A DNA stretch of 64,000 nucleotides, taken from assembly GCA_963842085.1 (NCBI GenBank), contig CAWJET010000002.1, positions 1,622,507 through 1,686,506 on the forward strand, given 5' to 3'. Both the position numbers and the translations under genes were made by a program. Origin of the DNA: an uncultured delta proteobacterium. GTDB lineage: Bacteria > Desulfobacterota > Binatia > Binatales > Binataceae. Under the pieces are notes generated by a model. The model searched no databases. It had not been told where the DNA came from and was given only the letters and a program-made list of their open reading frames with translations. Of the stretch, positions 1 to 64,000 are shown one piece after another (the first letter of the stretch is position 1; every line of letters begins with the position of its first letter).

Positions 1-14
1 GGGTTGAAGGCCAC

Positions 15-476
15 TCAGTCCCTACTCCGCCAAGGCCACAAACGAGGTCGAACCGCCGAAGATTCCGCCGTAGAAGAGCCGAACCGAATCGGTTCGCGAG
101 ATTCCCAACTCCTCGAGATGCCGACCGACTCCGCGAACATCCCGCTTTGCTCATAGAGCGGCTCGGTCCAGCTCAGCACCGGCAGCCACAGCGTGTCGGC
201 GATCTTTACCCCGACGCCCATCCTTGCCAACAACCCCTTCCAATGATCGCCGTAGAGAGTCTCCGCATCGATCGCTGTCTGGCCCAACAGCCTGGCCTCT
301 TCGCGGCCCATCTCCTCGTACGAACCATAGAGGTACAGCACTATCAGGCCGCCTCGATCCTCACGGCGAGGCACTCTGTTGGAGGCGTGTTGGGCCGGGC
401 CCAGATGGCAGCCGACCAAAAGCAGCCAAGCGATTGAAACGATCCTGCGAAGACCTGAAAGCTGATTAACGGTCAT
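15..476 (-). pseudogene. C45 family (Ntn hydrolase) peptidase-like lipoprotein, frameshifted and truncated
   Basis: Lipobox LLVGC and LYGSYEEMG motif. After a frameshift near 115 the alternate frame reads EELGISRTDSVRLFYGGIFGGSTSFVALAE*, which resembles the C45 GCTSF motif. Confidence 0.45.
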
Positions 477-521
477 AGGTCTTGCAGCGGGATCCCGGTT
501 CCCCGATCTGACCCGTACCGC

Positions 522-962
522 TCAAGGCTTTCGCCGTCGGAAGACCAGGACCGAGCACGGCGCGGCGCGCACCAGCTTCTCGGCCACGCTTCCGATCATT
601 AGATGCTCGATGCCGGTCCGCCCGTGGGTTGCGAGCAATATCAGATCGATCTGTTGCTCCTTCGCATATTCGATCAGCTTCGGGACCGGCGGTCCGACCA
701 TCACTTGAGTGAAGACCTTGGCGGAATTTCCGCAATCGTCTTTCCTGATGCGCGCGAGTTCCTCTTCGGCCTCTTCCACCATCAGGGTCTCGCGCGCCTG
801 CTCGCGCATTTTGTCGAATAACGCGAAATGAGGCGCGACTACATGCACGATGTGCAGCTCACCGTCGAGGTCCTTTGCCAGTTCCATCCCACCGCGTAAC
901 GCTTCCATCGAGTATTCCGAAAAGTCGATCGGAGCCAGGATTTTCTTCACATTTCGAATCAT
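522..962 (-). CDS. Universal stress protein (UspA family)
   Basis: KILAPIDFS...ATHGRTG...GSVAEKLVRAAPCSVL motifs. Confidence 0.93.
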   Translation of the reverse strand: MIRNVKKILAPIDFSEYSMEALRGGMELAKDLDGELHIVHVVAPHFALFDKMREQARETLMVEEAEEELARIRKDDCGNSAKVFTQVMVGPPVPKLIEYAKEQQIDLILLATHGRTGIEHLMIGSVAEKLVRAAPCSVLVFRRRKP

Positions 963-1068
963 AAAGGCCTCCGAGAATTCGGCGCGGTGGCGAAGAAACC
1001 TTCGTCCCGGAAAAGGCGAAGCCGCTCAGGTCCGGGCGGCATTGGTTCAAGAAATGTGGTGCTTATCG

Positions 1069-1200
1069 TTAGGTCCTTTCCATTAGAATCCTCATGCCGC
1101 TTTTTCCGAAACCACGCCGCACCTCTACTTTGACGGCGCCAGTGGCGACCAACTGCTTGATCTTGTGAGCGGCGCCCTCCGAAAGTGAGATCACAGCCAC
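1069..1200 (-). pseudogene. IscA/HesB-like N-terminal remnant
   Basis: VISLSEGAAHKIKQLV follows an AGGAG RBS directly downstream of iscU, then diverges and stops with no Cys motifs. Confidence 0.5.
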
Positions 1201-1206
1201 GAACTC

Positions 1207-1628
1207 CTATGCCTCCTTCTTGGGCGGTTGCTCTTGCGAAACGGGCTCATCTCCCTTACGCCTGCGCCAGTCGGTGATCGCAGCCTTGATCGCGTCTTCG
1301 GCCAGCACGGAGCAGTGAATCTTGACGGGCGGCAGGTTCAGCTCCTTGACAATGACCGTGTTCATGATCGCCATCGGCTCGTCGATATGCTTACCCCTGA
1401 CCAGTTCGGTGACGTAGCTCGAACTTGCGATCGCGCTTCCGCACCCGAAGGTCTTGAACCGCGCGTCCTCGATCACGCCGGTCTCGCTAATCTTCAGCTG
1501 CAGTTTCATCACGTCGCCGCACTCGGGAGCGCCGAAGGCCGGTGCCGACGCCCGGCTCGTCCTTCGCAAAGCTGCCGACGTTGCGCGGATTGTTTGTAGT
1601 GCTCGATAACCTTATCTGAGTAGGCCAT
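1207..1628 (-). pseudogene. iscU: Fe-S scaffold IscU with two frameshifts in the 5' part
   Basis: MAYSDKVIEHY / NPRNVGSFAKDEPGVGTG / GAPECGDVMKLQ...FGCGSAIAS...LPPVKIHCSVLAEDAI spread over three frames. Confidence 0.88.
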
Positions 1629-1733
1629 GATTTTTCTCGGACTGCAAATTACCTGTCACGAAACGGCCCAGGTGGCTCCATCGGATGCATCCGGATCCGT
1701 GAGCGAAGGCGAATATCGTTCATCGCCAAACGG

Positions 1734-2087
1734 CTATCTCACCCGCGTGGCTCGGGCGCCTCGACTTCTCGGAGCGACGCCCTTCAGTACGTCGTCAATC
1801 CACGTAAGCCCGGCCATCATCCGTGGGAATCCGACCGTGGTCAGGCCCAGAAGTGCGACTTGGCGGATCTCTTCGCGTGTAGCGCCAGCTTCCAATGCAC
1901 GTCGCGCGTGAGAATGGACCGCGCCCTCTTGGGAAGAGGCGACCGCCATACCCAGTTTGATCAACTGAACCAATTTTTCATCGAGTGGGCCATCCTCAGC
2001 AGTCAGTCGCCCGATCGCATCGTAAGCCTGGCTAATCTTTGGGAACTCCTCCTTGAACTGCTGATACCTTCCCGGTAGCTTTTTCAC
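1734..2087 (-). CDS. Carboxymuconolactone decarboxylase (CMD/AhpD-like) family protein
   Basis: LDEKLVQLIKLG...AVHSHARRALEAGATREEI...GFP. Confidence 0.85.
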   Translation of the reverse strand: MKKLPGRYQQFKEEFPKISQAYDAIGRLTAEDGPLDEKLVQLIKLGMAVASSQEGAVHSHARRALEAGATREEIRQVALLGLTTVGFPRMMAGLTWIDDVLKGVAPRSRGARATRVR

Positions 2088-2351
2088 CTTCGAGACACCT
2101 CCAAAGAACCGTTCCTGAAGTCCTTCATCCGCGGCCTAGCCGATGAACGGCAGAGCCAGAATAGGCAAGCGATGCCGACCTCGCGGTCGAAGCGTGCATA
2201 CTACGTGCCACGACTCACGACGTGCAGATAGAGCTTTATCTCCTAAACATGGTGCCGATCGCTCCACTGGCTGCCACTATTAGTGACAGTGTCGGTGCAA
2301 ACAAGAGCCGTTCAACTCGAAAACTCGATTGTCGACGGAAAGTTAATTTCG

Positions 2352-2367
2352 TGGCATGGCCGATGCA
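2352..2367 (+). promoter_or_regulatory. Putative sigma-54 (-24/-12) promoter of the molybdoenzyme operon
   Basis: TGGCATGGCCGATGCA has GG-N10-GC spacing, about 140 bp upstream of the first gene. Confidence 0.5.
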
Positions 2368-2507
2368 TTTATCGCACAGACAATCGGAAGGACCGAGATT
2401 GACGACTAACACGAGCTGAGCCGCACTCCATCTAATCCGAACGAGCGAGCGGCCAAATAACGGCGTGCGAGGCAATTTGTCTTCGCGAAGGACCAAGGGG
2501 TAGTGCA

Positions 2508-3629
2508 ATGAGCCAACGGCAACTTGCGATGGTAATCAATCTCGACAAATGCATCGGGTGTCAGACTTGTACCGTGGCCTGCAGCACCCACCGCCTCAAT
2601 CATCCCGGCACCGAAATGCTCCGCTACATATGGTGCGAAACCAAGCCCGGCGAAGGTTGGCCCAAGGGATGGATGGAGCTGGGGCGCAAGGTTCCGGATC
2701 GCGTGCGAGACTACGGTGGAACCTGGACCTTCAACTGGGAGGAGGTCTATACCTCGCCGGTCGGGACCAAGTACCTGCACCCAATCGTCAAAGAAACCGG
2801 CGAACCGGCGAAGTATGGGCCGATATGGGAAGAAGATCAGGGCGCCGGTGAGTGGCCCAATGGATACTTCTTCTATATGCCCCGGCTCTGCAATCACTGC
2901 ACGGATGCTCCTTGCATAGAAGTCTGTCAAGGCCACTTCGCACGAGGCGGCGGGCTGCCGACCGCCCAAGCGAACGGGCACAAGAACTCGATGCGCAAGC
3001 GCGAATCGGACGGGATCGTCATGATCGATCCGAGTTCGTGCGACGAGTGCGGGCTGTGTGCGGCTGCATGTCCCTACAAAATCCCGATGGAGAACCTGCT
3101 GGCGGGCACCTACGAGATGTGCGACTTCTGCGCGGGCCGGGTGGAAAACCAGTACGCTCCGGTATGTGCGAAGAGCTGCCCCGCGCGCGCGATGTACTTC
3201 GGTTACCTGGACGACAAGGAGAGCTACGTCTCCAAGCTCGTCAACGAATACAAAGTTGCCTTGCCGCTGCGTCCGGACTTCGACACGGGTCCGAATGTCT
3301 ACTACATACCTCCCTTCATCCGGCCAACAACTTTCGCAGCCGACAATAAGCCGACCGGTCAGGCCGATATTCCGACCGATCTGCTTCGTAAGTACTTCGG
3401 ACCGGGCGTTGATCAGGCGATGGCAACGCTCAAGGAGCATCGCGCACGCGCCGAGCGCGGAGAACATTCCGAATTGATGGATCTGCTCATCATTTACAAA
3501 TGGTCGGACGCCTTCGCCCCGTTCAACGTCTTGGCTCCCGTTGAGCCGATCGAACAGGGTGTCGAGGCTAGTAGGGGAAGCCAGCCGATCGAGCAGGGTG
3601 TCGAGGCTAGTAAGGGGCACCGGTCATGA
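2508..3629 (+). CDS. DMSO reductase type II FeS beta subunit (EbdB/NarH-like)
   Basis: QLAMVINLDKCIGCQTCTVAC, YFFYMPRLCNHCTDAPC, CDECGLCAAACP, CDFC...CAKSCP, TGPNVYYIPP. Confidence 0.92.
   Translation: MSQRQLAMVINLDKCIGCQTCTVACSTHRLNHPGTEMLRYIWCETKPGEGWPKGWMELGRKVPDRVRDYGGTWTFNWEEVYTSPVGTKYLHPIVKETGEPAKYGPIWEEDQGAGEWPNGYFFYMPRLCNHCTDAPCIEVCQGHFARGGGLPTAQANGHKNSMRKRESDGIVMIDPSSCDECGLCAAACPYKIPMENLLAGTYEMCDFCAGRVENQYAPVCAKSCPARAMYFGYLDDKESYVSKLVNEYKVALPLRPDFDTGPNVYYIPPFIRPTTFAADNKPTGQADIPTDLLRKYFGPGVDQAMATLKEHRARAERGEHSELMDLLIIYKWSDAFAPFNVLAPVEPIEQGVEASRGSQPIEQGVEASKGHRS
3544..3617 (+). repeat. 39-bp tandem duplication in the beta subunit C-terminus (PIEQGVEAS x2)
   Basis: agccgatcgaRcagggtgtcgaggctagta at 3544 and 3583. 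Confidence 0.9.
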
Positions 3630-6481
3630 GCAAGCAGAAGGGTGAAGAAAATCCTGTGGCTCGGCAAGCAACCGCCGAAGCCCCCGAGAACTACTGGCAG
3701 TGGGATAGGTGCCGATGGGGAACGCATCGCGTCAATTGCTATCCCGGCAGTTGTCCCTTCCGTGTCTATGCCAAGGACGGCCACGTGATTCGCGAGGAAA
3801 TCTCGTGCACCTATCCCGAGTTCACCGACCCCGACTACAAGGTGCCTGACTACAATCCGCGTGGATGCCAGAAAGGCTACCAGCACTCGAAGGCGATGTA
3901 TGGCCCCGATCGGCTGCTATACCCGATGAAGCGCGTAGGCGAGCGGGGCAGCGGTAAGTGGGAGCGAATCAGCTGGGATCAGGCCTGCGATGAAATCGCC
4001 GGCAAGTTTGTCGATATCATCATAAAATATGGGCCGCATGCGATCTCCGACGACCATGGAACCAATGGCGCTGGCGTGTTGCGCGGCGGGGGCGAAGGCG
4101 CCTCGACCGGATTCGTGTCGCGCTTGGGCGGGGTCAGCTACGACCTCAATTTTCTCATCGGCGATTTCAACCCCGGTCAGTACCTGACCTTCGGCCAGTT
4201 TCAGCATGCTCCGGGAATCGAGACCTGGTTCCTGGCCGACACGATCATAGCTCTTTCAAATCCGGCTTATGGGAACATTCCCGACATCCACTATATTCTC
4301 GAGGCGCGCTACCGCGGCGCCAAGGTAGTTGCGATCGCGCCTGACAAGAATGCCACTGCGCAGTTCGCTGACATGTGGCTGCCAGTCAACTGGTCTGCCG
4401 ACCCGGCGTTGTGGCTCGGCGTCTGCAATATCCTGATCGAAAAAGGATGGCTTGATATCGAGTTCATGAAGGAACAGACCGATCTCCCGGTGTTGGTCCG
4501 CATGGACAATCAGCAGTTCCTGCGCGGGTCCGACTTACGCGAGGGCGCGGATATGGAGCAGTTCTATGCAATCGACAGCGCCACCGGCAAGCCCGAGCAA
4601 CTGCCCAAAGGCACGCTTGCGATGCCGTTCGACTATGCGCTTGAGGGCAACTGGAAAGTCACCCTGAAGGACAAGAAGCAGGTCGAGGTCACAACGGTCT
4701 ACGAGCTGCTCAAGAAGCGAGTCGCTGAATACACGCCGGAAAAGGTCCATGAGATCTCCGGGGTCCATCCCGATCAGCTCGCCCAATTGGCCGAACTGGT
4801 CAAGCCACCGCGCAAGGTGTTCGTCTTTGTCAACTGGAACGCCGGCAAGCTTTACCACGGCGATCTTCTCGAGCGCTCTTACTGTTACATGCTCGCGCTC
4901 ACTGGAAACGTCGGCAAGGCTGGCACAGGATCACGAGGATGGTCGGCCGGCGCTGAGTACATCGGCGGCGCCGCGGTCGTTGGCGGGATGCCCAATGAGG
5001 TGCTCGAGACCGGCAACCCGCTGCTTCACGCCATGAATATGTCGCAGAAGATACAGGAGGACTATCGGACGCAGTTCAAAATGGACCCGACGATGCCTCA
5101 GGCCGAGGCTGCTTTGGGTGCGCTCCGCGAAGGTCTCAGAGCGGGCGGCACACTCTCGCCGCCGGTTTGGCTCTGGTACCACCACGCCGGGTACAAGGAG
5201 GTGTGGGACAAGTACCTCGACGACCCGAACGCGCCCAGGAAAATCAGCGAGTACGCGGAGGAAGCGCTTGCCAACGGCTGGCAGAAAGGATTCGTTCCCA
5301 ACAAGGACGTCAGTCCAAAGGGGATGCTGGTATCCGGATCGAATCCGCTCCGCCGTCACCGCGGCGGCATGAACACCTACTTGCAGACTCTGTGGCCAAA
5401 GCTCGAATGCATCGTGGTACTTGATCCGCGCTGGAGCACCACCGGACTTTACGCCGACTACGTTCTGCCTGCCGCATCGTTCTACGAGTATGCCGACTCG
5501 AAGTACTCGACTCCGGCGACGCGCTTCAGCACTTTCACGGATCAGACCGTGCCTATGCTCGGCGAGTCCAGATCAGACCGCCAGATCACGCTCGCCCTGC
5601 TCAAACGCATCCAGGAGCAGTTCCTGAAGAGAGGCGTGGAAAAGTACAAGTCAGGTGACCGCGAGATCGTGGTCAAGGATCTCTACTGGCGCGCCACCTT
5701 TGGCGGACGCTACGGCGAAACTAACGAAGACGAGGAGGTGTTGGTAAACGACACCTTTAACGCGCTTGGACAGATGGGTTGGTTCGAGAGTCTCGACGGT
5801 GAGGAACTCACGATCGACAACCTGCGCAAGAACGGGAAAGCCTGGCTTACCGGCCGCCCCGCCTGGCACGCTACCGTGGTCCAGAACTCGGACATGGTTT
5901 CAGGCAGTATTTTCTGGCCCTTCCGCGATCAGCTCGAGCAAAAGGTGCCATACGCAACTACGACGCGGCGCATGGAGCTATACCTCGATCATCCGTGGTT
6001 CATCGAGGCCGATGAACATCTTGTTCGCTACAAGCAGCCGCCCAACATCGGCGGCGCCCAGGGCTTGCGGCTTACCAGCGGACACCTGAGATGGAGCATT
6101 CACTCTAACTGGGTAGTGTCCTACGAGATGCTGAAGCTGCATCGCGGCGAGCCATTTGCTTTCATCAACGAAACCGTCGCGAAGAAAAAAGGCATCGCGG
6201 ATCATGACTACATCCGCGTTTACAATGACTACGGCTCCTTCATAACCAGGGCGAAGCTCAGTTCCTGCACGCGGCCTGACCAGCTAGTGATCTACCACGC
6301 GTGGGAACCGTATCAGTATCCGAATTGGATGCCGTACGACGGCTTGCTGCCAGGCCCACCCAAGGGCCTGCACTTCGCGGGCGGCTATCGCCATTTCGAA
6401 TACACGCTGTGGAACTGGTCTCCTTCGCAGTCGGATCGGCAGACCAATATCGACTTCGAAAAGGCCGAACTTCAGAACTAG
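3626..6481 (+). CDS. Molybdopterin oxidoreductase alpha subunit 1 (type II, ethylbenzene/steroid C25 dehydrogenase-like)
   Basis: FS0 motif THRVNCYPGSC...PRGCQKG; Asp-ligand segment LIGDFNPGQYLTFG; AGKLYHGDLLERS; HLRWSIHS. Confidence 0.92.
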   Translation: MSKQKGEENPVARQATAEAPENYWQWDRCRWGTHRVNCYPGSCPFRVYAKDGHVIREEISCTYPEFTDPDYKVPDYNPRGCQKGYQHSKAMYGPDRLLYPMKRVGERGSGKWERISWDQACDEIAGKFVDIIIKYGPHAISDDHGTNGAGVLRGGGEGASTGFVSRLGGVSYDLNFLIGDFNPGQYLTFGQFQHAPGIETWFLADTIIALSNPAYGNIPDIHYILEARYRGAKVVAIAPDKNATAQFADMWLPVNWSADPALWLGVCNILIEKGWLDIEFMKEQTDLPVLVRMDNQQFLRGSDLREGADMEQFYAIDSATGKPEQLPKGTLAMPFDYALEGNWKVTLKDKKQVEVTTVYELLKKRVAEYTPEKVHEISGVHPDQLAQLAELVKPPRKVFVFVNWNAGKLYHGDLLERSYCYMLALTGNVGKAGTGSRGWSAGAEYIGGAAVVGGMPNEVLETGNPLLHAMNMSQKIQEDYRTQFKMDPTMPQAEAALGALREGLRAGGTLSPPVWLWYHHAGYKEVWDKYLDDPNAPRKISEYAEEALANGWQKGFVPNKDVSPKGMLVSGSNPLRRHRGGMNTYLQTLWPKLECIVVLDPRWSTTGLYADYVLPAASFYEYADSKYSTPATRFSTFTDQTVPMLGESRSDRQITLALLKRIQEQFLKRGVEKYKSGDREIVVKDLYWRATFGGRYGETNEDEEVLVNDTFNALGQMGWFESLDGEELTIDNLRKNGKAWLTGRPAWHATVVQNSDMVSGSIFWPFRDQLEQKVPYATTTRRMELYLDHPWFIEADEHLVRYKQPPNIGGAQGLRLTSGHLRWSIHSNWVVSYEMLKLHRGEPFAFINETVAKKKGIADHDYIRVYNDYGSFITRAKLSSCTRPDQLVIYHAWEPYQYPNWMPYDGLLPGPPKGLHFAGGYRHFEYTLWNWSPSQSDRQTNIDFEKAELQN

Positions 6482-6499
6482 CGCCGGGAGGGCGGAAAA

Positions 6500-9355
6500 A
6501 TGGCAACCCAAGTGGACACGTCCGCCGTGCATCCCTCGCGACGAAACTCTGTGCAGGAGCAGCGCCAATATTTTGAATGGGATAGCTGCAAGTGGGGTAC
6601 CCATCGGGTGAACTGCTACCCGGGAAGTTGCCCCTTCCGGGTCTACGTCAAGGACGAGAAGGTGGTGCGCGAAGAAATCTCGTGTACCTATCCGGAGTTC
6701 AACGATCCCGAGTCTAAGGTGCCCGACTACAATCCGCGCGGATGCCAGAAGGGCTATCAGCATTCGCGTGCGATGTACGGGCCGGACAGGATATTGCATC
6801 CGATGAAGCGCGCGGGCGAGCGCGGCAGCGGAAAATGGGAACAGATTTCCTGGGAGCAGGCTTTCGAAGAAATCGGCGAGAAGATCGCTAATGTTATCCA
6901 GAAGTACGGACCCAAGGCGCTGGTTGACGACCACGCCGCCAACGGCATCGGAGTGTTTCGCGGCGCCGCCGAGGGCTCGACCACCGGCATGACTTCGTTA
7001 CTCGGTGGAGTGAGCTTCGATCTCGACTTCGTGACCGGAGACTTCAAGGTCGGCCAGTGGCTGACTTTTGGGGAGATGCATCACGCGCCAGGCATCGAGA
7101 ACTGGTTCCTACCGGATACCATCATCCTGATGTCCAACCCGGTCTATGCGAACATTCCGGACGTCCATTACCTCCTGGAAGCCCGGTATCGCGGCGCCAA
7201 GATAATCGCCGTCGCACCGGACAAGAATCCTTCCGCCCAGTTCGCCGACATCTGGGTACCCATCGACTGGTCGGCGGATCCTGCGCTGTGGCTCGGGGTG
7301 GCAAAGATTCTGATCGACAACGGATGGATCGACACGGAGTTCGTCAAGGAACAGACCGATGCGCCAATCCTGGTTCGATCGGATGATGGCCGGTTCTTAA
7401 GAGACTCCGACTTGCGCGAGGTCGGAGACCCCGAGCAGTTCTATGCGATCGACAGCGCGAACGCGCAGCTGGTGCAGATGCCCAAGGGCACGCTTGAAAT
7501 GGCCGCCGACTATGCTCTCGACACGCGCACCGGTGTGCTCCTGAAAGACGGCACTAAGGTCGAGGTCCGAACCGTTTTCAATCTGCTCAAGGAGCGTCTG
7601 CTCGAGTACACGCCGGAGAAGGTCCACCAGATGTCGGGGGTTCACCCGGACATGCTCCACCAGATCGCCGATCTCTGCCGGCCGCCCCGGAAGATTTTCG
7701 GCTATATCAACTTCATTACCGGCAAGCTCTATCACGGCGATCTGCTCGAGCGCTCCTATTGCTACATCCTTGCGCTGACCGGGAACGTCGGCAAACCGGG
7801 TACCGGCACCCAGGGCTGGTCGCCGGGAACGGAGATCTCGGCCTCGATGGCGGCGGTCGCCGGGATGCCCAAGCAGGTGATCGAATCGGAGAACCCGATC
7901 GCCGCGGCCGCGACCTTGTCCCAGCTGATGATGGAGGATTACAAGACGCGCCTTAAGATGGACCCCACGATGCCGCCGGTCGAGGCCGCTAACGGCGCGA
8001 CGCATGAGGGCCTCAAGTCGTCGGGCACGCTCACGCCCGGGGTTTTTCTCTGGTATCGCCACGCCGGATACAAGGAAGTCTGGGACAAGCATCTGCACGA
8101 TCCATATACCGACAAGAAGATCAGTGACTACGCCGAAGACGCAGTCGCCAGGGGCTGGTGGGACGGATTCGACCAGAAAGTCACGCCGCGCGCCATGTTC
8201 GTATCAGGATCGAATCCGCTGCGCCGTCATCGCGGCGGCATGAATACCTATATAAAGACCCTATGGCCGAAGCTCGAAACGATCGTCGTATTCGATCCGC
8301 GCTGGAGCACGACCGGTCTTTATGCGGACTATGTATTGCCGTCCGCGTCCTACTACGAATATGCGGACGTTAAGTATTCGACCCCCGACACACGGCTGCT
8401 ATGCTTCACCGATCAGTCGGTGCAGCCGCTTGGCGAAAGCAGGTCGGATCGCCAGATTGCCCTCGGCGTGTTGAGCAGCATCGCGAAGCACCTGAAGGCC
8501 CGCGGCATCGAAAAGTACAAGGCGGGCGAAAACCGTGAGGTCATCGTCGACGACCTGTACTGGCGCGCGACCTACGGCAACCGCTATGGCGAGACCAACG
8601 CGGACGAAGAGCGCATGGTCGATGACTGCCTCCATGCTCTTGGCGAACTGGGATGGCTCAGCAGCCTGGACGGTGAAGACGTTAACCTCGACAACATGCG
8701 CAAGAACGGCAAAGCCTGGCTGAGCGGGCGCCCGCCCTGGCACGGTATGGTATGCCAGAGCTCGGATATGGTCCCGCGCCAGGTCCATGTGCCGATGAGA
8801 GACCAGGTCGAAATGAAGGTCCCCTACGCGACTACCACGCGGCGCATCGAGCTCTACATCGATCACCCGTACTTCGTCGAGGCGGACGAGGCTTTGGTGC
8901 GGCATAAGCGGCCGCCCGATATTGGCGGTCACCAGCCGCTGAGAATCACCGGTGGTCATGTCCGATGGAGCATTCACGCCAATTGGCATACTTCGCTCGA
9001 AATGATGAAGCTGCATCGGGGCGAGCCGTTCGCGTTCATCAATAATACTGCCGCGCGCAAAAAGGGCATCGAGGACCATGACTTCATTCGTGTATACAAC
9101 GACTACGGCGCATTTCTGGTGAGAGCGAAGCTGTCCGCCTGCGTGCGGCCGGATCAGTTGGTTATCTACCATGCCTGGGAGCCGTATCAGCATCCCAACG
9201 GCATGCCCGCCGACGGCCTGATGCCCGGCCCGCCCAAGGGGCTTCACTTTGCCGGCGGCTATCGGCATTTTGAGTACACGTTGTTTAGCTGGGCGCCGTC
9301 GCAGAACGACAGGCAGACCAATATCGACTACGAGAAGGCCGAGTTTCAAGGATAG
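6500..9355 (+). CDS. Molybdopterin oxidoreductase alpha subunit 2 (tandem paralog)
   Basis: Same motifs (THRVNCYPGSC, VTGDFKVGQWLTFG, TGKLYHGDLLERS); 951 aa and collinear with alpha 1. Confidence 0.92.
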   Translation: MATQVDTSAVHPSRRNSVQEQRQYFEWDSCKWGTHRVNCYPGSCPFRVYVKDEKVVREEISCTYPEFNDPESKVPDYNPRGCQKGYQHSRAMYGPDRILHPMKRAGERGSGKWEQISWEQAFEEIGEKIANVIQKYGPKALVDDHAANGIGVFRGAAEGSTTGMTSLLGGVSFDLDFVTGDFKVGQWLTFGEMHHAPGIENWFLPDTIILMSNPVYANIPDVHYLLEARYRGAKIIAVAPDKNPSAQFADIWVPIDWSADPALWLGVAKILIDNGWIDTEFVKEQTDAPILVRSDDGRFLRDSDLREVGDPEQFYAIDSANAQLVQMPKGTLEMAADYALDTRTGVLLKDGTKVEVRTVFNLLKERLLEYTPEKVHQMSGVHPDMLHQIADLCRPPRKIFGYINFITGKLYHGDLLERSYCYILALTGNVGKPGTGTQGWSPGTEISASMAAVAGMPKQVIESENPIAAAATLSQLMMEDYKTRLKMDPTMPPVEAANGATHEGLKSSGTLTPGVFLWYRHAGYKEVWDKHLHDPYTDKKISDYAEDAVARGWWDGFDQKVTPRAMFVSGSNPLRRHRGGMNTYIKTLWPKLETIVVFDPRWSTTGLYADYVLPSASYYEYADVKYSTPDTRLLCFTDQSVQPLGESRSDRQIALGVLSSIAKHLKARGIEKYKAGENREVIVDDLYWRATYGNRYGETNADEERMVDDCLHALGELGWLSSLDGEDVNLDNMRKNGKAWLSGRPPWHGMVCQSSDMVPRQVHVPMRDQVEMKVPYATTTRRIELYIDHPYFVEADEALVRHKRPPDIGGHQPLRITGGHVRWSIHANWHTSLEMMKLHRGEPFAFINNTAARKKGIEDHDFIRVYNDYGAFLVRAKLSACVRPDQLVIYHAWEPYQHPNGMPADGLMPGPPKGLHFAGGYRHFEYTLFSWAPSQNDRQTNIDYEKAEFQG

Positions 9356-9357
9356 TC

Positions 9358-10578
9358 ATGTCCAAGGTCGGCGGGGCGTTGCCATCCTGGTACTGGCCGG
9401 TGGGCGTGCCGCGTCGTGTTCCGGTAGCACAGCAGCCGCTCGGCCGAGTGTTCCGTCAGAAGTTTTTGGCGGCGAAAGATCGCCCGGCAGTCGTATCTGA
9501 GAATTCTCGACTCAGTTATGCCGAACTGCTCGAGCAGAGTCTCACTCTCGCCGGCGGAATCCAGGCCGCGGGCCTCGAGAGCACGGTTGCGATTGCCGAT
9601 CCCGATCCGGTCCAGAGCCTGCTGCTCTGCATAGCTGGATTGCTCGCGGGTCGGTGCGTCTTTCTGGCAGACCCAGCTGACTCCGCGGAGCGACTCGTGG
9701 CTCGGCTCGCTGAGGCAAAGGCTTCGGCGCTCATCACGTCCGACGGCGCCGCAGTTGCGCAGGGTGGCGACGTCAGGATCGTCAAGAAAAGCGAGCTCAA
9801 GGGCACCTTCAGCGACGCAGCAACGGCGAAGCGAGCCACCGAGCCCGCGCTACTTATTCCCAGTGGCCGCGGGGTGGTCGCTCACTCGCATTTTTCAGCG
9901 TCTGCGATGGCTGCCTCGATGGCGGCTTTCATTCCCAAGTTGCGCGAGATTTCCTTCCTGTGCACCGAACCAGCGATAGGCTCGTGGGAAGTGCTTACCG
10001 GTATACTGCTTGCACTTTCGCAGGGCCGGCCAATTGCATTTGGCCGCGTCGAGGAGTTTGACTCCGGTGAGCTCGCTGAGTTTGCCGGCAATGGCTACCT
10101 GATTATTCGGCAAGGTCAGGCCGACAAAATGCTGATCGACGGGTGGGCACCGAAGCTGATTGGCCGGGCGGCCTATGTCTTCGTTTCGACCGGGTTCTTC
10201 ACGCCACGTTGGCGGCGGCGACTGGAATCCTTATACGACCGGCCTATATTTCCGCTTTGGGGCTTGCCCGAGCTCGGTCCCCTGGTCGCGTCTCATCCGA
10301 CCTGGCTTCCGCCGCATGGCCACGGGTTCCCGCTCGTCAACGTGTCGCTGATTCCGATCGATCCGGGAAGCGGCAAGGTTTCGATCGTGCCCTGGGAGAT
10401 GCTCGACGAGGCGGAAGTCGGCGTCGAGGCGCTCTCGGCGATGGTGGGCTACGTGGAAACTGCGCGCAACGTTGGGATCAAGTCCGGCACGGCTGTGAGG
10501 ACGCGGCAGGTCGCGAGCATGGATCATGTCGGCGTGGTTGCTCTGCAGGCAGACCGGAGAGCGGCCAATGCCAACTGA
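9358..10578 (+). CDS. Degenerate AMP-binding (acyl-CoA synthetase-like) protein
   Basis: DRPAVV...LSYAEL, WGLPE, GFPLVNV; P-loop eroded (PSGRGVVAHSH); C-terminal domain missing. Confidence 0.7.
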   Translation: MSKVGGALPSWYWPVGVPRRVPVAQQPLGRVFRQKFLAAKDRPAVVSENSRLSYAELLEQSLTLAGGIQAAGLESTVAIADPDPVQSLLLCIAGLLAGRCVFLADPADSAERLVARLAEAKASALITSDGAAVAQGGDVRIVKKSELKGTFSDAATAKRATEPALLIPSGRGVVAHSHFSASAMAASMAAFIPKLREISFLCTEPAIGSWEVLTGILLALSQGRPIAFGRVEEFDSGELAEFAGNGYLIIRQGQADKMLIDGWAPKLIGRAAYVFVSTGFFTPRWRRRLESLYDRPIFPLWGLPELGPLVASHPTWLPPHGHGFPLVNVSLIPIDPGSGKVSIVPWEMLDEAEVGVEALSAMVGYVETARNVGIKSGTAVRTRQVASMDHVGVVALQADRRAANAN

Positions 10579-11260
10579 GAGCGCCAATCTCTTCTTCGAC
10601 GTTCCCGGTGGGAGTCTTTCATTCGGAAACGGCGACCTGGATGTCTGGGCGGAACACCTAACCTGGTGTTACCGGATGATGGGCATCGCGGACGGCGCAA
10701 CGATCGCGGCTCAAGACTTCGGCAGCAGTCCCATTTCGTTTCTCGGCTCAAGTCTGCTGATGCCGGGGCTGCGGCGCGGAGTTGCCGAACGCATTGACGG
10801 ACGCTTCATTTGCCTTGATGCCTCGGCCGAGCGGGTCACGCTCACTCCCGCCCTGCTCGCACAACTCAAGGTTGATGCGCTGGTAGTCAGGGACGACATC
10901 GTCGAACTGTTGGTAGCCGAGTTGCGCAACAAGGGCTCCGCCGACCTCGCCAGGCAAGCGATGAAAACAATCGTGGTGTTTGGCGAAGATCCGCCCGCGC
11001 TCAACCCGGCTGGCACGCAGCCGTGGCGCCATCTCATGCACGTCGAGGGGGCGCTGCTGCTCGCACCCGAATGCGCACAGTGCGGATGCTTCCATCTGCG
11101 CGGCGGATTTTACGAAGTTGAGGGCGCTACGATTCGAAACCTTAAACTCGCCGTGCCGCCCTACGGCTTGTCGCTTGGTGAACTGATACCGGCGGGGCGC
11201 TGCGCTGCCGGGCCTGACGACTGGGGTATCCAGTTGCCGATTCGCCGCAGAGGCGTCTGA
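10568..11260 (+). CDS. Hypothetical protein, distantly PaaK-like N-terminal fold
   Basis: Coupled to both neighbours; DLDVWAEHLTWCYRMMGI and ECAQCGCFHL resemble PaaK segments. Confidence 0.55.
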   Translation: MPTESANLFFDVPGGSLSFGNGDLDVWAEHLTWCYRMMGIADGATIAAQDFGSSPISFLGSSLLMPGLRRGVAERIDGRFICLDASAERVTLTPALLAQLKVDALVVRDDIVELLVAELRNKGSADLARQAMKTIVVFGEDPPALNPAGTQPWRHLMHVEGALLLAPECAQCGCFHLRGGFYEVEGATIRNLKLAVPPYGLSLGELIPAGRCAAGPDDWGIQLPIRRRGV

Positions 11261-11265
11261 TCCTT

Positions 11266-12555
11266 ATGGGTGCTAACTCGACATACCCGCAACGCGACGA
11301 AGTCGAGGCGCTCTCCGCGGCGCGATTGACCGCTTGGCAGACCGACCGCTTGCGTGAAGTGGCAGACCACGCGTACCGACACGTTCCGTTCTACCGGGAT
11401 CTCTGGGCAGGCGCGGGTATCGGCCCAGACGCGCTTCGCTCTCTTGAGGACCTCGAGCGTTTTCCGATAGTCACGAAGCGGGATCTGGTACAAGCCGGTG
11501 ACCGCTGGGTAAATCCGCGTCAGGGCCGGGTCGCATTCAGCACTCGCGGTACTTCCGGGGATCCGCTGCTCGTTTGGCTGAGCGCAGAGGAGGAAGAGGC
11601 GTACATCCTGCCCACGATGCGTGGTTTTCGATGGGCCGGATTCGGCCCGGGAATGACGGCGTTGTTGATGAGTCCGGTCTGGCACCGACTCGCGGCGTGC
11701 GAGGCGCACGCGGTTGCGCGTTTGGGCGGGAGTTGCGCGTTCTTCTGGGGCAGCATGGGCCCGGAGTACCTTGAGTCGTTCTTGCGCGCGCTGTCCTCGG
11801 CACGACCCGAATTCGTCACCACCACCGCGCCGTTCCTCCTCTCCCTGATTCGACGCGGCACGGGCTCAAGGATCCCCTCGAACGAGATCTTGAGTGGGGT
11901 ACGTTCGATTTCTGTAGTCGGCTTGCCGCTCACGCCGCGGATGCGCGAGTTCCTGCGCGACCGTTTGGGAGTTGGAGACGTCTTCGAGCGCAGTGGGACG
12001 CAGGAGGGAGCCGCCCTCGATGAATGCCAAGCGCACACCGCTCCGCACGTGCACGAGGATGTCTGTTATCTCGAGGTCCTGGACGATGCTGGCGCTCCGG
12101 TCGCATCCGGTGTTCGCGGCCGGCTGATCGTCACCAAGCTAAGTTCTGCGGGCAGCATCTTCGTCCGCTATGACACTGGCGACATCGCAGCGTTCGCGCC
12201 GGGCCCGTGCCCCTGCGGCTCGGAATTTCGACGGCTGAAGATTTTTGGCCGCCCTGAGAGCAGTGTCTTGGTCGGCAGCCAGCGAATCACCGCCTACGAT
12301 GTCCGCATGTGTATCGAGGATAACGCTGACTTGGTCGGGCGAAACGTCTTGTTGATTCGCGAAGCGGATTCATCGGCCGGCGTCCTCACGGTCGCCGTCG
12401 AGGGCAGCGCCCACGATCAGGCGCAATTGAACGCGCGGCTCCGCGAGCGATTGGGGGTCAACGCGGTCCGTATGGTCTGGCTCGGCGACCTCAAGCTCAA
12501 TTGGGGCTTCCGACAAGTGCTCGACAGTAGCGAGATTCCGATCCCAAGGAGTTGA
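11266..12555 (+). CDS. Phenylacetate-CoA ligase / coenzyme F390 synthetase-like adenylate-forming enzyme
   Basis: HVPFYRDL, LERFPIVTKRDL, STRGTSGDP, VHEDVCYLEVLD, RYDTGD, CPCG. Confidence 0.88.
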   Translation: MGANSTYPQRDEVEALSAARLTAWQTDRLREVADHAYRHVPFYRDLWAGAGIGPDALRSLEDLERFPIVTKRDLVQAGDRWVNPRQGRVAFSTRGTSGDPLLVWLSAEEEEAYILPTMRGFRWAGFGPGMTALLMSPVWHRLAACEAHAVARLGGSCAFFWGSMGPEYLESFLRALSSARPEFVTTTAPFLLSLIRRGTGSRIPSNEILSGVRSISVVGLPLTPRMREFLRDRLGVGDVFERSGTQEGAALDECQAHTAPHVHEDVCYLEVLDDAGAPVASGVRGRLIVTKLSSAGSIFVRYDTGDIAAFAPGPCPCGSEFRRLKIFGRPESSVLVGSQRITAYDVRMCIEDNADLVGRNVLLIREADSSAGVLTVAVEGSAHDQAQLNARLRERLGVNAVRMVWLGDLKLNWGFRQVLDSSEIPIPRS

Positions 12556-12566
12556 TGGAGGCGCCA

Positions 12567-13670
12567 ATGAAGCTGATGCTGCCAACCAACTTTGATCCCG
12601 AACTCATCGCTCGAATCGCCCCGTTCAAGCCCGATTACATTTACGGAAGCCTGCCGAGCGAGGCTACGCTTCGCTCGTCACTGATGCTTTCCAACGCGAG
12701 CGAAGACGATATAGCACTTCATGTTTCACAAGCTGCGCAGCACGGAATTCGTCTCGTTTACGTCATGAATGCCACCTGTCTGGGGAACAAGGAATTCTCC
12801 GACGAAGGCCGCGGCCAGATGCTGCAGCGTCTCCAGTGGCTTGTCGATATCGGGGCGGCGGCGGTTGTCACGGCGAATCCGTTCGTGATGGAGCTAGTGC
12901 GCGAGAATTTTCCCGAGCTCGAACTGCACATCTCCGTCCTCGCCTCGGTCAATGATGCCCGCAAGGCGAAATTCTTCGACGACCTCGGCGCCGCGGTGAT
13001 CCACCTCGATCCTCAGGTTAATCGCGACTTCTGCCGCCTCAAGGCCATCCGCAAGGCGGTCGGGTGCCGTCTGTCGCTTGTCGTGAACGAGGGATGCCTG
13101 CTGAGCTGTCCGATCCGCCAGTATCACTCCAACATGATCTCCCATTCGGGAGAAAGTATCACGCAGCGATACTACGTGGACTACTGCTACTACCGCTGCT
13201 CGCTTATCAAGGCGAACGACGCCACCGAGTATGTCCGTTCACCATGGGTCAGGCCCGAGGACGTGGCAATCTACGAAGACTTGGGGATCGACCTCTTCAA
13301 GATTGCCGGCCGCGAAAAGATGGAAGAGGGGCCGAGTTCGCACACCGATTGGATCGCTATGGTCGCGAACGCGTACCACTCGAGGCACTGCGAGGATGTC
13401 GCCCGCCTCCTCGTCGGCATCCAGCCGCCTTATAAGCTTTTCGGCGGCGAGCCCGAGCCGTTGAGCGTCCGAATCGACAGTGCGGAGTTGGATGGCTTCC
13501 TGCGCTTCTTCGAGGACGACCATTGCATGCTCGATTGCAACCAGTGTGACTACTGCGGGAATTGGGCGCGGCGTGCCGTCCACGTGAGCGGCAGGCCGCT
13601 GGAATGCGCACAGGCGCTCGCTAATGACCTGCAGACCATTCGGGTCGGAAGTTATCGGAGTGGCAGATGA
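12567..13670 (+). CDS. U32 family Fe-S protein (UbiU/UbiV/RlhA/TrhP superfamily)
   Basis: YVMNATCLGN, LHISVLASV, VNEGCLLSCP, YCYYRC, WVRPED, FKIAGRE, C-terminal CMLDCNQCDYC. Confidence 0.85.
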   Translation: MKLMLPTNFDPELIARIAPFKPDYIYGSLPSEATLRSSLMLSNASEDDIALHVSQAAQHGIRLVYVMNATCLGNKEFSDEGRGQMLQRLQWLVDIGAAAVVTANPFVMELVRENFPELELHISVLASVNDARKAKFFDDLGAAVIHLDPQVNRDFCRLKAIRKAVGCRLSLVVNEGCLLSCPIRQYHSNMISHSGESITQRYYVDYCYYRCSLIKANDATEYVRSPWVRPEDVAIYEDLGIDLFKIAGREKMEEGPSSHTDWIAMVANAYHSRHCEDVARLLVGIQPPYKLFGGEPEPLSVRIDSAELDGFLRFFEDDHCMLDCNQCDYCGNWARRAVHVSGRPLECAQALANDLQTIRVGSYRSGR

Positions 13671-14197
13671 AGGCTCTCGATCTGCAGATCATTGTTTCGA
13701 TGCATATTCTTTTTGCGGCTGTGTTTGTCGGCTCCAATGTGTTTCTGGATTTCCTTTTGACCCGGCGTCTCGATCTGATTCCGCCCGGCCAAGCGGCGCG
13801 GCTCGGCGACAAGCTCGGGACCGACTTCGCTATCTTGAACTGGATCACCCTGCTGGGACTCCCGCTGAGCGGACTCCTGCAGCTGTGGCGATTGGGCCAG
13901 TTGTCGTCGTTTCTCGACCCCTCGTTCTTCGTCAGCGGTTACGGTGCCGCCCTGTTGACGATGATCACGATCTGGCTCAGCCTGGTAATAACCGCCGCAA
14001 TCTTGACCTTCTATCTGCGCCCGCGCGTCGTGGTGAAACTTCCTTACGATGCCACGCGTCAGCAGGTTGAGGGCTCTCGTACCGAAGCCGTGCGGTATGC
14101 GAACTGGATGCGGCGTCTCGCGCGCTACAACGTAATCTCGTCGATGGTCGCGTTAGTCATTGGCGGGTTTCTGCGCTTCGGAGGGTTTCCATTCTGA
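13667..14197 (+). CDS. Four-TM membrane protein (CopD/DUF4149-like)
   Basis: MHILFAAVFVGS start, four hydrophobic segments, overlapping start/stop coupling. Confidence 0.7.
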   Translation: MKALDLQIIVSMHILFAAVFVGSNVFLDFLLTRRLDLIPPGQAARLGDKLGTDFAILNWITLLGLPLSGLLQLWRLGQLSSFLDPSFFVSGYGAALLTMITIWLSLVITAAILTFYLRPRVVVKLPYDATRQQVEGSRTEAVRYANWMRRLARYNVISSMVALVIGGFLRFGGFPF

Positions 14198-14198
14198 G

Positions 14199-15221
14199 AT
14201 GGCAACTTCGCTGACAGAAAGTGCATCTGCGCAGAACGAGGCGCGCAGGCTCGGCGACCGCTTCGGACGGACGATGAAAAGGTTGCGCGTCTCTCTGACC
14301 GATCGATGTAACTTTCGCTGTGTCTATTGCATGCCCGAATGCCCGGTCTGGGTCGCGAAGGAAGAGCTCCTGAGCTTTGAGGAACTCCGTGAGTTGGTGG
14401 AAATATTCGTGACTCGTCTCGGAATCGAGCAGCTACGCTTGACTGGCGGCGAGCCGCTCCTGCGCAGCGGCGCCGCTCGATTTGTCACGATGCTATCCGA
14501 GCTCCGGTGCGAGGGCCTTCGCCGCGTATCGCTATCCACCAACGGCGTACTCCTGGCGCGCTACGCAGGCGAACTCGCCGACGCAGGGCTCGACGACGTC
14601 AACGTCAGCCTCGATTCGCTCTCGCCCGAGCGATTTCGCCAAATCACTGGCGGCGGCAACCTGCGCGATGTCCTGCATGGAATCGATCGCGCTCGCGAAG
14701 TCGGTCTGCCGGTCAAAATTAATGCCGTCGTAATGCGCGGTACCAACGATGCCGACGTTCTGCCGCTTGCCCGCTGGGCATATCGCGAGAAACTTCCTCT
14801 GCGCTTCATCGAGTTCATGCCGCTCGACAGCCGCGGCTTGTGGAATCGAGACAGGGTCTTCACCGAGCGGGACCTGATCTCACTTTTGAGCCGCGAGTTC
14901 GAGGTCACGCCGATGGCGCGCACCAGCGAACCGGCGAGTTACTATTTTCTGAACGGCTCTTTCCGCCTCGGCGTCATTTCGACGATTTCCAACCCATTCT
15001 GTGGCCTCTGCGACCGCGTCCGGCTCACTTCGGATGGGAAACTGTTCGCCTGCTTGTTCTCTCCGGCAGGCGTCGATCTCAAGCAAGGAGTGCGCGCCAA
15101 GCTCGATAACGACCATCTAGAGTCGCGGATTCGTGCCTCGGTCTTCAACAAGCCGCGCGGATTCGTCGAGAAATCCGCACTGGTTAACGGACATGCAAGC
15201 ATGCACGTCCTCGGAGGATAA
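14199..15221 (+). CDS. moaA: GTP 3',8-cyclase (molybdenum cofactor biosynthesis)
   Basis: LRVSLTDRCNFRCVYC, TGGEPLLR, RFIEFMP, FCGLCDRVRL, C-terminal GG. Confidence 0.95.
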   Translation: MATSLTESASAQNEARRLGDRFGRTMKRLRVSLTDRCNFRCVYCMPECPVWVAKEELLSFEELRELVEIFVTRLGIEQLRLTGGEPLLRSGAARFVTMLSELRCEGLRRVSLSTNGVLLARYAGELADAGLDDVNVSLDSLSPERFRQITGGGNLRDVLHGIDRAREVGLPVKINAVVMRGTNDADVLPLARWAYREKLPLRFIEFMPLDSRGLWNRDRVFTERDLISLLSREFEVTPMARTSEPASYYFLNGSFRLGVISTISNPFCGLCDRVRLTSDGKLFACLFSPAGVDLKQGVRAKLDNDHLESRIRASVFNKPRGFVEKSALVNGHASMHVLGG

Positions 15222-15226
15222 TCGAT

Positions 15227-16519
15227 ATGTATCGACAAAAAGTGTCGCGGCTGACTCTGATCGCTTCCGCGGCGCTGCTGGCGCAAATCGCAGCCATCAA
15301 ATTCGCCGCCGCCCAGGTCCGCCCGGGCGAACTCATAACTGCGCAAGACGCGCGCAAGGTCGAGCAACTGGTCTCGCCCGGCGTCTATCTCAGGGTAACC
15401 CACGGGATGAGCATGCAGATTGCGCCGAGCGAACGGATCGAGTGGCCCCCTCCCTACCGCGAGGCCACCGAGAAATATTCCGCGCAGGTCAGGCTCTCGC
15501 GCGACCATCGCAGTCTCGTGGGATACGTCGCGGGCCTGCCGTTTCCATTCATCGACCCCAATGACGCCGACGCTGGAAACAAAGTCATGTGGAACAACAC
15601 CTTTCGTCCCACTTCCACCGACGATTACGACGCGCGCGATTTCTCCTGCATCAGCGAGTACGAAGGGCTGAATCGGAAATATGCGCCGATTGACTACTAC
15701 GAGATGGGTCACTTGGCCAGCTACAACCTCGTCGGCCGAACCGAAGTCGAGCCGCTGCCGACCGATCCCGATTTCCGTACCAGCGGGCGGCTACTGCTGA
15801 TGGCCTTCTACCCGATGCTGGCGCCGGAAACCGAGCGCGGCCGGGGCTTCATAAGATATCGCTACGCCGATCCGGCCGAGGGCGACGACACCTGGAGCTG
15901 GAATCCCGGCAATCGAAGGATCCGCAGATACAGCGAAGCGACGCTCGGCTCCGCCGCTGGTCCGATTACCTGGTCGCTGGACAATTTCCAGGGATTTGCC
16001 GCCAAGAACGAAAATTACAATTGGCGCTTCCTTGGCGAGAAACCCATGCTCGCCTCGATCGCCGCCGGTCATGTGCCTGAAGTCACCTGCCCAACTGACG
16101 GCGGCGCCAGCGCCTGTCCCGAGCGTTGGGAATTGCGCCGAACTTATGTTGTCGAGGGTGTAGCTCGACGCGATCGAGTCCCACAGGAGTTGTTCGGACG
16201 CCACGTCATGTACATCGACGCTGAAGCGCAATGCATCGTGTACCAGGATCTATACGACCGTGGCGGCGAGCTCTGGAAGAACTACATAAGCTGGATGGCT
16301 TATCGCGATCGCTCCGTACCCGCTGCGCGCGTCGCCATTTACCCATTCAGACGAGTCTTTCAGGTAGGCGCCAGCATTGATGATCTCAAGGACGGATTCG
16401 CGACCATGTGCTATTTGCCCGCGCAGGACACTGCTGAGCACGAATGCTGGTATATAAACATGGGCGCCGTAGACAAGAGCTTTTTCACCGTTCAGGCACT
16501 CACTGCGGCCGCGCCCTGA
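15227..16519 (+). CDS. DUF1329 family exported protein
   Basis: Signal peptide; EATEKYS, GYVAGLPFP, RRIRR, WELRRTYVVEG, YDRGGELWK. Confidence 0.85.
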   Translation: MYRQKVSRLTLIASAALLAQIAAIKFAAAQVRPGELITAQDARKVEQLVSPGVYLRVTHGMSMQIAPSERIEWPPPYREATEKYSAQVRLSRDHRSLVGYVAGLPFPFIDPNDADAGNKVMWNNTFRPTSTDDYDARDFSCISEYEGLNRKYAPIDYYEMGHLASYNLVGRTEVEPLPTDPDFRTSGRLLLMAFYPMLAPETERGRGFIRYRYADPAEGDDTWSWNPGNRRIRRYSEATLGSAAGPITWSLDNFQGFAAKNENYNWRFLGEKPMLASIAAGHVPEVTCPTDGGASACPERWELRRTYVVEGVARRDRVPQELFGRHVMYIDAEAQCIVYQDLYDRGGELWKNYISWMAYRDRSVPAARVAIYPFRRVFQVGASIDDLKDGFATMCYLPAQDTAEHECWYINMGAVDKSFFTVQALTAAAP

Positions 16520-16562
16520 AGCGAGGACTTTGAGTGGCACAAAAGAGACAGGAGAAAAGACA

Positions 16563-17780
16563 ATGACCTATTCACATCTTGCGACTCCTTCGATCAAGTT
16601 GCTCGACCGCGCTGTCGGCGGGCATCGCCTCTCCGCCGATGAGATCCTGCGCCTTTACGAACTCCCCTCGCACGAGTTGGCTGTCGCAGCGCATGCAGTT
16701 CGGCAGCGCCGCACCGACCCAGAGGTGGCTACCTATTCGATTGGTGGCAATATCGACTACACCAACGTATGCGTGGTCGCGTGCAGATTCTGCGCATTTT
16801 ATCGCGCCAGGCACCAGGACGGAGCCTTCACGCTTAGCTTCGACGAGATCGCGCGCCAGATGGACGGGATCAGGCAAATCGGCGGTCTCGACGTTCTGAT
16901 CCAGGGCGGTGTGAATCCAGATTTGCCATTCACCTGGTATCTCGATCTGATGCGGTTTCTGAAATCCGACTATCCCGAGATCCACGTCGACGGATTCAGT
17001 CCGGAGGAGATTCTCGGACTGGAAAAACTTACCGGGCGCGATGCGCTGGATGTTCTCTCCGATCTCAAGGAGGCAGGCCTCGATGGAATGCCCGGCGCGT
17101 CGGCCGAGATCCTGGTGGACGAAGTGCGCGAGCGCTCCGCGCCAACCCGGATGAAAAGTGGCGATTGGTTCAGAATCATCGACGCAGCCATGAAGCTTGG
17201 GCTGCACAACCCGTGGGTGGCGATGGTCACAGGTTTCGGCGAAACGCTGTCGCAGCGCGTCGAGCACTTGATCGCGCTGCGCGACCAGCAGGATCGCGGA
17301 TTGGAATATTACGGCTGCGGCTTTTCGGCTTACAAGGTGTGGCCGGCACGTCTCGAACACACCCGCCTGCGCGGCCAGGCCGCCCAAGCTGCCGAGAAAG
17401 CGATCGTCAAGGACTATCTGCGTAACGTCGCGGTCGCGCGCCTTGCTCTGGACAACATTCAGAACCATCGTACCGTTTGGCGAACGATGGGATTCCCGGT
17501 GGCGACGCAAGCACTGCGCTCGGGAGCCAACGACGTCTGCGGCACCGGCTCGATCAACGCGATCAATGCTTGCATCGAGGCGGCCGGAAAGGATCTACCC
17601 GACCTAACCCAGGCGTTGATTCGCCAGGTTTGCGAATGCATCGAAAATGCCGGCGTCACCGCGGCGCTACGCGATCCTTACTACAATATTATTTTCCGCC
17701 CTGGCTTGGGGAACCCATATGCCGCTCATGGACCCAATCCTCCGCCCGCAGGTATGCCCTCATGCCCGCGGCAGCCATGA
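16563..17780 (+). CDS. Radical SAM protein, MqnC/MqnE/CofH family, divergent
   Basis: [48 protein letters not shown]. Confidence 0.88.
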
Positions 17781-19040
17781 TCCGTAGGGGCTCCGGCGGC
17801 CAAGGGATAACGCGGCGGTTAACGAACGGACAATCGAGCAGCTCGCTTTTGCGTCTCAGAAGCAGATCGCGCAGAACCTGCGCGTTCAGATGCGTTAGCG
17901 AAACCCCGTGGCCAATACAGCCGACGCTGTAAACCGCGCGCTCGTCTCGCAAATAGCCGAGTGCCGGCGCCAGATCCAACGTGACCGAGAACGGCCCACC
18001 CCATCGATGAGTGATACGGACGCCTCTCAACGAAGGAAAGAGGAAGCCGAGGTGCTCCTCGAGATGACGCCACGCGGCTTGATTGCTATCCGCGTCGAGA
18101 CTGTTCCGGTAGGTCAGCCCGACCGGGCCGCCGCCCATCACCAGGCGGTTATCCGGCGTGCGGCGGTAATAATGAATCAGGTTGCGCGCGTCCTCTACCC
18201 CCTCGAAACCCTTCCAGCCGATCGGCCCCAACTGCGCGGGCGTCAGAGGCTCGGTCGCGATCATGTAGGTGAAGGCGGGAATCTGCTTGCGCCTTAGTTG
18301 CGGGAAGAGATGCGAGTAGGCGTTGGTTGCGAATACCAACTTCTGCGCGCTGACGGTTCCGTCCGGCGTCTTCAGCCGGAAGATGGGCTGCGATGTGATC
18401 TCCGTTACCGGCGTGTTCTCATACACCGATACGCCGAGCTTCAGCGCCAGCCGCTTTTCCTCCCGAACCAGCTTGGCCGGATTGACCAGCAGCAGGCGTG
18501 GCTCCCACATCGCACCGATATAACGCGGTGAGTTGACTCGGCCCTGACCGCCTCCGCGTCGATCCAGTCGATCCCGCCGAAACCCAGCGACTTCATCAAC
18601 TCCACTTCGTGATGGAGCCGGGCGACGTAGGCCGGCGCCGTCGCCACCCTCAAAAAGCCGGGACGAATCCGGTCGCAGTCCAGCTTCTCCCGCTGGATAA
18701 GATCGTCCAGCGTGTCCACCGCCCGCTCCATAAAGGCGTGCGCTTCCTTTAGGAACTGCTTTCCGCGAATCATCGCGGTCGTCCCGAAGCCAAGCCCGAC
18801 CACCGTCATCGCGAACGAACCATTCCTGCCACTCGCGCCGTGCCCGATCGTGCGGGCCTCCAGCACCGCGACTTTCAGCGCAGCATCGGCGCGTCTCAGT
18901 TCGCAGGCCGTCGCAATCCCGGTAAAGCCGCCGCCGATCACCGCGACATCGACCGCGATATCGCCCCTGAGCGAAGGCTCGGGCGTATACGGCCCGTAGG
19001 CATCGAGCCACAGCGACAAAGGTGAATCGGGTAATCGCAT
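17689..19040 (-). pseudogene. FAD-dependent oxidoreductase (PuuB/DAO family), 1-nt frameshift near 18540
   Basis: [11 protein letters not shown] and GASGRNG in one frame; ATNAYS, HRWGG, GCIGHGV in the next frame; may be an assembly error. Confidence 0.85.
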
Positions 19041-19135
19041 GGAGTCCTCCTGCTGTCGTCTCCCGCGCGTTCCACCCCGTGCCCGTACGCGGCGAGATGC
19101 GCCCCCTCGAAGACAGTCTTCTGTATGCGCAGCGC

Positions 19136-19924
19136 CTACCGATTCGGCGACGTCACCGCCAATTCCATCCGTTCTTTGCCAACGGGATCCGCAAAGTACT
19201 CGATGTATCGAAGCACCAGCGCGCTCTCCCGAGCACTCAGAAGATCCCCGAAGGCCGGCATCGCTGTATTCGGCTTGCCGTTGGTTATGATTGAGAAGAG
19301 ATAGACCTCGCTCTGCTTGCTCATCCAGAGCGTATCGGTAAAATCGCGAGGCTCCGGAGAAAGAAGGTTCCCAACCGGGCCCGCCCCGTTTCCCCACTGC
19401 CCGTGGCACCCTATGCAATTGTTTGCATAGATGCTGCGGCCCGCTTTGTATTCGGTGAGTCCGTTTCGAGTCTCAGGAATTGAGCCGGCCGAAACTGGTT
19501 GTAGCGCCGGAGTGACTGATTCGCGGTTGAGATGCTGCAAGTAGGCAATCAGTCCTTCGATTTCAGGGCCAGAAAGCCTTTTGAAAGGTGGCATCCGACT
19601 TTGAGGCATGACCGCTCCGGGATCAATCAGATAAGCTCGATACCAGTCGGCCGTCCGCCGCGGCGTCTTGCGAAGGTCAGGAGGTAATCCGGCACGAGCG
19701 TCGCGCGCACTGTAGGGACGACCCGCGATAATTCCATACATGTGACAGTGATATAGGCATTCCTCTCGAACAAAGACTTGGTATCCGAGGCGCTCAGTTG
19801 GACTGAGCCCGCCTTGCGAATCAGACCTGCAACCGGCCGCCAAAGCTGCCGTGAGCAAGACGGTAACGAAGAGCATTAGTGAATTGAAAAGAGTTGCTGG
19901 TTTGCGCGATAACACGTGCGGCAC
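19136..19924 (-). CDS. Diheme cytochrome c lipoprotein (CcoO-like plus class I domain)
   Basis: Lipobox LAAGC; CLYHCH and CIGCH; PRDFT, TAMPAF. Confidence 0.8.
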
Positions 19925-19928
19925 CCTG

Positions 19929-21011
19929 CTATCGCAGCGTGGTCAGGTAGGCTGTTAAGGCCTCTGTCTGTTGTTGAGTAAGATTGAGCTGGGGCATCTT
20001 CCCGCCGGGCAGGGCCTCCTCGGGATCACGAAGCAGCCTGGCCAGGTCTTTCGCGTTCCGCTTCCTGCCGATGTATGTCAATTCCGGTCCAACTTGTCCG
20101 CCCCTTCTCCCGATCGAGTGGCACATGATGCAACCGGCTCCATCGAAGAGCTCTCTTCCGTCATAGGTCACCAGGCCCGGGCCGGTCATCTCCCGGCCGG
20201 CTTCAGCGGCAACGCCGGACAGTCCGGTCGAATTGGATCCTGCGTTGTTCATCGGCGCTATCGTGCGAGGAGATTGCTCCGAGCCACCGCGCAGTGTCAG
20301 CAGGTAGATGGTGATGTCTTTTATCTGATCCCGGGAAAACGGGAACACGGGCATGGTAGAACCCACGACCACAGACTGGGGCCGGGCCAGATGTGCATAT
20401 AGCCAGAGCCAACTTCGCTGGCTTCCAACCGCAGTGAGGTCGGGTCCTTCCTGCCCGCCGGCGCCTTCGATCTGGTGACAACCCATGCACAAGTTGCGAT
20501 TCACCAATTGCCTGCCGCGGATCACCGCCGACGTGACCTGAGTCGGCAAGGTCCCGGACCCGTGGCAGTTGTAACATGCAGCCTGAAGGTATTCTCCCTT
20601 TATCAATGGATTTGACGAACCTTCGACTTGGCCGTGAGCCTCCAACGTGGTCACGGCCCGTCCCTCGCCGCCATGACAAATGACGCAACCGAACTTCTCC
20701 GGGGGATGACTGCGTAACAGCGCAGAGTGTTGCCTCAAGGGTTCCTGGCCGTCCTTGAACGCCGGGTCGTCAATAGCTATGTGGCAGGTCACGCAACGCT
20801 CGACCGTACCGACCTGAGTCGGAAGGATTTGCTTTATCTCGACCACCTGGCTTCTCGCCCATGCCCTCTGCCCAGCGGTGTGCGTCCGAAGAAGAGCCAA
20901 ATGGTAGTAAGTTCTTTGATACTTTGGCCACTCCTGGTCGAAGTTGTCGCGGAGAGCCCATCCGAGGGTGACCGTGAGAAAGAGACCGGCCGCAACGACC
21001 CACTTTTCCAT
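19929..21011 (-). CDS. Pentaheme cytochrome c with N-terminal anchor
   Basis: CVTCH, CVICH, CYNCH, CMGCH, CIMCH. Confidence 0.9.
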   Translation of the reverse strand: MEKWVVAAGLFLTVTLGWALRDNFDQEWPKYQRTYYHLALLRTHTAGQRAWARSQVVEIKQILPTQVGTVERCVTCHIAIDDPAFKDGQEPLRQHSALLRSHPPEKFGCVICHGGEGRAVTTLEAHGQVEGSSNPLIKGEYLQAACYNCHGSGTLPTQVTSAVIRGRQLVNRNLCMGCHQIEGAGGQEGPDLTAVGSQRSWLWLYAHLARPQSVVVGSTMPVFPFSRDQIKDITIYLLTLRGGSEQSPRTIAPMNNAGSNSTGLSGVAAEAGREMTGPGLVTYDGRELFDGAGCIMCHSIGRRGGQVGPELTYIGRKRNAKDLARLLRDPEEALPGGKMPQLNLTQQQTEALTAYLTTLR

Positions 21012-21029
21012 ACTATCCAGAGCGGGCTG

Positions 21030-22301
21030 CTAAGCCGGGGCACCGGGCCAGGCCTGCCACGGCCAATAGAACTTCCAGTTGGGGCCGCGGCAGAAGATTC
21101 CGATCGCTGTAGTCAATACAATCACTATCAAGATGAGAGTCCATACAACGAGTATCGGCGTGCGTTCCCGCGCGAACCACACGCCGATTCCTTTTGGTCT
21201 CCGATCTACGTAAGGCAGCGCGACGAGGAATGTCGTGAGCAGCACCGGAGCGACGACACCGCCCCAGAAGGCCGAGTAACTCACCATCTCTTGCAGGCCA
21301 AGGAAGTACCATGGCGCCTTGGAGGGATTGTTCGGCTGAAGAGGGTTGGCCTGTTGCTCGAGCGGGGCGTTGAACAACAGCGAGGTGGCCATCAGAGCCC
21401 CCATCAGAACTAGGAAAACTGCGAGCTCAACGTAGAATACGGTAGGAAAGGTCTGGACTACCGGCTCGGCTTGCGGAGCTGCGGCAGCTTTTGCCCCCGC
21501 CGGTGCGAGATTTTCGTGTGGATGGGCCAGGCCACCATCCTTGATGACCCGCCAGATGTGATAGTTAATGATCAGGGCGGCAAAGCAAGGTATTGCTATC
21601 ACGTGTAGCGCATAAAAGCGCAATAGCGCGTCGCTCCCGACCGCGTTGCCGCCTAACAGCAGATACCGGAGCTTTGGCCCGACAAGCGGAGCGTAGCTCG
21701 CGATGTTCGTGCCTACCGTCACAGCCCAAAACGAAAGCTGATCCCAAGGCAGAAGGTAACCGGTAAAGCTCAGCGCTAGGGTCAGAAAGAGCAGCGTCAC
21801 CCCGAGAATCCAGTTGAACTCTCTGGGCGGTTTGTAGGACCCCGTGTAGAATACCCGACACATGTGAAGCGCGACGGCAGCCACCATCGCTTCACCACCC
21901 CAACGGTGTAGGTTGCGCATCAACTGCCCGAAGGCTACTACGTAGTCGATGTCCAAAATGCGGCCATAGGCCCCAGTAGTTGAGGGCTCGTAGTAGAACA
22001 TGAGATAGACGCCGGTTATCCACTCGATGATAAATAGGTAGAAACAGATCAAGCCGAGTCCGAAGGTGGACGTGGGCCTGATGCTTCGGCGGTAAACCCT
22101 GGTTGGATGGACGTGAAGAACCAGGTTGCTTACTACGACGGCCAGCCGCTGTCGCGCGCTCCGCGGGTATGGTCCCCGGAAAATCGATCGATAGATGACG
22201 CCAAGGGCCTCGTGCGCGGCCGTAGGCGAGCCCTTCAGCACTCGGCCGAACGCGGCGACGTGACCACGAGCCTTCTGGTCTTGCGGCTCGCCCTGATTCA
22301 T
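21030..22301 (-). CDS. Cytochrome b of a Rieske/cyt b complex (b6-like fused to subunit IV-like)
   Basis: LHRWG...[22 protein letters not shown]...YHIW, KAPWYF. Confidence 0.93.
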
Positions 22302-23611
22302 AGGCCGGCGGCCTCCCACCCGGTGGCTTGCTTGAGCACGCCGCTTTTAATGCAGCCGAGGACTCTAATATCTCCGTCATCAAGAGTGAGCAGCGTCGCT
22401 GGTTCAGAATCTGCGCCGGCGCCGCGCAGCCTGGTTCCCCAAGCGCCCTTCTCTACCCAGAACAGAGAACTGTTTTCGCACCTCGCTATGTCGGTGACAG
22501 TGGAGTCAGGGGACGGGGAAAATCCGGTTGTCCTCAACTGGAAGGCTGATTCCTTTGCTCCCGCCAGAAAGCCCCGGTCGCGAAAGCGGCCGTTCAGCCA
22601 ATGGCGGCGAACCACGAGGATTTCATTGCTGGTCGCGGACCAGCGCAGGCAGCCAAATGCCGCATCTGGCTCCTCCGCAACGCTGATGTTCCGGCCCGTT
22701 CGAAGGTCAGTCACCACCAGAACGTTTCCGGGCGGAGCACCGGGCGCTGTGATGTCGCTGACCGGTAATGACTGCGGGTTCGATGACAAGTAGGCGAGAA
22801 AATCGCCGTCCGAAGAGAGCCGGGGACGCCCGACATAAGCAGTCTCCGCAAGGATCTCTTTCGGGCTCTGCCCATTGAAGCTCATCGCCCAGAGGCCACT
22901 ATCGATCATGCCGCGGAAAGGCAGCAGCCCCTGGAAATAAGCTTCCCCTGTTTCCGCAGACCACCCGAGCGGGACAGGAATAGCCTCTGCCATCGTCTTC
23001 CTCGAATCTGACGAGATGACGACGCGGCCATCTCCCGCGCCAATGTCGGCCAGTACGGTGCGCCAGTGCGCATGACGGCTTCGGCTCTCTCGCAAATTCA
23101 TCTCGGTGAAGATCAATTCCGTGGGGCGTGAACCGAAAGAAAACCCCAGAATCGCGAATCCGTTCTCGGGCTTGACCCGGTAAATGCAGCCCTCCCTGAA
23201 ATTCAGGATCTCTAAATAGTTCCGACACGGATCCACTCCTTCACGCGCCAGATACGCGACCTGGTCCGGGGCACCGGTAATATCCATTTCCCCGGAGGGC
23301 CGCGTGACGAGCGCAACCAGCGCTCCGCTGCGAAGATCGAGCGAGGCCAGTGTAGTAGAGCCCCATCGAATAGTAGCTACCAGCAATCCCTGACCGGGGA
23401 GGACAGGCCAGGCACGCGATTCGCGGCTGAACACCTCGCGAATTCCATCACCTCGCGAGTGCAGATTCTGAGAGTCGGAGTTCGAAGAAGGGCTTTCAGA
23501 TACTATTGAGGGACTCGGGGCGCAACCTGAGAATAGAATCGAGAGCGCGGCAATGGCCGCAATGTTAGCGCAAGTCTTCAAAACAGATCGGTCACAGAAA
23601 ACACTAAACAA
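22298..23611 (-). CDS. Predicted lipoprotein with TolB-like beta-propeller
   Basis: Lipobox LFSGC; [18 protein letters not shown]; overlaps both neighbours. Confidence 0.6.
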
Positions 23612-24074
23612 ACTTGAAATAAGTTTCTCTGGGAACGCTGAAACTTGTGTCCACTACCAGTTGTCCGTCGGGAGCCTGAAGAATCCTGAACCAGGGCAGC
23701 GGCCTCGGAGCGGGTCCCGAGAGCACCACACCGTTCGCGTCGTACTTGCTGCCATGACAGGGACATTGGTAGCCCCACTCGACTCTGGCGACTGCGCAGC
23801 CGAGATGAGTGCAGGTCGCAGACATCGCCCTGATGCCGCGCTCGGTCGATATGAGGAACAGCCGGTCTTTGCCGAAGAATACCTCGGTCCCCGGCGGAAA
23901 GTCTTCGGGTTTTCCGACCTGGATCGCGGCAGGGGAACCGAACGTGACATTCGGCACCAGAAATCGGAGCGAACCGGCCCCCATAATGGCCACCGGCAGA
24001 CTCACTCCGCTCCAGGCCAGTAAGGTCAGGAACTCCTCACGCGTTAGCTTCTTCACTCTTGCGCCCCGAGACAA
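23604..24074 (-). CDS. Rieske [2Fe-2S] protein
   Basis: [21 protein letters not shown]; N-terminal TM helix. Confidence 0.95.
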
Positions 24075-24101
24075 CCAACCACGCCCGATGTCCCCGCGCT
24101 A

Positions 24102-24300
24102 TCAGGTGGCAGTGCCAACTACGCAGTTGCGGCCCAGATTATTGTAGTGTGTGTCACGCAGCGCGGGCGCAAAGCCGGCGGCATCGATGCAGCCTTCCAC
24201 TTGCTGTATCAGGAGTTGCGTCGGGTCCGGGAGTTGTTTGCCGGTGGCCATCATGACCGCGTTGGTCGCGCTTATCGAGCCGGTCCCGCAAAGATCAGAA
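24102..24300 (-). pseudogene. C-terminal remnant of a second MqnC-like radical SAM paralog
   Basis: DLCGTGSISATNA...GKQLPDPTQLLIQQVEGCIDAAG...LRDTHYN matches [13 protein letters not shown]...[23 protein letters not shown]...LRDPYYN of 16563-17780. Confidence 0.88.
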
Positions 24301-24366
24301 GTCGCACATCTGAGACGCGCTGGTCCGCAGATTACGCACCGGAATCTCGTAAGGACAGGCCGCCGA

Positions 24367-24645
24367 TCAGACGCCACACTCGTCGCACAACCTTTCATTG
24401 GATGATGACGCGTCTTCTTCGCATTTGCGCATCGCGGAGGACACGTGACCTTGGCTTGAAGACATCCCTCCGCCTTTGCCGAAATGCGCTCCAGAAGCCG
24501 TTACACAGGTAGCATTCGTGCAGTGATTGCACAAGCGCGGCATGTAAAAGAAGTATCGGTTGGGCCATTCTCCCGCGCCTTGGTCCTTCTCCCAGATCGG
24601 ACCCAATTTGACCCCGGCTGGCCGTTTTCTTTCGTGACCGAATGG
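24367..24645 (-). pseudogene. Internal remnant of a second FeS beta subunit paralog
   Basis: GPIWEKDQGAGEWPNRYFFYMPRLCNHCT...CDECGV* matches 2508-3629. Confidence 0.9.
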
Positions 24646-24720
24646 AGGGCGCGATCACGCTTACCAAAACGCCGAAGATCAACCGAAGGAAGCAGGTGTG
24701 CTCCGCAAAATTATTCGGGT

Positions 24721-24824
24721 TGTGCCTATTCAAAACCTAAAGTCTGACGCATTGACTATACAGGCCGCCGAGGATTGGAATCGCCACGCACACCGCAAGG
24801 CTAATCCTGCCATCGTCCGTGCCT
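24721..24824 (-). mobile_element. 3' end and terminal IR of an integrase-core (IS3/IS481-like) element
   Basis: VAIPILGGLYSQCVRL* followed by IR TGTGCCTATTCAAAAC. Confidence 0.6.
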
Positions 24825-24828
24825 CTAG

Positions 24829-25489
24829 CAGGCTGTTGAAAAATTCCCTTCTGATGGGATCGACGAAACGTTTTGCATCTGTATAGTGGAACGAAGCGAT
24901 GTGGGATGAGGTTGAGGAGGAAGCGGAAGATGCGGGGACACGATCGGCCACAGGCTACAATGCTGACCTTGGTGAACCCCGAGCAGCGGGTCCCGGCCAA
25001 CCATCCGATCAGACTGATCAAGGCGCTGGCTGAGGTGGCGCTCAAGGAACTCTCGCCGTTGTTCGAGCAGATGTACAGTGAAGTGGGCCGACCCTCGATC
25101 CCGCCGGAGCGGTTGTTGAAAGCCTCGCTGTTGATGGCGCTCTACACGGTGCGCAGCTAGCGGATGTTCTGTGAGCAGTTGGACTACAATCTCTTGTTCC
25201 GCTGGTTCCTGGATCTGAACTGGGACGAGCCGAGCTTCGACCACTCCAGCTTTAGCCGCAATCGGGCGCGGTTGCTGGAGCACGACGTGGCGGGCGAGTT
25301 TTTCCGCACCGTAGTTGCAGAGGCCCGCGAGCTTAGGCTGACCAGCGACGAGCACTTCACGGTGGACGGCACGCTGATCGAAGCCTGGGCTTCGCTCAAG
25401 AGCTTCAAGCGTAAGGATGAGGGTCCGACTGAAACACCTGACGACCCGGGCAACCCAAGCGTGAACTTCCACGGCCAACGGCGCCAAAA
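24829..25489 (+). mobile_element. IS5 family remnant (in-frame TAG, truncated by IS21)
   Basis: CTAG then CAGGCTGTTGAAAAA IR; GRPSIPPERLLKA...FDHSSFSRNR...VDGTLIEAWAS. Confidence 0.88.
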
Positions 25490-26731
<1,242 letters not shown>

Positions 26732-26798
26732 TAGGCCAGCTAATATCGCGATAAAAGCGCCACATCCCTGTCAACTCAAGGAGGACTTCTCCTCCGGC

Positions 26799-27965
26799 CT
26801 ACACAACCTCGCGAAACGCCATCGCCGGAACGACGCGCATCGCGCGAATCACCGGACCCAGCGCGCTCGCGATACTCACTAGGACCGCCGAGACGATCGC
26901 CGCCGCCGCTGTTTCCGGACGCACCTCGAGATAGCCCAGCATCCCGGTTATCTCGCCGAGCCTGATACCGTGCGCAAACATCCAGAGTGCGAGGCCCGCA
27001 CCGACGATCGATCCGAAGAGCCCGATGAGCGCCGCCTCGGTGAACAGCAGGACCGCGATATGCGTCCGCGTGAATCCAAGCGCGCGCATCACTGCCACTT
27101 CATTGATTCTGTCGCGCACCATCATCGCCATCGAGTTGGCAGCGATCAGCAGAACCGTCAGCAGCACTACCATGCACAGGCTGTAGACGATCGCACGGAT
27201 GTTGCCGATTGCGCTGACCACGTTGGCCACCGAATCGGACTCGGTCGTCGTTTCGGTTTCCGCGTCGGAGTTGTGAAAATTCTCGTCGATCTCGTCAGCC
27301 ACCAATCCCATGTTTTCTTCACGATCGACACGCACCATGATGAACGAGGCCCGGTCCTGGATATTGGCGCCGTAGAGATTCTTCACCGCGTCGTCCAGCA
27401 TCCTGCGATCGAACAAAAACGCACGTGACAAATATTCGGTCGGAAACTCGACAATCGGAATGAACGTCAGCGCGAGCTTCGCATCGCTGGGATTGCGCAG
27501 CGTAAGCGGTTCACCGAGTTTCCATCCGTACTCGCGCATTAGCGCGTATCCGACCAGCGCGCTGCGGCGATCCGTCTGCATCATCTTCACCTTGTCCGCA
27601 GGTATCTGGTAGTCGCTGCTCCCGGTGACGCTCGCGATGTCGGCATTTATTCCATAAGTGATGATCGGGTCCTTGGGATCGCGATAGATCGCGCCCCAGA
27701 GGATCTCCGGCGCGCATCCCATCACGTGCCGCAGCTTTTTGATCGGATCGCAGTATCGCGCCGGCAGCCGGCCGTTATTGCGCTCGGTCACCACCAGGCG
27801 CAATCCCTTCGATGCATTGTCGGCGATCCGATCCATCGACCACGGCACCGCGACCAGCACCGTGAAGATGAACACCGCGACGGCAAAGGTCAGCCCAGTC
27901 AGGATCGTGCGTCGAAGCTGACGGCGCATGTTGCGCAAGGCGATCGTCAGCAGCCTGGCCGTCAT
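26799..27965 (-). CDS. ABC transporter permease (MacB/FtsX-like)
   Basis: RNMRRQLRRTILT, RDRINEVAVMRALGF. Confidence 0.88.
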   Translation of the reverse strand: MTARLLTIALRNMRRQLRRTILTGLTFAVAVFIFTVLVAVPWSMDRIADNASKGLRLVVTERNNGRLPARYCDPIKKLRHVMGCAPEILWGAIYRDPKDPIITYGINADIASVTGSSDYQIPADKVKMMQTDRRSALVGYALMREYGWKLGEPLTLRNPSDAKLALTFIPIVEFPTEYLSRAFLFDRRMLDDAVKNLYGANIQDRASFIMVRVDREENMGLVADEIDENFHNSDAETETTTESDSVANVVSAIGNIRAIVYSLCMVVLLTVLLIAANSMAMMVRDRINEVAVMRALGFTRTHIAVLLFTEAALIGLFGSIVGAGLALWMFAHGIRLGEITGMLGYLEVRPETAAAAIVSAVLVSIASALGPVIRAMRVVPAMAFREVV

Positions 27966-27967
27966 CG

Positions 27968-29128
27968 TCACGTCTCCCTTAGAGCGTTGACGATTTGGAT
28001 TCGCGAAGCGCGCAGCGCTGGCATCAGCCCGCCCGCGACACCGATAATCGCGGCCACCACGACGCCGGCCGCGATTGCACCCGCCGTCGGCCGATATGAA
28101 AAGAACATCGCGCCGACACTCATCGTGCGGCTGGTCAATCCGGTCGCCCATGCGACCGCGGTTGCCAGCACGACACCGGCGACACCGCCAGCGATGCCCA
28201 GGATGACGCTCTCGATTACGAAGCTGCTCAGGATGTTGGCGCGCGAGAAGCCCAATACACGCAGCACTCCGATTTCGCGCCCGCGGCGGGTCACCGCTGT
28301 ATACATCGTGTTCATGCCGCCGAAGGTCGCGCCAATGGCCAACGCGAGCGCCACTATCAACCCGAGCATCCGCAGTTGCAACGCCACCGCCGCCTGCGCG
28401 GCGTAGTATTCGGTTTCGGTTTCGACCTGGAGGCTCAGGCGGCCGTCGGCCTTGAGTGCCTGCGCAAATTCAGCGGCCCTCCCGGGCTTCAGCACCAGAT
28501 GCAGCGCCGCGGCACCGCCGGCGTCCCAGTGAAAGTCATTGATCAGGTCGTCAAGGTCGGTCCAGGCTTCCGATTCGCGCGCGCTGTCGTTGTCGGAGAA
28601 GACCCCTACGATCTTCCAATCGCGATGCTCATAGTGAAAAGAGCTGCCCGGCGTGAGATAGGGGAACCGCGCCAGCAGCCGTCGCCCGACGACCCATTCC
28701 CCATTGCCGCGCTCCGGCCAATGCCCATCCACGAGACGAAGGTTCGGATGCACTTCGTAGGCGGTTGGCTCGACGCCGCGAAGCAGCGCGAATTCCTTGG
28801 CGCCGCGCGTCCTGCTGACGTTTACGCCGACGATACTCTCGCGCGAAAGCAGCGGTTGATGCTGTCGGTCGGTCGCAATTTCCGGACGCACCCGGAGGAT
28901 CTCGACGGCCTGATGGGGAACGAAGCTCTCGTTCTCGCTGGTCACTCCACGCGCCATCACGATCACGTTACGATCTTCGCCGGTATTGAGCAGCGATTGC
29001 CTGAGCCCGGCGGCAAATCCGAAGACGAGGACGAAGATCATCGCGACCAGCGCGACGCCCAGTATCGTCATCAGAGACGTCGCGCGGCGCTCCATCACGC
29101 TGCGAAAGTTGTAGCGAATCGGCACCAT
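27968..29128 (-). CDS. ABC transporter permease (MacB/FtsX-like)
   Basis: GGMNTMYTAVTRRGREIGVLRVLGF; no ATPase gene adjacent. Confidence 0.88.
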   Translation of the reverse strand: MVPIRYNFRSVMERRATSLMTILGVALVAMIFVLVFGFAAGLRQSLLNTGEDRNVIVMARGVTSENESFVPHQAVEILRVRPEIATDRQHQPLLSRESIVGVNVSRTRGAKEFALLRGVEPTAYEVHPNLRLVDGHWPERGNGEWVVGRRLLARFPYLTPGSSFHYEHRDWKIVGVFSDNDSARESEAWTDLDDLINDFHWDAGGAAALHLVLKPGRAAEFAQALKADGRLSLQVETETEYYAAQAAVALQLRMLGLIVALALAIGATFGGMNTMYTAVTRRGREIGVLRVLGFSRANILSSFVIESVILGIAGGVAGVVLATAVAWATGLTSRTMSVGAMFFSYRPTAGAIAAGVVVAAIIGVAGGLMPALRASRIQIVNALRET

Positions 29129-29331
29129 CGCCCCACACCCGCATTGCCGACCTGCTGAAACCGGAAGTTAACTCTGACGATTTGCCATCCTAATGGGAAT
29201 CCCGCTTGGCCAAAAGGCCCCTTCGGCTCCCGCCCCCGAGCAAAAGGAAAGAACCCAATCTCGAAGAGCGAATTGGCGACGGTTGAGGCTGCGGATGAGA
29301 GCCTTGCTGGTGTTGCCATTGGTCTGCTGCT

Positions 29332-29772
29332 TCATTCGATTCTCTTTCCTTCGGGTTCATCCGCGTCGATGAATGCGTCGAGGATGTCGCTGCGAGTGAT
29401 GATCCCGGCCAACGCGTTGTGCTCGACGATTGGTATTGCACCGATCCTCTCCCGCCGCATCAGCCGCGCTGCGTCCGCGACCGTATGCTCAGGCGTCAGT
29501 GTCAGCACGTTGGTGGTCATCACCGACTCTACCGTAATCTTATCGGCGGGCGGCGCGCTCAAATGCGCACGAGTCGCGGCTTCCGCAGCACTCGCTACGG
29601 CAGATCGGGCGTCGCGCAGATCGCGATCCGTGACGATGCCGACGAGGCTGCGGTTCACGACCACGGGTAGCTGGTTGATCCGATACTCCTCGATCAGCGT
29701 TCTTGCGCGCGCCACCGTGTCGCGCGGTTTCACCGTGTGTACGGGGATCTTCATGAGCCGTCTGATACGCAA
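29332..29772 (-). CDS. CBS domain pair protein
   Basis: INQLPVV...GIVTDRDL; IGAIPIV...GIITRSDIL. Confidence 0.9.
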   Translation of the reverse strand: MRIRRLMKIPVHTVKPRDTVARARTLIEEYRINQLPVVVNRSLVGIVTDRDLRDARSAVASAAEAATRAHLSAPPADKITVESVMTTNVLTLTPEHTVADAARLMRRERIGAIPIVEHNALAGIITRSDILDAFIDADEPEGKRIE

Positions 29773-29794
29773 TTTGTATTCTCCTTGCGTGCCC

Positions 29795-30187
29795 TTAGCC
29801 GTTCATGATCTGGCTGGCTCCGGCAACGACCTGTAAAAACGCCCTGAGCAGATCACTCGTGGTGACGATGCCGACCAGCTTTCCGTCGGCGACAATCGGC
29901 AGTCCACCGATTTTGTGCTTCAGCATCAGGCGGGCCGCGTCTTCCACTGTATTGTGTGGCGTGACCGTGATGAGCGCTGTTCGCATCGCGGCGTTCACAC
30001 GCGTGGATCCAAGGTAGCCCAAGTGCTCACGTATATCGCGCTCGGTAAGGATCCCAACGAGTTGCCCGCCGTCCACCACCGGCAAACGCCTGAACCGCCC
30101 GTCATCCATAACGGCCTTTGCGTTCGCCAGCGTGTCGTCAGGGTTGATTACGATTGGGTCCCGCGTCATCAGATCGACAATGTTCAT
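29795..30187 (-). CDS. CBS domain pair protein
   Basis: FRRLPVV...GILTERDI; IGGLPIV...GIVTTSDLL. Confidence 0.92.
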   Translation of the reverse strand: MNIVDLMTRDPIVINPDDTLANAKAVMDDGRFRRLPVVDGGQLVGILTERDIREHLGYLGSTRVNAAMRTALITVTPHNTVEDAARLMLKHKIGGLPIVADGKLVGIVTTSDLLRAFLQVVAGASQIMNG

Positions 30188-30214
30188 GTTGTCCTCCGTG
30201 GCAGCCCATTGATT

Positions 30215-30230
30215 AGCAATTCGCTTGCCA
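30215..30230 (-). promoter_or_regulatory. Putative sigma-54 promoter of the CBS genes
   Basis: Minus strand TGGCAAGCGAATTGCT. Confidence 0.65.
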
Positions 30231-30850
30231 TGGGGGCTGAACGTCGATCACCAAGAGTTACGCTGAGATGCAGAAAGATTCCGTCGACAGGCGGAATTAA
30301 CGCGCCTCTTCCGCAGCATCAATTGGAAGCATCAGCATTTGTGAGTGATGCGATCGGACACACCACAGCGCGGCCGGCGCTCGGATGATCGGCCACGGAA
30401 TCGGACATACGAAGCGGGTTGTTACGCGAAGAGCGCTGTCGACCACACTCCTTGGCCATGCGCGACGGAAGATTCTGCATCTGAATGTCACCCAGCATCC
30501 GACCGCAGGTTGGCTCTCCCGCCAGATCACATAGGCATTTCCCTGGGACACCGCGCCGTGTCCATTGGCTGAACGTTCGACTCCGAAGCTATAGGTTCTC
30601 AAACAATAGGACGAAGTACGCGAGGGCATTCTGACTGTCTCGTCACCCGGGATCAGGTTTTCGGTACCGACAGCGGTTCCTTGCGGTCAGCGTCCAAGGG
30701 GAACATTCGGCACAGCCGGACGAACATCAGCCGATGGCTTTAGGTTTTGAACAAGCACAACCGAAATTGTGTTCCATCGGGAACGAATGCTGTGAGGAGA
30801 GTGTGAAATTCTAGTGGCGGGTGAGGTTTGACCGCGGGGAGTTTCCGCTT

Positions 30851-31202
30851 TTACTTTTCCTTGAGGCGCGGATCGTCGCCCGCGATGCATCGAGCAAAGA
30901 GTATCCGCCCCAAATAGGATTCATGGTCCAAATCTTCCCAAGTAATTTTTGCATGAGCGTAAATCGCTTGAATTCTGCTGTTGACGTCCGCGTTCAAATG
31001 GGTCAGCTGCGACTCGCATTCATGGAGCGATTCAAATTCGTCTAATTGAACCCGCGATAGGCGCATTAGAATCGAATTCTTTGACCAAATGACGGCTGAA
31101 CACCCAAGCAGAGGCCTGAGCAAATAGCGATGGCTCCTTTGGCGGCGGCACCATCAAATACCAGCCCACCAGCGCGAGCGCGGCGGCGTGGCGCGGCTTC
31201 AT
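30851..31202 (-). pseudogene. Small secreted 'PRHAAALALVGWYLM...CIAxDDPRL' protein, unit D (frameshifted)
   Basis: MKPRHAAALALVGWYLMVPP in one frame; ...CIAGDDPRLKEK* in another. Confidence 0.75.
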
Positions 31203-31254
31203 TCTACTTTTCCTTCTCTTGTTTCCGCCGAAGGCTGGGAAATCCTGTGATGTC

Positions 31255-31515
31255 CTACTTAGCCAAGCGCGGATCGTCGGTCGCGATGCACTTCGCGCTC
31301 CAAATGTATCCGCTCACAACTTTGCCATTTTCTTGACGAAGTGCGTATCTCAGGAGCGAAGCCTTTTGGCACTGAGCTGCGGAATCGTACGACCATTGTA
31401 GGTCCCACTGCGAAAGGGGCGCTCGATAGTCACGCTCTCCATTCTTGAGAACAGGCGGCATCATCAAATACCAGCCTACAAGCGCGAGCGCGGCGGCGGC
31501 GTGGCGGGGGTTCAT
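31255..31515 (-). CDS. Small secreted constant-ended protein, unit C
   Basis: MNPRHAAAALALVGWYLMMPP...APLSQW...C...CIATDDPRLAK. Confidence 0.8.
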   Translation of the reverse strand: MNPRHAAAALALVGWYLMMPPVLKNGERDYRAPLSQWDLQWSYDSAAQCQKASLLRYALRQENGKVVSGYIWSAKCIATDDPRLAK

Positions 31516-31586
31516 TTCGAGAACGATTTGACAGACGGGCCCGCGACCGACAAATGGGCGCGCGGAGAGTCTTTGCGGTATTGGCG

Positions 31587-31793
31587 TCATTTCAGCCCCG
31601 CTGACGGGAGTGGCGTCTTTTGAAATCCAAGGTGGCTTTTTTTCGCCAAAAGTGCTATATAGCAGTGGTCGGTCCTTTCATCCCTCGATGAAGCCGAAGG
31701 CACGCGTGGAAAATATGCCCTCATGGTGAAGCCAACGCGTGCCTCGCCCTCTCGGCCGACAAGCGCGAGCGCCACTGCGTGGCGGGGGTTCAT
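31587..31793 (-). pseudogene. Unit B, only the leader MNPRHAVALALVG retained
   Basis: ATG overlaps the stop of unit A; similarity ends after 13 codons. Confidence 0.6.
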
Positions 31794-32119
31794 TTCCACT
31801 TTTCCTTGAGGCGCGGGTCGTCGGTCGCGATACAAGCGGCGTTATCGACGCGCGCTCGTGCGAGTTCGGGATCAGCCGGTTGCCGTCTCTGAAAGCGCCT
31901 CAGCTTCCCAGTAGCGTCAAGCTTCGCCGGATCGCCATTCTTGTTTTGGAGTTCCGTGAGCGCCTCCTTGCAAATATCAGCGCTGTTAAAGCTGGTTACG
32001 ATGGTCCAGCGCGAAATTGGAGCCGCCGAATCAATGGAATGAGGACGACCCGTGAAATTGGGCGGCACCATCAGATACCACCCCACAAGCGCGAACGCGG
32101 CGGCGTGGCGCAGATTCAT
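31790..32119 (-). CDS. Small secreted constant-ended protein, unit A
   Basis: MNLRHAAAFALVGWYLMVPP...APISRW...C...CIATDDPRLKEKWK. Confidence 0.8.
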   Translation of the reverse strand: MNLRHAAAFALVGWYLMVPPNFTGRPHSIDSAAPISRWTIVTSFNSADICKEALTELQNKNGDPAKLDATGKLRRFQRRQPADPELARARVDNAACIATDDPRLKEKWK

Positions 32120-32269
32120 CGAGAATGCCATTGAGCGGTGGAAGGTTCTCTTGCCCCGCGATATTCCACGCCCTCGTCATGAGCGGAAGGGTCATGAATC
32201 ACATGGAAAATGACAGGGTAGCCGCCAAGTGTCGGCCTTCTGAAGAATAACCAAGCCGTAGAGCAGCTG

Positions 32270-32356
32270 GGCGACTTCGATGCCGAGCATTAGCAATTCA
32301 CCGTGTATTCGCGGCGCTCCCCAGAGTGGGTTCTCCTCACTCATCCGTCGGATGAG
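32270..32356 (-). mobile_element. Internal fragment of an integrase-core transposase
   Basis: LIRRMSEENPLWGAPRIHGELLMLGIEVAQ. Confidence 0.75.
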
Positions 32357-34668
32357 TGTCGGGGCTGATGATGCTCAATCGAGCGACGATGAACTATCAG
32401 AGCCGAAGAGATCGGCAACACGCATTACGAACGCGGATGCGGGAGCTGGCCGCGAGCCGGGTGCGGTTCGGCTATCGACGGTTGACGGTGCTGCTCAGGC
32501 GCGAAGGCTGGGCGGTTAACCCCAAGCGCATCTATCGACTCTACACCGAAGACGGACTTGCGGTGCGGACCAAGGTGCGCAAGAAGATCGCGCGGCGCGC
32601 GCGGGTGCTGCTGCTAGCGGACAGCTCGCTGAATGGTCACAAGGTGGCATTGGCGCTATCGCAGGTAATCGCAGAGCGCGGAGCGCCGGTTTCGATCACA
32701 GTCGACAACGAACTAAGTAAGAAAGCAATGGCCGGGAGCGAACACACATCTGCGAGGGCTCGCGAAGCGAGCAGTGGGCTACGATTGCGCAATAGTCTAG
32801 GGACGGTGAACCGGCGCTGTAGCCTCCGTGTCGGCGCACCGTCAAGGGTTCGCTCGCGGAGCTCGCCGGCTGATGCCGCCCTTGACCGGCGCCGCCACTG
32901 CGGCTGAGTGGGTAGTTAGCGGGAGCTAAAGCTCCCGGACTGCTACGCAGCCGTACTGATGCGAACAGGCAATCCAAGTGGTTCCACCTCAGGTGTGGGC
33001 GCGGCTCTCACCATAGTAAACACAGGATCCAGCAGGCCAAGCGCTGTGGTCCTCACCGAACTCAAAACAGATATGCCAACCCAGGTGGAAGGCCCGAACA
33101 TTATCGACGGGGTCGAAACCGCCCCAACGGCACTTGCACGAGAGGGCTCCTCCACCTGGAACTGGTGTTCAAAAAACGGCCGATAATCGACCTGATGCTT
33201 GATCAACCCGAAGATCACTCGCGCCAGCTTGGCAGCGACCGCAGTGTAAGCCTTACGCCGGAGGTCCGCATCGAGCGGATTGCCGCGAACGTAGTTGTCG
33301 AACTTGCGACGGAAACTGTTCTCCCGCAGTCGGACCGCGGTCTGCGCCGCCATCCACAAAGCGGTACGCAGCCTGGCATTGCCGTACTTCGAGATGTGGC
33401 TCTGACCACGCGATTTACCCGACTGCAGGGTGGAGAGGTTCAAGCCGCAGAAATTCAGGGACTGGCGATGGTGCCGGAAGCGGCGTAGATCGCCGGCCTC
33501 GGCAAGAATGGTTAGGGCGTTGGCCGGCCCGATGCCCGGCACGGTCATGAGTCGCCGGCTATCGGAATTACCTTCCAACAGGAGCGCAGCCTGTTCGGCG
33601 ATCCGCTCACGCAACTGATGCAGGATCAAATACTGCTCGAGAACCAGGCGGAACATTGCAATGGCGGCACTATCGATCGCCATCGGCACACCGATCGACC
33701 GTTTCGCGGCAGTGTAGATCTCCGCCAGCAGCCCCGCTTGCTCACTTTGCGGCCGACCAGGTTCCACGCCCGCGTCTGGAACTCCTCTTCGCTCAACGCG
33801 GTAATCGAGGCCGGCGTCGGAAAGCTGGCCAACAGTTGGATCAACCAAACGCTATGGTCCGAGCGAACGAAGCGATCAATCTCCGGGAAATAGAGCGAGA
33901 AGTAATGGTTGCGCAGCGTGTGCCAGACCCGTACCCGCGCCAGCGTCACCTGGAAATGGGTCTTCGAGAGTTCCTGAATATCGTTGATGCCGTTGACGAC
34001 TGGATCGTGCCAGGTCTGCGCCAATCCGGTCTTCAACAGATGGAGGATCACTTGGGCGTCCTTCGGATCGTTCTTATCCCATGAGTTGTGCATGGCTTCG
34101 CGAGTACGGGCCAGCGCCAGAGTAGAAATCAGACGCAGCTCGCAACCCTGGCGGTGGAGAAAATACGCCAGCGGCCGATGATAGTTCCCGGTCGCTTCAA
34201 AGCCGACCAACACCGAACTCTTGAACCCTCTCAGATAACCGGCCAAGTGCTCAAAATCCTCGAGATTGTTCGCCAGTCGCAGCCGACATCGTCGTTTCGG
34301 AGCCGGCGGTTCGATAAGAACATCGTGATAGTGCTTGGCGATGTCCACCGCTACCAGTGTCACGCTGGGGCGTATCGTTGCTCTCGGTCATGGCTGGAGA
34401 TCCTCCCGCTAAAGGTTGGGCTCGCACCGCAACCATCGCAGGAGTGTTAATCGTCGGCCATGACCGCTTCCCGACGTATTACGGGACGGAGTTTGCAAGC
34501 AAAGCGATGGACGCGTGAGCGTATCAGTACGGCGTGCAACTCAACTTCATCCGGCCGGGCCGGCCGGTGGAAAACTGCTACATCGAATCGTTTAACGGTC
34601 GGCTGAGGGATGAGTGCTTGAACGTCGACGTATTCTTTGCGCTCATCGACGTGCGTGACAAGCTCGAG
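32357..34668 (+). mobile_element. IS3 family (IS407-like) orfB remnant interrupted by IS110
   Basis: RFGYRRL...ITVDN | GTEFASKAMDA*...IRPGRPVENCYIESFNGRLRDECLN. Confidence 0.85.
32711..34483 (-). mobile_element. IS110 family element, transposase frameshifted (ATG 34391)
   Basis: VAVDIAK, FEATGNYH, KNDPKDA, VPGIG, QSG, GNARLR; ACG core at both junctions; long 3' non-coding end. Confidence 0.9.
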
Positions 34669-34940
34669 CCACCGGTCACCCAGGATCAGATTCTGACGAG
34701 GCACAGCCGACAGGTTCGTTCGATTCACCATATGTTCGCCGATACTGTCTGGCTGGCTAGCCGGTCCGTTGAAACTATCCATGCCGGCGTCATGTCGATG
34801 AATCTCGAAACCCTAGACTTTTCGCTTTTCAGAGTCTTTGGTAGGCACAACCGCCAGCTCATCGAAACCACCAACCAATTTGGGCGGATTAAGTTTTGAG
34901 GAGCCACAGGTTTCGTTTTCAGCGAGAACCCCGCTTCCTG

Positions 34941-36596
34941 TTAGCGACCCTCGCTCTTGCCAGTGGATTCATTCAATCCGGACTGTACCGCGCTTCGTAC
35001 CGACGGATGAAAGGTTTCACCAATCCGTTCTGCGAAGCCCGAGCGGATCAATTTATCCCGGATTTCGTTTTTGACGCGCGCGACCACGAATGCGATTCCC
35101 TTTGCAGCCAGCTCTGACCGGATCTCCTCCAACGCCTCCAGGCCGGTCATGTCGATTACATTGATCGCCTCCATATCGAAGACAAAAAGGTGTAGCGATT
35201 GACCCGACAAAGCTACCACATCGCGCACTCGCTTCTTGAAGTAATCAGCATTGAAGAACAAGAGCGCCGCGTCGAAACGATAGACCAGGAGCCCTGGGAT
35301 TGTCTGTGCGTTGGGGTATTCGCTGATGTCGGTAAATCCATCGACGCCGGGAACTTGCCCAAGGATCGCGTCGTAGGGACTCGAAGCGCGTCTTATGAGA
35401 AGAATGAGGCTGAGCATCACAGTCAGGGCGATCCCCGGCAAGACTCCGATTGTCGCGACACCTAAGGTCGCGATGAGGGAAAGCGCAAATTCCGATCGGC
35501 TGATATCGCGCATCTTCCACACAGTCTGAAAATCGAAAAGCGATGCGCCCGCCAAGACGAGTACCGCGCCCAGCGAAGCAGTCGGAATGTAGGCGAGCGG
35601 GCCAGTACAGACCATGAGAACCAATGCCATAACAAGGGCAGCCGTCAATCCGCTCACCTGCGACCGGCCGCCAGTAATATCGTTAATTGCCGTGCGTGAG
35701 TCCGTGCCCGCAATCGCGAAGCCGCTCGAAAGACCGGAAGTAACGTTTGCCAGGCCGAGGGCGATGAATTCTCGATCTGCCGCGACTTCGTATCCGTTCC
35801 GTACAGCAAAGCTCTTTGCCGCTACCATCGAACCGCAGAAGCAAATCAGAACGATGCCTCCTGCGTCGGGTAGAAGACGGACCGCGTCAAGGAGAAAGCC
35901 AGCCGGCACGTGAGGCCACAGGAATCCCGCCGGAACCGCGCCCAACGTCTTCACTGCCCATTTTTCTGAGTCCAATATGGCCATCATTGCGATTCCACCG
36001 CAGACACCGACCAGCGCGCTCGGAAGGCGGGGAGCAAGTCTTCCTATCACGTAGATAAGTATGAGGGTAACGACTCCTACAATCAAAGTTGGGAAATGTG
36101 TACGCGGGAGCTTCGAAACAAAATCTGCAATCCGCAGGAAGAACCCGGTGTCAGTGCGTACTGCATATCCGCACAACTTTCCGAGTTGACCGCTGACGAT
36201 GGTCAACGCCATTCCGTTTAGAAACCCGACGAGGACCGGACGAGAGAGAAAATTCGCAATCGCGCCCAGGCGTAGCAGCCCACCAGCTATGCAGAGAATG
36301 CCAACGAGTATGGCTAGCGTGATCGAGAGGTCCAGGTAATGCTGCGGACTTCCAAGGGCCAAGGGTTCGAGCGCCGCAGCAACCAACGCGCAGGTCGCCG
36401 CGTCAGGACCTACAATGAGCTGTCGTGACGAGCCGACGATTGCATATGCGATCAGAGGAAGAATGCTAGCGTAAAGCCCTACGACGGGAGAAAATCCGGC
36501 CAACTCAGAGTAGGCGAGCGCTGTTGGAATTTCGACTGCGGCTACTGCGACGCCGGCGAGGAGGTCGGTACTTCTCAGCGACGTACTTCTTAGCAA
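34941..36596 (-). CDS. SulP family anion transporter with STAS domain
   Basis: DLLAGVAVAAVEIP, GSSRQLIVGP, YRFDAALLFFNA; start uncertain. Confidence 0.92.
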   Translation of the reverse strand: MLRSTSLRSTDLLAGVAVAAVEIPTALAYSELAGFSPVVGLYASILPLIAYAIVGSSRQLIVGPDAATCALVAAALEPLALGSPQHYLDLSITLAILVGILCIAGGLLRLGAIANFLSRPVLVGFLNGMALTIVSGQLGKLCGYAVRTDTGFFLRIADFVSKLPRTHFPTLIVGVVTLILIYVIGRLAPRLPSALVGVCGGIAMMAILDSEKWAVKTLGAVPAGFLWPHVPAGFLLDAVRLLPDAGGIVLICFCGSMVAAKSFAVRNGYEVAADREFIALGLANVTSGLSSGFAIAGTDSRTAINDITGGRSQVSGLTAALVMALVLMVCTGPLAYIPTASLGAVLVLAGASLFDFQTVWKMRDISRSEFALSLIATLGVATIGVLPGIALTVMLSLILLIRRASSPYDAILGQVPGVDGFTDISEYPNAQTIPGLLVYRFDAALLFFNADYFKKRVRDVVALSGQSLHLFVFDMEAINVIDMTGLEALEEIRSELAAKGIAFVVARVKNEIRDKLIRSGFAERIGETFHPSVRSAVQSGLNESTGKSEGR

Positions 36597-36675
36597 ATAA
36601 CCGCTCCACCTATGCTGTTATGAATCGCTTCAGTCGAATAGCGAAGGTGTAGTCTGTTGCCTTGGCTGAACCAGC

Positions 36676-37650
36676 TTAATCGTCCACTTCCCGCCAAGTC
36701 GCGTCGGGATTGTATTCGGTTGTTTCGCTTGCCACTTTGGCCGTGTCCGCGCCAAGGTCCTTCTGAACGATAACGCCGTCCTGATTTATCATAAACGTCA
36801 TAACGCCTGACGCGCGGTATGTGGCCGGATAGGCGAGAAAGGCAAACCCCTGCGTCATTTTCTCCTCTTCCAGATAATCCTTCGCGCCGCTGGGAGCATT
36901 TTTGCCCTGCCGGGTGAGGACTCTGTAGTAGTAACCGTGGAAAGGAATGGGCGTGCCCGTTCCGGTCTTGTAGCCCTCGGCTGTCGCATCCGCAATTAGA
37001 GGTCCAATTGGACTCTCCTCTTCCCCAGAGCTAACAGGCCAGTATAGGCCATCATGTTTGCCCGGGTCGCTCTGGATCTTCTGCGCAAAATGCTTGACGC
37101 CTCCGTCATCCAGAGTCTCGCTTGCATATTCCTGTTGCGCCTCAGCAAGGTCTGCCAGGACGTCGATTGTAAACAGCTCGTTGGGCCCGATCCGACGGTA
37201 GAGTAGCTCTCTTTTTCCGGAGGCAGTGTTAAATACCCATCCGTCGGCCTTCTTCACTAACGGAATCGGGAAGGGCCAGTTGTCGGCCCCCAGATACAGG
37301 GTCACTCGACCTTTGTCATCATACGCCAAGCGGTGCATCTCATCGTACTTGGCAACAAAATTGTCTCGCGCGTTGTTATCGGCAACCGGATCGCCCGACG
37401 AGAGAATCTCTTTCGCGTCTCCGCCTAGAATCGAAGAAAGAGCGGCCATATCGTCGGTATGTGCTGCCGCTACCAGTGCCTTTGCTGCTACCGTCCCTGA
37501 TGGGAACACTTGCTGCCCAGCCGCCGTAGCTGCTGCGCTTGAGAGGGTCAAGAAGCTGCAGGCGAGCGCCGAGATGGCGCCTATACGTCTGCATTTGTCC
37601 GACATCATTGAATTCTTGAAGTTGAGCATCGCTAATCTCTCTTGGTTCAC
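36676..37650 (-). CDS. DUF2950 family exported protein
   Basis: WPFPIPLVK, RRIGPNEL, DGLYWP, PFHGYYYR, SGVMTFMINQDG. Confidence 0.85.
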   Translation of the reverse strand: MNQERLAMLNFKNSMMSDKCRRIGAISALACSFLTLSSAAATAAGQQVFPSGTVAAKALVAAAHTDDMAALSSILGGDAKEILSSGDPVADNNARDNFVAKYDEMHRLAYDDKGRVTLYLGADNWPFPIPLVKKADGWVFNTASGKRELLYRRIGPNELFTIDVLADLAEAQQEYASETLDDGGVKHFAQKIQSDPGKHDGLYWPVSSGEEESPIGPLIADATAEGYKTGTGTPIPFHGYYYRVLTRQGKNAPSGAKDYLEEEKMTQGFAFLAYPATYRASGVMTFMINQDGVIVQKDLGADTAKVASETTEYNPDATWREVDD

Positions 37651-37708
37651 GGTTCCCTTTTACCCGTTCCGACTGCGAAGGATCCTCGGGAGCGGCCCGA
37701 ATCGCCAG

Positions 37709-38127
37709 CTAGCGTCGTCGCCCCCCGCCTCCGCCACGTCCACCGCCGCCTCCGCCTCCTCGACCACCTCGGCCGCCACCGCCGCCTCGGCCGCGTCCTG
37801 CACCGCCGCGGCCACCGAGTCCGCCTCCGCCCAAGCTGGACCTCCCCCGGTTGCTCGAGTTTTGGGCAAGTCCACCGGGTTGATAGCCACTGAATGCGCC
37901 GTTGCGACCGCCTCTAGCATCAGCTCCGGCGCCAAATCCTCGCTTCTGATTGTTGGCGCGATTCGCAGTTGCGGGTCGGTTAGATGCCATGCTATTGGCC
38001 CGCTGGGCTGGGCGCATCGATGCTGGGGCCGGCCGATTTTGCCCCGGATTCCGCTGCGAATTGCCAAGCGCGGAACTGTTCGGGAGGGCTTCTGCCTTCG
38101 GGAAGGTAGGTTTCGCGATATTCGGAC
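37709..38127 (-). pseudogene. Gly/Arg-rich C-terminal tail, probably of a DUF3300 protein truncated by IS3
   Basis: GAFSGY...SSNRGRSS...GGGRRR* directly upstream of DUF2950, its usual partner. Confidence 0.6.
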
Positions 38128-39640
38128 TGTACGTCGTCAGAACCTATTGGACAAGTTGGCACAGGAATTAAGAGAGGATCTGGTCCATCTGAGTTGAACC
38201 TTTGGCTGCGAACGAATGATGCAGCCGGCGTCTGGCTTCGATGGTTTTCAGTTTGGCATTTTTCCTCCGTGACAGAATCGCGGGACCTCGGCCGAAGTAG
38301 ACGTCGGCCGGGGTCAGGTTGTTGAGACTTTCGTGGTAGCGGCGCGAGTTGTAGTAGTCGACGAACTCGGCCAGGCGCGCTTCGAGCTGACCGGGCAGGT
38401 AGTAGTTCTCGAGCAGGATCTGGTTCTTCATCGAACGATGGTAACGTTCGATCTTACCCTGGGTCATCGGGTGATAGGGCTTGCCGCGGGTATGCATCAT
38501 GCCATGCTCCGCGAGCCAGGAGCCAAGCTGGGCCGACACGTACGACGGTCCGTTGTCGCTCAGCAGGCGCGGCCGGTGCCGGACGCGGACGCGCTCCAAC
38601 CCGGAGTTGCGCAGCGCCATCGCGAGGGTGTCGGAGACATCGGTGGCAGTCATGGTGGTACACAGCTTCCAGGCCAGGATATAGCGCGAGAAGTCATCAA
38701 GGACAGTCGACAGATAGAACCAGCCCCAGCCGATCACCCGCAGGTAGGTAAAGTCGGTCTGCCAGAGTTGATTGGGTGCGGTGGTTGGATGGGCGAAGCT
38801 GTCGGCTGCCTTCATCAAGATGAAGGCCGGGCTGGTGATCAGGTCGTGCGCCTTCAGCAGCCGATAAACTGAGGCTTCCGAGACGAAGTACTGCTGCTGG
38901 TCGACGAACGAGACCGCCAACTCCCGCGGCGATAGCTGCGGTTCTTTGAGCGCAAGCTCGAGCACGGCCTGAGTAACTGCAGCTGGGAGCTTGTTCCACA
39001 CCCGCCGCGGCGCCGGCGTGCGATCCTCCAGCCCTTCATCATCGCGAGTTCGATAGCGATCGTACCAGCAATAGAAGGTGGACCGTGGGATGCCGATCTG
39101 CTCCAGGGTGCGCCGCACCGGCAGCGACGACTGCTCGACCAGCCGGATGATCTCCAGCTTCTCGGCGGCCGCGTACCTCATATATCGGACTCCCCATCCG
39201 CCAGCACGCTTTTTTTGAGCAGGCGGTTCTCCATCATCAGTTCGGCCAGCAGTTCCTTGAGCTGATGGCTCTCCGCCCGCAGCTCCTTGACTTCATCGCT
39301 GGTCGCTTCACGCGCGGTATCGCCGGCCAGCCGCCTCTTGCCCGCCTCCAGGAAGTCCTTGGACCAGCGATAGTAGAGGTTCTGGTTGATCCCTTCCTTG
39401 CGGCACAACTCGGCCACGCTATCCTCGCCGCGCAGGCCGGCGATCACGATCCGGACCTTGTCCTCAGCCGAGAAGTGCCGGCGGGTCGCCCGCCTTATGT
39501 CGCGTACCGCCTTTTCCGCCCCATCCGACTGCGCATCGATTTTCGATCTCATCTACCGCTCCTTCCGCGGTTAAAGATGAGCCAAAAACCCTCTCTTCCT
39601 CAATCGCCTCGAATTGTCCAACTTGTGCTGACGGGGAACA
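38128..39640 (-). mobile_element. IS3 family element, complete (orfA 39178-39552, orfB 38168-39181)
   Basis: IRs TGTTCCCCGTCAGCACAAGTTGGACAA / TGTACGTCGTCAGAACCTATTGGACAA; A7G slippery site near 39210; WQTDFT, SDNG, GKIER. Confidence 0.95.
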
Positions 39641-40460
39641 CCGCTGGCCCTTCGATCTCGACATCGGTGTCGCGCCACGCCTTGGAATCGCTGTCAGACA
39701 CTTTTCTGCCGCTGCCGGAACCGCTCGAATAAACGTTGCTGATGTTGATACCGCCAAGGAAGGCAATCTTCCCGTCGATAATCATGAGCTTGCGATGGTC
39801 ACGATGGTTCGTGGAAAAGAAATGAAACCTTCTTTTCGCGGGGTTGAGCGGATTGAATCTGAGCGCGCGGATTCCGCTCTCCCGAAGGCGCTCAAAAAAA
39901 GCCTCGGAGGTGTGCATCGAGCCGAAGTCGTCGAAGATGATATTCACCTGCACGCCCGCACGTTGCTTCGCGATCAGCACGTCGGCAAATTCTTCTCCGA
40001 TTGAGTCGTCTTCGAAGGTGAAGGTTTCGAGATGGATGTTGTCGGTCGCGCCCTCGATTGCATCGAACATCGCGCGGTAGGTGTCGGGCCCGTTCTTGAG
40101 CAGCGTCACCTTGTTTCCAACTATCAGCGGACTGCCGGTGATCGCCTGTTCGAAGGCGAGATGACGGTCCAGGATGTCGGTGTCGCCCGTTCTCTGCTCG
40201 AGTCTGGTGACGATATGCCGTTCTCGATCCTTCGCCAGGGGACCATCAGCTCCCGCGAACTTTGGCGATTGGCGATAAAGATGTGGCGAGTGGATGGCCT
40301 CGACGGCGTCGGGCATCGTGCCGCAGCCCGCCAGACCAAGGAGAGCAAGAATCGCGACTAGAGCGACTATCCGAATTCGCTGGAGTCGCGCCCGGCACCG
40401 CGCTCGAAATTCGTCTTCAGCATGAGGCATCACGCTGCCTGCTCTTCTTATCGCGATCAA
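39641..40460 (-). pseudogene. Cardiolipin synthase/PLD, 3' half deleted at the IS3 end
   Basis: GNKVTLLKNG, first HKD motif HRKLMIID, WRDTDVEIEGP, then IS sequence. Confidence 0.88.
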
Positions 40461-40483
40461 CGCACACGAACGGATAATCGCGC

Positions 40484-41935
40484 CTACTGCGTTCCCTTTC
40501 CGTTGTCATGCGACGCTTGTGCGTGTTGTTGACCTCCAGCGTGCTGCTCCTGTCGGGGTTGCTCCGCGCGATGAGTTTCTGCCTGATGTTGCGCAGGGCG
40601 CGGCGCCTCTGCATGACGCGCTTCCTGATGTTGCGCGGCGTGAGCCTGCTCCGCGCTAGGCGCTTCCGCTCGGCGCTGTTCTGCGCGCCGCTGTTCAGCG
40701 CGAGACGCTTCCGCTCGGCGCTGCTCCACGCGCGGCTGCTCCGCACGAGGCGCTTCCACCCGGTGCTGTTCTTTGCGAGGCTGTTCAGCTCGGGTCGCTT
40801 CTACCGCCCGGTGCTGTTCAGCGCGCGGCTGTTCCACACGACGCGTTTCCACTTGGCGCTTTTCAGCGCGCGACTGCTCCGCTCGATGCGCTTCCGGTCT
40901 GCGCTCTTCTACGCGCGCCGGTTCCAACCGTCGCTGCGGCTCACGCGCAGCCTGCTCGCGCGTCGCTTCGTGTAATGCGCGCTCACGCCTTTGATCCTCG
41001 AATCGTCGCTGTGCGGACCCGTTCGAGGCGAGGCGGCCTTCGGCCATGCGCTGCCGTTCGACGCGTGCCTGCGCCGCGAAAGCCTGCCGCCCCTTCATCC
41101 AATCCGGATGGTTCGAGGCGACCCATTTCGGATCTTTAGCAGTCCAATAGGAAGCGGCATGCCAGACATGGCTGCGGTCGTAATCGCCGTGCCAGTCGGG
41201 GTGACGCGAGCTTACCCAGCTTGGATCTCTCTGCACCCAGTAGATGGCCGGGCGCCACTCATGATGATCGTCGTAGTCACCCCACCATTCTGGATGATGT
41301 CGCTCGACCCAGCTCGGCTGATTCTGCCACCACCACGCCGCTGGGTACCATTGATCCCGGTAGTAGTCGCCCCACCAGTCGGGATGATACTCGCGGCACC
41401 AACCGGGTTGGTTCTCCCACCACCAATCCGCAGGATACCAATATCCTTGATAGGGAGCGCCCCACCAGTCGGGGTGATCCCGCTCCGCCGATTCTGCGAA
41501 CAACATTTCCCACCATGACGCGGGATACCATTGACCGCGATAGTAATCGCCCCACCATTCCGGATGATGTACCCGAACCCACCCGGGCCGGTTTTGCCAC
41601 CACCATGCCGCGGGGTACCATTGGCCTCGGTAGTAATCGCCCCACCATTCTGGATGATGATGGCGGACCCAGTTGGCGTCGTGGCGCCACCACCACCATG
41701 CGGCTTGCCAATGCCTCTCGGAGTCGAAATCGCCCCACCATTCCGGATGATGCGAGCGGGCCCATTCCGGCTGCGATTGATACCACCAGGCGGCATCGCG
41801 CCAAGTGTGACTGTCATCATAGTCGCCCCAATTTGGCAGGGCGTACTGCGCACGCGCCGGGGTAGCGCGGCTCAGCCCGATAAGGAGCATCAGGATCGCT
41901 ATGGCCGCCACTAATAGATTTCTTGTTCTGTTCAT
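40484..41935 (-). CDS. Secreted Trp-rich tandem-repeat protein with charged low-complexity tail
   Basis: Signal peptide; 8 repeats of 30-31 aa (WWGDY...W...WW...W...HP[E/D]); RAEQ-type repeats. Confidence 0.85.
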   Translation of the reverse strand: MNRTRNLLVAAIAILMLLIGLSRATPARAQYALPNWGDYDDSHTWRDAAWWYQSQPEWARSHHPEWWGDFDSERHWQAAWWWWRHDANWVRHHHPEWWGDYYRGQWYPAAWWWQNRPGWVRVHHPEWWGDYYRGQWYPASWWEMLFAESAERDHPDWWGAPYQGYWYPADWWWENQPGWCREYHPDWWGDYYRDQWYPAAWWWQNQPSWVERHHPEWWGDYDDHHEWRPAIYWVQRDPSWVSSRHPDWHGDYDRSHVWHAASYWTAKDPKWVASNHPDWMKGRQAFAAQARVERQRMAEGRLASNGSAQRRFEDQRRERALHEATREQAAREPQRRLEPARVEERRPEAHRAEQSRAEKRQVETRRVEQPRAEQHRAVEATRAEQPRKEQHRVEAPRAEQPRVEQRRAEASRAEQRRAEQRRAEAPSAEQAHAAQHQEARHAEAPRPAQHQAETHRAEQPRQEQHAGGQQHAQASHDNGKGTQ

Positions 41936-42035
41936 CGCGATTGCTCCTTGATGGAATGCGCCGCGACATTCCCCCGTCAATCCGTCAACGCTGCGATGGA
42001 ACCTTTGCGCGGGGTCCGGCGCACTCTGATCAAAA

Positions 42036-42051
42036 GGCAAGCTTTACGCCA
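42036..42051 (-). promoter_or_regulatory. Putative sigma-54 promoter of the Trp-repeat gene
   Basis: Minus strand TGGCGTAAAGCTTGCC. Confidence 0.55.
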
Positions 42052-42218
42052 ACCGCGCGCCGCGGCGCCTTCTGAATTTTTCAGCAGCCAAGTCGCTGAC
42101 CGTGAAAAATTTGCCGGGTCTTACCTGATGGGATGGACCGCTCCCTGCTGGATAACCGCCACAATGGGCCAAGGTGGTACGCTCGACCACCAACAATCGA
42201 AGCAGGGAGGGTCCGAAA

Positions 42219-43265
42219 ATGCAGGTTACTATTGTGGGAATTGATCTGGCAAAGAACGTCTTCCGCCTTCACGGCTGCGACGCGAACGGGAAGGCGGTGT
42301 TGCGCAAGCAGCTCTCGCGGGGGCAGCTGCTGAGCTTCGTTGCCAACCTGCCGCGGTGCCTGGTGGCGATGGCAGCTTGCGCGAGCGCGCACTACTGGGC
42401 GCGCGAGATCGAGAAGCTCGGCCACCAGGTGCGGCTGATCGCGCCAAGGTTCGTAAGGCCTTACGTCAAAGCCAACAAGAACGACGCCAGTGACGCCGAG
42501 GCGATCTGCGAGGCCGCCAGCCGGCCGTCGATGCGTTTCGTCGCCATCAAGAGCGCAGCGCAGCAGGACATTCAGGCGATCCACCGGGTGCGCCAACAGC
42601 TGGTGAAGGCCCGCACCGCGCTGGTCAATCAGGTGCGCGGACTGCTGGCCGAACACGGCATCGTGATCGCGCGGGGCTTTGCACAACTGCGCCGCGCTTT
42701 ACCTGTGATCCTCGAGGATCAGGAGAACGGACTGAGCGCAGTGATGCGTGAGCTGCTGGGAGAGAGCGGCGAACGTCTCCGGTTCATCGATGACCGGCTG
42801 CGCCAGTACGACTTAACCATCCAGCGGCTGTTCCGCCACGATGAACGCTGCCAGCGCGTGGCTGCGGTGGAAGGTGTGGGTCCGCTGACCGCAACTGCCA
42901 TGGTCGCGGCGGTCGGCAACGCCACCGACTTCAAGAGCGGGCGCGAACTGGCGGCCTATCTCGGATTGGTGCCCCGCCATCGGGCCAGCGGTGGGCGTAC
43001 GGTGCTGCTCGGGATCAGCAAGCGCGGCGATCGTTACTTGCGCACGCTGCTGATTCACGGTGCGCGCTCGGCCCTGCACAGGATCGAGCGGCAACGCAGC
43101 ACGCGCGCCATCTGGGCCGCCCGGCTCAAGCTTCGTCGTGGAGCCAATGTAGCGGCAGTGGCACTGGCGAACAAGAATGCCCGGGTGCTGTGGGCGCTGC
43201 TCAGCAGAGCTCAGAACTATCGACCAGCGCCGTTTTCCGCCCGCGTCCCCCAAACTGGTGGTTGA
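42219..43265 (+). CDS. IS1111-type recombinase (DEDD)
   Basis: GIDLAK, KNDASDAEAI, GVGP, SGG, GDRYLR; the usual MEAC reads MAAC, so the catalytic Glu may be lost. Confidence 0.93.
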   Translation: MQVTIVGIDLAKNVFRLHGCDANGKAVLRKQLSRGQLLSFVANLPRCLVAMAACASAHYWAREIEKLGHQVRLIAPRFVRPYVKANKNDASDAEAICEAASRPSMRFVAIKSAAQQDIQAIHRVRQQLVKARTALVNQVRGLLAEHGIVIARGFAQLRRALPVILEDQENGLSAVMRELLGESGERLRFIDDRLRQYDLTIQRLFRHDERCQRVAAVEGVGPLTATAMVAAVGNATDFKSGRELAAYLGLVPRHRASGGRTVLLGISKRGDRYLRTLLIHGARSALHRIERQRSTRAIWAARLKLRRGANVAAVALANKNARVLWALLSRAQNYRPAPFSARVPQTGG

Positions 43266-43527
43266 GGGGACACGGGCGAAAAACGGCTTTACCAACCTGA
43301 GATTGCGCAGGCTGTAGCGGAGAGCAAGATGGCGAACCGGTCGGAACCGGCACTTTCTCGAACCTGGCCACACACAAGGCCTTCGAGGCCGTGAGCCTGA
43401 TTAGGCGAAGGTGCGCGAACTTCCATCTGGGCCCAGGGGAAAAACGATTAACCCCCCTTCAAAGAGGCCGAATATATGACTGCAACCGGATCATCGCTCA
43501 TCGAACTCCAGAATCAGTCTTGCGCTC
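43266..43527 (+). ncRNA. Predicted bridge/seek RNA
   Basis: Contains GCCACACACA (target match) and ATATATGA (donor junction match); boundaries approximate. Confidence 0.7.
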
Positions 43528-43543
43528 GGGAGCGGTCCATATA

Positions 43544-43598
43544 TGTGTGTGGCGAATTGATGATTTTCCCCAGAATCAGCAATTCGCCACACACAGGT
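43544..43598. repeat. Palindrome (REP-like) targeted by the IS1111 element
   Basis: Reconstructed arm ACCTGTGTGTGGCGAATTG is the exact reverse complement of 43580-43598. Confidence 0.85.
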
Positions 43599-43778
43599 TT
43601 TGAGTAGCGACAACCATTCACAAAACCCGCCGGCGTGCAGGCGCCATGAAACGCAACTCGCGCATCAGGCGTCAGATCGTAAGGAGAACTATGTAATGAT
43701 GAAGTCGCGACTCTCGACAGTTCACTACGAATCTAGATACCATACCGGGTATCCCATAATGCGGCGAGGACTTGTAGC

Positions 43779-44057
43779 TTGAGCCATACGATCCGAGAGA
43801 AGACAAAACTCTTAAACCGGGTGCGGCGGATTCGGGGTCAGATCGAAGCCGTTGAGCGTGCACTCGAAGAGGAGAAAGGCTGCACGGGCGTGCTCCATCT
43901 CGTCGTAGCGGCGCGCGGCGCCCTGAATAGCTTGGTGGCAGAGGTCATCGAGGACCACATTAGAGTTCATGTCGTCGACCCAGCGCGGGAACGCAATTCC
44001 GCCAAGGCGAAAGGCGCAGAAGAACTGATCGATGTCGTCCAAGCGTACCTGAAATAG
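43779..44057 (+). CDS. CsoR/RcnR/FrmR family sensor-repressor
   Basis: MSHT...LLNRVRRIRGQ...C...DHIRVH. Confidence 0.9.
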   Translation: MSHTIREKTKLLNRVRRIRGQIEAVERALEEEKGCTGVLHLVVAARGALNSLVAEVIEDHIRVHVVDPARERNSAKAKGAEELIDVVQAYLK

Positions 44058-44324
44058 CCTGGAGACTTCGCGCAATGGAGCGTTACGAGAGAATTGATAG
44101 TGGGTCTTTGGGCAAGCGGGCGCAAGCTGGGACCACTGCACGGGCTGCCAAAGAGGAGAGCGGCGAGCACACCTTCAGCTGGCTTGAGGGGGTACGAATT
44201 GTCTTCGTTCAGAAACTCTTCACCCAGCGGGAGGATGGGATTTGGTTAGTATTGGCGCACGGATTCGAGATCTGCACGATTCGATTATGCTGGTCGCCTG
44301 GCAGAAAGCAGGGAGGCACCGAAT

Positions 44325-45197
44325 ATGTGGTCCCGCCTGAAACGGCCGGTACGAACTCATCTGGACAAGGCCCGCGCTGCGGCGATCAGCGCGGTCGAAG
44401 CTTACAATAGGCCGGGCTCAGCCTTTCGGACGCCTCACTACCTTGTCCTTATGACCATAGCCTGGACGGCTCTGTTTCATGCGATCTTTTACAAAAACGG
44501 ACAGAGACCTTGGCACCGCAAGAAGGCTGGCAAATCTTTCAGGTATGTTCGGATCGACGGCGAATTCAAGCACTGGGAACTCGAGGAGTGCTGCAATCAA
44601 TTTTGGCAAGATAAGAATCCACCCGAACGTGACAACATTCGGTTTGCGATTGGCCTCCGCAACCGGATTGAGCATCGTGATCTTCCCGCCCTGGACCCAT
44701 CTGTTTACGGTGAGTGCCAAGCTCTATTGCTGAACTTCGAAAATCTTCTCTCTGCAGAGTTCGGCAAGAAATATGCCCTCACTGAGACCCTAGCGCTCGC
44801 TCTTCAGTTCTCTCCGGGCAGCTCGGGTCAGAGTGCCAGAGCAATAAAAGCGCTTGCTGCAGCGGAAGCCAAATCTCTGATCCAGTACATCGAAAGGTTC
44901 AGATCTGGATTGCCGCCTACCACGCTCGCCGGACCGTACGGCAATCGCGCAGGCGATATTCTATTGCTGCCTAAAGCCTGTATGAATGTGCCGATCGAGA
45001 ATCGATATTACTTTGCCGGGATGACGCACTACTCGTGGCACGGGAGCGCGTGCGAGCAGGATGGCCATATTCCGTTCATCGTGGCGCAAGTGAATGGATC
45101 GGGCGAGAGAATGCGATCGATCATGAGTAAGTTCGGCGGTGCGTCCCCGTCGGAGAGAGAGTTGACGCCGCTGGTGCTATCGATCTTCGGGAAGTGA
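44325..45197 (+). pseudogene. Chimera: DUF3644-like N-terminus fused to an alkaline-phosphatase-family-like C-terminus
   Basis: SAVEAYN...IAWTALFHA...LRNRIEHR...QALLLNFE, then an abrupt switch near 44930 to RAGDILLL...WHGS. Confidence 0.55.
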
Positions 45198-45317
45198 TTG
45201 CCGCTGGGCGGCCCAGCGCTGTGTAACTGCGGCTAGAGAGGCGATCGACTAGATTCTGTTTCCACGAGACAGGTGATCGGAGCGCTCCTAGCCACCCTGA
45301 AGCGGCGCGTTCTCAGC

Positions 45318-45518
45318 TTATGAGAACAAATCGCCGACCAGGTGGAACGGATACATAATCACCGAGCCGACGCCGTCGAGCACTGAGCCCACCGTGTCGG
45401 AGGTGGAATTTGTTACCTCATTCGTGGTGTGCTCGGCCTGCTGCGACGCGCAACCCGGAATTACAAAAAGCGCTCCCGCGACAAGTAGAATCGGGAAAAT
45501 TCGTTTCATCTTCGACAT
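45318..45518 (-). CDS. Small lipoprotein
   Basis: KRIFPILLVAGALFVIPGC lipobox; C-terminal YPFHLVGDLFS. Confidence 0.6.
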   Translation of the reverse strand: MSKMKRIFPILLVAGALFVIPGCASQQAEHTTNEVTNSTSDTVGSVLDGVGSVIMYPFHLVGDLFS

Positions 45519-45602
45519 AGATAGAATCTCCGGCAGAGACTGGAGATCTAACGAAGCAAGGCCCGTGCCCATCGGCGTGCTTTACGGCGGGGGTCGAACG
45601 GC

Positions 45603-45818
45603 CTACACAACTTCAGGTGATCTTTTGGGCGGCATCACACTTGAGAACGCCGAGTGATTTCGCGTGACCGCGACGACATCTTGGTAGCGCGCGGCGAGGT
45701 ATGCGTTGAAGCCGATATTCCAGCGTCGCGGCGGACCCTTGAGCAGAGGGATGAAATGCGGATATGGGTTCGAGAGAAAATCGGGATCGAACGGATTGTA
45801 GGCGGCTTCTTCGGTCAT
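45603..45818 (-). pseudogene. Cytochrome P450 N-terminal fragment
   Basis: YNPFDPDFLSNPYP...ARYQDVVAV...AFSS then stop. Confidence 0.6.
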
Positions 45819-46559
45819 GGCCCAATTCAACTGCTATACGGCGTAATCCGGAATTTCCATTTTCAGTCTCCGATTCCAACTCTCCTATAGGCCGGACGAC
45901 CTCTCTCTGCAAGTTTTCAGGCGGTTTTGGTCCATAGTGTTTCCAGCGGTGCCGGGAGAGGCACCATTGGAGGCGAGATTAGCGTTACCCCAACTACGAA
46001 GGTTATCACTGGCGATAGCGTGGCAGTCTCTACCTTTATTCCGGCAGGGACGCCAGCGGCCTCTGCATTTGACCTGACCGTAACCTGTCCCTAGCCCATG
46101 ACGTCGTGAGCCGCCCACAAGCGGCTCGACACGAAACCGACGGTCGGCAGCGGGCTGGCGTTCTCGTAGCGCGCCAGCCCGTTTTCTTTTGGCGAAGCTC
46201 ACAACCTAATGGTCTATCGATTGCTTAAACTGTCGCGATGTGGACGAAGAGCCAGACTGTGCGAAACTCTTAGCTCAAGTGGAAGAGAGTTTGCGCGCGA
46301 TAAAGCTGCACATCACCACATATCGACTGCGACTTCTGCGGCTATCCCTGCGAAGACAGGTCGGAATTGCTGACATGCCCGCGAAGAAAAATCAGCCCGG
46401 CTGCGTAGCGGATCTTCAGGCCGGCGATTCTAAATCCACGCGCGTTATCTAATGCGATTTTCGATCAATTTGCTGCGGACTTCGGCGTCGTACGGTAACG
46501 GCGCGCCGGGGCACCTCTCTTCGAGCCAGGAGGTCTCTCCGACATTCGGGCGCCAGAGG

Positions 46560-46804
46560 CTCACCCCCCATCGATCTGCGGGTGCGTGCACTTCCTGGAG
46601 GGGGCGCTGTCGCACAGCCGGAGCGGTAAGTGTTTCAGCGAAGGGAGACGCGGAGACGGGAGGGTGTGGTCACGGAATTCCGCGCGGCTCGGGCCTCATT
46701 CCCCCATCGATATGCGGGATCCGTGCACTTCCCGGAGGGAGCACTGTCGTACAGCAGCGCGGTAAGTAATTCAGGGAAGGGAGGCGCGGAGATGGGAGGG
46801 TGTG
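46560..46804. repeat. Imperfect ~110-bp direct repeat, two copies (46560-46668, 46695-46804)
   Basis: Shared cccccatcgat..gcggg..gtgcacttcc.ggaggg.gc.ctgtcg.acagc...gcggtaagt..ttcag.gaagggag.cgcggaga.gggagggtgtg. Confidence 0.85.
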
Positions 46805-46996
46805 TGCTACACGACGATCAGGAAGCAGGCTGCGTCGAACAACCGAGGCACATTAGGCTCTCGCAGAACGGAGCCGGGAACCTCGGGCGCAGAACCTGCT
46901 TTTTCGACGTCAAATACCGGCCCACAGCAGCGAGCGCAGCGGTGTGGCGGCGCTGTTTTAGCAAACACGGTGATGAAAAGCCGCGCTCGGCGTTCG

Positions 46997-47236
46997 TCAG
47001 ACGTCGCGAATCATGTGCGAGATCCAGACCAAGATGACGGCACCGATGGTCGCGATGACGATGCCACCGATCAAACCGTTGGGTCCGGGAATGCCGAGCG
47101 CGCCGAATAGCGAGCCGCCGACGAGGCCTCCTATCAGGCCGAGTATGAGATCGCCGATTAATCCGAAACCTTCGCCATGCACGAGCTTGCCGGCCAGCCA
47201 GCCCGCGATAATTCCGACTACGATCCAGTAAAGCAT
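46997..47236 (-). CDS. GlsB/YeaQ/YmgE family stress membrane protein
   Basis: WIVVGIIAGWLAG...GLIGGLVGG...ATIGAVIL. Confidence 0.92.
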   Translation of the reverse strand: MLYWIVVGIIAGWLAGKLVHGEGFGLIGDLILGLIGGLVGGSLFGALGIPGPNGLIGGIVIATIGAVILVWISHMIRDV

Positions 47237-47265
47237 CGTGGGGTCCTCATTGCATTTTTCTCGAA

Positions 47266-47970
47266 GTGATCTGCACTCGCATTGGTAGCGACCTCTGGAT
47301 GGCACATCCTGCGCGCGGTCAGCAAGCAACCAGCACGGATTTGTCCACAATCTCCAAGCCTCGCTTTCGCTGGCGCTCCCGAGCGAAAGCAGTTTGGCTG
47401 GTGAAGGGTGAAGCCGGTTGCAGCCATATATTCGGCCTGTTTACAGCGGCAACTCCGGAGGCGGAAGAAATCAACAAGGAACACGAGGGCACGAAAACTG
47501 GCAGGCGAGTGGCGACTACGTCGAAGCAGCCGGCCAACGTGTCCAATCAGGTCAAGGGCTCCGGCGTGAACGTCAACGTCAGTCTGGAGAACAATCCGGG
47601 CGCAACGCCAGCCGGCGCTCGCGCAACTCCGGCAGCGGCGGCGTCAGCCGCGAGCATCGCGCCTGAAGCGGGAACGCCCACGCTCAGTCGGCCGGCGTCG
47701 GAATCATCCGGGGTGCCGGGCGATGCCAATCCAGCCGAGGCGGCGAAGCTGATCGAGGACATCGACAAAATCGAAAAACGAGTCGACCGTAATAATTTGA
47801 GCAGCGACTATTCGCAACGCGATATTCTCGCCCAGCGGCTGTTGCAGGAAGCCAAAGAGGCTCTCACCGAGCGCGACAGCGTCGCCGCGATGAGTCTCGC
47901 CACCAAAGCCTCAACGCTGCTCGAACCGCTCCCCAAACTCGCCGACTCCGCCATTCCGTCCACACCTTAA
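47266..47970 (+). CDS. Hypothetical protein, Ala/Pro-rich linker plus helical C-terminus; start uncertain
   Basis: Plausible composition in the 3' half only. Confidence 0.45.
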   Translation: MICTRIGSDLWMAHPARGQQATSTDLSTISKPRFRWRSRAKAVWLVKGEAGCSHIFGLFTAATPEAEEINKEHEGTKTGRRVATTSKQPANVSNQVKGSGVNVNVSLENNPGATPAGARATPAAAASAASIAPEAGTPTLSRPASESSGVPGDANPAEAAKLIEDIDKIEKRVDRNNLSSDYSQRDILAQRLLQEAKEALTERDSVAAMSLATKASTLLEPLPKLADSAIPSTP

Positions 47971-48122
47971 CGCGCCTGCTGACGACGGCCGCTCCCGTCT
48001 CAACCTCGCTTTTGTTCTCCAATTTTCCGGTGATCAAGGAACTTACACGAGTATTCGGTATCGTGAAGAAATTTCCCCCGGCGATTCATGGAAAAGCCTT
48101 GCAGGACAAAGATTCTGGGACG

Positions 48123-48138
48123 TGGCCCTATACTTGCT
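48123..48138 (+). promoter_or_regulatory. Putative sigma-54 promoter of csbD-BON genes
   Basis: TGGCCCTATACTTGCT. Confidence 0.55.
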
Positions 48139-48201
48139 CCGCTTGATTGGAGTCACGGCATCGGTTCGTGAGACCAGATCAACCAAAGAGGAGCAATCCG
48201 C

Positions 48202-48393
48202 ATGAATCGCGATCAGATGAAGGGCAAGCTCAAACAGTTGGCCGGCAAAATCAAGCGAAAATGGGGACAGATCACCGACGACGATCTGATGCAGGCTCAC
48301 GGCAACATGGAAATGCTTGTCGGAAGGATTCAGGAACGTTCGGGCGATCAACGCGAGGCGATCAAGGGGTGGCTTAGGTCAGAGGGCATCTAA
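48202..48393 (+). CDS. CsbD family protein
   Basis: MNRDQMKGKLKQLAGKIKRKWGQITDDDL...GRIQER. Confidence 0.92.
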   Translation: MNRDQMKGKLKQLAGKIKRKWGQITDDDLMQAHGNMEMLVGRIQERSGDQREAIKGWLRSEGI

Positions 48394-48456
48394 ATTTCTC
48401 GGCCGAGCGGCGCGGCAAACTGCTGACGCACTCGCATCCCGCGCACAGAGAGGATT

Positions 48457-48879
48457 ATGAAAACCAAATACTCATTCAAACTAATCGTACCGGCAATTCT
48501 ATTCAGCATGGTCTTGTCGGTTCCCTGTTTCGCTCAGGACAACAATGCGCCAGCCAGCCAGCAGATGCATCAGGCTGGTGAGGAGGTCGAGCAGGCCGGT
48601 TCCGATACGGCAGCGGCCGCGAAGGACGCGTATCACGGAACCGAGCGTGCGGTTAAAGACACGACGATCACCGCCGAGGTCAAGACCGCGTTGGCGCGTG
48701 ACAAGAGTGTTGGTTCCTCCGCAATACACGTCACCACCACGGCCGGGGTCGTCACTCTGAAGGGCAATGTGCCTTCGCCCCAGATGGCGCAACATGCCGC
48801 GCAGCTGGCGGAACAAACCAACGGCGTCAAGAGCGTGAACAACCGCCTTTTGGTGGCTAGCTCAGTGAGCACCGACTAA
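48457..48879 (+). CDS. BON domain protein (OsmY-like)
   Basis: DTTITAEVKTAL...GVVTLKG...GVKSVNNRL. Confidence 0.9.
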   Translation: MKTKYSFKLIVPAILFSMVLSVPCFAQDNNAPASQQMHQAGEEVEQAGSDTAAAAKDAYHGTERAVKDTTITAEVKTALARDKSVGSSAIHVTTTAGVVTLKGNVPSPQMAQHAAQLAEQTNGVKSVNNRLLVASSVSTD

Positions 48880-48993
48880 CTGAAACACGGGCTTGCATAT
48901 CAGAGTCGTCGCCATTTCTCGTGACGAGGCCGCGAGTCTGGCGGGGGCCCCTTGCTTGCCCGCGTTGCAAAGTAGAGGATGCGGTCCGGTTGA

Positions 48994-49623
48994 ATGGTTG
49001 ATCGCTCGGCAATGGCGGTATCGGTTTCTGGCAAGACGAAATCGCGGAAACCCCATCCCATTGTTCAGGTAGCTCAAAACGCCGCCAGCGAGCTCAACGA
49101 CTTGCTCAACGCGATCGGCCTGCGCGTCTCACTCTTGCACCATCAGCTCGCGGCGTCGGCATACGAGGCCGAAATGGTTCGTTTGGCCGGACTCGTCGAG
49201 AAGGCGTCTCAGCGCGTTCAGCGTTTGGAGGAATATGCGTGCGCGGAGGAACTGGTCGCGTCGATGCGGCCAGGTCACACCAAAAAGAGGTCTAATGCTC
49301 CGGGGACAGATAATCCCACGATGGTTTCCGAGCCAGGGCCGCGGACCGCACTATTGATTGCCGACTCGTCCGTCGAAAACAGCGCGATCAAGGAATGTCT
49401 CGAGCATAGCGGATGCGCGGTAGTCGTGGCCAAATCCTCCCCCGACGGATTGAAGCTCCTTGAATCCAACGACAATTTCGATCACGTCGTATGTGATGCA
49501 GTAATTCTCGCTGAGGCGGGCTGGAGCTTCACCGCGAAGTTGTCGCGCGCTGCTCGCGCCTCGCGCGTTTATGTACTGCAACGGCAGCGCTTGCCTGAGC
49601 GCCCGCCAGAACATCGCGAATAA
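48994..49623 (+). CDS. Degenerate HisKA-like plus receiver-like protein
   Basis: ELNDLLNAI; ALLIAD...FDHVVCD. Confidence 0.5.
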   Translation: MVDRSAMAVSVSGKTKSRKPHPIVQVAQNAASELNDLLNAIGLRVSLLHHQLAASAYEAEMVRLAGLVEKASQRVQRLEEYACAEELVASMRPGHTKKRSNAPGTDNPTMVSEPGPRTALLIADSSVENSAIKECLEHSGCAVVVAKSSPDGLKLLESNDNFDHVVCDAVILAEAGWSFTAKLSRAARASRVYVLQRQRLPERPPEHRE

Positions 49624-49773
49624 GAAGCGGACATTACCTCGTTCGTACTTTCGATCTGGGCGAATGAGGAAGATGCTATTCACGCGTCTGCGCATCGGCG
49701 ATGCAACTGGCTATTTGTAAAACCTCCTTTTCCAATAGCCAGTTTGCGATCCACCGACGCTAGAATTATGTGT

Positions 49774-49909
49774 TTAACGGCGATACCAGCCGTGATGATG
49801 ATGCCAATAGCCGCCGGGGTCACCAGGCCCGAAAAAGCATCCCGTAGCTGCAGTCATCGCGAACAATATCACGGCGGCCTGAATTAATGGCCATTATTTT
49901 CCTTTTCAT
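49774..49909 (-). pseudogene. Small His-rich lipoprotein, +1 frameshift
   Basis: MKRKIMA / LIQAAVILFAMTAATGCFFGPGDPGGYWHHHHGWYRR*; sigma-54-like motif near 49937-49952. Confidence 0.45.
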
Positions 49910-50219
49910 GAGTATTCACCTCTAACCCCCTTACGTGGCATAGCCGATGCCAGCCGAATTGTGGCGTGAATCGGAAGATTAGTGCCGTAACGAAGCGTTG
50001 GCGCATAACCGGATTGGGGTGTCATTTTTTCGGAGTACCGACCTCAAGGCCCGGCTCGAATAACCTGGTGGGTTCGCAGCCGGGGGCGCTCCGTTCATTT
50101 AGTTCAGTAGTGCTCGCCCACTATTGAAGACGACACCAAAGCCGCGCTTTATGGCATGTAGATTGCGAACCTCAGTTAGTATTGCAGTTAGTATTGGGAT
50201 TTCATTTCCGAGGTTCATC

Positions 50220-50303
50220 ATGCCGAGCACACCGAATCCGAGTTCTCCCTGTCCCCTGGGTTTTGGCCAGCTCTATCGAGACTGCAGCGAGGAAAACAAG
50301 TAA
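50220..50303 (+). CDS. Putative 27-aa peptide, SEC-C-like
   Basis: GAGG RBS; TGGCATGTAGATTGCG at 50152; downstream hairpin. Confidence 0.35.
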   Translation: MPSTPNPSSPCPLGFGQLYRDCSEENK

Positions 50304-50863
50304 AGCCTTCCTCCCTGTCTGGCAGGGTCGGTAGTCGCCACGCCTCCCCCCGTCTTCACGACTCCGATCCTGCCGGACCATCCTTTACGGTCAAGACGAC
50401 AAGGTGCGAAGTCAGAATCGGATAAAGTCGTTACATGATGGACTGGTTTCTATCGCCGGAGTGGGTTCTCTTCGCCATGATCGTTCTTGCGGTCGCGTAC
50501 TAGGCGGTGCACTTCGGGCTACCCAGTTTTTAGAACAATCGCGCCCCAGTCGATTTTCGCCTGTTGCTCGCGGCTTTTCGGCCCGTCACCTCTAATGTTT
50601 CTCCGCTGCGAGTTTTGGCGAGACGACAAAAGCTTCGGTGCGCACAGTTTCAATCGCTCGCTGGTGAAACGAGCGCGCATCCCTATCAAGGGTCAAGGCA
50701 TAGCTATTCGCGCGTTGAAACCCTGCGGGCCCCCCGAACTCGGTAAGAAATGCAGACTGTCGGGTGGACTTTTCTCGCAATTAATAGAGATCTAGTCGTG
50801 ACTAAGCCGCTTGGGTGGATTGGCGCGCTTCCTGCTTCTCCACGTATATCGAGGAATTCCTGT

Positions 50864-51157
50864 ATGAAACGCAGCATAAAGATGACCTTATCGGCTATGG
50901 CTTTCGCCGGCTTGCTCATCGCCGGTTCGGCGTTTTGCCTGAATCATTCCGCATCCAGTCAATCTCCAGTTGCCGCGCCTAGCTCCCAGATGGTCAGGCG
51001 AAGCGTTATCAAAGTGCATACCTATCACGGAGTCATAACCATACCCGGGACCGCGGATTCATGGACCGAAGCGGAACACGCAGTCTTTCTCGCCGATAGC
51101 ATCGCTGACTTCCAATTTGCTAACAACGAAATACCCTGGAGGATTTCGATTGAGTAA
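50864..51157 (+). CDS. Hypothetical exported protein (degenerate BON-like)
   Basis: Signal peptide; IKVHTYHGVITIPG; TGGCGCGCTTCCTGCT at 50821. Confidence 0.5.
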   Translation: MKRSIKMTLSAMAFAGLLIAGSAFCLNHSASSQSPVAAPSSQMVRRSVIKVHTYHGVITIPGTADSWTEAEHAVFLADSIADFQFANNEIPWRISIE

Positions 51158-51192
51158 CTACTAAAAGGAGACATGAAAGGACGCCACGTATA

Positions 51193-51429
51193 ATGGAACT
51201 CTCAACGACAACTGCAATCGTCCGGCGGGACCAGCTACACCATCGCTGGGCGATTATGACACGCGCAGGCTGGATAGATACACCATGGAGCGACGACGCT
51301 GACATGGTATCGGTAGCAATGTGGCTCAAGGGAAGATCCGAAACTGGCCGAGTGGAAGTGAAACTAGCTGGATCTTCCGATGAGTATAAACCGGTTTCTG
51401 AACGCCCAAACCAAGGAGGTTTCGCGTAA
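51193..51429 (+). CDS. Hypothetical protein
   Basis: RBS present; coupled to the next gene. Confidence 0.4.
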   Translation: MELSTTTAIVRRDQLHHRWAIMTRAGWIDTPWSDDADMVSVAMWLKGRSETGRVEVKLAGSSDEYKPVSERPNQGGFA

Positions 51430-51830
51430 TGAAGAATGCAACAATGATGGCAATTTCGCTGCTGACTCTGGCGGTAATGCCTTTTGTCAGTGGGTGCGGT
51501 TCGTCGACTCAACCCGTCAAAGAGATCTCTTCGACGACAACAACCTACGTACCGACTTCGTCGCCGCCGGTTATCGTACATTCGTCGCCGCCGGTTATCA
51601 TACAGCAGCCGGCTCCAATGGTAGCGTTGCCGCCGACGACGGTCACGACCACTGAGGAAAAGAGCAACTCCAACTCAACCGACACGGGAAACGACACAAC
51701 CGAGGAAAGCTCGAGTGCGTATCACAGCCAGTCTTCGACTGTGACTCCGATGACGATGGTTCCCGTGCCGCCTGCACAGGAACAGACTACCACGACCTAT
51801 GAGAAGAAGACTTACCAGGACAGCAACTAA
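51429..51830 (+). CDS. Thr/Pro-rich lipoprotein
   Basis: AAGGAGG RBS; lipobox VSGC. Confidence 0.7.
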   Translation: MKNATMMAISLLTLAVMPFVSGCGSSTQPVKEISSTTTTYVPTSSPPVIVHSSPPVIIQQPAPMVALPPTTVTTTEEKSNSNSTDTGNDTTEESSSAYHSQSSTVTPMTMVPVPPAQEQTTTTYEKKTYQDSN

Positions 51831-51894
51831 CTGCTATTTGAGCATGGGCACGGAGAGATCTTTACTGTCTCTCCGTGCCTCAGGCGATAAGTCG

Positions 51895-52326
51895 ATGAAC
51901 GTCATCAGAATCAGATTGGTCAGTGCGATCTTCGTTTGTGGTGTTGCTAGCGTTTCGCTGTTTGTCGCGAACGCACACGCGCAACAGGAGATTTCCGCTC
52001 CTCCGCGCGGCGTGCCGACCAACGGTCACGCGGCAACAACCGATCGTTCGCTCACGGTTGAGCATGACGAGGTGCAAACGTCAGCCGAGCACATCTACAA
52101 TTCTCCGGCCGAGCGCGCGAACGACGTCTTGCTGATTACCGAGGTAAAGAATTCGCTGGCAAAGAACGGTATTTCAGATGGATACCCGGTCGTGGTTGAT
52201 TGCGACCACGGCACTGTCGAGTTGAGTGGAGTGGTGGCGTCAGCAGATGCCGCCAGACGGGCTGCATTGATCGCATACAACACTCAAGGTGTGATCGGTG
52301 TCAAGAATAAGCTGACCTGGCGATAG
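51895..52326 (+). CDS. BON domain protein
   Basis: DVLLITEVKNSL...GTVELSG...GVIGVKNKL. Confidence 0.8.
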   Translation: MNVIRIRLVSAIFVCGVASVSLFVANAHAQQEISAPPRGVPTNGHAATTDRSLTVEHDEVQTSAEHIYNSPAERANDVLLITEVKNSLAKNGISDGYPVVVDCDHGTVELSGVVASADAARRAALIAYNTQGVIGVKNKLTWR

Positions 52327-52480
52327 CAGCTCCGGGATATTGCGCTGAGGAGGCAAAGTGACCATGTTTACTCGTCAACCCGGATCGAGCAAGTTTTTGC
52401 CTCAAGTTAGTTTTCGACGGATGCCGCGGTCTAACTCTGGTCGACGACTGGGCCGGGCACCGGCTTCTCAACCCAGCTCA

Positions 52481-53630
52481 AGTGTTGTGTCCCATTAATA
52501 AGTTTACAGATGCGCTGGAGTTTGTCGAATATCGAGTCAGCGGTGGCAGTCCAGACGAAGGGCCGCTTGTAGGTGTTGTAATGAGCCACGTAGGCGTCGA
52601 TCTTCCCCACCAGTTCGCGGACGGTGCGGAACGAGCCGCGGCGGATCGCTTGCTGGGTGATAAGCGCGAACCAGCGCTCGACTTGGTTGAGCCAGCTTGA
52701 GTAGGTGGGGGTGAAGTGAAGGTGAAAGCGCGAATGGCTGGCGAGCCACGCTTTGACCTTGGGATGCTTGTGAGTCGCGTAGTTGTCGGCGATCAGGTGC
52801 AGTTCAAGCTCGGCCGGGATGTTTGCATCGAGATGTTTCAAAAAGCTCAGGAATTCCTGGTGGCGATGACGCGGCTTGCACTGGGAGATGACCGCGCCGT
52901 CGACGATGTCCAGCGCCGCAAACAGCGTGGTAGTGCCGTGGCGAAAGTAATCGTGAGTTACCCCCTCGACATAACCGAGCCCCATCGGCAGCACCGGCTG
53001 GGTGCGCTCCAAGGCCTGCACCTGGCTTTTCTCGTCCACGCACAACACCAGCGCGTTGTCCGGCGGATTAAGATAAAGACCAACGATGGCGCGGACCTTT
53101 TCGACGAAGAACGGGTCGGTGGACAGCTTAAAGCTCTTGCTCCGATGCGGTTGCAGGCCGAACAGCGCGAAGTAGCGCGCGACAGTGCTCTTGGAGATGC
53201 CAGTATGCGCCGCCACGCTACGCACGCTCCAGTGGGTGGCGGCGGCGGGCTTGCTGTGCAGCACCTTGCGCAGCAAGGCCGCTACCTGTTCGTCGCTATG
53301 GCTGCGCGGGCGGCCCGGACGAAGTTCCGCGTGCAGCCCGGCGATGCCGCGTTGCTGATAGCGCTGGCGCCACAGACTCACCACCGGGGCACTAACCCCG
53401 CAGTGCCTGGCGACCTCTCTGTTGGCGGCACCAGCGGCGGACAACAGCACGATCTGTGCGCGCCGCACCAACGAATGCGGCAGGCGCGCGAGCGCACGAT
53501 CGAGCGCAGTTGCGACCGCTCCGACTGACTAATCAACAAGGCTGTATTTGGCCTGCCCATCCCTTCAACCTCCACCGCCACCATAGCAGATGGGCTCGCT
53601 CATGTAAAGTTATTTATGGGACATAATACT
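52481..53630 (-). mobile_element. IS630 family element, frameshift near 53485
   Basis: CVDEKSQ, DNYATH, SWLNQVE; IRs GTGTTGTGTCCCATTAATAAGTTTACA / GTATTATGTCCCATAAATAACTTTACA. Confidence 0.92.
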
Positions 53631-53632
53631 AG

Positions 53633-53751
53633 CAGGCTGCGGAAAAACTCAATGAAAGACGATTTCGGCGAAGAGTAAGCATTACTACGATCACGAGAAT
53701 GCGTCTTGGATCAATGTCATCAGGAGTCAAAAACCCTTTTTCCGCAACCTG
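53633..53751. mobile_element. 119-bp MITE with IS5-type ends
   Basis: CTAG|CAGGCTGCGGAAAAA...TTTTTCCGCAACCTG|CTAG. Confidence 0.85.
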
Positions 53752-54049
53752 CTAGGAAAGATCGCGGACTTTTCGGCAAGCTGTAAATTTTACAGGTCCT
53801 GCGGCGCAGGTCATCCCGAAATCCGTGTGGTTCGTTCAGGCATAAAAAAATGCTCTTAAAAATCCCTGCAGAGGAAAGACGGCCATGGCCAAAATGTTTT
53901 TTTCGCTGGGATTCTGGATCTCTCACACTCAGGGGCGTGCTCCAGGGCGTTTATGTGCGCGAATTCTGTCGGAATTCTTGTCAGTATCAGGGAAACCCGG
54001 CTTAGGTCTCGAAATTGCATTTCATTAGAATTTTATGGAGGTACCGATC

Positions 54050-54577
54050 ATGATCCAGATCACGCGTCCAACTGCGCGCGCAACTAGCGCAGCAGTGGCG
54101 ACTCTTCTAGCTGCTATCGTTTTTGCTACTCCTTTGTTCGCAGCCTCCAGCGATCAGACGGCCGTGGCCAAGTCACCTGCGGCCTCTTCGCAACAAGCGA
54201 TGGCGGCGACCGCGCCCGAATCACCCGCAAACTCTCCGGTCGAGGCACGTATCAAGGAACTGCACCGAAGGCTCCACATCACCGATGCCCAGAAGACTCA
54301 ATGGGACAACCTTGCCCAGGTGATGCGCGATAATGCGCGGGCGATGGTGGACCTGCAAAAACAACGGGCCGCTGACACGAAGTCGATGAACGCAGTTGCC
54401 GTCGTCAAGTCCTACTCGGAAGTGATCCAGGCCCATGAAGATGGAGTGAAGAAATTCATTCCGGCGTTCGAGGATCTCTACAACAGCATGTCGGACGCCC
54501 AGAAAAAGACTGCCGACTCAATGTTCCGCAGCCGCGCGCGCACCGAGGCAAAAAAAGTAGCTAGCAAAGAGAGCTAA
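54050..54577 (+). CDS. Spy/CpxP (LTXXQ) family periplasmic chaperone
   Basis: LHITDAQKTQW...LYNSMSDAQKKTAD. Confidence 0.85.
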   Translation: MIQITRPTARATSAAVATLLAAIVFATPLFAASSDQTAVAKSPAASSQQAMAATAPESPANSPVEARIKELHRRLHITDAQKTQWDNLAQVMRDNARAMVDLQKQRAADTKSMNAVAVVKSYSEVIQAHEDGVKKFIPAFEDLYNSMSDAQKKTADSMFRSRARTEAKKVASKES

Positions 54578-54612
54578 TTAACCTAGAGTCGCACTGGCGA
54601 TGGAGAGTCACC

Positions 54613-54951
54613 ATGAGAACCTCGACTACACATAGTAACGACTCGCGCTCCCTGTTCACGAGATTCGGCAAGATCGCGACGGCGCTCGCGTTCGGCGGCC
54701 TGCTTTGCACTTTCCCTGTTGGGTCGGCGTGGGCCGCCCGCCATCACGGCGGCGGTGGGCACCGCGCTTATCACGGCGGCGGATATCACGGAGGTTGGAG
54801 AGGCCATTACTGGGGGTGGGGGCCGAACTACTATTACACACCCGGACCCGACTACTACGTAGCGCCTGAGCCCTACGCCTACTATCCGCCGGAGCCGGGC
54901 TACTACTACCCGGAACCTAGTGAGGGTCTGAATCTCTTCTTCCATCTTTGA
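54613..54951 (+). CDS. Small exported Gly/Tyr/Pro-rich protein
   Basis: Signal peptide; HGGG and YYPPEP repeats. Confidence 0.7.
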   Translation: MRTSTTHSNDSRSLFTRFGKIATALAFGGLLCTFPVGSAWAARHHGGGGHRAYHGGGYHGGWRGHYWGWGPNYYYTPGPDYYVAPEPYAYYPPEPGYYYPEPSEGLNLFFHL

Positions 54952-55395
54952 TAGGGCAGGCCGCTTGGTGAGCCGATTATCCCGTTGTCCATGATTGTTG
55001 AAGCCAGAGGCGCGTCTTCCCTCAGTCCGCGTTTTCGAGATGCCGCTCGGTCGGTGCTGCAAGGCATCGGAGCAGGGCCGGATATGGTGGGTCGGGAAGT
55101 GCGAGAGATGGAGTCGTTTACGATCGGCGCGACCGCGAACCGCCGAGTGCTGGGCTCGCTCAACGACCTGGCTTCGCTCACTCCTTGACGTACGCGTTCT
55201 GCCAAGGTTGATGGAGGCCATGCCCGTGATTCACGCCGGGCCGCCCAAGCTCGGGAACCGTGAAGCGAACCGACTTTTCTGCGCACAGAGAGAATCCCGG
55301 TCAAATCGAGCGAATCCGGCCTGAGCTTGCTCTCTCTGGTGCGCTTCGAGCGCAAAAGCACCACGACACGCGCGGATTTGCCGTCATCTCTAGAT

Positions 55396-55456
55396 TGTAG
55401 GGAAACATGCCAGACTGTGTGGCGGAGCGCAGTCATTTCGAACTCTCAAGCGACTT
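55396..55456. repeat. att-like repeat 1 (tRNA 3'-end-like on the minus strand)
   Basis: TGTAGGGAAACATG...TGGCGGAGCGCAGTCATTTCGAACTCTC. Confidence 0.7.
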
Positions 55457-55567
55457 CCAGAGACGGTAAGATTCGGGGTAAATTGCACCGAAAGTCGCCG
55501 GCGAAAGGACTGGCTGTTCGGGGCGAATCGAGCAATGTGTGTGGTACCCGGAGAAGGAGCGGGTTGC

Positions 55568-56047
55568 ATGAAAAACACGATTTGGCCGAGGGAAAACGAT
55601 CGATCGCAGGACGAATTGGATAGCCTCCGCGCGCTGAAACCCGATCAACTCGCAGAGCGGTGGCGCGAGTTGTACGGGACGGCGATGCCGGCGCGGCTGC
55701 GCCGTTCACTCATCATTCAGGCGCTTGCTTATCGTCTTCAGGAGAAAGCTCTTGGCGGCCTGAAGCCAGCCACCAGGCGACTTCTGGAGACCGCAGCGGG
55801 ACGTGCCAGCGAACACCGAACAGCGAAGTTGCGGACGAGGCGTTCAGCTCAAACGGGAACCGTGCTGGTCCGCGAGTGGCACGGGACCAAGCATCAGGTC
55901 ACGGTGCTCAAAGATGGGTTCATGTTCAAGGGAAAACACTTTGAATCGCTCTCGAAGATCGCACGCGAAATCACCGGCACTCGCTGGTCTGGTCCTCTCT
56001 TCTTCGGCTTGAGGTCTCGGCGGGAGCATCAAGATGGAGCCCGCTAA
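55568..56047 (+). CDS. DUF2924 domain protein
   Basis: LAYRLQEKALGGL, GTVLVREWHG, SLSKIAREITGTRWSGPLFFGL. Confidence 0.9.
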   Translation: MKNTIWPRENDRSQDELDSLRALKPDQLAERWRELYGTAMPARLRRSLIIQALAYRLQEKALGGLKPATRRLLETAAGRASEHRTAKLRTRRSAQTGTVLVREWHGTKHQVTVLKDGFMFKGKHFESLSKIAREITGTRWSGPLFFGLRSRREHQDGAR

Positions 56048-57854
56048 ACCGAACGCATTCCGATGCGCGATCTACACGCGGAAGTCCTCGGAGGAAGGGC
56101 TGGAGCAAGAGTTCAATTCGCTGCATGCGCAGCGCGAGGCCTGTGAGTCGTTCATCCGAAGTCAGCATGGTGAAGGCTGGCGGCTGATCAAGACTCATTA
56201 TGATGACGGCGGCTTTTCCGGCGGGACGATGGAACGCCCTGCCCTGCAGCGCCTGCTTGAGGACATCCGCCAGAAGCTGATCGACGTCGTTGTGGTCTAC
56301 AAGGTCGACCGCCTCACGCGATCGCTGTCGGATTTCGCCAAAATGGTCGAGGTTTTCGACGGTCAAAGCGTTTCGTTCGTAGCCGTAACGCAGCAGTTCA
56401 ACACGACCACGTCGATGGGACGATTGACGCTCAACGTCCTGCTGTCTTTCGCCCAGTTCGAACGCGAGGTTACCGGCGAGCGGATCCGGGACAAGATCGC
56501 CGCTTCAAAACGCAAGGGTATGTGGATCGGCGGCCTCGTCCCACTCGGCTATGAAGTGCGCGACCGCCAGTTGGTGATTGAGCCCACTGAGGCAGAGACT
56601 GTTCGTCACATCTTCCGGCGCTACAGTGAACTGGGTAGCGTGCGGCTTCTGAAAGACGAACTCGATCAAACTGGAATCCGTTCCAAAGTCCGCATTGCCA
56701 AGAATGGAAAGCGCTCGGGCGGCGAATCGTTCTCACGCGGCGCGCTCTACACGCTGCTCGGCAATCCGATCTACATCGGCGAGGTTCGGCACAAGGGCAC
56801 GCGCTACCCAGGTCTGCACGAGCCAATCGTTGAGGCTTCGATATGGAAGAAGATCGATGAGCTGCTGCATGCTCACGCGGGCCGCGCTCGCGGAACCAGC
56901 ACTAAATCAATGAGTAGTCCGCTTGCGGGCAAGCTCTTCGACGAAGCGGGACGACCGCTGACTCCGAGCCATGCGGTGAAGGGCGCACGTCGCTATCGCT
57001 ACTACGTCTCGCGTAGCCTGATTACGGGCCCAGCAGAGCAAACCGAGAGAGGCTGGCGGATTCCAGCCGCTGAATTTGAACGCCGCGTGGCAGCCGCTGC
57101 ACGCACGATCCTCAAGGATCGTCCGGGTATCGCCGCCGAGGTGGAACAGCTGGACTGGAATGCGGTGAGCGTGAAATCGATTTTCGAGGCTGCAAACACT
57201 TGGAGCGAGCGGCTCACATCCGAAGCGGAAACAGCCGAGTCGTTGCGACTTCTCGTCGATCGCGTCGAGCTGGACCAACATGGAATCAAGGTTTCCCTCG
57301 AGCTGCCTGCTGCGCACGACGGAGCTCACCTCAAACTGACCCGGCTGATTCCGATGCAGCTGCGCCGGCGCGGAATCGAAATGAAGTTCGTGATCGGCGG
57401 CGACTCGCTCGTCTCCCGCCGAAGCGACCCTGCGCTCGTAAAGCTCATTGGACGCGCGCGCTGCTGGTTCCAGGACTTGTTGAGCGGGCGAGCCCATTCA
57501 ATGGTCGACATCGGCAAACGCGAGAAAGTCGGCAAACGTTACGTGAGCCGGGTTATTCGCTTTGCTTTTCTGGCGCCAAACATTGTCGAACAGATTGCGG
57601 GCGACCACCAGCCCCCTGACTTCACTGCTGAATCGTTACTGAGGGGTCAAGCTGAGCTGCCACTCGCCTGGGATGCTCAGCGCAAGCTTCTCGGATTTTC
57701 TCATCCAGACCGATCGAGGCCTGAGACCAGGAAACCTTGGCCTCCGAGACAATCATCGCGCGGCGTTTTGAACGCTGGTTGCGACCCGCTCCAAACCTAC
57801 TGCAAATCTAAAGTCCACCGCCAAAAATCGAAATGGAGAAAATCTCGCGTATAG
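56034..57854 (+). CDS. Large serine recombinase
   Basis: CAIYTRKS, DGGFSGG, YKVDRLTRS, FAQFERE, GNPIYIG. Confidence 0.93.
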   Translation: MEPAKPNAFRCAIYTRKSSEEGLEQEFNSLHAQREACESFIRSQHGEGWRLIKTHYDDGGFSGGTMERPALQRLLEDIRQKLIDVVVVYKVDRLTRSLSDFAKMVEVFDGQSVSFVAVTQQFNTTTSMGRLTLNVLLSFAQFEREVTGERIRDKIAASKRKGMWIGGLVPLGYEVRDRQLVIEPTEAETVRHIFRRYSELGSVRLLKDELDQTGIRSKVRIAKNGKRSGGESFSRGALYTLLGNPIYIGEVRHKGTRYPGLHEPIVEASIWKKIDELLHAHAGRARGTSTKSMSSPLAGKLFDEAGRPLTPSHAVKGARRYRYYVSRSLITGPAEQTERGWRIPAAEFERRVAAAARTILKDRPGIAAEVEQLDWNAVSVKSIFEAANTWSERLTSEAETAESLRLLVDRVELDQHGIKVSLELPAAHDGAHLKLTRLIPMQLRRRGIEMKFVIGGDSLVSRRSDPALVKLIGRARCWFQDLLSGRAHSMVDIGKREKVGKRYVSRVIRFAFLAPNIVEQIAGDHQPPDFTAESLLRGQAELPLAWDAQRKLLGFSHPDRSRPETRKPWPPRQSSRGVLNAGCDPLQTYCKSKVHRQKSKWRKSRV

Positions 57855-57967
57855 TCTTACAACCCACCGACCTGCCGCGTCTCCGGTGGCCTTCGGATCG
57901 CTGAAGCGCCACTGGCCGCGCGTCTTCTGCATCTAGTCGGATTTTTCTCCACATTGGAGACTCGGGT

Positions 57968-58002
57968 GCGGAGCGCAGTCAATTCGAACTCTCAGGCGAC
58001 TT
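57968..58002. repeat. att-like repeat 2
   Basis: GCGGAGCGCAGTCAATTCGAACTCTCAGGCGACTT, near-identical to 55422-55456. Confidence 0.75.
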
Positions 58003-58096
58003 TTGGTGCTCCTGAATTGGACTTGCGTCTGAGACGTGGAACAGAAAAAGGGACCGAGCCCTCTTCGAGCCCGAACCCTTGGTCGTGCGGTGGGCG

Positions 58097-58381
58097 CTAC
58101 TTCTTGATCCTGGCTTTCTTGGTCCGCGCCGCTGACCCGTACCGTTTGGCGAAACACTTCCGGCAGCGCCGATCGCGCCGCCTGATGAAACTCGGAGCAA
58201 GGTCGGCGCTGCCGCAGTAGCGACAAACCAGCTTCTCCGGCTTCTGTTTACGTCCGACCTTCTTTCGAAGGGTCCTGCCTCCGGTTGATCGAGCAGCATC
58301 GTCTCGCTTCCTCTCGGGGAGTAAGAGCAACGTATGCAGGACCAGAGATTTCCCAAATCGCGCGGCTCCGAGCCGCCGCAT
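58097..58381 (-). CDS. Small basic Zn-ribbon protein
   Basis: CRYC...CRKC, Lys/Arg-rich; start uncertain. Confidence 0.5.
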   Translation of the reverse strand: MRRLGAARFGKSLVLHTLLLLPERKRDDAARSTGGRTLRKKVGRKQKPEKLVCRYCGSADLAPSFIRRRDRRCRKCFAKRYGSAARTKKARIKK

Positions 58382-58589
58382 CGCATCAGCCGCGGCAGAC
58401 GATCTCGCGGAAACGGTCCGCCTTCGAAGCCAGTCACGGTGTTCGCGCCCGTTCGCCTTCTCATCGCCTTCGATCGCTCGCTTCGGGGACGCAACAGAGC
58501 AAACATCCGACGCCAGCCGATATGGCTCAGGAGAATCACAGAATGGAAAACACGAAATTGTCGAACGGTAATGGGCGGACAACCGATGA

Positions 58590-60303
58590 AGTTCGAGCCG
58601 GCGACGGCCTCCGCAGGAACCGTTTTGATGCGAGATTGGCACGGCGTCGCGGCGGAGGACTCAAACCATCCACTCGAGGGCACCCTCATTTTTGGCCACC
58701 GGTCCGCGGTTCTTCGGATTGTGATGAATGCTTCGCAGGCTTGGCGCTGCGGCACGAGGTGAGGGTGTTGGATCGAGGCGTTCTGTACAAAAGAAAGCGC
58801 TACGGCTCACTTACTGAGGTTGCCAAGCTGATCACCGGCGCGCACTGGAACCTCGCACAGATAAAGGAAAAGCGCATCGACGTGGTCGTCGTTTACAAAG
58901 TTGACCGATTGACCCGTTCCCTAGCCGATTTTGCGAAAATCGTAGAAATCTTCGATGCCGAAGGCGTGTCCTTCGTTGCAGTCACACAGCAGTTCAACAC
59001 TACCACGTCGATGGGCCGATTGACCCTGAACGTGCTGCTCTCGTTTGCCCAGTTCGAACGCGAGGTAACCGGCGAACGCATCCGCGACAAGATTGCGGCC
59101 TCCAAACAGAAGGGGATGTGGATGGGTGGAAGTGTTCCGCTCGGCTACGATCTGAGCGATCGTCGGCTGGTCATGAACCCGGCGGAAGCGGAGACGGTGC
59201 GGCTAATATTCGAGCTGTATCTTGAGTTCAAAACGCTCCGCCGGGTCAGAGAAGAACTGAATCGGCGGTCGATCGTCTCGAAGCAATGGGTATCGAACGG
59301 GGGCACACGGCACGGCGGATTCCGGTTCGGTCGCGGCGCACTTTATCACCTGCTGGCGAACCCGATTTATGTGGGCGAGATCCGACACAAGAAAGTGAAC
59401 TATCCGGGCCAGCATGAACCGATAATCGAGCGAGCTAAATGGCAACGAGTTCAGGAAATGCTCAATGCAAAAGCTGCTCATCCGCGCGGAGGGACAGTCA
59501 GCAGAACCACCGGTCTGCTAATGGGCAGACTGTTCGACGAAGGCGGCGAGCCGCTCTATTCTTGCTGGGCAAAAAAAGGAGAGCGCCGTTATCGCTACTT
59601 CGTCTCGCGAAAGCTCGTCAGAGGATCCAACAAGCCGGAGGACCGAGGGTGGCGCCTTCCGGCCGGACGAACCGAAGAAGCCGTGACCGCTGCCGCGCTG
59701 CAGATTCTCTCGGATCGCGGCGCGCTGGCCTCCACTCTAAAAACCTGGGGCCTTTCTGCATCGGAGTTGAAGCAGGCGGTCGAGGCAATCGATAGCAAGG
59801 TAAAATCCTTCAGACAGATCGGGACGATGGAAGAGTCCGAAACAATAATCGAGCGAGTCGAGCTAAAGCGGGATGGTATGCAGGTCACTTTGAACCTTGG
59901 CGCGATGCTCCGGCCTGATCAATTCCCGCGTGGCGGAGCAACCCTACGAATGACCCGCTTGGTCCCTATGCAGCTGCGACGGCGAGGCGTCGAGACCCGC
60001 CTGGTGATTCCGGGAGAAGCGGTCACAGCCTCCCGGACAGACCCTACCCTGCTCCGAGCACTGGCTCGCGGCCATCAGTGGTTCGGCGATTTGGCCTCCG
60101 GCAGAGCGGTATCAACCAAACAGATCGCGGACAGAGAAGGTCTGAGTGATAGCTACGTACGCCACGTGGTACCGCTCGGACTCCTAGCGCCGAATCGATC
60201 TGCGTGGGGCGACAGTCCGTCAGCCTTTCTGCCAAGCGCTTGAAGGATCACGCCAGTCTCCCCATCGAATGGGATGCGCAGCAGCGGCTTCTTTCGGACT
60301 AGA
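58590..60303 (+). pseudogene. Degraded DUF2924 plus 5'-deleted serine recombinase paralog
   Basis: GTVLMRDWHG and SLTEVAKLITGAHWN fused to IDVVVVYKVDRLTRS; catalytic YTRKS missing; 3' frameshift. Confidence 0.88.
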
Positions 60304-60470
60304 CAATTCGACGCGACCAACTCCGACTGCACTTTCCTCGTGGCCCCGAATTTCCTCGCTACAGAGACAAATCGCGCTGAATTGGCGTTATGCTCGGCCG
60401 GTGGCCGTCTCCGGGCCCACGACCGCGCGTGATTCGCGCCCCACGCGCCGATTTCGCTGCTTCTCCATAA

Positions 60471-60529
60471 TGTAGGGAAACATGTCAAACTGCGTGGCGG
60501 ATGGCGCAGTCTGATGCGAACCTGCTCTC
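60471..60529. repeat. att-like repeat 3
   Basis: TGTAGGGAAACATGTCAAACTGCGTGGCGGATGGCGCAGTC, matches 55396 onward. Confidence 0.7.
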
Positions 60530-60661
60530 TGCGGTCAAATTTCCTGATCTTCAGGGAAAAAACAGGAATTCATGCGATTTCTGGCCTGATCCAAGCGATT
60601 TGAGACTCGAAAAGCTGCGGATCCGCCTGGGTTTTTTCGGCAGATTCCCTACTCAGCTGAA

Positions 60662-60731
60662 CAGGGAATTAGTTTTGGGTAACAGGGATTTATTTTCGCG
60701 GATCAGGGAATTTTCAGGGCGGAGCAGGGAA
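60662..60731 (+). repeat. Four CAGGGA motifs with exact 21-bp period
   Basis: Starts at 60662, 60683, 60704, 60725. Confidence 0.85.
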
Positions 60732-60801
60732 ATTCCTGTGGCGGGCGGCGCGGCGCGAAAATCCTGTGTTTTCGGCGCGGATGGAGTTTTGACGAGGCAC
60801 A

Positions 60802-61183
60802 CGCGGGTCTCGCGGTCGATTCTGGGGCGGCCACCACGCTGGCGGGACTTCCAGGGCCAATAGGCCCGAAAACCGCGCCGATGCCACCGAATTACGGTCT
60901 CCGGCTTGACCACCGTGATCGCATCCGGGATCGAGGGGAAGCAGCCGGTACAGCCAGACCAATACCAGCCGGTCGATGTTCCTCATCCACACCCGAGACC
61001 CCGACTTGCGGCTCAGGACGATCACTTGCTGCCGCAGAACCAGAATTTCAGCTTCGAGTCTCGCACGTGATTTCAATCGGGATCGTACGACGAGCAGGAA
61101 CTTGGTCAGGAACGCAAACATTGCGCCCCCCTAGTACAGCTATCGCACTCCGTCACCCCGGACGAGGTTTTTCGGTAGCGACA
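60802..61183 (-). mobile_element. 5' part and terminal IR of an integrase-core (IS3/IS481-like) element
   Basis: IR TGTCGCTACCGAAAAAC; LEAEILVLRQQ, VKPETVIRWHR, GGRPRIDRETR. Confidence 0.8.
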
Positions 61184-61409
61184 GGTCAAAGATCATCTCA
61201 ATGCGCGCGCTCAAAGATCGCACACTCTGGAGGCCACCATGAATGATACGCCCTTGTCGATTTCCAGCGCGGTCGCTGACCCATGAGTTCTTCGGGTCGC
61301 TCCGTACGCTAAGGCCGTGAATTCACGATGGTCCCGGAGCGCCACTGGTTGAAGCGCCTGAAGGAACCTGAGCCGTGTCCCATCGCGAAGCTGGCGGCGG
61401 ATGCGACCT

Positions 61410-61510
61410 CGGAGTTCTTATCCGAAATCTACGGCTGGTTCACCGAGGGCTTCGACACCGCCGACTTGAAGGACGCCAAGGCCCTGTTCGATGAACTGAA
61501 AGATAACTAA
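61410..61510 (+). pseudogene. C-terminal remnant of an adenylate cyclase/AAA-TPR protein
   Basis: LSEIYGWFTEGFDTADLKDAKALFDEL. Confidence 0.75.
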
Positions 61511-61517
61511 GCGCCGA

Positions 61518-62297
61518 TCACTTCATCAGGTGCGGATAGTTCGCCCAATCGTCGGGGTCGTGGCTGACCCATAGGCGCGCCTCGCTGAGATCCTGAATCC
61601 CCTTCAGACGCCGGATCGATTCGCCCGCCTGCTCTAGGTCGTAATCGGTCGCCATCCCCTTGAGCGTTTCGAGCTGCGCGCGAATATGGATCGTATCGCC
61701 GGTGAGCACGATCGGCCCGTCCTGCTTGAGCCTGACGAACAGCGAGCACTCACCCGGCGTGTGTCCCGCCGTCTTGAGCATCTGGAGGCTCCCGTCACCC
61801 ATCAGGTCGGTGTCCTCGGTGACTTCGTTCCAATCGAAGCGGCGCGTCGGCAGCAGATCTTCCAGGATGAACGCCAGCCGCGCGCGGCGGTCGGGCCAGT
61901 AAGCGTAAGGAAGCTCGCCCTTGACCACGAAGAACTTCGCATGCGGAAACAGGGCGAGGCCGCCGGCGTGATCGAGATGGAGATGCGAAACGACCACGAA
62001 CTTCACGTCGGCGGGATCGTAGCCGTGGGCGCGAATCTGCCGGTCTACCGCCATCTCGGGTGACATCCGCACGTTGAGCAGTTTCGCCAGCGGTCCCCAG
62101 TAGGCTTCGGGCTCGACGGCGACGCGCGGATTGCATCCGGTGTCGAACAGCACCAGACCGTTGCGATGCTCGATCAGGAACGACGGCACCGGGATCTCGA
62201 GTACCTTATCGGAGCCTCCCAGCATCAGGTCAGCCTCGCGCATCGAGAGCATCGCGCCGGGCAGCGCGATTAGCTTGTCGGCGGTAGCGTTGGTCAT
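61518..62297 (-). CDS. N-acyl homoserine lactonase family MBL-fold hydrolase
   Basis: FDTG, SHLHLDHAG, GHTPG, TGD, SHD. Confidence 0.9.
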   Translation of the reverse strand: MTNATADKLIALPGAMLSMREADLMLGGSDKVLEIPVPSFLIEHRNGLVLFDTGCNPRVAVEPEAYWGPLAKLLNVRMSPEMAVDRQIRAHGYDPADVKFVVVSHLHLDHAGGLALFPHAKFFVVKGELPYAYWPDRRARLAFILEDLLPTRRFDWNEVTEDTDLMGDGSLQMLKTAGHTPGECSLFVRLKQDGPIVLTGDTIHIRAQLETLKGMATDYDLEQAGESIRRLKGIQDLSEARLWVSHDPDDWANYPHLMK

Positions 62298-62490
62298 GAG
62301 TTCCTCCGTCGCGGCGATACTCGCGCGGAGCCGCTTTCGCCGTCAAGCGGCGCAGCGTTATGCTCACGCCAGATCGAGATGAAAGTGAAGCTGAAAAAGA
62401 GCGCCGGCGAGTATTTCGAGGAAGGGATCGAACTCTTCAACATGTTTTCCCCAGTTCGGAGCTTACGGTTTATCGCCAGATGTGCGGGCG

Positions 62491-63291
62491 CTAGTGCGTG
62501 ATGGTTCCGCCACATACGTTGATTGCTTGGCCCGTAACGCCACGCGCGGCGGGAGATGCGAGGTAGACGGCTGCCGCCGCGATCTCCTCCGCATCCAGCA
62601 GACGCCGCTGGATCGACATGGGCAGGATACGTTCTTGAAGAACCTGGTCTCGTGACACCTGCAGGATGCGCGAGAGCTCGTCGACAACGCCGCCGTCACC
62701 CAAGATCATGTCGGTGTTCACCACACCGGGGCAGATCGCGTTGACCGTGATCCCTGGGATTCCGAGCCATCCCATCTCTGCGGCAACCGTGCGCGTCAAA
62801 CCGATCACCGCGTGCTTCGAGGCGGAATACGCGACGTTCGTCGGGCTGGCTTGTTTGCCGGAGATCGACGCAATGTTGATGATCCGGCCTTCACCCTGCC
62901 CCATCATGACCGGCAGAAAACGTTTGACGCAATAGTACGTCCCGAAGAGGTTCACCTCGATGACGCGCCGCCACTCCGCGTCGTCAGTATCGAACGCAAA
63001 CGCACGCTTGCCGACCACCCCGGCGCAGTTGACGAGAACGTCGACCTTGCCGAACTCAGTGAGAGTCGCCTTCAGCAGCGCCTCCACCTCATCGGGCTTC
63101 ACCACGTCAAATCGATACGCGACCGCTTTGCGTTGCCGTCTTTCCACCTCCGCAGCGACGTCTTTCACTTGCGATGCGACATCAGCCGCAACGACTACGT
63201 TGGCGCCCTCGTCGGCGAAGGCCAGGCAGATCGCCCGGCCGATACCTCGACCGCCGCCGGTCACTACGGCGATTTTGTCCTGCAACTTCAT
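62491..63291 (-). CDS. SDR family oxidoreductase
   Basis: TGGGRGIG, VNCAG, YSASK, NAICPG. Confidence 0.95.
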   Translation of the reverse strand: MKLQDKIAVVTGGGRGIGRAICLAFADEGANVVVAADVASQVKDVAAEVERRQRKAVAYRFDVVKPDEVEALLKATLTEFGKVDVLVNCAGVVGKRAFAFDTDDAEWRRVIEVNLFGTYYCVKRFLPVMMGQGEGRIINIASISGKQASPTNVAYSASKHAVIGLTRTVAAEMGWLGIPGITVNAICPGVVNTDMILGDGGVVDELSRILQVSRDQVLQERILPMSIQRRLLDAEEIAAAAVYLASPAARGVTGQAINVCGGTITH

Positions 63292-64000
63292 CGCGCAGGC
63301 CTTGCATCCCGTCGCACGCCGATGCGCCGCGTCGGCTCGATGCCGATCAGCCGGGCGAGGTTCTCACCGAAGATCTTGCGCCGGTCCTCGTCCGTGATCG
63401 CCGGGTACCCGTAATCGCGTTGCATGTCCTCGGGGATCTGGAAGTCGCGCAGGCCGCGGACCGCGGCCGCGATCTGCACGCCGAAGCCGGCGTAGTCCGT
63501 CCCCCAAATGATCCGTTCCGGTCCGACGAAACGCAGTGCCTCTCCAATGATGCGTGCGAACTTTCGCGGCGCCGACAGTGCCCATGGGATCAGCAGCGAG
63601 AGGCACGGGTAGACGTTCGGATGTCCGAGCGCCACCATGTTGAGGTCGTCACAGTAGGGATAGCCCATGTGAAACGCGACGAGCTTCAGCTCCGGGAAAT
63701 CGCGGGCCACGTCGTCGAGCAGAATGGGCAGCGCGTACTTGCTCTTCCCCGGCGGGACCCAGGAGAAGCCGGTGTGGATATCGAGCACGATCCGCAGCTC
63801 TTCCGCCTTGGTGTAGAATGGCCACAGATCGGGATCGTTGATGTACGTATCTTCCGGCGGATAGAACTTGAAGATGCGTGCACCCTTTTCCTTCACCCAA
63901 TACTCCAGCTCCCAAATTGCGTTCTTCACGCCGCGGAATTTGATCGGTGAGATGTTGGGCTCGTACAGGAATCGATTAGGATGCCTGTCAACCACGGCGG
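63288..64000 (-). CDS. Amidohydrolase family protein (5' end beyond window)
   Basis: KFYP, DIHTG, FHMGYP, IIWGTDY, FGENLAR. Confidence 0.9.
   Translation of the reverse strand, partial: AVVDRHPNRFLYEPNISPIKFRGVKNAIWELEYWVKEKGARIFKFYPPEDTYINDPDLWPFYTKAEELRIVLDIHTGFSWVPPGKSKYALPILLDDVARDFPELKLVAFHMGYPYCDDLNMVALGHPNVYPCLSLLIPWALSAPRKFARIIGEALRFVGPERIIWGTDYAGFGVQIAAAVRGLRDFQIPEDMQRDYGYPAITDEDRRKIFGENLARLIGIEPTRRIGVRRDARPAR

Follow-up and report, generated by a model that had tools for sequence, protein, structure and literature searches.

What would an operon do that carries genes of both ways of hydroxylating carbon without O2? To our knowledge, only two well-established routes insert oxygen into C-H bonds in the absence of O2, one drawing on water with molybdenum enzymes and the other on prephenate with U32 proteins. 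In the window analysed here (the whole stretch of 64,000 nucleotides, from an uncultured Binataceae bacterium), genes of both routes are locked into one operon, an arrangement that holds across phyla and includes partners absent from the characterised systems. The first-pass annotation had read the locus as an O2-independent substrate-activation or respiratory module, which is consistent with the families present, and knew of no described operon of this kind; our literature searches likewise found no prior description of the cluster (main texts of freely available papers were covered).

Layout and conservation of the gene cluster

The annotated layout, eleven co-oriented genes facing a Rieske/cytochrome operon, is real. 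The ORF listing and Pfam and NCBIfam searches place eleven tightly packed genes on the plus strand between 2508 and 17780 (Table 1), with neighbours overlapping or separated by at most 18 bp throughout (ORF coordinates), and this operon stands tail-to-tail (convergent) with a minus-strand operon of Rieske, propeller, cytochrome b, five-haem, two-haem and flavoprotein genes. From 25.5 kb onward, transposase and recombinase genes are abundant.

Table 1. Genes of the two convergent operons, with positions in the window
Feature	Position	Strand	Description
beta	2508-3629	+	type II DMSO-reductase-family Fe-S subunit, four-cluster
alpha1	3626-6481	+	951 aa; Tat-less EBDH-clade molybdopterin subunit
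alpha2	6500-9355	+	951 aa; alpha1 paralogue
ANL1	9358-10578	+	ANL N-terminal domain alone, degenerate P-loop
orf5	10568-11260	+	truncated PaaK-like core
ANL3	11266-12555	+	PaaK-like adenylate-forming ligase, candidate active enzyme
U32	12552-13670	+	U32-family protein, putative Fe-S
CopD-like	13667-14197	+	small membrane protein, one invariant His
MoaA	14160-15221	+	GTP 3',8-cyclase; start codon uncertain
DUF1329	15227-16519	+	LolA-like exported protein; PF07044
MqnC/CofH-like	16530-17780	+	radical SAM protein, module-specific subfamily
DAO-type FAD oxidoreductase	17689-19040	-	gene frameshifted near 18535
dihaem-type cytochrome c	19136-19924	-	Cytochrome_CBB3 + Cytochrom_C
pentahaem cytochrome c	19929-21011	-	5 CxxCH
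cytochrome b	21030-22319	-	b6-like N part fused to subunit-IV-like C part
TolB/PD40-like beta-propeller protein	22298-23611	-	start codon uncertain
Rieske 2Fe-2S protein	23604-24074	-	PF00355

Co-location of these genes is conserved both within Binataceae and across phyla, all taxonomic labels being those of MAG records. Binataceae and two Actinomycetota MAGs share the order beta-alpha-ANL1-orf5-ANL3-U32-CopD-like-MqnC-like, and a gammaproteobacterial MAG has the same order minus the MqnC-like orthologue; the actinomycetotal and gammaproteobacterial clusters are at 40–70% identity, and genes for SCP2, a 4HBT thioesterase and acyl-CoA dehydrogenase surround an Actinomycetota cluster. At 24 Binataceae loci found with U32 as the seed, an alpha lies upstream in 18, the contig ends too early in five and the bc operon is inserted in one. 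Among 106 genomes of the order, all of one family, every genome with an alpha of the clade described below (the cytA clade) also carries a type-A U32 (15/15), 15 of the 17 genomes with a type-A U32 carry such an alpha, and 89 have neither. The trait is patchy: within the genus it occurs in 10 of 30 species, and at the level of the order in 17 of 106 genomes. The cluster may be a horizontally spread, accessory system. Titles of the Binataceae MAGs include peat (SPRUCE) and palsa isolates.

The five genes ANL1-orf5-ANL3-U32-CopD-like form a module on their own. A second copy in this genome lies beside a CoA-transferase pair and thiolase-like and nitroreductase-like genes, and hybrid loci of this sister-module context occur at L111 and L220. 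No alpha or beta is nearby at the second locus of this genome, at many type-B loci, or at L143 and L114. In a separate lineage, U32 is found among Tat-less alphas of another clade, and at L116-type loci, with 5–6 alphas, U32 is the single gene that is neither alpha nor beta.

It may be asked whether unrelated operons were joined by accident or by nearby mobile elements, as the transposase- and recombinase-rich region and the differing position and orientation of the bc operon among genomes could suggest. Against this stand the gene order and tight spacing, which hold down to 40% identity across phyla, the 15/15 co-occurrence at the level of genomes, and the recurrence of the link between module and bc operon in a distant lineage. 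We regard a chance assembly of the locus as highly improbable, and for the plus-strand operon it is already contradicted.

Tat-less relatives of ethylbenzene dehydrogenase

The two alphas are 68% identical and have the same domains, PF00384 Molybdopterin and PF01568 Molydop_binding (Pfam). Their NCBIfam scores are 764.7 and 714.1 bits with TIGR03479, under its cut-off of 984.75, and 585.5 and 575.5 bits with the EbdA model NF042978, far under its cut-off of 2000; the NarG model gives an alpha only 202.6 bits. The best PDB match of alpha1 is EbdA (2ivf_A, E 1.5e-168), and identity to EbdA equivalogs is ~34%. D180 of alpha1 aligns with the Mo-ligand Asp of EbdA (D223) and K408 with EbdA K450, both being invariant across 15 clade members, and at the position of the EbdA active-site H192 the alphas have Thr/Ala, with a His two residues upstream. 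The beta subunit, with 17 Cys, matches Fer4_11 (Pfam) and reaches 313 bits with TIGR03478 (cut-off 480.7) and 288.7 bits with the EbdB model (NCBIfam).

Both alphas fall into a clade of their own among ethylbenzene-dehydrogenase-like molybdoenzymes (the cytA clade), long-branched and with an SH-aLRT of 100, outside the EbdA equivalogs and all sampled Tat-bearing Rhodocyclaceae enzymes, in a tree whose labelled references are the EbdA equivalogs alone and in which the clade was left unrooted. These references were supplied by a family-level search, the order-level search having given none beyond a Sterolibacterium MAG. The first-pass annotation had named two outcomes that would refute it, homologues scattered with no conserved co-location and alphas nested in a characterised clade with this operon layout; neither was observed. 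Alpha1, alpha2 and 10 other members of the cytA clade have no RR motif accompanied by a hydrophobic stretch; RR motifs are present in 4/4 EbdA equivalogs and in 19/20 other Rhodocyclaceae sequences sampled, the one exception, L183, being apparently truncated at its N-terminus. Judged by sequence, the alphas are Tat-less and predicted to be cytoplasmic subunits of EBDH-clade molybdoenzymes. A profile search of the 100%-complete genome gave no match to the gamma family EB_dh (PF09459) or to the NarJ-like delta family (PF02613). A single beta is shared by several alpha isoenzymes (at least two), with 1–6 alpha copies per genome. Orphan alphas occur in unrelated contexts (one adjoins a Zn-ADH gene, one is near a UbiA prenyltransferase), and their neighbourhoods are heterogeneous with no shared theme.

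The resemblance to EbdABC(D) and the steroid C25/C26 dehydrogenases, of which EbdA is the best solved relative, extends to the alpha domains, the N-terminal His/Cys cluster motif, the Mo Asp, the Lys equivalent to K450 and the four-cluster Fe-S beta. Multiple alphas per genome are likewise known from Sterolibacterium, which has several alpha isoenzymes for different substrates (PMC11061730). Unlike these enzymes, those described here lack a Tat signal as well as gamma and delta, stand apart in sequence and phylogeny, and are joined to the U32/ANL/CopD module; they would be the first example of cytoplasmic, gamma-less, delta-less enzymes of the EBDH type. An architectural analogy can also be drawn with NarGHI, which has a cytoplasm-facing type II alpha-beta pair and to which a small, possibly haem-carrying membrane partner would correspond. 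However, NarI and NarJ are absent here, the supposed membrane partner is a CopD-like protein in which a single His is invariant, and its contact with beta is hypothetical.

The ANL trio, the U32 protein and the CopD-like protein

Three ANL-family homologues had been claimed for the operon, and all are upheld, ANL3 by its sequence and the other two by predicted fold. The Pfam AMP-binding match of ANL1 is restricted to positions 7–100, and its predicted fold is that of an ANL N-terminal domain (AF2 pLDDT 89.3; Foldseek TMq 0.75–0.79), the top Foldseek matches being the N-domains of NpsA, PchD and MenE. The canonical P-loop is absent from ANL1, where a conserved PxGRGxVxHSH takes its place, and from orf5. 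In the predicted model, ANL1 is a pseudo-ligase made up of the ANL N-domain only. The predicted fold of orf5, for which Pfam gave no match, is a truncated PaaK-like core (AF2 pLDDT 89; Foldseek PaaK1/PaaK2, TMq 0.6–0.69); its start is set at 10568, not 10526, with the start codon taken from the Atlas record. BLASTP gave no significant similarity of orf5 and ANL1 to ANL3, so that their kinship with it rests on fold. A single frameshifted gene was considered as the origin of ANL1 and orf5 and rejected, because every homologous locus encodes the two separately; 37 aligned homologues show orf5 as a gene of its own. The Atlas lead for orf5 was MadH_C, which we take to be linked to the malonate decarboxylase MadH, and a literature search gave nothing further.

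The best PDB match of ANL3 is PaaK (2y27_A, E 1.2e-26). The NCBIfam models DVU_1553, FlxY and PaaK all stay under their cut-offs, the best being DVU_1553 (113.9 bits, cut-off 300), and ANL3 is not PaaK itself, given its 84 bits with the PaaK equivalog (cut-off 646.3). In keeping with the P-loop and the Y-x-TGD motif of PaaK-type ligases, G95-T96-x-G98, Y302 and D306 are invariant; K325 is nearly so. We regard ANL3 as a PaaK-like adenylate-forming ligase that is probably active. Over the last 100 residues, where the catalytic Lys of the C-terminal domain would be expected, no Lys is invariant among 32 homologues, and ligase activity is therefore not assured.

The U32 protein matches PF01136 Peptidase_U32 at 53.1 bits (cut-off 22.4). 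With UbiU/UbiV(/UbiT), TrhP and RlhA it has in common this domain and a setting of O2-independent hydroxylation (PMC10990095 and PMC11574389). Four Cys are invariant (C76, C182, C186 and C216), a number that agrees with the 4Fe-4S-binding motif CX6CX15CX3C published for U32 oxidases (PMC11574389), but their spacing departs from it. The protein is further unlike these relatives in an additional C-terminal CX3CX2CX2C (C325-x3-C-x2-C-x2-C335), in its low scores with UbiU (26 bits, cut-off 440) and TrhP (32 bits, cut-off 534), and in being encoded by a single U32 gene paired with those of a CopD-like and three ANL-like proteins. U32 oxidases require an electron acceptor, which is still unidentified according to PMC10990095, and the cluster provides a genetically defined candidate for it.

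The gene for the CopD-like protein (PF05425 at 28.6 bits, under the 32.1 cut-off) always adjoins the module. H13 in the first helix, an IPP motif, W103, K124 and N155 are invariant in 29 homologues. We assume an analogy with HemJ, by which the CopD-like protein presumably binds haem through its single His.

When alphas are used as the seed, U32 adjoins 10 of 28 loci with exclusively Tat-less alphas and 1 of 39 with a Tat alpha, the latter being an artefact of ORF over-extension; at 18 of the 28 Tat-less loci U32 is absent within 10 kb. The Tat-less alphas with a neighbouring U32 belong to two separate clades of the alpha tree. It may be that U32, perhaps with the ANL-like and CopD-like proteins, has no substrate of its own and stands in for gamma and delta, that is, in electron exit and in cofactor insertion or maturation. 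Supporting this are the confinement of U32 to the vicinity of Tat-less alphas in both clades, the lack of gamma and delta families in the genome, the L116-type loci, the NifU-like gene and MoaA in or beside the Binataceae cluster, and the affinity of ANL3 to the DVU_1553 family, presumably a neighbour of a Mo enzyme in Desulfovibrio. However, the five-gene module also occurs away from any alpha or beta, the majority of Tat-less-only alpha loci do without U32, and U32 proteins are TIM-barrel enzymes (PMC11574389). We consider such a purely accessory role quite unlikely.

The bc operon, the MqnC-like protein and possible functions

The Rieske protein (PF00355 at 47.7 bits) matches the b6f type, and cytochrome b carries PF00033 and PF13631 and scores 258.5 bits with ExtP (cut-off 290) and 72.9 bits with ExtQ. 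The five-haem protein has Pfam and NCBIfam cytochrome c matches, with a weak match to ExtS, and the two-haem cytochrome has one CxxCH and one CxxxCH. The propeller, kept within the bc operon in relatives, has no Pfam match, and its Atlas feature matches PD40/TolB clusters at 0.95. The annotated flavoprotein gene is present but its reading frame is broken: the Pfam DAO match is limited to profile positions 131–352, and the N-terminal portion, which binds FAD, is read in a different frame. A DAO homologue follows the two-haem gene in L214. The ExtP, ExtQ and weak ExtS matches and the b6f-type Rieske recall the Geobacter-type Ext proteins (selenite/tellurite reduction) with a b6f-like bc complex, from which the operon differs by its sub-cut-off scores, TolB-like propeller, dihaem cytochrome, DAO flavoprotein and linkage to CopD/ANL genes.

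In 6 Binataceae genomes the bc operon directly adjoins the cluster, the three arrangements seen there varying in position and orientation, and in the distant lineage with type-C loci it is back-to-back with CopD/ANL genes in 4/4 loci fetched. At the same time, an orthologue of this cytochrome b is missing in 4/5 close relatives carrying the plus-strand operon, and no bc genes were found within 8 kb downstream in eleven close relatives. Because most close relatives are without it, the bc complex cannot be an obligatory acceptor. For the link to a private bc-type complex posited in the first-pass annotation, a recurrent but facultative association is supported.

We tentatively propose, as a possibility that falls somewhat short of being probable, that the cluster is an accessory system which oxidises a carboxylated lipophilic or aromatic substrate independently of O2 and whose electrons leave via the CopD-like protein. 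The CoA-related genes beside the sister modules fit this, as do several hints of lipids or CoA esters: the genes around the Actinomycetota cluster, DUF1329 in Binataceae and the Zn-ADH gene adjoining an orphan alpha. Against it weigh the Thr/Ala at the position of EbdA H192 and the departure of the U32 Cys from the published spacing. The PaaK-like ligase would activate a lipophilic or aromatic acid at its carboxylate, giving an acyl-AMP or acyl-CoA, the Mo enzyme would place a water-derived hydroxyl on an activated C-H bond, with different alphas for different substrates, and U32 would carry out a further oxidation or hydroxylation, again without O2. From the Fe-S chains in beta and in U32, electrons could exit to the CopD-like protein, whose single His presumably binds haem, and from there reach the respiratory chain, the acceptor in several genomes being the co-located Rieske/cytochrome b/multihaem c complex. 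Cytochrome c is the high-potential acceptor of the periplasmic EBDH relatives; a cytoplasmic enzyme of this type in a menaquinone host would thereby gain such an acceptor. For Binataceae, the cluster is a lead to a carbon-oxidation trait that would operate under anaerobic or microoxic conditions.

A bolder proposal, which we hold to be doubtful, is that a Mo hydroxylase and a U32 oxidase share a HemJ/CopD-like electron exit wired to the bc complex, with the ANL trio, two of them pseudo-enzymes, holding the substrate as acyl-adenylate or thioester, and that this is a new class of machinery. If true, it would name the long-sought acceptor of U32 oxidases and show how EBDH chemistry moved to the cytoplasm, apparently twice.

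In a purely catabolic scheme, it is not obvious what the MqnC-like enzyme would do. MoaA (TIGR02666 equivalog, 344.8 bits, above 284.05) and DUF1329 (PF07044 at 149.6 bits) are part of the cluster in Binataceae only. The MqnC-like protein shares Radical_SAM and CofH_C domains and an invariant CX3CX2C with MqnC/MqnE and CofH, and differs in missing all equivalog cut-offs (MqnC 324.3 bits vs 428.1; CofH family 250.9 vs 260.25) and in belonging to a module-confined subfamily, with relatives at ≥48% identity in module loci only and the next ones at ≤39%. Profile PF02621 (MqnA/MqnD) had no match in the genome, and bona fide CofG/CofH are encoded elsewhere in it, so this radical SAM protein does something else; classical futalosine menaquinone synthesis was rejected for want of MqnA/D. 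The host apparently makes menaquinone; MenB, encoded elsewhere, scores above its cut-off, and no UbiD was found in the genome.

These observations bear on the annotated claim that the locus makes its own aromatic redox carrier. On such a reading, the cluster would make or modify, without O2 and for the bc complex, a redox carrier or cofactor of aromatic and probably naphthoquinone-like or prenylated structure: an aryl acid would be activated by the ligases, the MqnC-like enzyme would build or close a ring, and hydroxylation of ring or side chain would fall to U32 and the Mo enzyme. The module-exclusive subfamily and its evidently different task agree with this. In L022, a full futalosine set (rSAM-MqnA/D-rSAM-MqnA/D) directly follows the CopD-like gene in place of the MqnC-like gene, which hints towards quinone chemistry. 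The SCP2 gene upstream of the cluster in L107 recalls what we take to be a UbiT counterpart, the fold of ANL1 is nearest to aryl-acid adenylating enzymes, MenE included, and there is the UbiA prenyltransferase near one orphan alpha. Anaerobic ubiquinone hydroxylation is, moreover, the sole known small-molecule role of U32 proteins (PMC10990095). The claim is nevertheless weakly supported, and we judge a biosynthetic role unlikely: MqnA/D are absent and MenB is present, the MqnC-like gene is missing near the module in L021, L024 and L031, the trait is patchy, alphas are multiplied and occur as orphans in unrelated contexts, and CoA-transferase and thiolase genes lie beside the sister module.

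Gene content of the window

The window covers the final 64 kb of contig 2 of a complete 4.93-Mb genome, and its closest public relatives are MAGs labelled Candidatus Binatus or Binataceae. Eleven forward-strand genes, overlapping or at most 18 bp apart by their ORF coordinates, converge on a reverse-strand operon for a bc-type complex (bc operon). Pfam and NCBIfam identifications bore out the gene list of the first-pass annotation, including its three ANL homologues: ANL3 is PaaK-like, while ANL1 and orf5 were recognised by predicted fold. ANL1 (pLDDT 89.3) is predicted to form an ANL N-terminal domain without the C-terminal subdomain, structurally nearest to the aryl-acid adenylating enzymes NpsA, PchD and MenE, and orf5 (pLDDT 89) a truncated PaaK core. 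In the sequences examined, a canonical P-loop is present in ANL3 and absent from both ANL1 and orf5.

Several minor features surround these genes. The carboxymuconolactone-decarboxylase-family (CMD) gene upstream of beta recurs upstream in relatives, and an Actinomycetota cluster (L107) has its own set of upstream genes. The C-terminus of beta carries an 11-residue motif in two tandem copies, and the end of the window is the end of the contig.

Features of the window and of loci compared with it (window coordinates unless stated)
Feature	Position	Strand	Description	Identified by
NifU-like and CMD genes	1207-2087	-	Fe-S scaffold and CMD-family genes, immediately upstream of beta
Forward-strand operon	2508-17780	+	11 genes, beta to MqnC-like
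beta		+	type II DMSO-reductase Fe-S subunit	Pfam, NCBIfam
beta C-terminal repeat	~3540-3626		PIEQGVEAS[RK]G
alpha1 and alpha2		+	molybdopterin subunits, 951 aa each, 68% mutual identity	Pfam, NCBIfam
ANL1		+		Pfam, NCBIfam
orf5		+	230 aa, without Pfam match
ANL3		+	PaaK-like ligase	Pfam, NCBIfam
U32		+	Peptidase_U32 protein	Pfam, NCBIfam
CopD-like		+	membrane protein, 176 aa	Pfam, NCBIfam
MoaA		+	score above equivalog cut-off	Pfam, NCBIfam
DUF1329 protein		+		Pfam, NCBIfam
MqnC-like		+	MqnC/CofH-family radical SAM protein	Pfam, NCBIfam
bc operon		-	Rieske, TolB/PD40-like propeller, cytochrome b, pentahaem cytochrome, CxxCH/CxxxCH cytochrome, DAO flavoprotein
DAO-type flavoprotein	17689-19040	-	end of bc operon
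"Dihaem" cytochrome	19136-19924	-	one canonical CxxCH, one CxxxCH
Mobile-element-rich region	25534-60243		rve integrases, IS110-family and DDE_3 transposases, two large serine recombinases with DUF2924
Second module copy (L109)	contig 2 of the genome, about 1,389,000-1,399,000 (~1.39 Mb)		diverged
Futalosine genes, L022	L022 11664-15470		radical SAM, MqnA/D-family, radical SAM, MqnA/D-family
Upstream genes, L107	L107 463-2320		NifU_N, 4HBT thioesterase, SCP2

Conservation of the cluster and of its five-gene module

The co-location of these genes, from which the first-pass annotation had proposed a new system, is conserved. When genome contigs were searched with the U32 protein as seed, the order ANL1-orf5-ANL3-U32-CopD-like was found in all 24 loci, as far as the DNA extends; an alpha gene lies upstream in 18, five are interrupted by a contig end, and in one the bc operon stands between alpha2 and ANL1. 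Two Actinomycetota MAGs keep beta-alpha-ANL1-orf5-ANL3-U32-CopD-MqnC-like at 40-66% identity, with one or two radical SAM genes, and a gammaproteobacterial MAG keeps the order from beta to CopD. Among the loci compared, MoaA and DUF1329 lie within the cluster only in Binataceae. We found no published description of such a cluster in the open-access literature searched.

Across 106 genomes of the order (96 of high quality), all of one family and hence kin whose counts are not independent, U32 of the window's form (type A, at least 66% identity) occurs in 17 and alphas of the window's clade in 15, every one of which also has type-A U32. The same survey gave one to six alpha copies per genome, and within the window's genus U32 was present in 10 of 30 species. 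We conclude that the trait is clearly accessory, with parts that travel together.

The five-gene module is also able to stand alone. Its second copy in the window's genome, with identities to the first of 40% (U32), 31% (orf5), 30% (ANL3), 27.5% (CopD-like) and 27% (ANL1), adjoins genes for a thiolase-like protein, two CoA-transferase subunits and a 470-aa nitroreductase-like protein. Further examples of this CoA-transferase-linked form (type B) come from MAGs with Binataceae, Acidimicrobiia, Myxococcota and Burkholderiales labels. In hybrids (L111/L217 and L220) an MqnC-like gene accompanies the CoA-transferase and nitroreductase-like genes, and type A occurs without alpha-beta on one Rhodobacter-labelled and one Actinomycetota contig. 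A T4 gp19-like tail-tube gene lies ~2 kb from the second copy.

The molybdoenzyme alphas and their association with U32

The best solved relative of alpha1 is EbdA (E 1.5e-168), followed by perchlorate reductase, NarG and NxrA, and both alphas score below curated cut-offs. Like EbdA, the window's enzyme keeps the Asp that ligates Mo and the Lys close to it; unlike EbdA, it has Thr/Ala aligned with His192, and a His two residues upstream. Both alphas begin ~20 residues ahead of the His/Cys cluster motif and neither has a twin-arginine (Tat) signal; the complete genome contains no member of the EB_dh (gamma) or NarJ-like (delta) families. Among 5.8 billion clustered proteins, their relatives fall into two bands, one at 61-93% identity, all Tat-less (Binatus, Terriglobales, Actinobacteria and Sterolibacterium MAGs), and the remainder at no more than 44%.

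The sequences sampled for a 59-row tree (IQ-TREE quick search under LG+G4, with SH-aLRT as the only support measure) included four that exceed the EbdA equivalog cut-off and 20 further enzymes of Rhodocyclaceae; every Rhodocyclaceae protein with a complete N-terminus has an RR motif. Under midpoint rooting, without a named outgroup, the clade that contains the window's alphas sits on a single long, starred branch (support 100, length 0.83) outside all other clades, and so these alphas are not nested with EbdA. Since their other relatives reach only 44% identity and they lack a Tat signal, they probably also lie outside S25dA, S26dA and CmdA, which are unlabelled in the tree.

At eight further loci (L088, L115, L116, L118, L120, L121, L124 and L133) a U32 gene, 45-48% identical to type-B U32, sits amid up to six alpha genes. 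Those checked (L088, L115 and L116) encode Tat-less alphas, which in the same midpoint-rooted tree group in a starred clade of their own, nested within Tat-bearing enzymes. U32 thus adjoins Tat-less alphas from each of two distinct clades, and this suggests repeated origins both for the linkage and for the absence of Tat signals. Among alpha-seeded loci, U32 was found in 10 of 28 with only Tat-less alphas and in one of 39 with a Tat-type alpha, that one (L030) arising artefactually from an over-extended ORF; 10 loci without a full alpha were left unclassed. Many Tat-less alpha loci, including those of Dehalococcoidia and Myxococcota, have no U32 nearby.

Possible function and linkage to the bc operon

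We suggest that the cluster may serve, as an accessory system, to oxidise a lipophilic or aromatic compound bearing a carboxyl group, judging by its protein families, the CoA-ester genes of the sister modules, neighbours with lipid-carrier and beta-oxidation roles (SCP2, thioesterase, acyl-CoA dehydrogenase, DUF1329), multiplied alphas and patchy distribution. Sterolibacterium offers a precedent, with seven alpha-beta-gamma isoenzymes for different sterol substrates (PMC11061730). Real weight attaches to a biosynthetic alternative, also part of the first-pass reading, that the cluster makes or modifies an aromatic redox carrier or cofactor. The MqnC-like subfamily (at least 48% identity) is found only within module loci, its next relatives reaching at most 39%, and in a gammaproteobacterial MAG (L022) a compact, complete futalosine gene set directly follows the module, in the place of this radical SAM gene. 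U32 oxidases are thought to require an electron acceptor, still unknown (PMC10990095); the CopD-like protein, always present in the module and with a single invariant His, is a candidate electron exit for U32 and might serve the cytoplasmic EBDH-type enzyme likewise, in an organism that has MenB and in whose genome no UbiD was found.

The first-pass annotation had the cluster feeding a private bc-type complex, of which recurrent linkage stands and obligatory partnership does not. Six Binataceae genomes, the window's included, have the Rieske-propeller-cytochrome b-5-haem-2-haem operon directly beside the cluster. Three placements occur: downstream in the same orientation, downstream in convergent orientation, or between alpha2 and ANL1. 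In 11 close relatives for which 8 kb of sequence downstream was available, no bc genes were found, and among five close relatives carrying the forward-strand operon, four lack an orthologue of the window's cytochrome b (best match 47-53% identity) and one has it ~1 Mb away. Independent evidence for the module-bc linkage comes from the L088, L116, L121, L124 and L133 genomes: all five have a CopD-like gene of this subfamily elsewhere in the genome, and all four such loci retrieved read CopD-orf5-ANL3-ANL1 (30-39% identity to the type-B copy), back-to-back with the Rieske to 2-haem genes (38-73% identity to the window's proteins). Given its presence there and its absence from close relatives, the linkage is recurrent over deep divergence but not obligatory.

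The DAO gene has its frame broken near 18535, so that the FAD-binding N-terminal part (from ~19040) and the remainder are read in different frames; the gene is a pseudogene, or else the assembly has an indel here. In one Binataceae lineage (L018/L216, L110/L214, L023/L215) the operon proteins are only 58-82% identical to the window's, yet the bc proteins reach 81-94% identity, a contrast that might be explained by lateral transfer of the bc cassette or simply by slower evolution. Thermodesulfobacteriota/Desulfobacterales MAGs (L044, L046, L057, L058 and L064) have Rieske, Tat-type EBDH-like alpha, beta, NarJ-like, cytochrome b and multihaem c genes in one operon, preceded in L044 by a sigma-54 activator; here EBDH-type and bc-type parts have been combined in another way.

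Follow-up and report, generated by a model that had tools for sequence, protein, structure and literature searches.

What kind of enzyme is encoded where two copies of an ethylbenzene-dehydrogenase-like catalytic subunit lie in tandem and neither carries a signal for export? The question is raised by an operon in a soil-dwelling member of the Binatia, from whose genome a 64-kb stretch, hereafter the window, was analysed. In ethylbenzene dehydrogenase (EBDH) the gene order is alpha-beta-gamma-delta. EBDH is a soluble, periplasmic enzyme of three subunits (PMC8840923). The operon described here, in contrast, has no Tat signal and no gamma or delta gene, places beta first and holds two alphas. 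We found no published description of a two-alpha, Tat-less clade in the literature.

The operon, on the plus strand throughout, begins with beta (2508..3629), a predicted four-cluster FeS protein of 373 aa that matches Pfam Fer4_11 and scores 313.3 bits with TIGR03478 (cut-off 480.7) and 289 bits with the EbdB model, both below the curated cut-offs. Its four Cys groups (FS1-FS4) are present and are invariant in an alignment of 11 orthologues, and neither sequence nor hydropathy revealed a signal peptide. The beta stop codon overlaps the alpha1 start (ATGA). Alpha1 (3626..6481) and alpha2 (6500..9355) follow, two open reading frames of 951 aa recognised as Mo-bisPGD catalytic subunits by Pfam and NCBIfam models and, for alpha1, by alignment with EbdA. 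A preliminary description had recorded this tandem pair correctly; beta lies upstream of both alphas, and the gene order is beta-alpha-alpha rather than alpha-beta. That description also overlooked the upstream position of beta and the conserved accessory genes downstream.

Both alphas belong to the Asp-ligated (type II) DMSO reductase family, in its ethylbenzene/steroid-C25 dehydrogenase-like branch. The Pfam domains PF00384 (Molybdopterin) and PF01568 (Molydop_binding) score above cut-off in each. The best solved full-length relative is EbdA of the Aromatoleum aromaticum EbdABC(D) system (PDB 2IVF, chain A; E 1.5e-168, residues 22-947), at 566 bits versus 356 for PcrA and 179 for NarG. The top-scoring NCBIfam model, the type II subfamily TIGR03479, gives 764.7 bits for alpha1 and 714.1 for alpha2, below its cut-off of 984.75; the EbdA equivalog NF042978 (cut-off 2000) is not reached, at 585.5 and 575.5 bits, nor is the narG equivalog (cut-off 1084), at 202.6 and 177.6. 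The features common to EBDH and the present operon are an FS0 motif, Asp as ligand of Mo, the Lys-x-YHGD motif and a predicted four-cluster beta. In an alignment of 18 members of the clade to which the pair belongs, H34, C38, C43, C81, D180, K408 and Y410-D413 are invariant, which bears out the earlier statement that both alphas keep the FS0 His/Cys motif, the Mo-ligand Asp and K-x-YHGD. By positions counted on the printed alignment, D180 corresponds to EbdA D223 and K408 to EbdA K450, with K408 and Y410-D413 together spanning EbdA K450-D455; the Lys of this motif holds the Asp Mo ligand monodentate (PMC6153880). The active-site His192 of EbdA is replaced by T146 in alpha1 and A146 in alpha2, and steroid C25 dehydrogenase (S25DH) likewise lacks this His (PMC6153880). 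The differences quoted earlier around the predicted active site (DDHGTNGAG versus DDHAANGIG; LNFLIGDFNPG versus LDFVTGDFKVG) are present as written. The proteins had been said to begin about 25 aa before FS0; as the FS0 His is residue 34/35, the figure is about 33 aa.

A single beta gene accompanies one, two or three tandem alphas across the clade loci, and orphan alphas occur elsewhere. The sharing of beta proposed earlier fits this pattern. It also has a precedent in Sterolibacterium denitrificans, which similarly has many alpha paralogues (S25DH1-4, S26DH1) and where several alphas use the same beta and gamma, alpha1-4 functioning with beta3/gamma3 (PMC6016249). We infer that one beta is common to alpha1 and alpha2. 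Actinomycetota alphas at two loci (L015, L016) and the Binatia orphan alphas have no beta within 10 kb, so an alpha might also pair with another partner. We regard it as moderately probable that the operon encodes cytoplasmic alpha1-beta and alpha2-beta hydroxylases that act on different substrates or in successive steps. The operon would produce the single FeS beta alongside two specialised alphas, and alpha1-beta and alpha2-beta would probably form as separate enzymes. Each alpha would carry an FS0 cluster as well as Mo-bisPGD, the latter coordinated by Asp180, which Lys408 would hold in place, and the likely reaction would be a water-dependent C-H hydroxylation, as in EBDH and S25DH, of a substrate that is presumably hydrophobic or carboxylate/CoA-activated. 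Electrons would leave through FS0 and then the four beta clusters. The ancestor would have been a Tat-exported alpha-beta-gamma enzyme that has since lost its signal peptide, haem-b gamma and NarJ-type chaperone, and the present enzyme would act inside the cell, beside cytoplasmic partners from the same operon.

These partners begin immediately 3' of alpha2. AMPn (9358..10578, 406 aa) is a protein resembling the N-domain of adenylate-forming enzymes, with a Pfam AMP-binding match confined to residues 38-134. In an alignment of 15 sequences the P-loop is degenerate, the C-domain is missing and a PSWYWP motif near the N-terminus is invariant; the AMPn family numbers 100 database proteins, none of them characterised, and the gene lies directly 3' of the last alpha in 12 of the 13 loci that show that side. 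The next gene, unk244 (10526..11260; probable start 10568, 230 aa), kept in 11 loci, matched no Pfam family. Its model (pLDDT 82.7), following an Atlas lead, has a truncated PaaK fold that matches EhpF, PaaK1 and BT_0428 (E down to 4e-7, TMq 0.56-0.69) and is not that of a chaperone. There follow a PaaK-like adenylate-forming ligase of 429 aa (11266..12555; NCBIfam DVU_1553 family 114, FlxY 105 and PaaK 95 bits, none reaching its cut-off) and a U32-family protein of 372 aa (12552..13670; Pfam Peptidase_U32 53 bits, with weak matches to TrhP and UbiU), each kept in 12 loci, which for the U32 gene include a gammaproteobacterial locus (L019).

The idea that alpha1 and alpha2 hydroxylate one substrate successively, with the adenylate-forming-like proteins supplying an ATP-dependent step between them, is a sub-case of our preferred reading. 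It draws on Sterolibacterium, where two Mo hydroxylases of the family (S25DH and S26DH) act in series, separated by an ATP-dependent dehydration in the cytoplasm, and intermediates have to move between compartments (PMC7411048). Here both alphas would be cytoplasmic, three folds of ATP-utilising type lie downstream, and the alpha1/alpha2 pair is retained in nine of the 11 loci where beta precedes clade alphas, the exceptions being L008, with one alpha, and L020, with two that are not in tandem. We nevertheless hold such a cascade to be unlikely: L008 combines its single alpha with a full accessory set, L005 and L006 have three alphas, the P-loop of AMPn is degenerate and unk244 is truncated, and no Sterolibacterium-like kinase or lyase was seen. 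S25DH and S26DH have Tat signals and a haem-b gamma and need the SdhD chaperone (PMC6016249, PMC7411048), none of which occurs at the two-alpha locus.

The remaining genes bear on electron transfer and cofactor supply. A CopD-like four-helix membrane protein of 176 aa (13667..14197), identified by hydropathy and an Atlas result, scores 28.6 bits with Pfam CopD, below the 32.1 cut-off, and its homologue in L034 scores 34.9; its model (pLDDT 85) has four long helices, and His13 in helix 1 is invariant in an alignment of 13 sequences. It is followed by MoaA, the GTP 3',8-cyclase of Moco synthesis (14160..15221; TIGR02666, 345 bits against a cut-off of 284), a DUF1329/LolA-like protein with a signal peptide (15227..16519; Pfam 150 bits, N-terminal hydrophobic segment; kept in seven loci) and an MqnC/CofH-like radical SAM protein (16530..17780; TIGR03699, 324 bits against a cut-off of 428), also found in L001 and L010. 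On the minus strand, a convergent cluster (17689..23611) encodes, by Pfam, a DAO protein, two cytochromes c, a cytochrome b and a lipoprotein-like protein. Its cytochrome b shares 46-49% identity with those encoded 3' of Tat-type operons at six Desulfobacterales-type loci, and L011 also has the two cytochrome c genes. This putative operon associate is a possible electron outlet; the outlet would presumably be the CopD-like protein or else the cytochromes b/c encoded nearby. In Binatia the operon partners show translational coupling and conserved synteny, and the same holds in part for a Gammaproteobacteria MAG and for Acidimicrobiaceae; because the Acidimicrobiaceae loci hold gamma and delta alongside the CopD-like and AMPn genes, neither of the latter is a simple replacement for gamma or delta.

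A membrane protein and moaA within the operon could also suit a reductase of Nar type, cytoplasmic and membrane-bound, that reduces an oxyanion or another oxidised compound from the quinone pool with the CopD-like protein as anchor. NarG has a remnant Tat motif near its N-terminus, and the basic pair (R/K-R-D/N) conserved near residue 14 of alpha2 orthologues resembles it; the SRRNSV noted earlier in alpha2 is present as quoted. NarGHJI, a system of the same Asp-ligated family, has its catalytic dimer in the cytoplasm and no functional Tat signal; NarG is the sole characterised family member listed as cytoplasmic in the table of PMC10100899. This explanation is nevertheless improbable. NarG is considerably larger and its similarity is remote, far below that of EbdA both in alignment (179 versus 566 bits) and in model scores (203 versus 585); no NarJ or NarI, both of which NarG requires, turned up among the window ORFs; and the neighbours here are ligase-like, U32 and DUF1329 genes, not nitrate/nitrite transporters. 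In trees rooted on NarG and ClrA, obtained by quick searches without a mixture model and with long branches included, the clade of the pair (100% support, stem of 0.9 changes per column) belongs to the EBDH-like radiation, at a distance from both NarG and ClrA, and is nested among Tat- and gamma-bearing groups; the loss of Tat and gamma is therefore derived. Chlorate reductase ClrABDC (Alicycliphilus pALIDE01), also a type II alpha/beta enzyme and about 30% identical to alpha1, branches outside that radiation and has a Tat signal, an annotated gamma (ClrC) and a chaperone (ClrD). Judged by these relationships, the chemistry would be that of a hydroxylase rather than a reductase.

The clade itself spans Binatia, Actinomycetota and Sterolibacterium MAGs, with Terriglobales also named; one Sterolibacterium MAG (L020) holds two clade alphas, and several members are labelled 'steroid C-25 hydroxylase alpha subunit' by JGI. 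The long stem could signify an altered reaction. The sister group of the clade (98% support) consists of EBDH-like operons from Desulfobacterales, Dehalococcoidia and Acidimicrobiaceae MAGs (L022-L049), 38-42% identical; CopD-like and AMPn genes also occur in the Acidimicrobiaceae operons. The sister operons retain gamma, delta and mostly the Tat signal.

The absence of export was examined at several levels. An in-frame stop (3611) precedes the alpha1 ATG by four codons, and a second, the stop codon of alpha1 itself (6479), precedes the alpha2 ATG by six; these exclude longer N-termini and hence an upstream start yielding a Tat peptide. No hydrophobic stretch was found by hydropathy at either N-terminus, and no twin-arginine signal (RR plus hydrophobic region) is present. 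By a simple rule, a Tat-like N-terminus is missing in 30 of 31 clade alphas from the loci, the sole exception being a borderline score inside upstream read-through, while the same rule finds one in at least 31 of 51 non-clade alphas; inspection by eye of the 64 database relatives that reach 61% identity (P0006-P0069) revealed no Tat signal. With no upstream start, a Tat-less clade and a signal-less beta, the alphas are very probably not Tat-exported, as first proposed, and from the missing signal we infer that the enzymes are cytoplasmic. The accompanying claim that gamma (EB_dh) and delta (NarJ/TorD) genes are lacking stands for the 64-kb window and 21 related loci. Scanned window ORFs of at least 90 aa had no match to PF09459, PF02613 or NarI-type families, and custom gamma/delta HMMs had none on six-frame window ORFs of at least 50 aa or in the clade loci L001-L021; as a control, the same HMMs gave 29 matches to gamma and 21 to delta, all in L022-L060 beside relatives 33-42% identical, and Pfam confirmed these matches.

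As coverage was 64 kb of the host genome and 10 kb on either side of alpha in its relatives, genes for gamma, delta or a Tat-bearing partner might sit outside these regions, and the alphas could be exported as passengers of such a carrier into a periplasmic alpha-beta-gamma enzyme. At Dehalococcoidia loci gamma, beta, a Tat-bearing alpha and a Tat-less one share a single gene string, so that the lack of a Tat signal in an alpha is compatible with partners of periplasmic type, and a Binatia MAG (L062) has a distant alpha with a Tat signal. We consider this very unlikely, given that beta has no signal, gamma and delta are absent from all 21 clade loci as well as the window, Tat loss is uniform over a clade of several phyla, and the co-transcribed partners (MoaA, radical SAM, ligases) are typically cytoplasmic.

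For the two cytoplasmic hydroxylases that we favour, the earlier suggestion of interchangeable catalytic subunits is not supported. Alpha1 and alpha2 (68% identical over 940 aa, 69.5% as DNA) form separate, monophyletic orthologue groups of 10 and 11 rows (SH-aLRT 99-100%, again from a quick tree search that used no mixture model and included long branches), with 79-94% identity inside groups versus 68% between paralogues; the duplication is older than the split of the sampled Binataceae. Since identical DNA runs between the genes never exceed 18 nt, there has been no recent gene conversion. Fifty substitutions are group-specific, 14 of them within residues 146-216 around D180, a region picked for the enrichment test after the data were seen, and others adjoin K408. 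Enrichment near the Mo-ligand Asp, together with the separate groups, indicates an old specialisation. Redundant isoenzymes doing the same job and retained for dosage or regulation, as the full set of cofactor ligands in both and the identity of 501 of 551 group-conserved columns might suggest, are hardly probable in view of this early duplication, the changes concentrated beside D180 and K408 and the lack of gene conversion.

A bolder and quite unlikely extension would make the operon a self-contained cytoplasmic module for O2-independent oxidation of unactivated carbon. Alpha1 and alpha2 would catalyse successive, S25DH- then S26DH-like hydroxylations; AMPn, the truncated PaaK-fold protein, the PaaK-like ligase and the U32 protein would provide ATP-dependent or activating steps between them; the CopD-like protein, with its invariant His, would substitute for gamma as a new haem/quinone outlet; and AMPn or another operon protein would insert the cofactor instead of a NarJ-type chaperone. 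Taken as a whole, the operon points to an uncharacterised cytoplasmic form of ethylbenzene-dehydrogenase-like molybdenum enzyme, accompanied by unstudied helper genes.

A tightly packed string of genes begins on the forward strand at 2508 with beta, the iron-sulphur subunit (2508-3629), whose stop overlaps the start of alpha1 (3626-6481); alpha2 (6500-9355) follows 18 nt after alpha1 in the same reading frame, and both catalytic subunits are 951 aa long. The two alphas are 68% identical as proteins and 69.5% as DNA, and because their divergence is spread evenly over the genes, with no identical run exceeding 18 nt, the duplication is old and free of recent gene conversion. Two Pfam molybdopterin oxidoreductase domains were found in alpha1 and alpha2, and the best NCBIfam matches of both are the type II DMSO-reductase alpha subfamily model (765 bits for alpha1 and 714 for alpha2, below the cut-off of 985) and the EbdA model (585 and 575 bits, below the cut-off of 2000), the narG model scoring merely 203 and 178 bits. 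The top solved relative is the alpha subunit of ethylbenzene dehydrogenase (EBDH), EbdA (2ivf_A; E 1.5e-168 over residues 22-947), with perchlorate reductase (356 bits) and NarG (179 bits) behind it. The C-terminus of beta (3543-3620) carries a 13-aa duplication, with PIEQGVEAS[RK]G present twice here and once in the orthologue consensus; Tandem Repeats Finder did not report it.

The motifs quoted for alpha1 and alpha2 in the preliminary description all occur as written. In an 18-member alignment of related alphas, H34, C38, C43 and C81 of the FS0 cluster, D180, K408 and Y410-D413 are invariant. Counted along the HMMER alignment, D180 pairs with EbdA D223 and K408 with EbdA K450, and the position of EbdA H192 is occupied by Thr146 in alpha1 and Ala146 in alpha2. 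A review describes the Asp ligand of molybdenum as kept monodentate by a Lys, and the active-site His as present in EBDH and absent from the steroid dehydrogenase S25DH (PMC6153880), which alpha1 and alpha2 resemble more closely than EBDH in this respect.

The proposal that neither alpha carries a Tat signal withstood the search for a Tat peptide encoded from an upstream start: an in-frame stop lies 4 codons upstream of the alpha1 ATG, and the alpha1 stop itself is in frame 6 codons upstream of the alpha2 ATG, which rules such a peptide out. Both alpha starts are preceded by a purine-rich, Shine-Dalgarno-like stretch; no hydrophobic stretch was found at either alpha N-terminus, and beta has no signal. 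Judged by eye, none of 64 database proteins at least 61% identical (P0006-P0069) combines an RR pair with a hydrophobic region. By a simple rule, 30 of the 31 clade alphas from fetched loci (those akin to alpha1 and alpha2) are Tat-less, the single positive being a borderline score within the upstream read-through of locus L018, and the 51 alphas outside the clade comprise 31 Tat-positive by rule, 3 more by eye, 11 Tat-less and 6 without the anchor motif. As judged from these sequences, Tat absence is a lineage-wide property, not a peculiarity of alpha1 and alpha2. A basic pair, R/K-R-D/N, is kept about 20 residues before FS0 in alpha2 orthologues, and A-R-Q-A in alpha1 orthologues; both may be remnants of a Tat motif, such as NarG is said to have kept. 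Four Dehalococcoidia/Chloroflexota loci (L024, L025, L030 and L042) hold a Tat-less alpha, gamma, beta and a Tat-bearing alpha in one gene string, so that Tat-less alphas also occur in operons retaining periplasmic-type partners. A distant Tat-bearing alpha, 38% identical, was seen in a Binatia MAG (L062, 4158-12709), preceded by genes for MMPL, DUF1302 and DUF1329 proteins; the 15.3 kb of that locus yielded no beta, gamma or delta gene.

The reported lack of genes for gamma, the haem-b subunit, and delta, the NarJ/TorD-type chaperone, is likewise borne out across the 64-kb window and 21 clade loci. No Pfam match to EB_dh (PF09459), Nitrate_red_del (PF02613) or NarI-type families was obtained among the scanned window ORFs of at least 90 aa. 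Custom HMMs were built from 9 gamma and 5 delta proteins, Pfam-recognised members beside more distant relatives, and run on all six-frame ORFs of at least 50 aa in the window and 62 loci. They gave 29 gamma and 21 delta matches, all within L022-L060, and none in the window or in clade loci L001-L021; the absence is therefore not a problem of sensitivity.

Phylogeny was assessed with FastTree on 82 alphas and with quick IQ-TREE searches on subsets, without a mixture model, using Thermus and Haloferax NarG and Alicycliphilus ClrA as outgroups; a plasmid tblastn did not return EbdA, matching only ClrA, NarG and haloarchaeal relatives at up to 34.8% identity. In the trees of both programs the Tat-less, gamma-less alphas fall into a single clade (100% support) whose stem is long, at 0.6-0.9 changes per column. 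Its basal members come from Actinomycetota and Sterolibacterium MAGs, with the Binatia sequences nested inside, and Terriglobales are added by database names. The host is a bacterium of Binataceae type; the closest database matches carry the name Candidatus Binatus, the nearest locus being 94% identical. In the rooted tree the clade is nested within lineages bearing Tat signals and gamma and delta genes, its sister (98% support) being a group of Desulfobacterales, Dehalococcoidia and Acidimicrobiaceae. Loss of the export signal, gamma and delta is thus most simply read as derived, subject to the limits of quick searches without a mixture model and of a long-stemmed clade. In the searchable literature, which excludes subscription-only papers and bioRxiv supplements, neither a Tat-less, gamma-less clade of EBDH-like enzymes nor this operon was found described, and no paper there was found on Binatia and molybdopterin. 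Read from its sequence alone, the two-alpha operon is real, conserved and uncharacterised.

Two explanations had been offered for the paired alphas, interchangeable catalytic subunits or sequential steps sharing one beta. The alpha1 group of 10 rows and the alpha2 group of 11 rows both come out as monophyletic (99-100% support), and identity is 79-94% within groups versus 68% between paralogues. Among 551 columns conserved inside both groups, 50 differ between alpha1 and alpha2, and 14 of these 50 fall in residues 146-216 (hypergeometric p ~6e-5 for a region picked after the data were seen), which contain the Mo ligand Asp180 and the EbdA His192 position; others, at 400 and 404, flank K408. 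Such differences are consistent with different substrates or different steps and not with simple redundancy, and they point to specialised, not interchangeable, alphas.

The number of alphas following beta varies: one in L008, two in L001-L004, L007, L011 and L014, and three in L005 and L006. The triplet of Binatia-type locus L005 (12703-18597) consists of alpha1 and two alpha2 copies, and that of L006 (9914-18611), also Binatia-type, of alpha1, a divergent third type and alpha2. Lone clade alphas amid unrelated genes, with no beta within 10 kb, occur in L009, L012, L015, L016, L018 and L021. A precedent for one beta serving several alphas is Sterolibacterium denitrificans, for which eight alpha paralogues are reported, alpha1-4 having been produced in active form with beta3/gamma3 and the chaperone SdhD (PMC6016249); S25DH and S26DH act in sequence there, their two periplasmic steps being separated by an ATP-dependent one in the cytoplasm (PMC7411048). 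In a Sterolibacterium MAG (L020, 1766-4709), the beta-alpha genes are immediately preceded by a 2-oxoacid:ferredoxin oxidoreductase pair, and the opposite strand carries another clade alpha. One clade alpha (P0071, 842 aa) is recorded with an N-terminal HypC/HupF-type domain (PF01455, hydrogenase assembly chaperone), which may be a fusion created by gene calling or may point to a different maturation helper.

Downstream of alpha2 the forward-strand string continues, stops and starts overlapping for most genes. AMPn (9358-10578) encodes an N-domain like that of adenylate-forming enzymes, with an invariant N-terminal PSWYWP, a degenerate P-loop and no C-domain, and belongs to a small family of 100 database proteins, none characterised. 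The next gene, unk244 (10526-11260; 230 aa from the probable start at 10568), has no Pfam family; its model (pLDDT 82.7) matches PaaK-family folds with E down to 4e-7, and this predicted alpha/beta fold rules it out as a NarJ/TorD-like chaperone. A PaaK-like ligase and a U32-family protein follow; BLASTP detected no mutual similarity among the three ligase-like proteins. The CopD-like protein (13667-14197, 176 aa) has four long helices, with His13, PPxQA and TFxLRPR invariant in 13 sequences. Its model, which has no PDB match at E <= 0.001 among the 324 listed, is a generic four-helix bundle, and a complex prediction with beta scored 0.00, giving no verdict either way. HemJ/PgdH2 has four helices and is distantly related to CopD, and a His in its first helix serves as haem ligand. 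It has been described as a membrane-associated b-type haemoprotein (PMC13564367). By analogy, it is a reasonable guess that the CopD-like protein may have a role involving haem or quinone. Next come genes for MoaA, for a DUF1329 protein bearing a signal peptide and for a radical SAM protein resembling MqnC/CofH.

This downstream order recurs in Binatia loci L001-L008, L010, L014 and L017, and AMPn directly follows the last alpha in 12 of the 13 loci with that side visible (the exception is L011). A Gammaproteobacteria MAG (L019) has alpha-AMPn-PaaK-like-U32, and Acidimicrobiaceae (L034, L049 and L056) have beta-alpha-CopD-like-AMPn-alpha-alpha, with three alphas, plus gamma- and delta-like genes, an intermediate arrangement. 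Synteny thus links the downstream genes to Tat-less alphas across phyla, and to describe them as replacements for gamma and delta would be too simple. Rfam found no family over the whole window, hence no Moco riboswitch; a promoter/terminator scan gave signal at chance level, and neither tandem repeats nor tRNAs were found in the window.

On the reverse strand, a convergent cluster (17689-23611) encodes a flavoprotein of DAO type, a pair of c-type cytochromes, a cytochrome b of 429 aa and a 437-aa ORF resembling a lipoprotein. This cytochrome b shares 46-49% identity with those encoded behind Tat-type alpha-gamma-beta-delta operons in six Desulfobacterales-type loci, and the two cytochrome c genes are shared with L011. 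Farther along, 25534-53471 and 55535-60243 contain many insertion-sequence genes (rve, IS110, DDE_3 and partial copies) as well as two large serine recombinases accompanied by DUF2924 proteins; G+C falls to 0.53 near 50-52 kb.

We consider it slightly better than an even chance that alpha1-beta and alpha2-beta are cytoplasmic enzymes. Each would use water to hydroxylate a C-H bond at a Mo=O centre ligated by Asp, and electrons would pass from FS0 through the beta clusters to an acceptor on the membrane side, for which the CopD-like protein and the convergent cytochrome b/c genes (17689-23611) are candidates. Confidence in any specific substrate is much lower than in this architecture; the ligase-like genes, DUF1329 and the thiolase/HGD-type neighbours in L008 and L018 give a hint of a hydrophobic or carboxylate/CoA-activated compound. 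DUF1329 is accompanied by DUF1302 or MMPL in L062 and L008. Genes of the 2-hydroxyglutaryl-CoA-dehydratase type (HGD-D), a BcrAD-type ATPase and a thiolase adjoin clade alphas in L008 (4353-8590 and 20652-21974) and L018 (16746-17963), and this neighbourhood suggests CoA-ester metabolism near them.

The characterised family hydroxylases, EbdA, CmdA and S25dA, are all listed as periplasmic in a 2023 superfamily survey (PMC10100899), and the Sterolibacterium study states that family hydroxylases require gamma and a private chaperone and are hence hard to produce (PMC6016249). In a lineage widespread in soil and peat, EBDH-type chemistry appears to take place in the cytoplasm without gamma or chaperone. 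If so, the known range of anaerobic C-H activation would extend to Binatia, Actinomycetota and Acidobacteriota, and two subunits would offer a simpler scaffold for biocatalysis. It would also raise the questions of how Moco is inserted without NarJ and where electrons go without haem b, to which the conserved accessory genes offer directly testable candidate answers.
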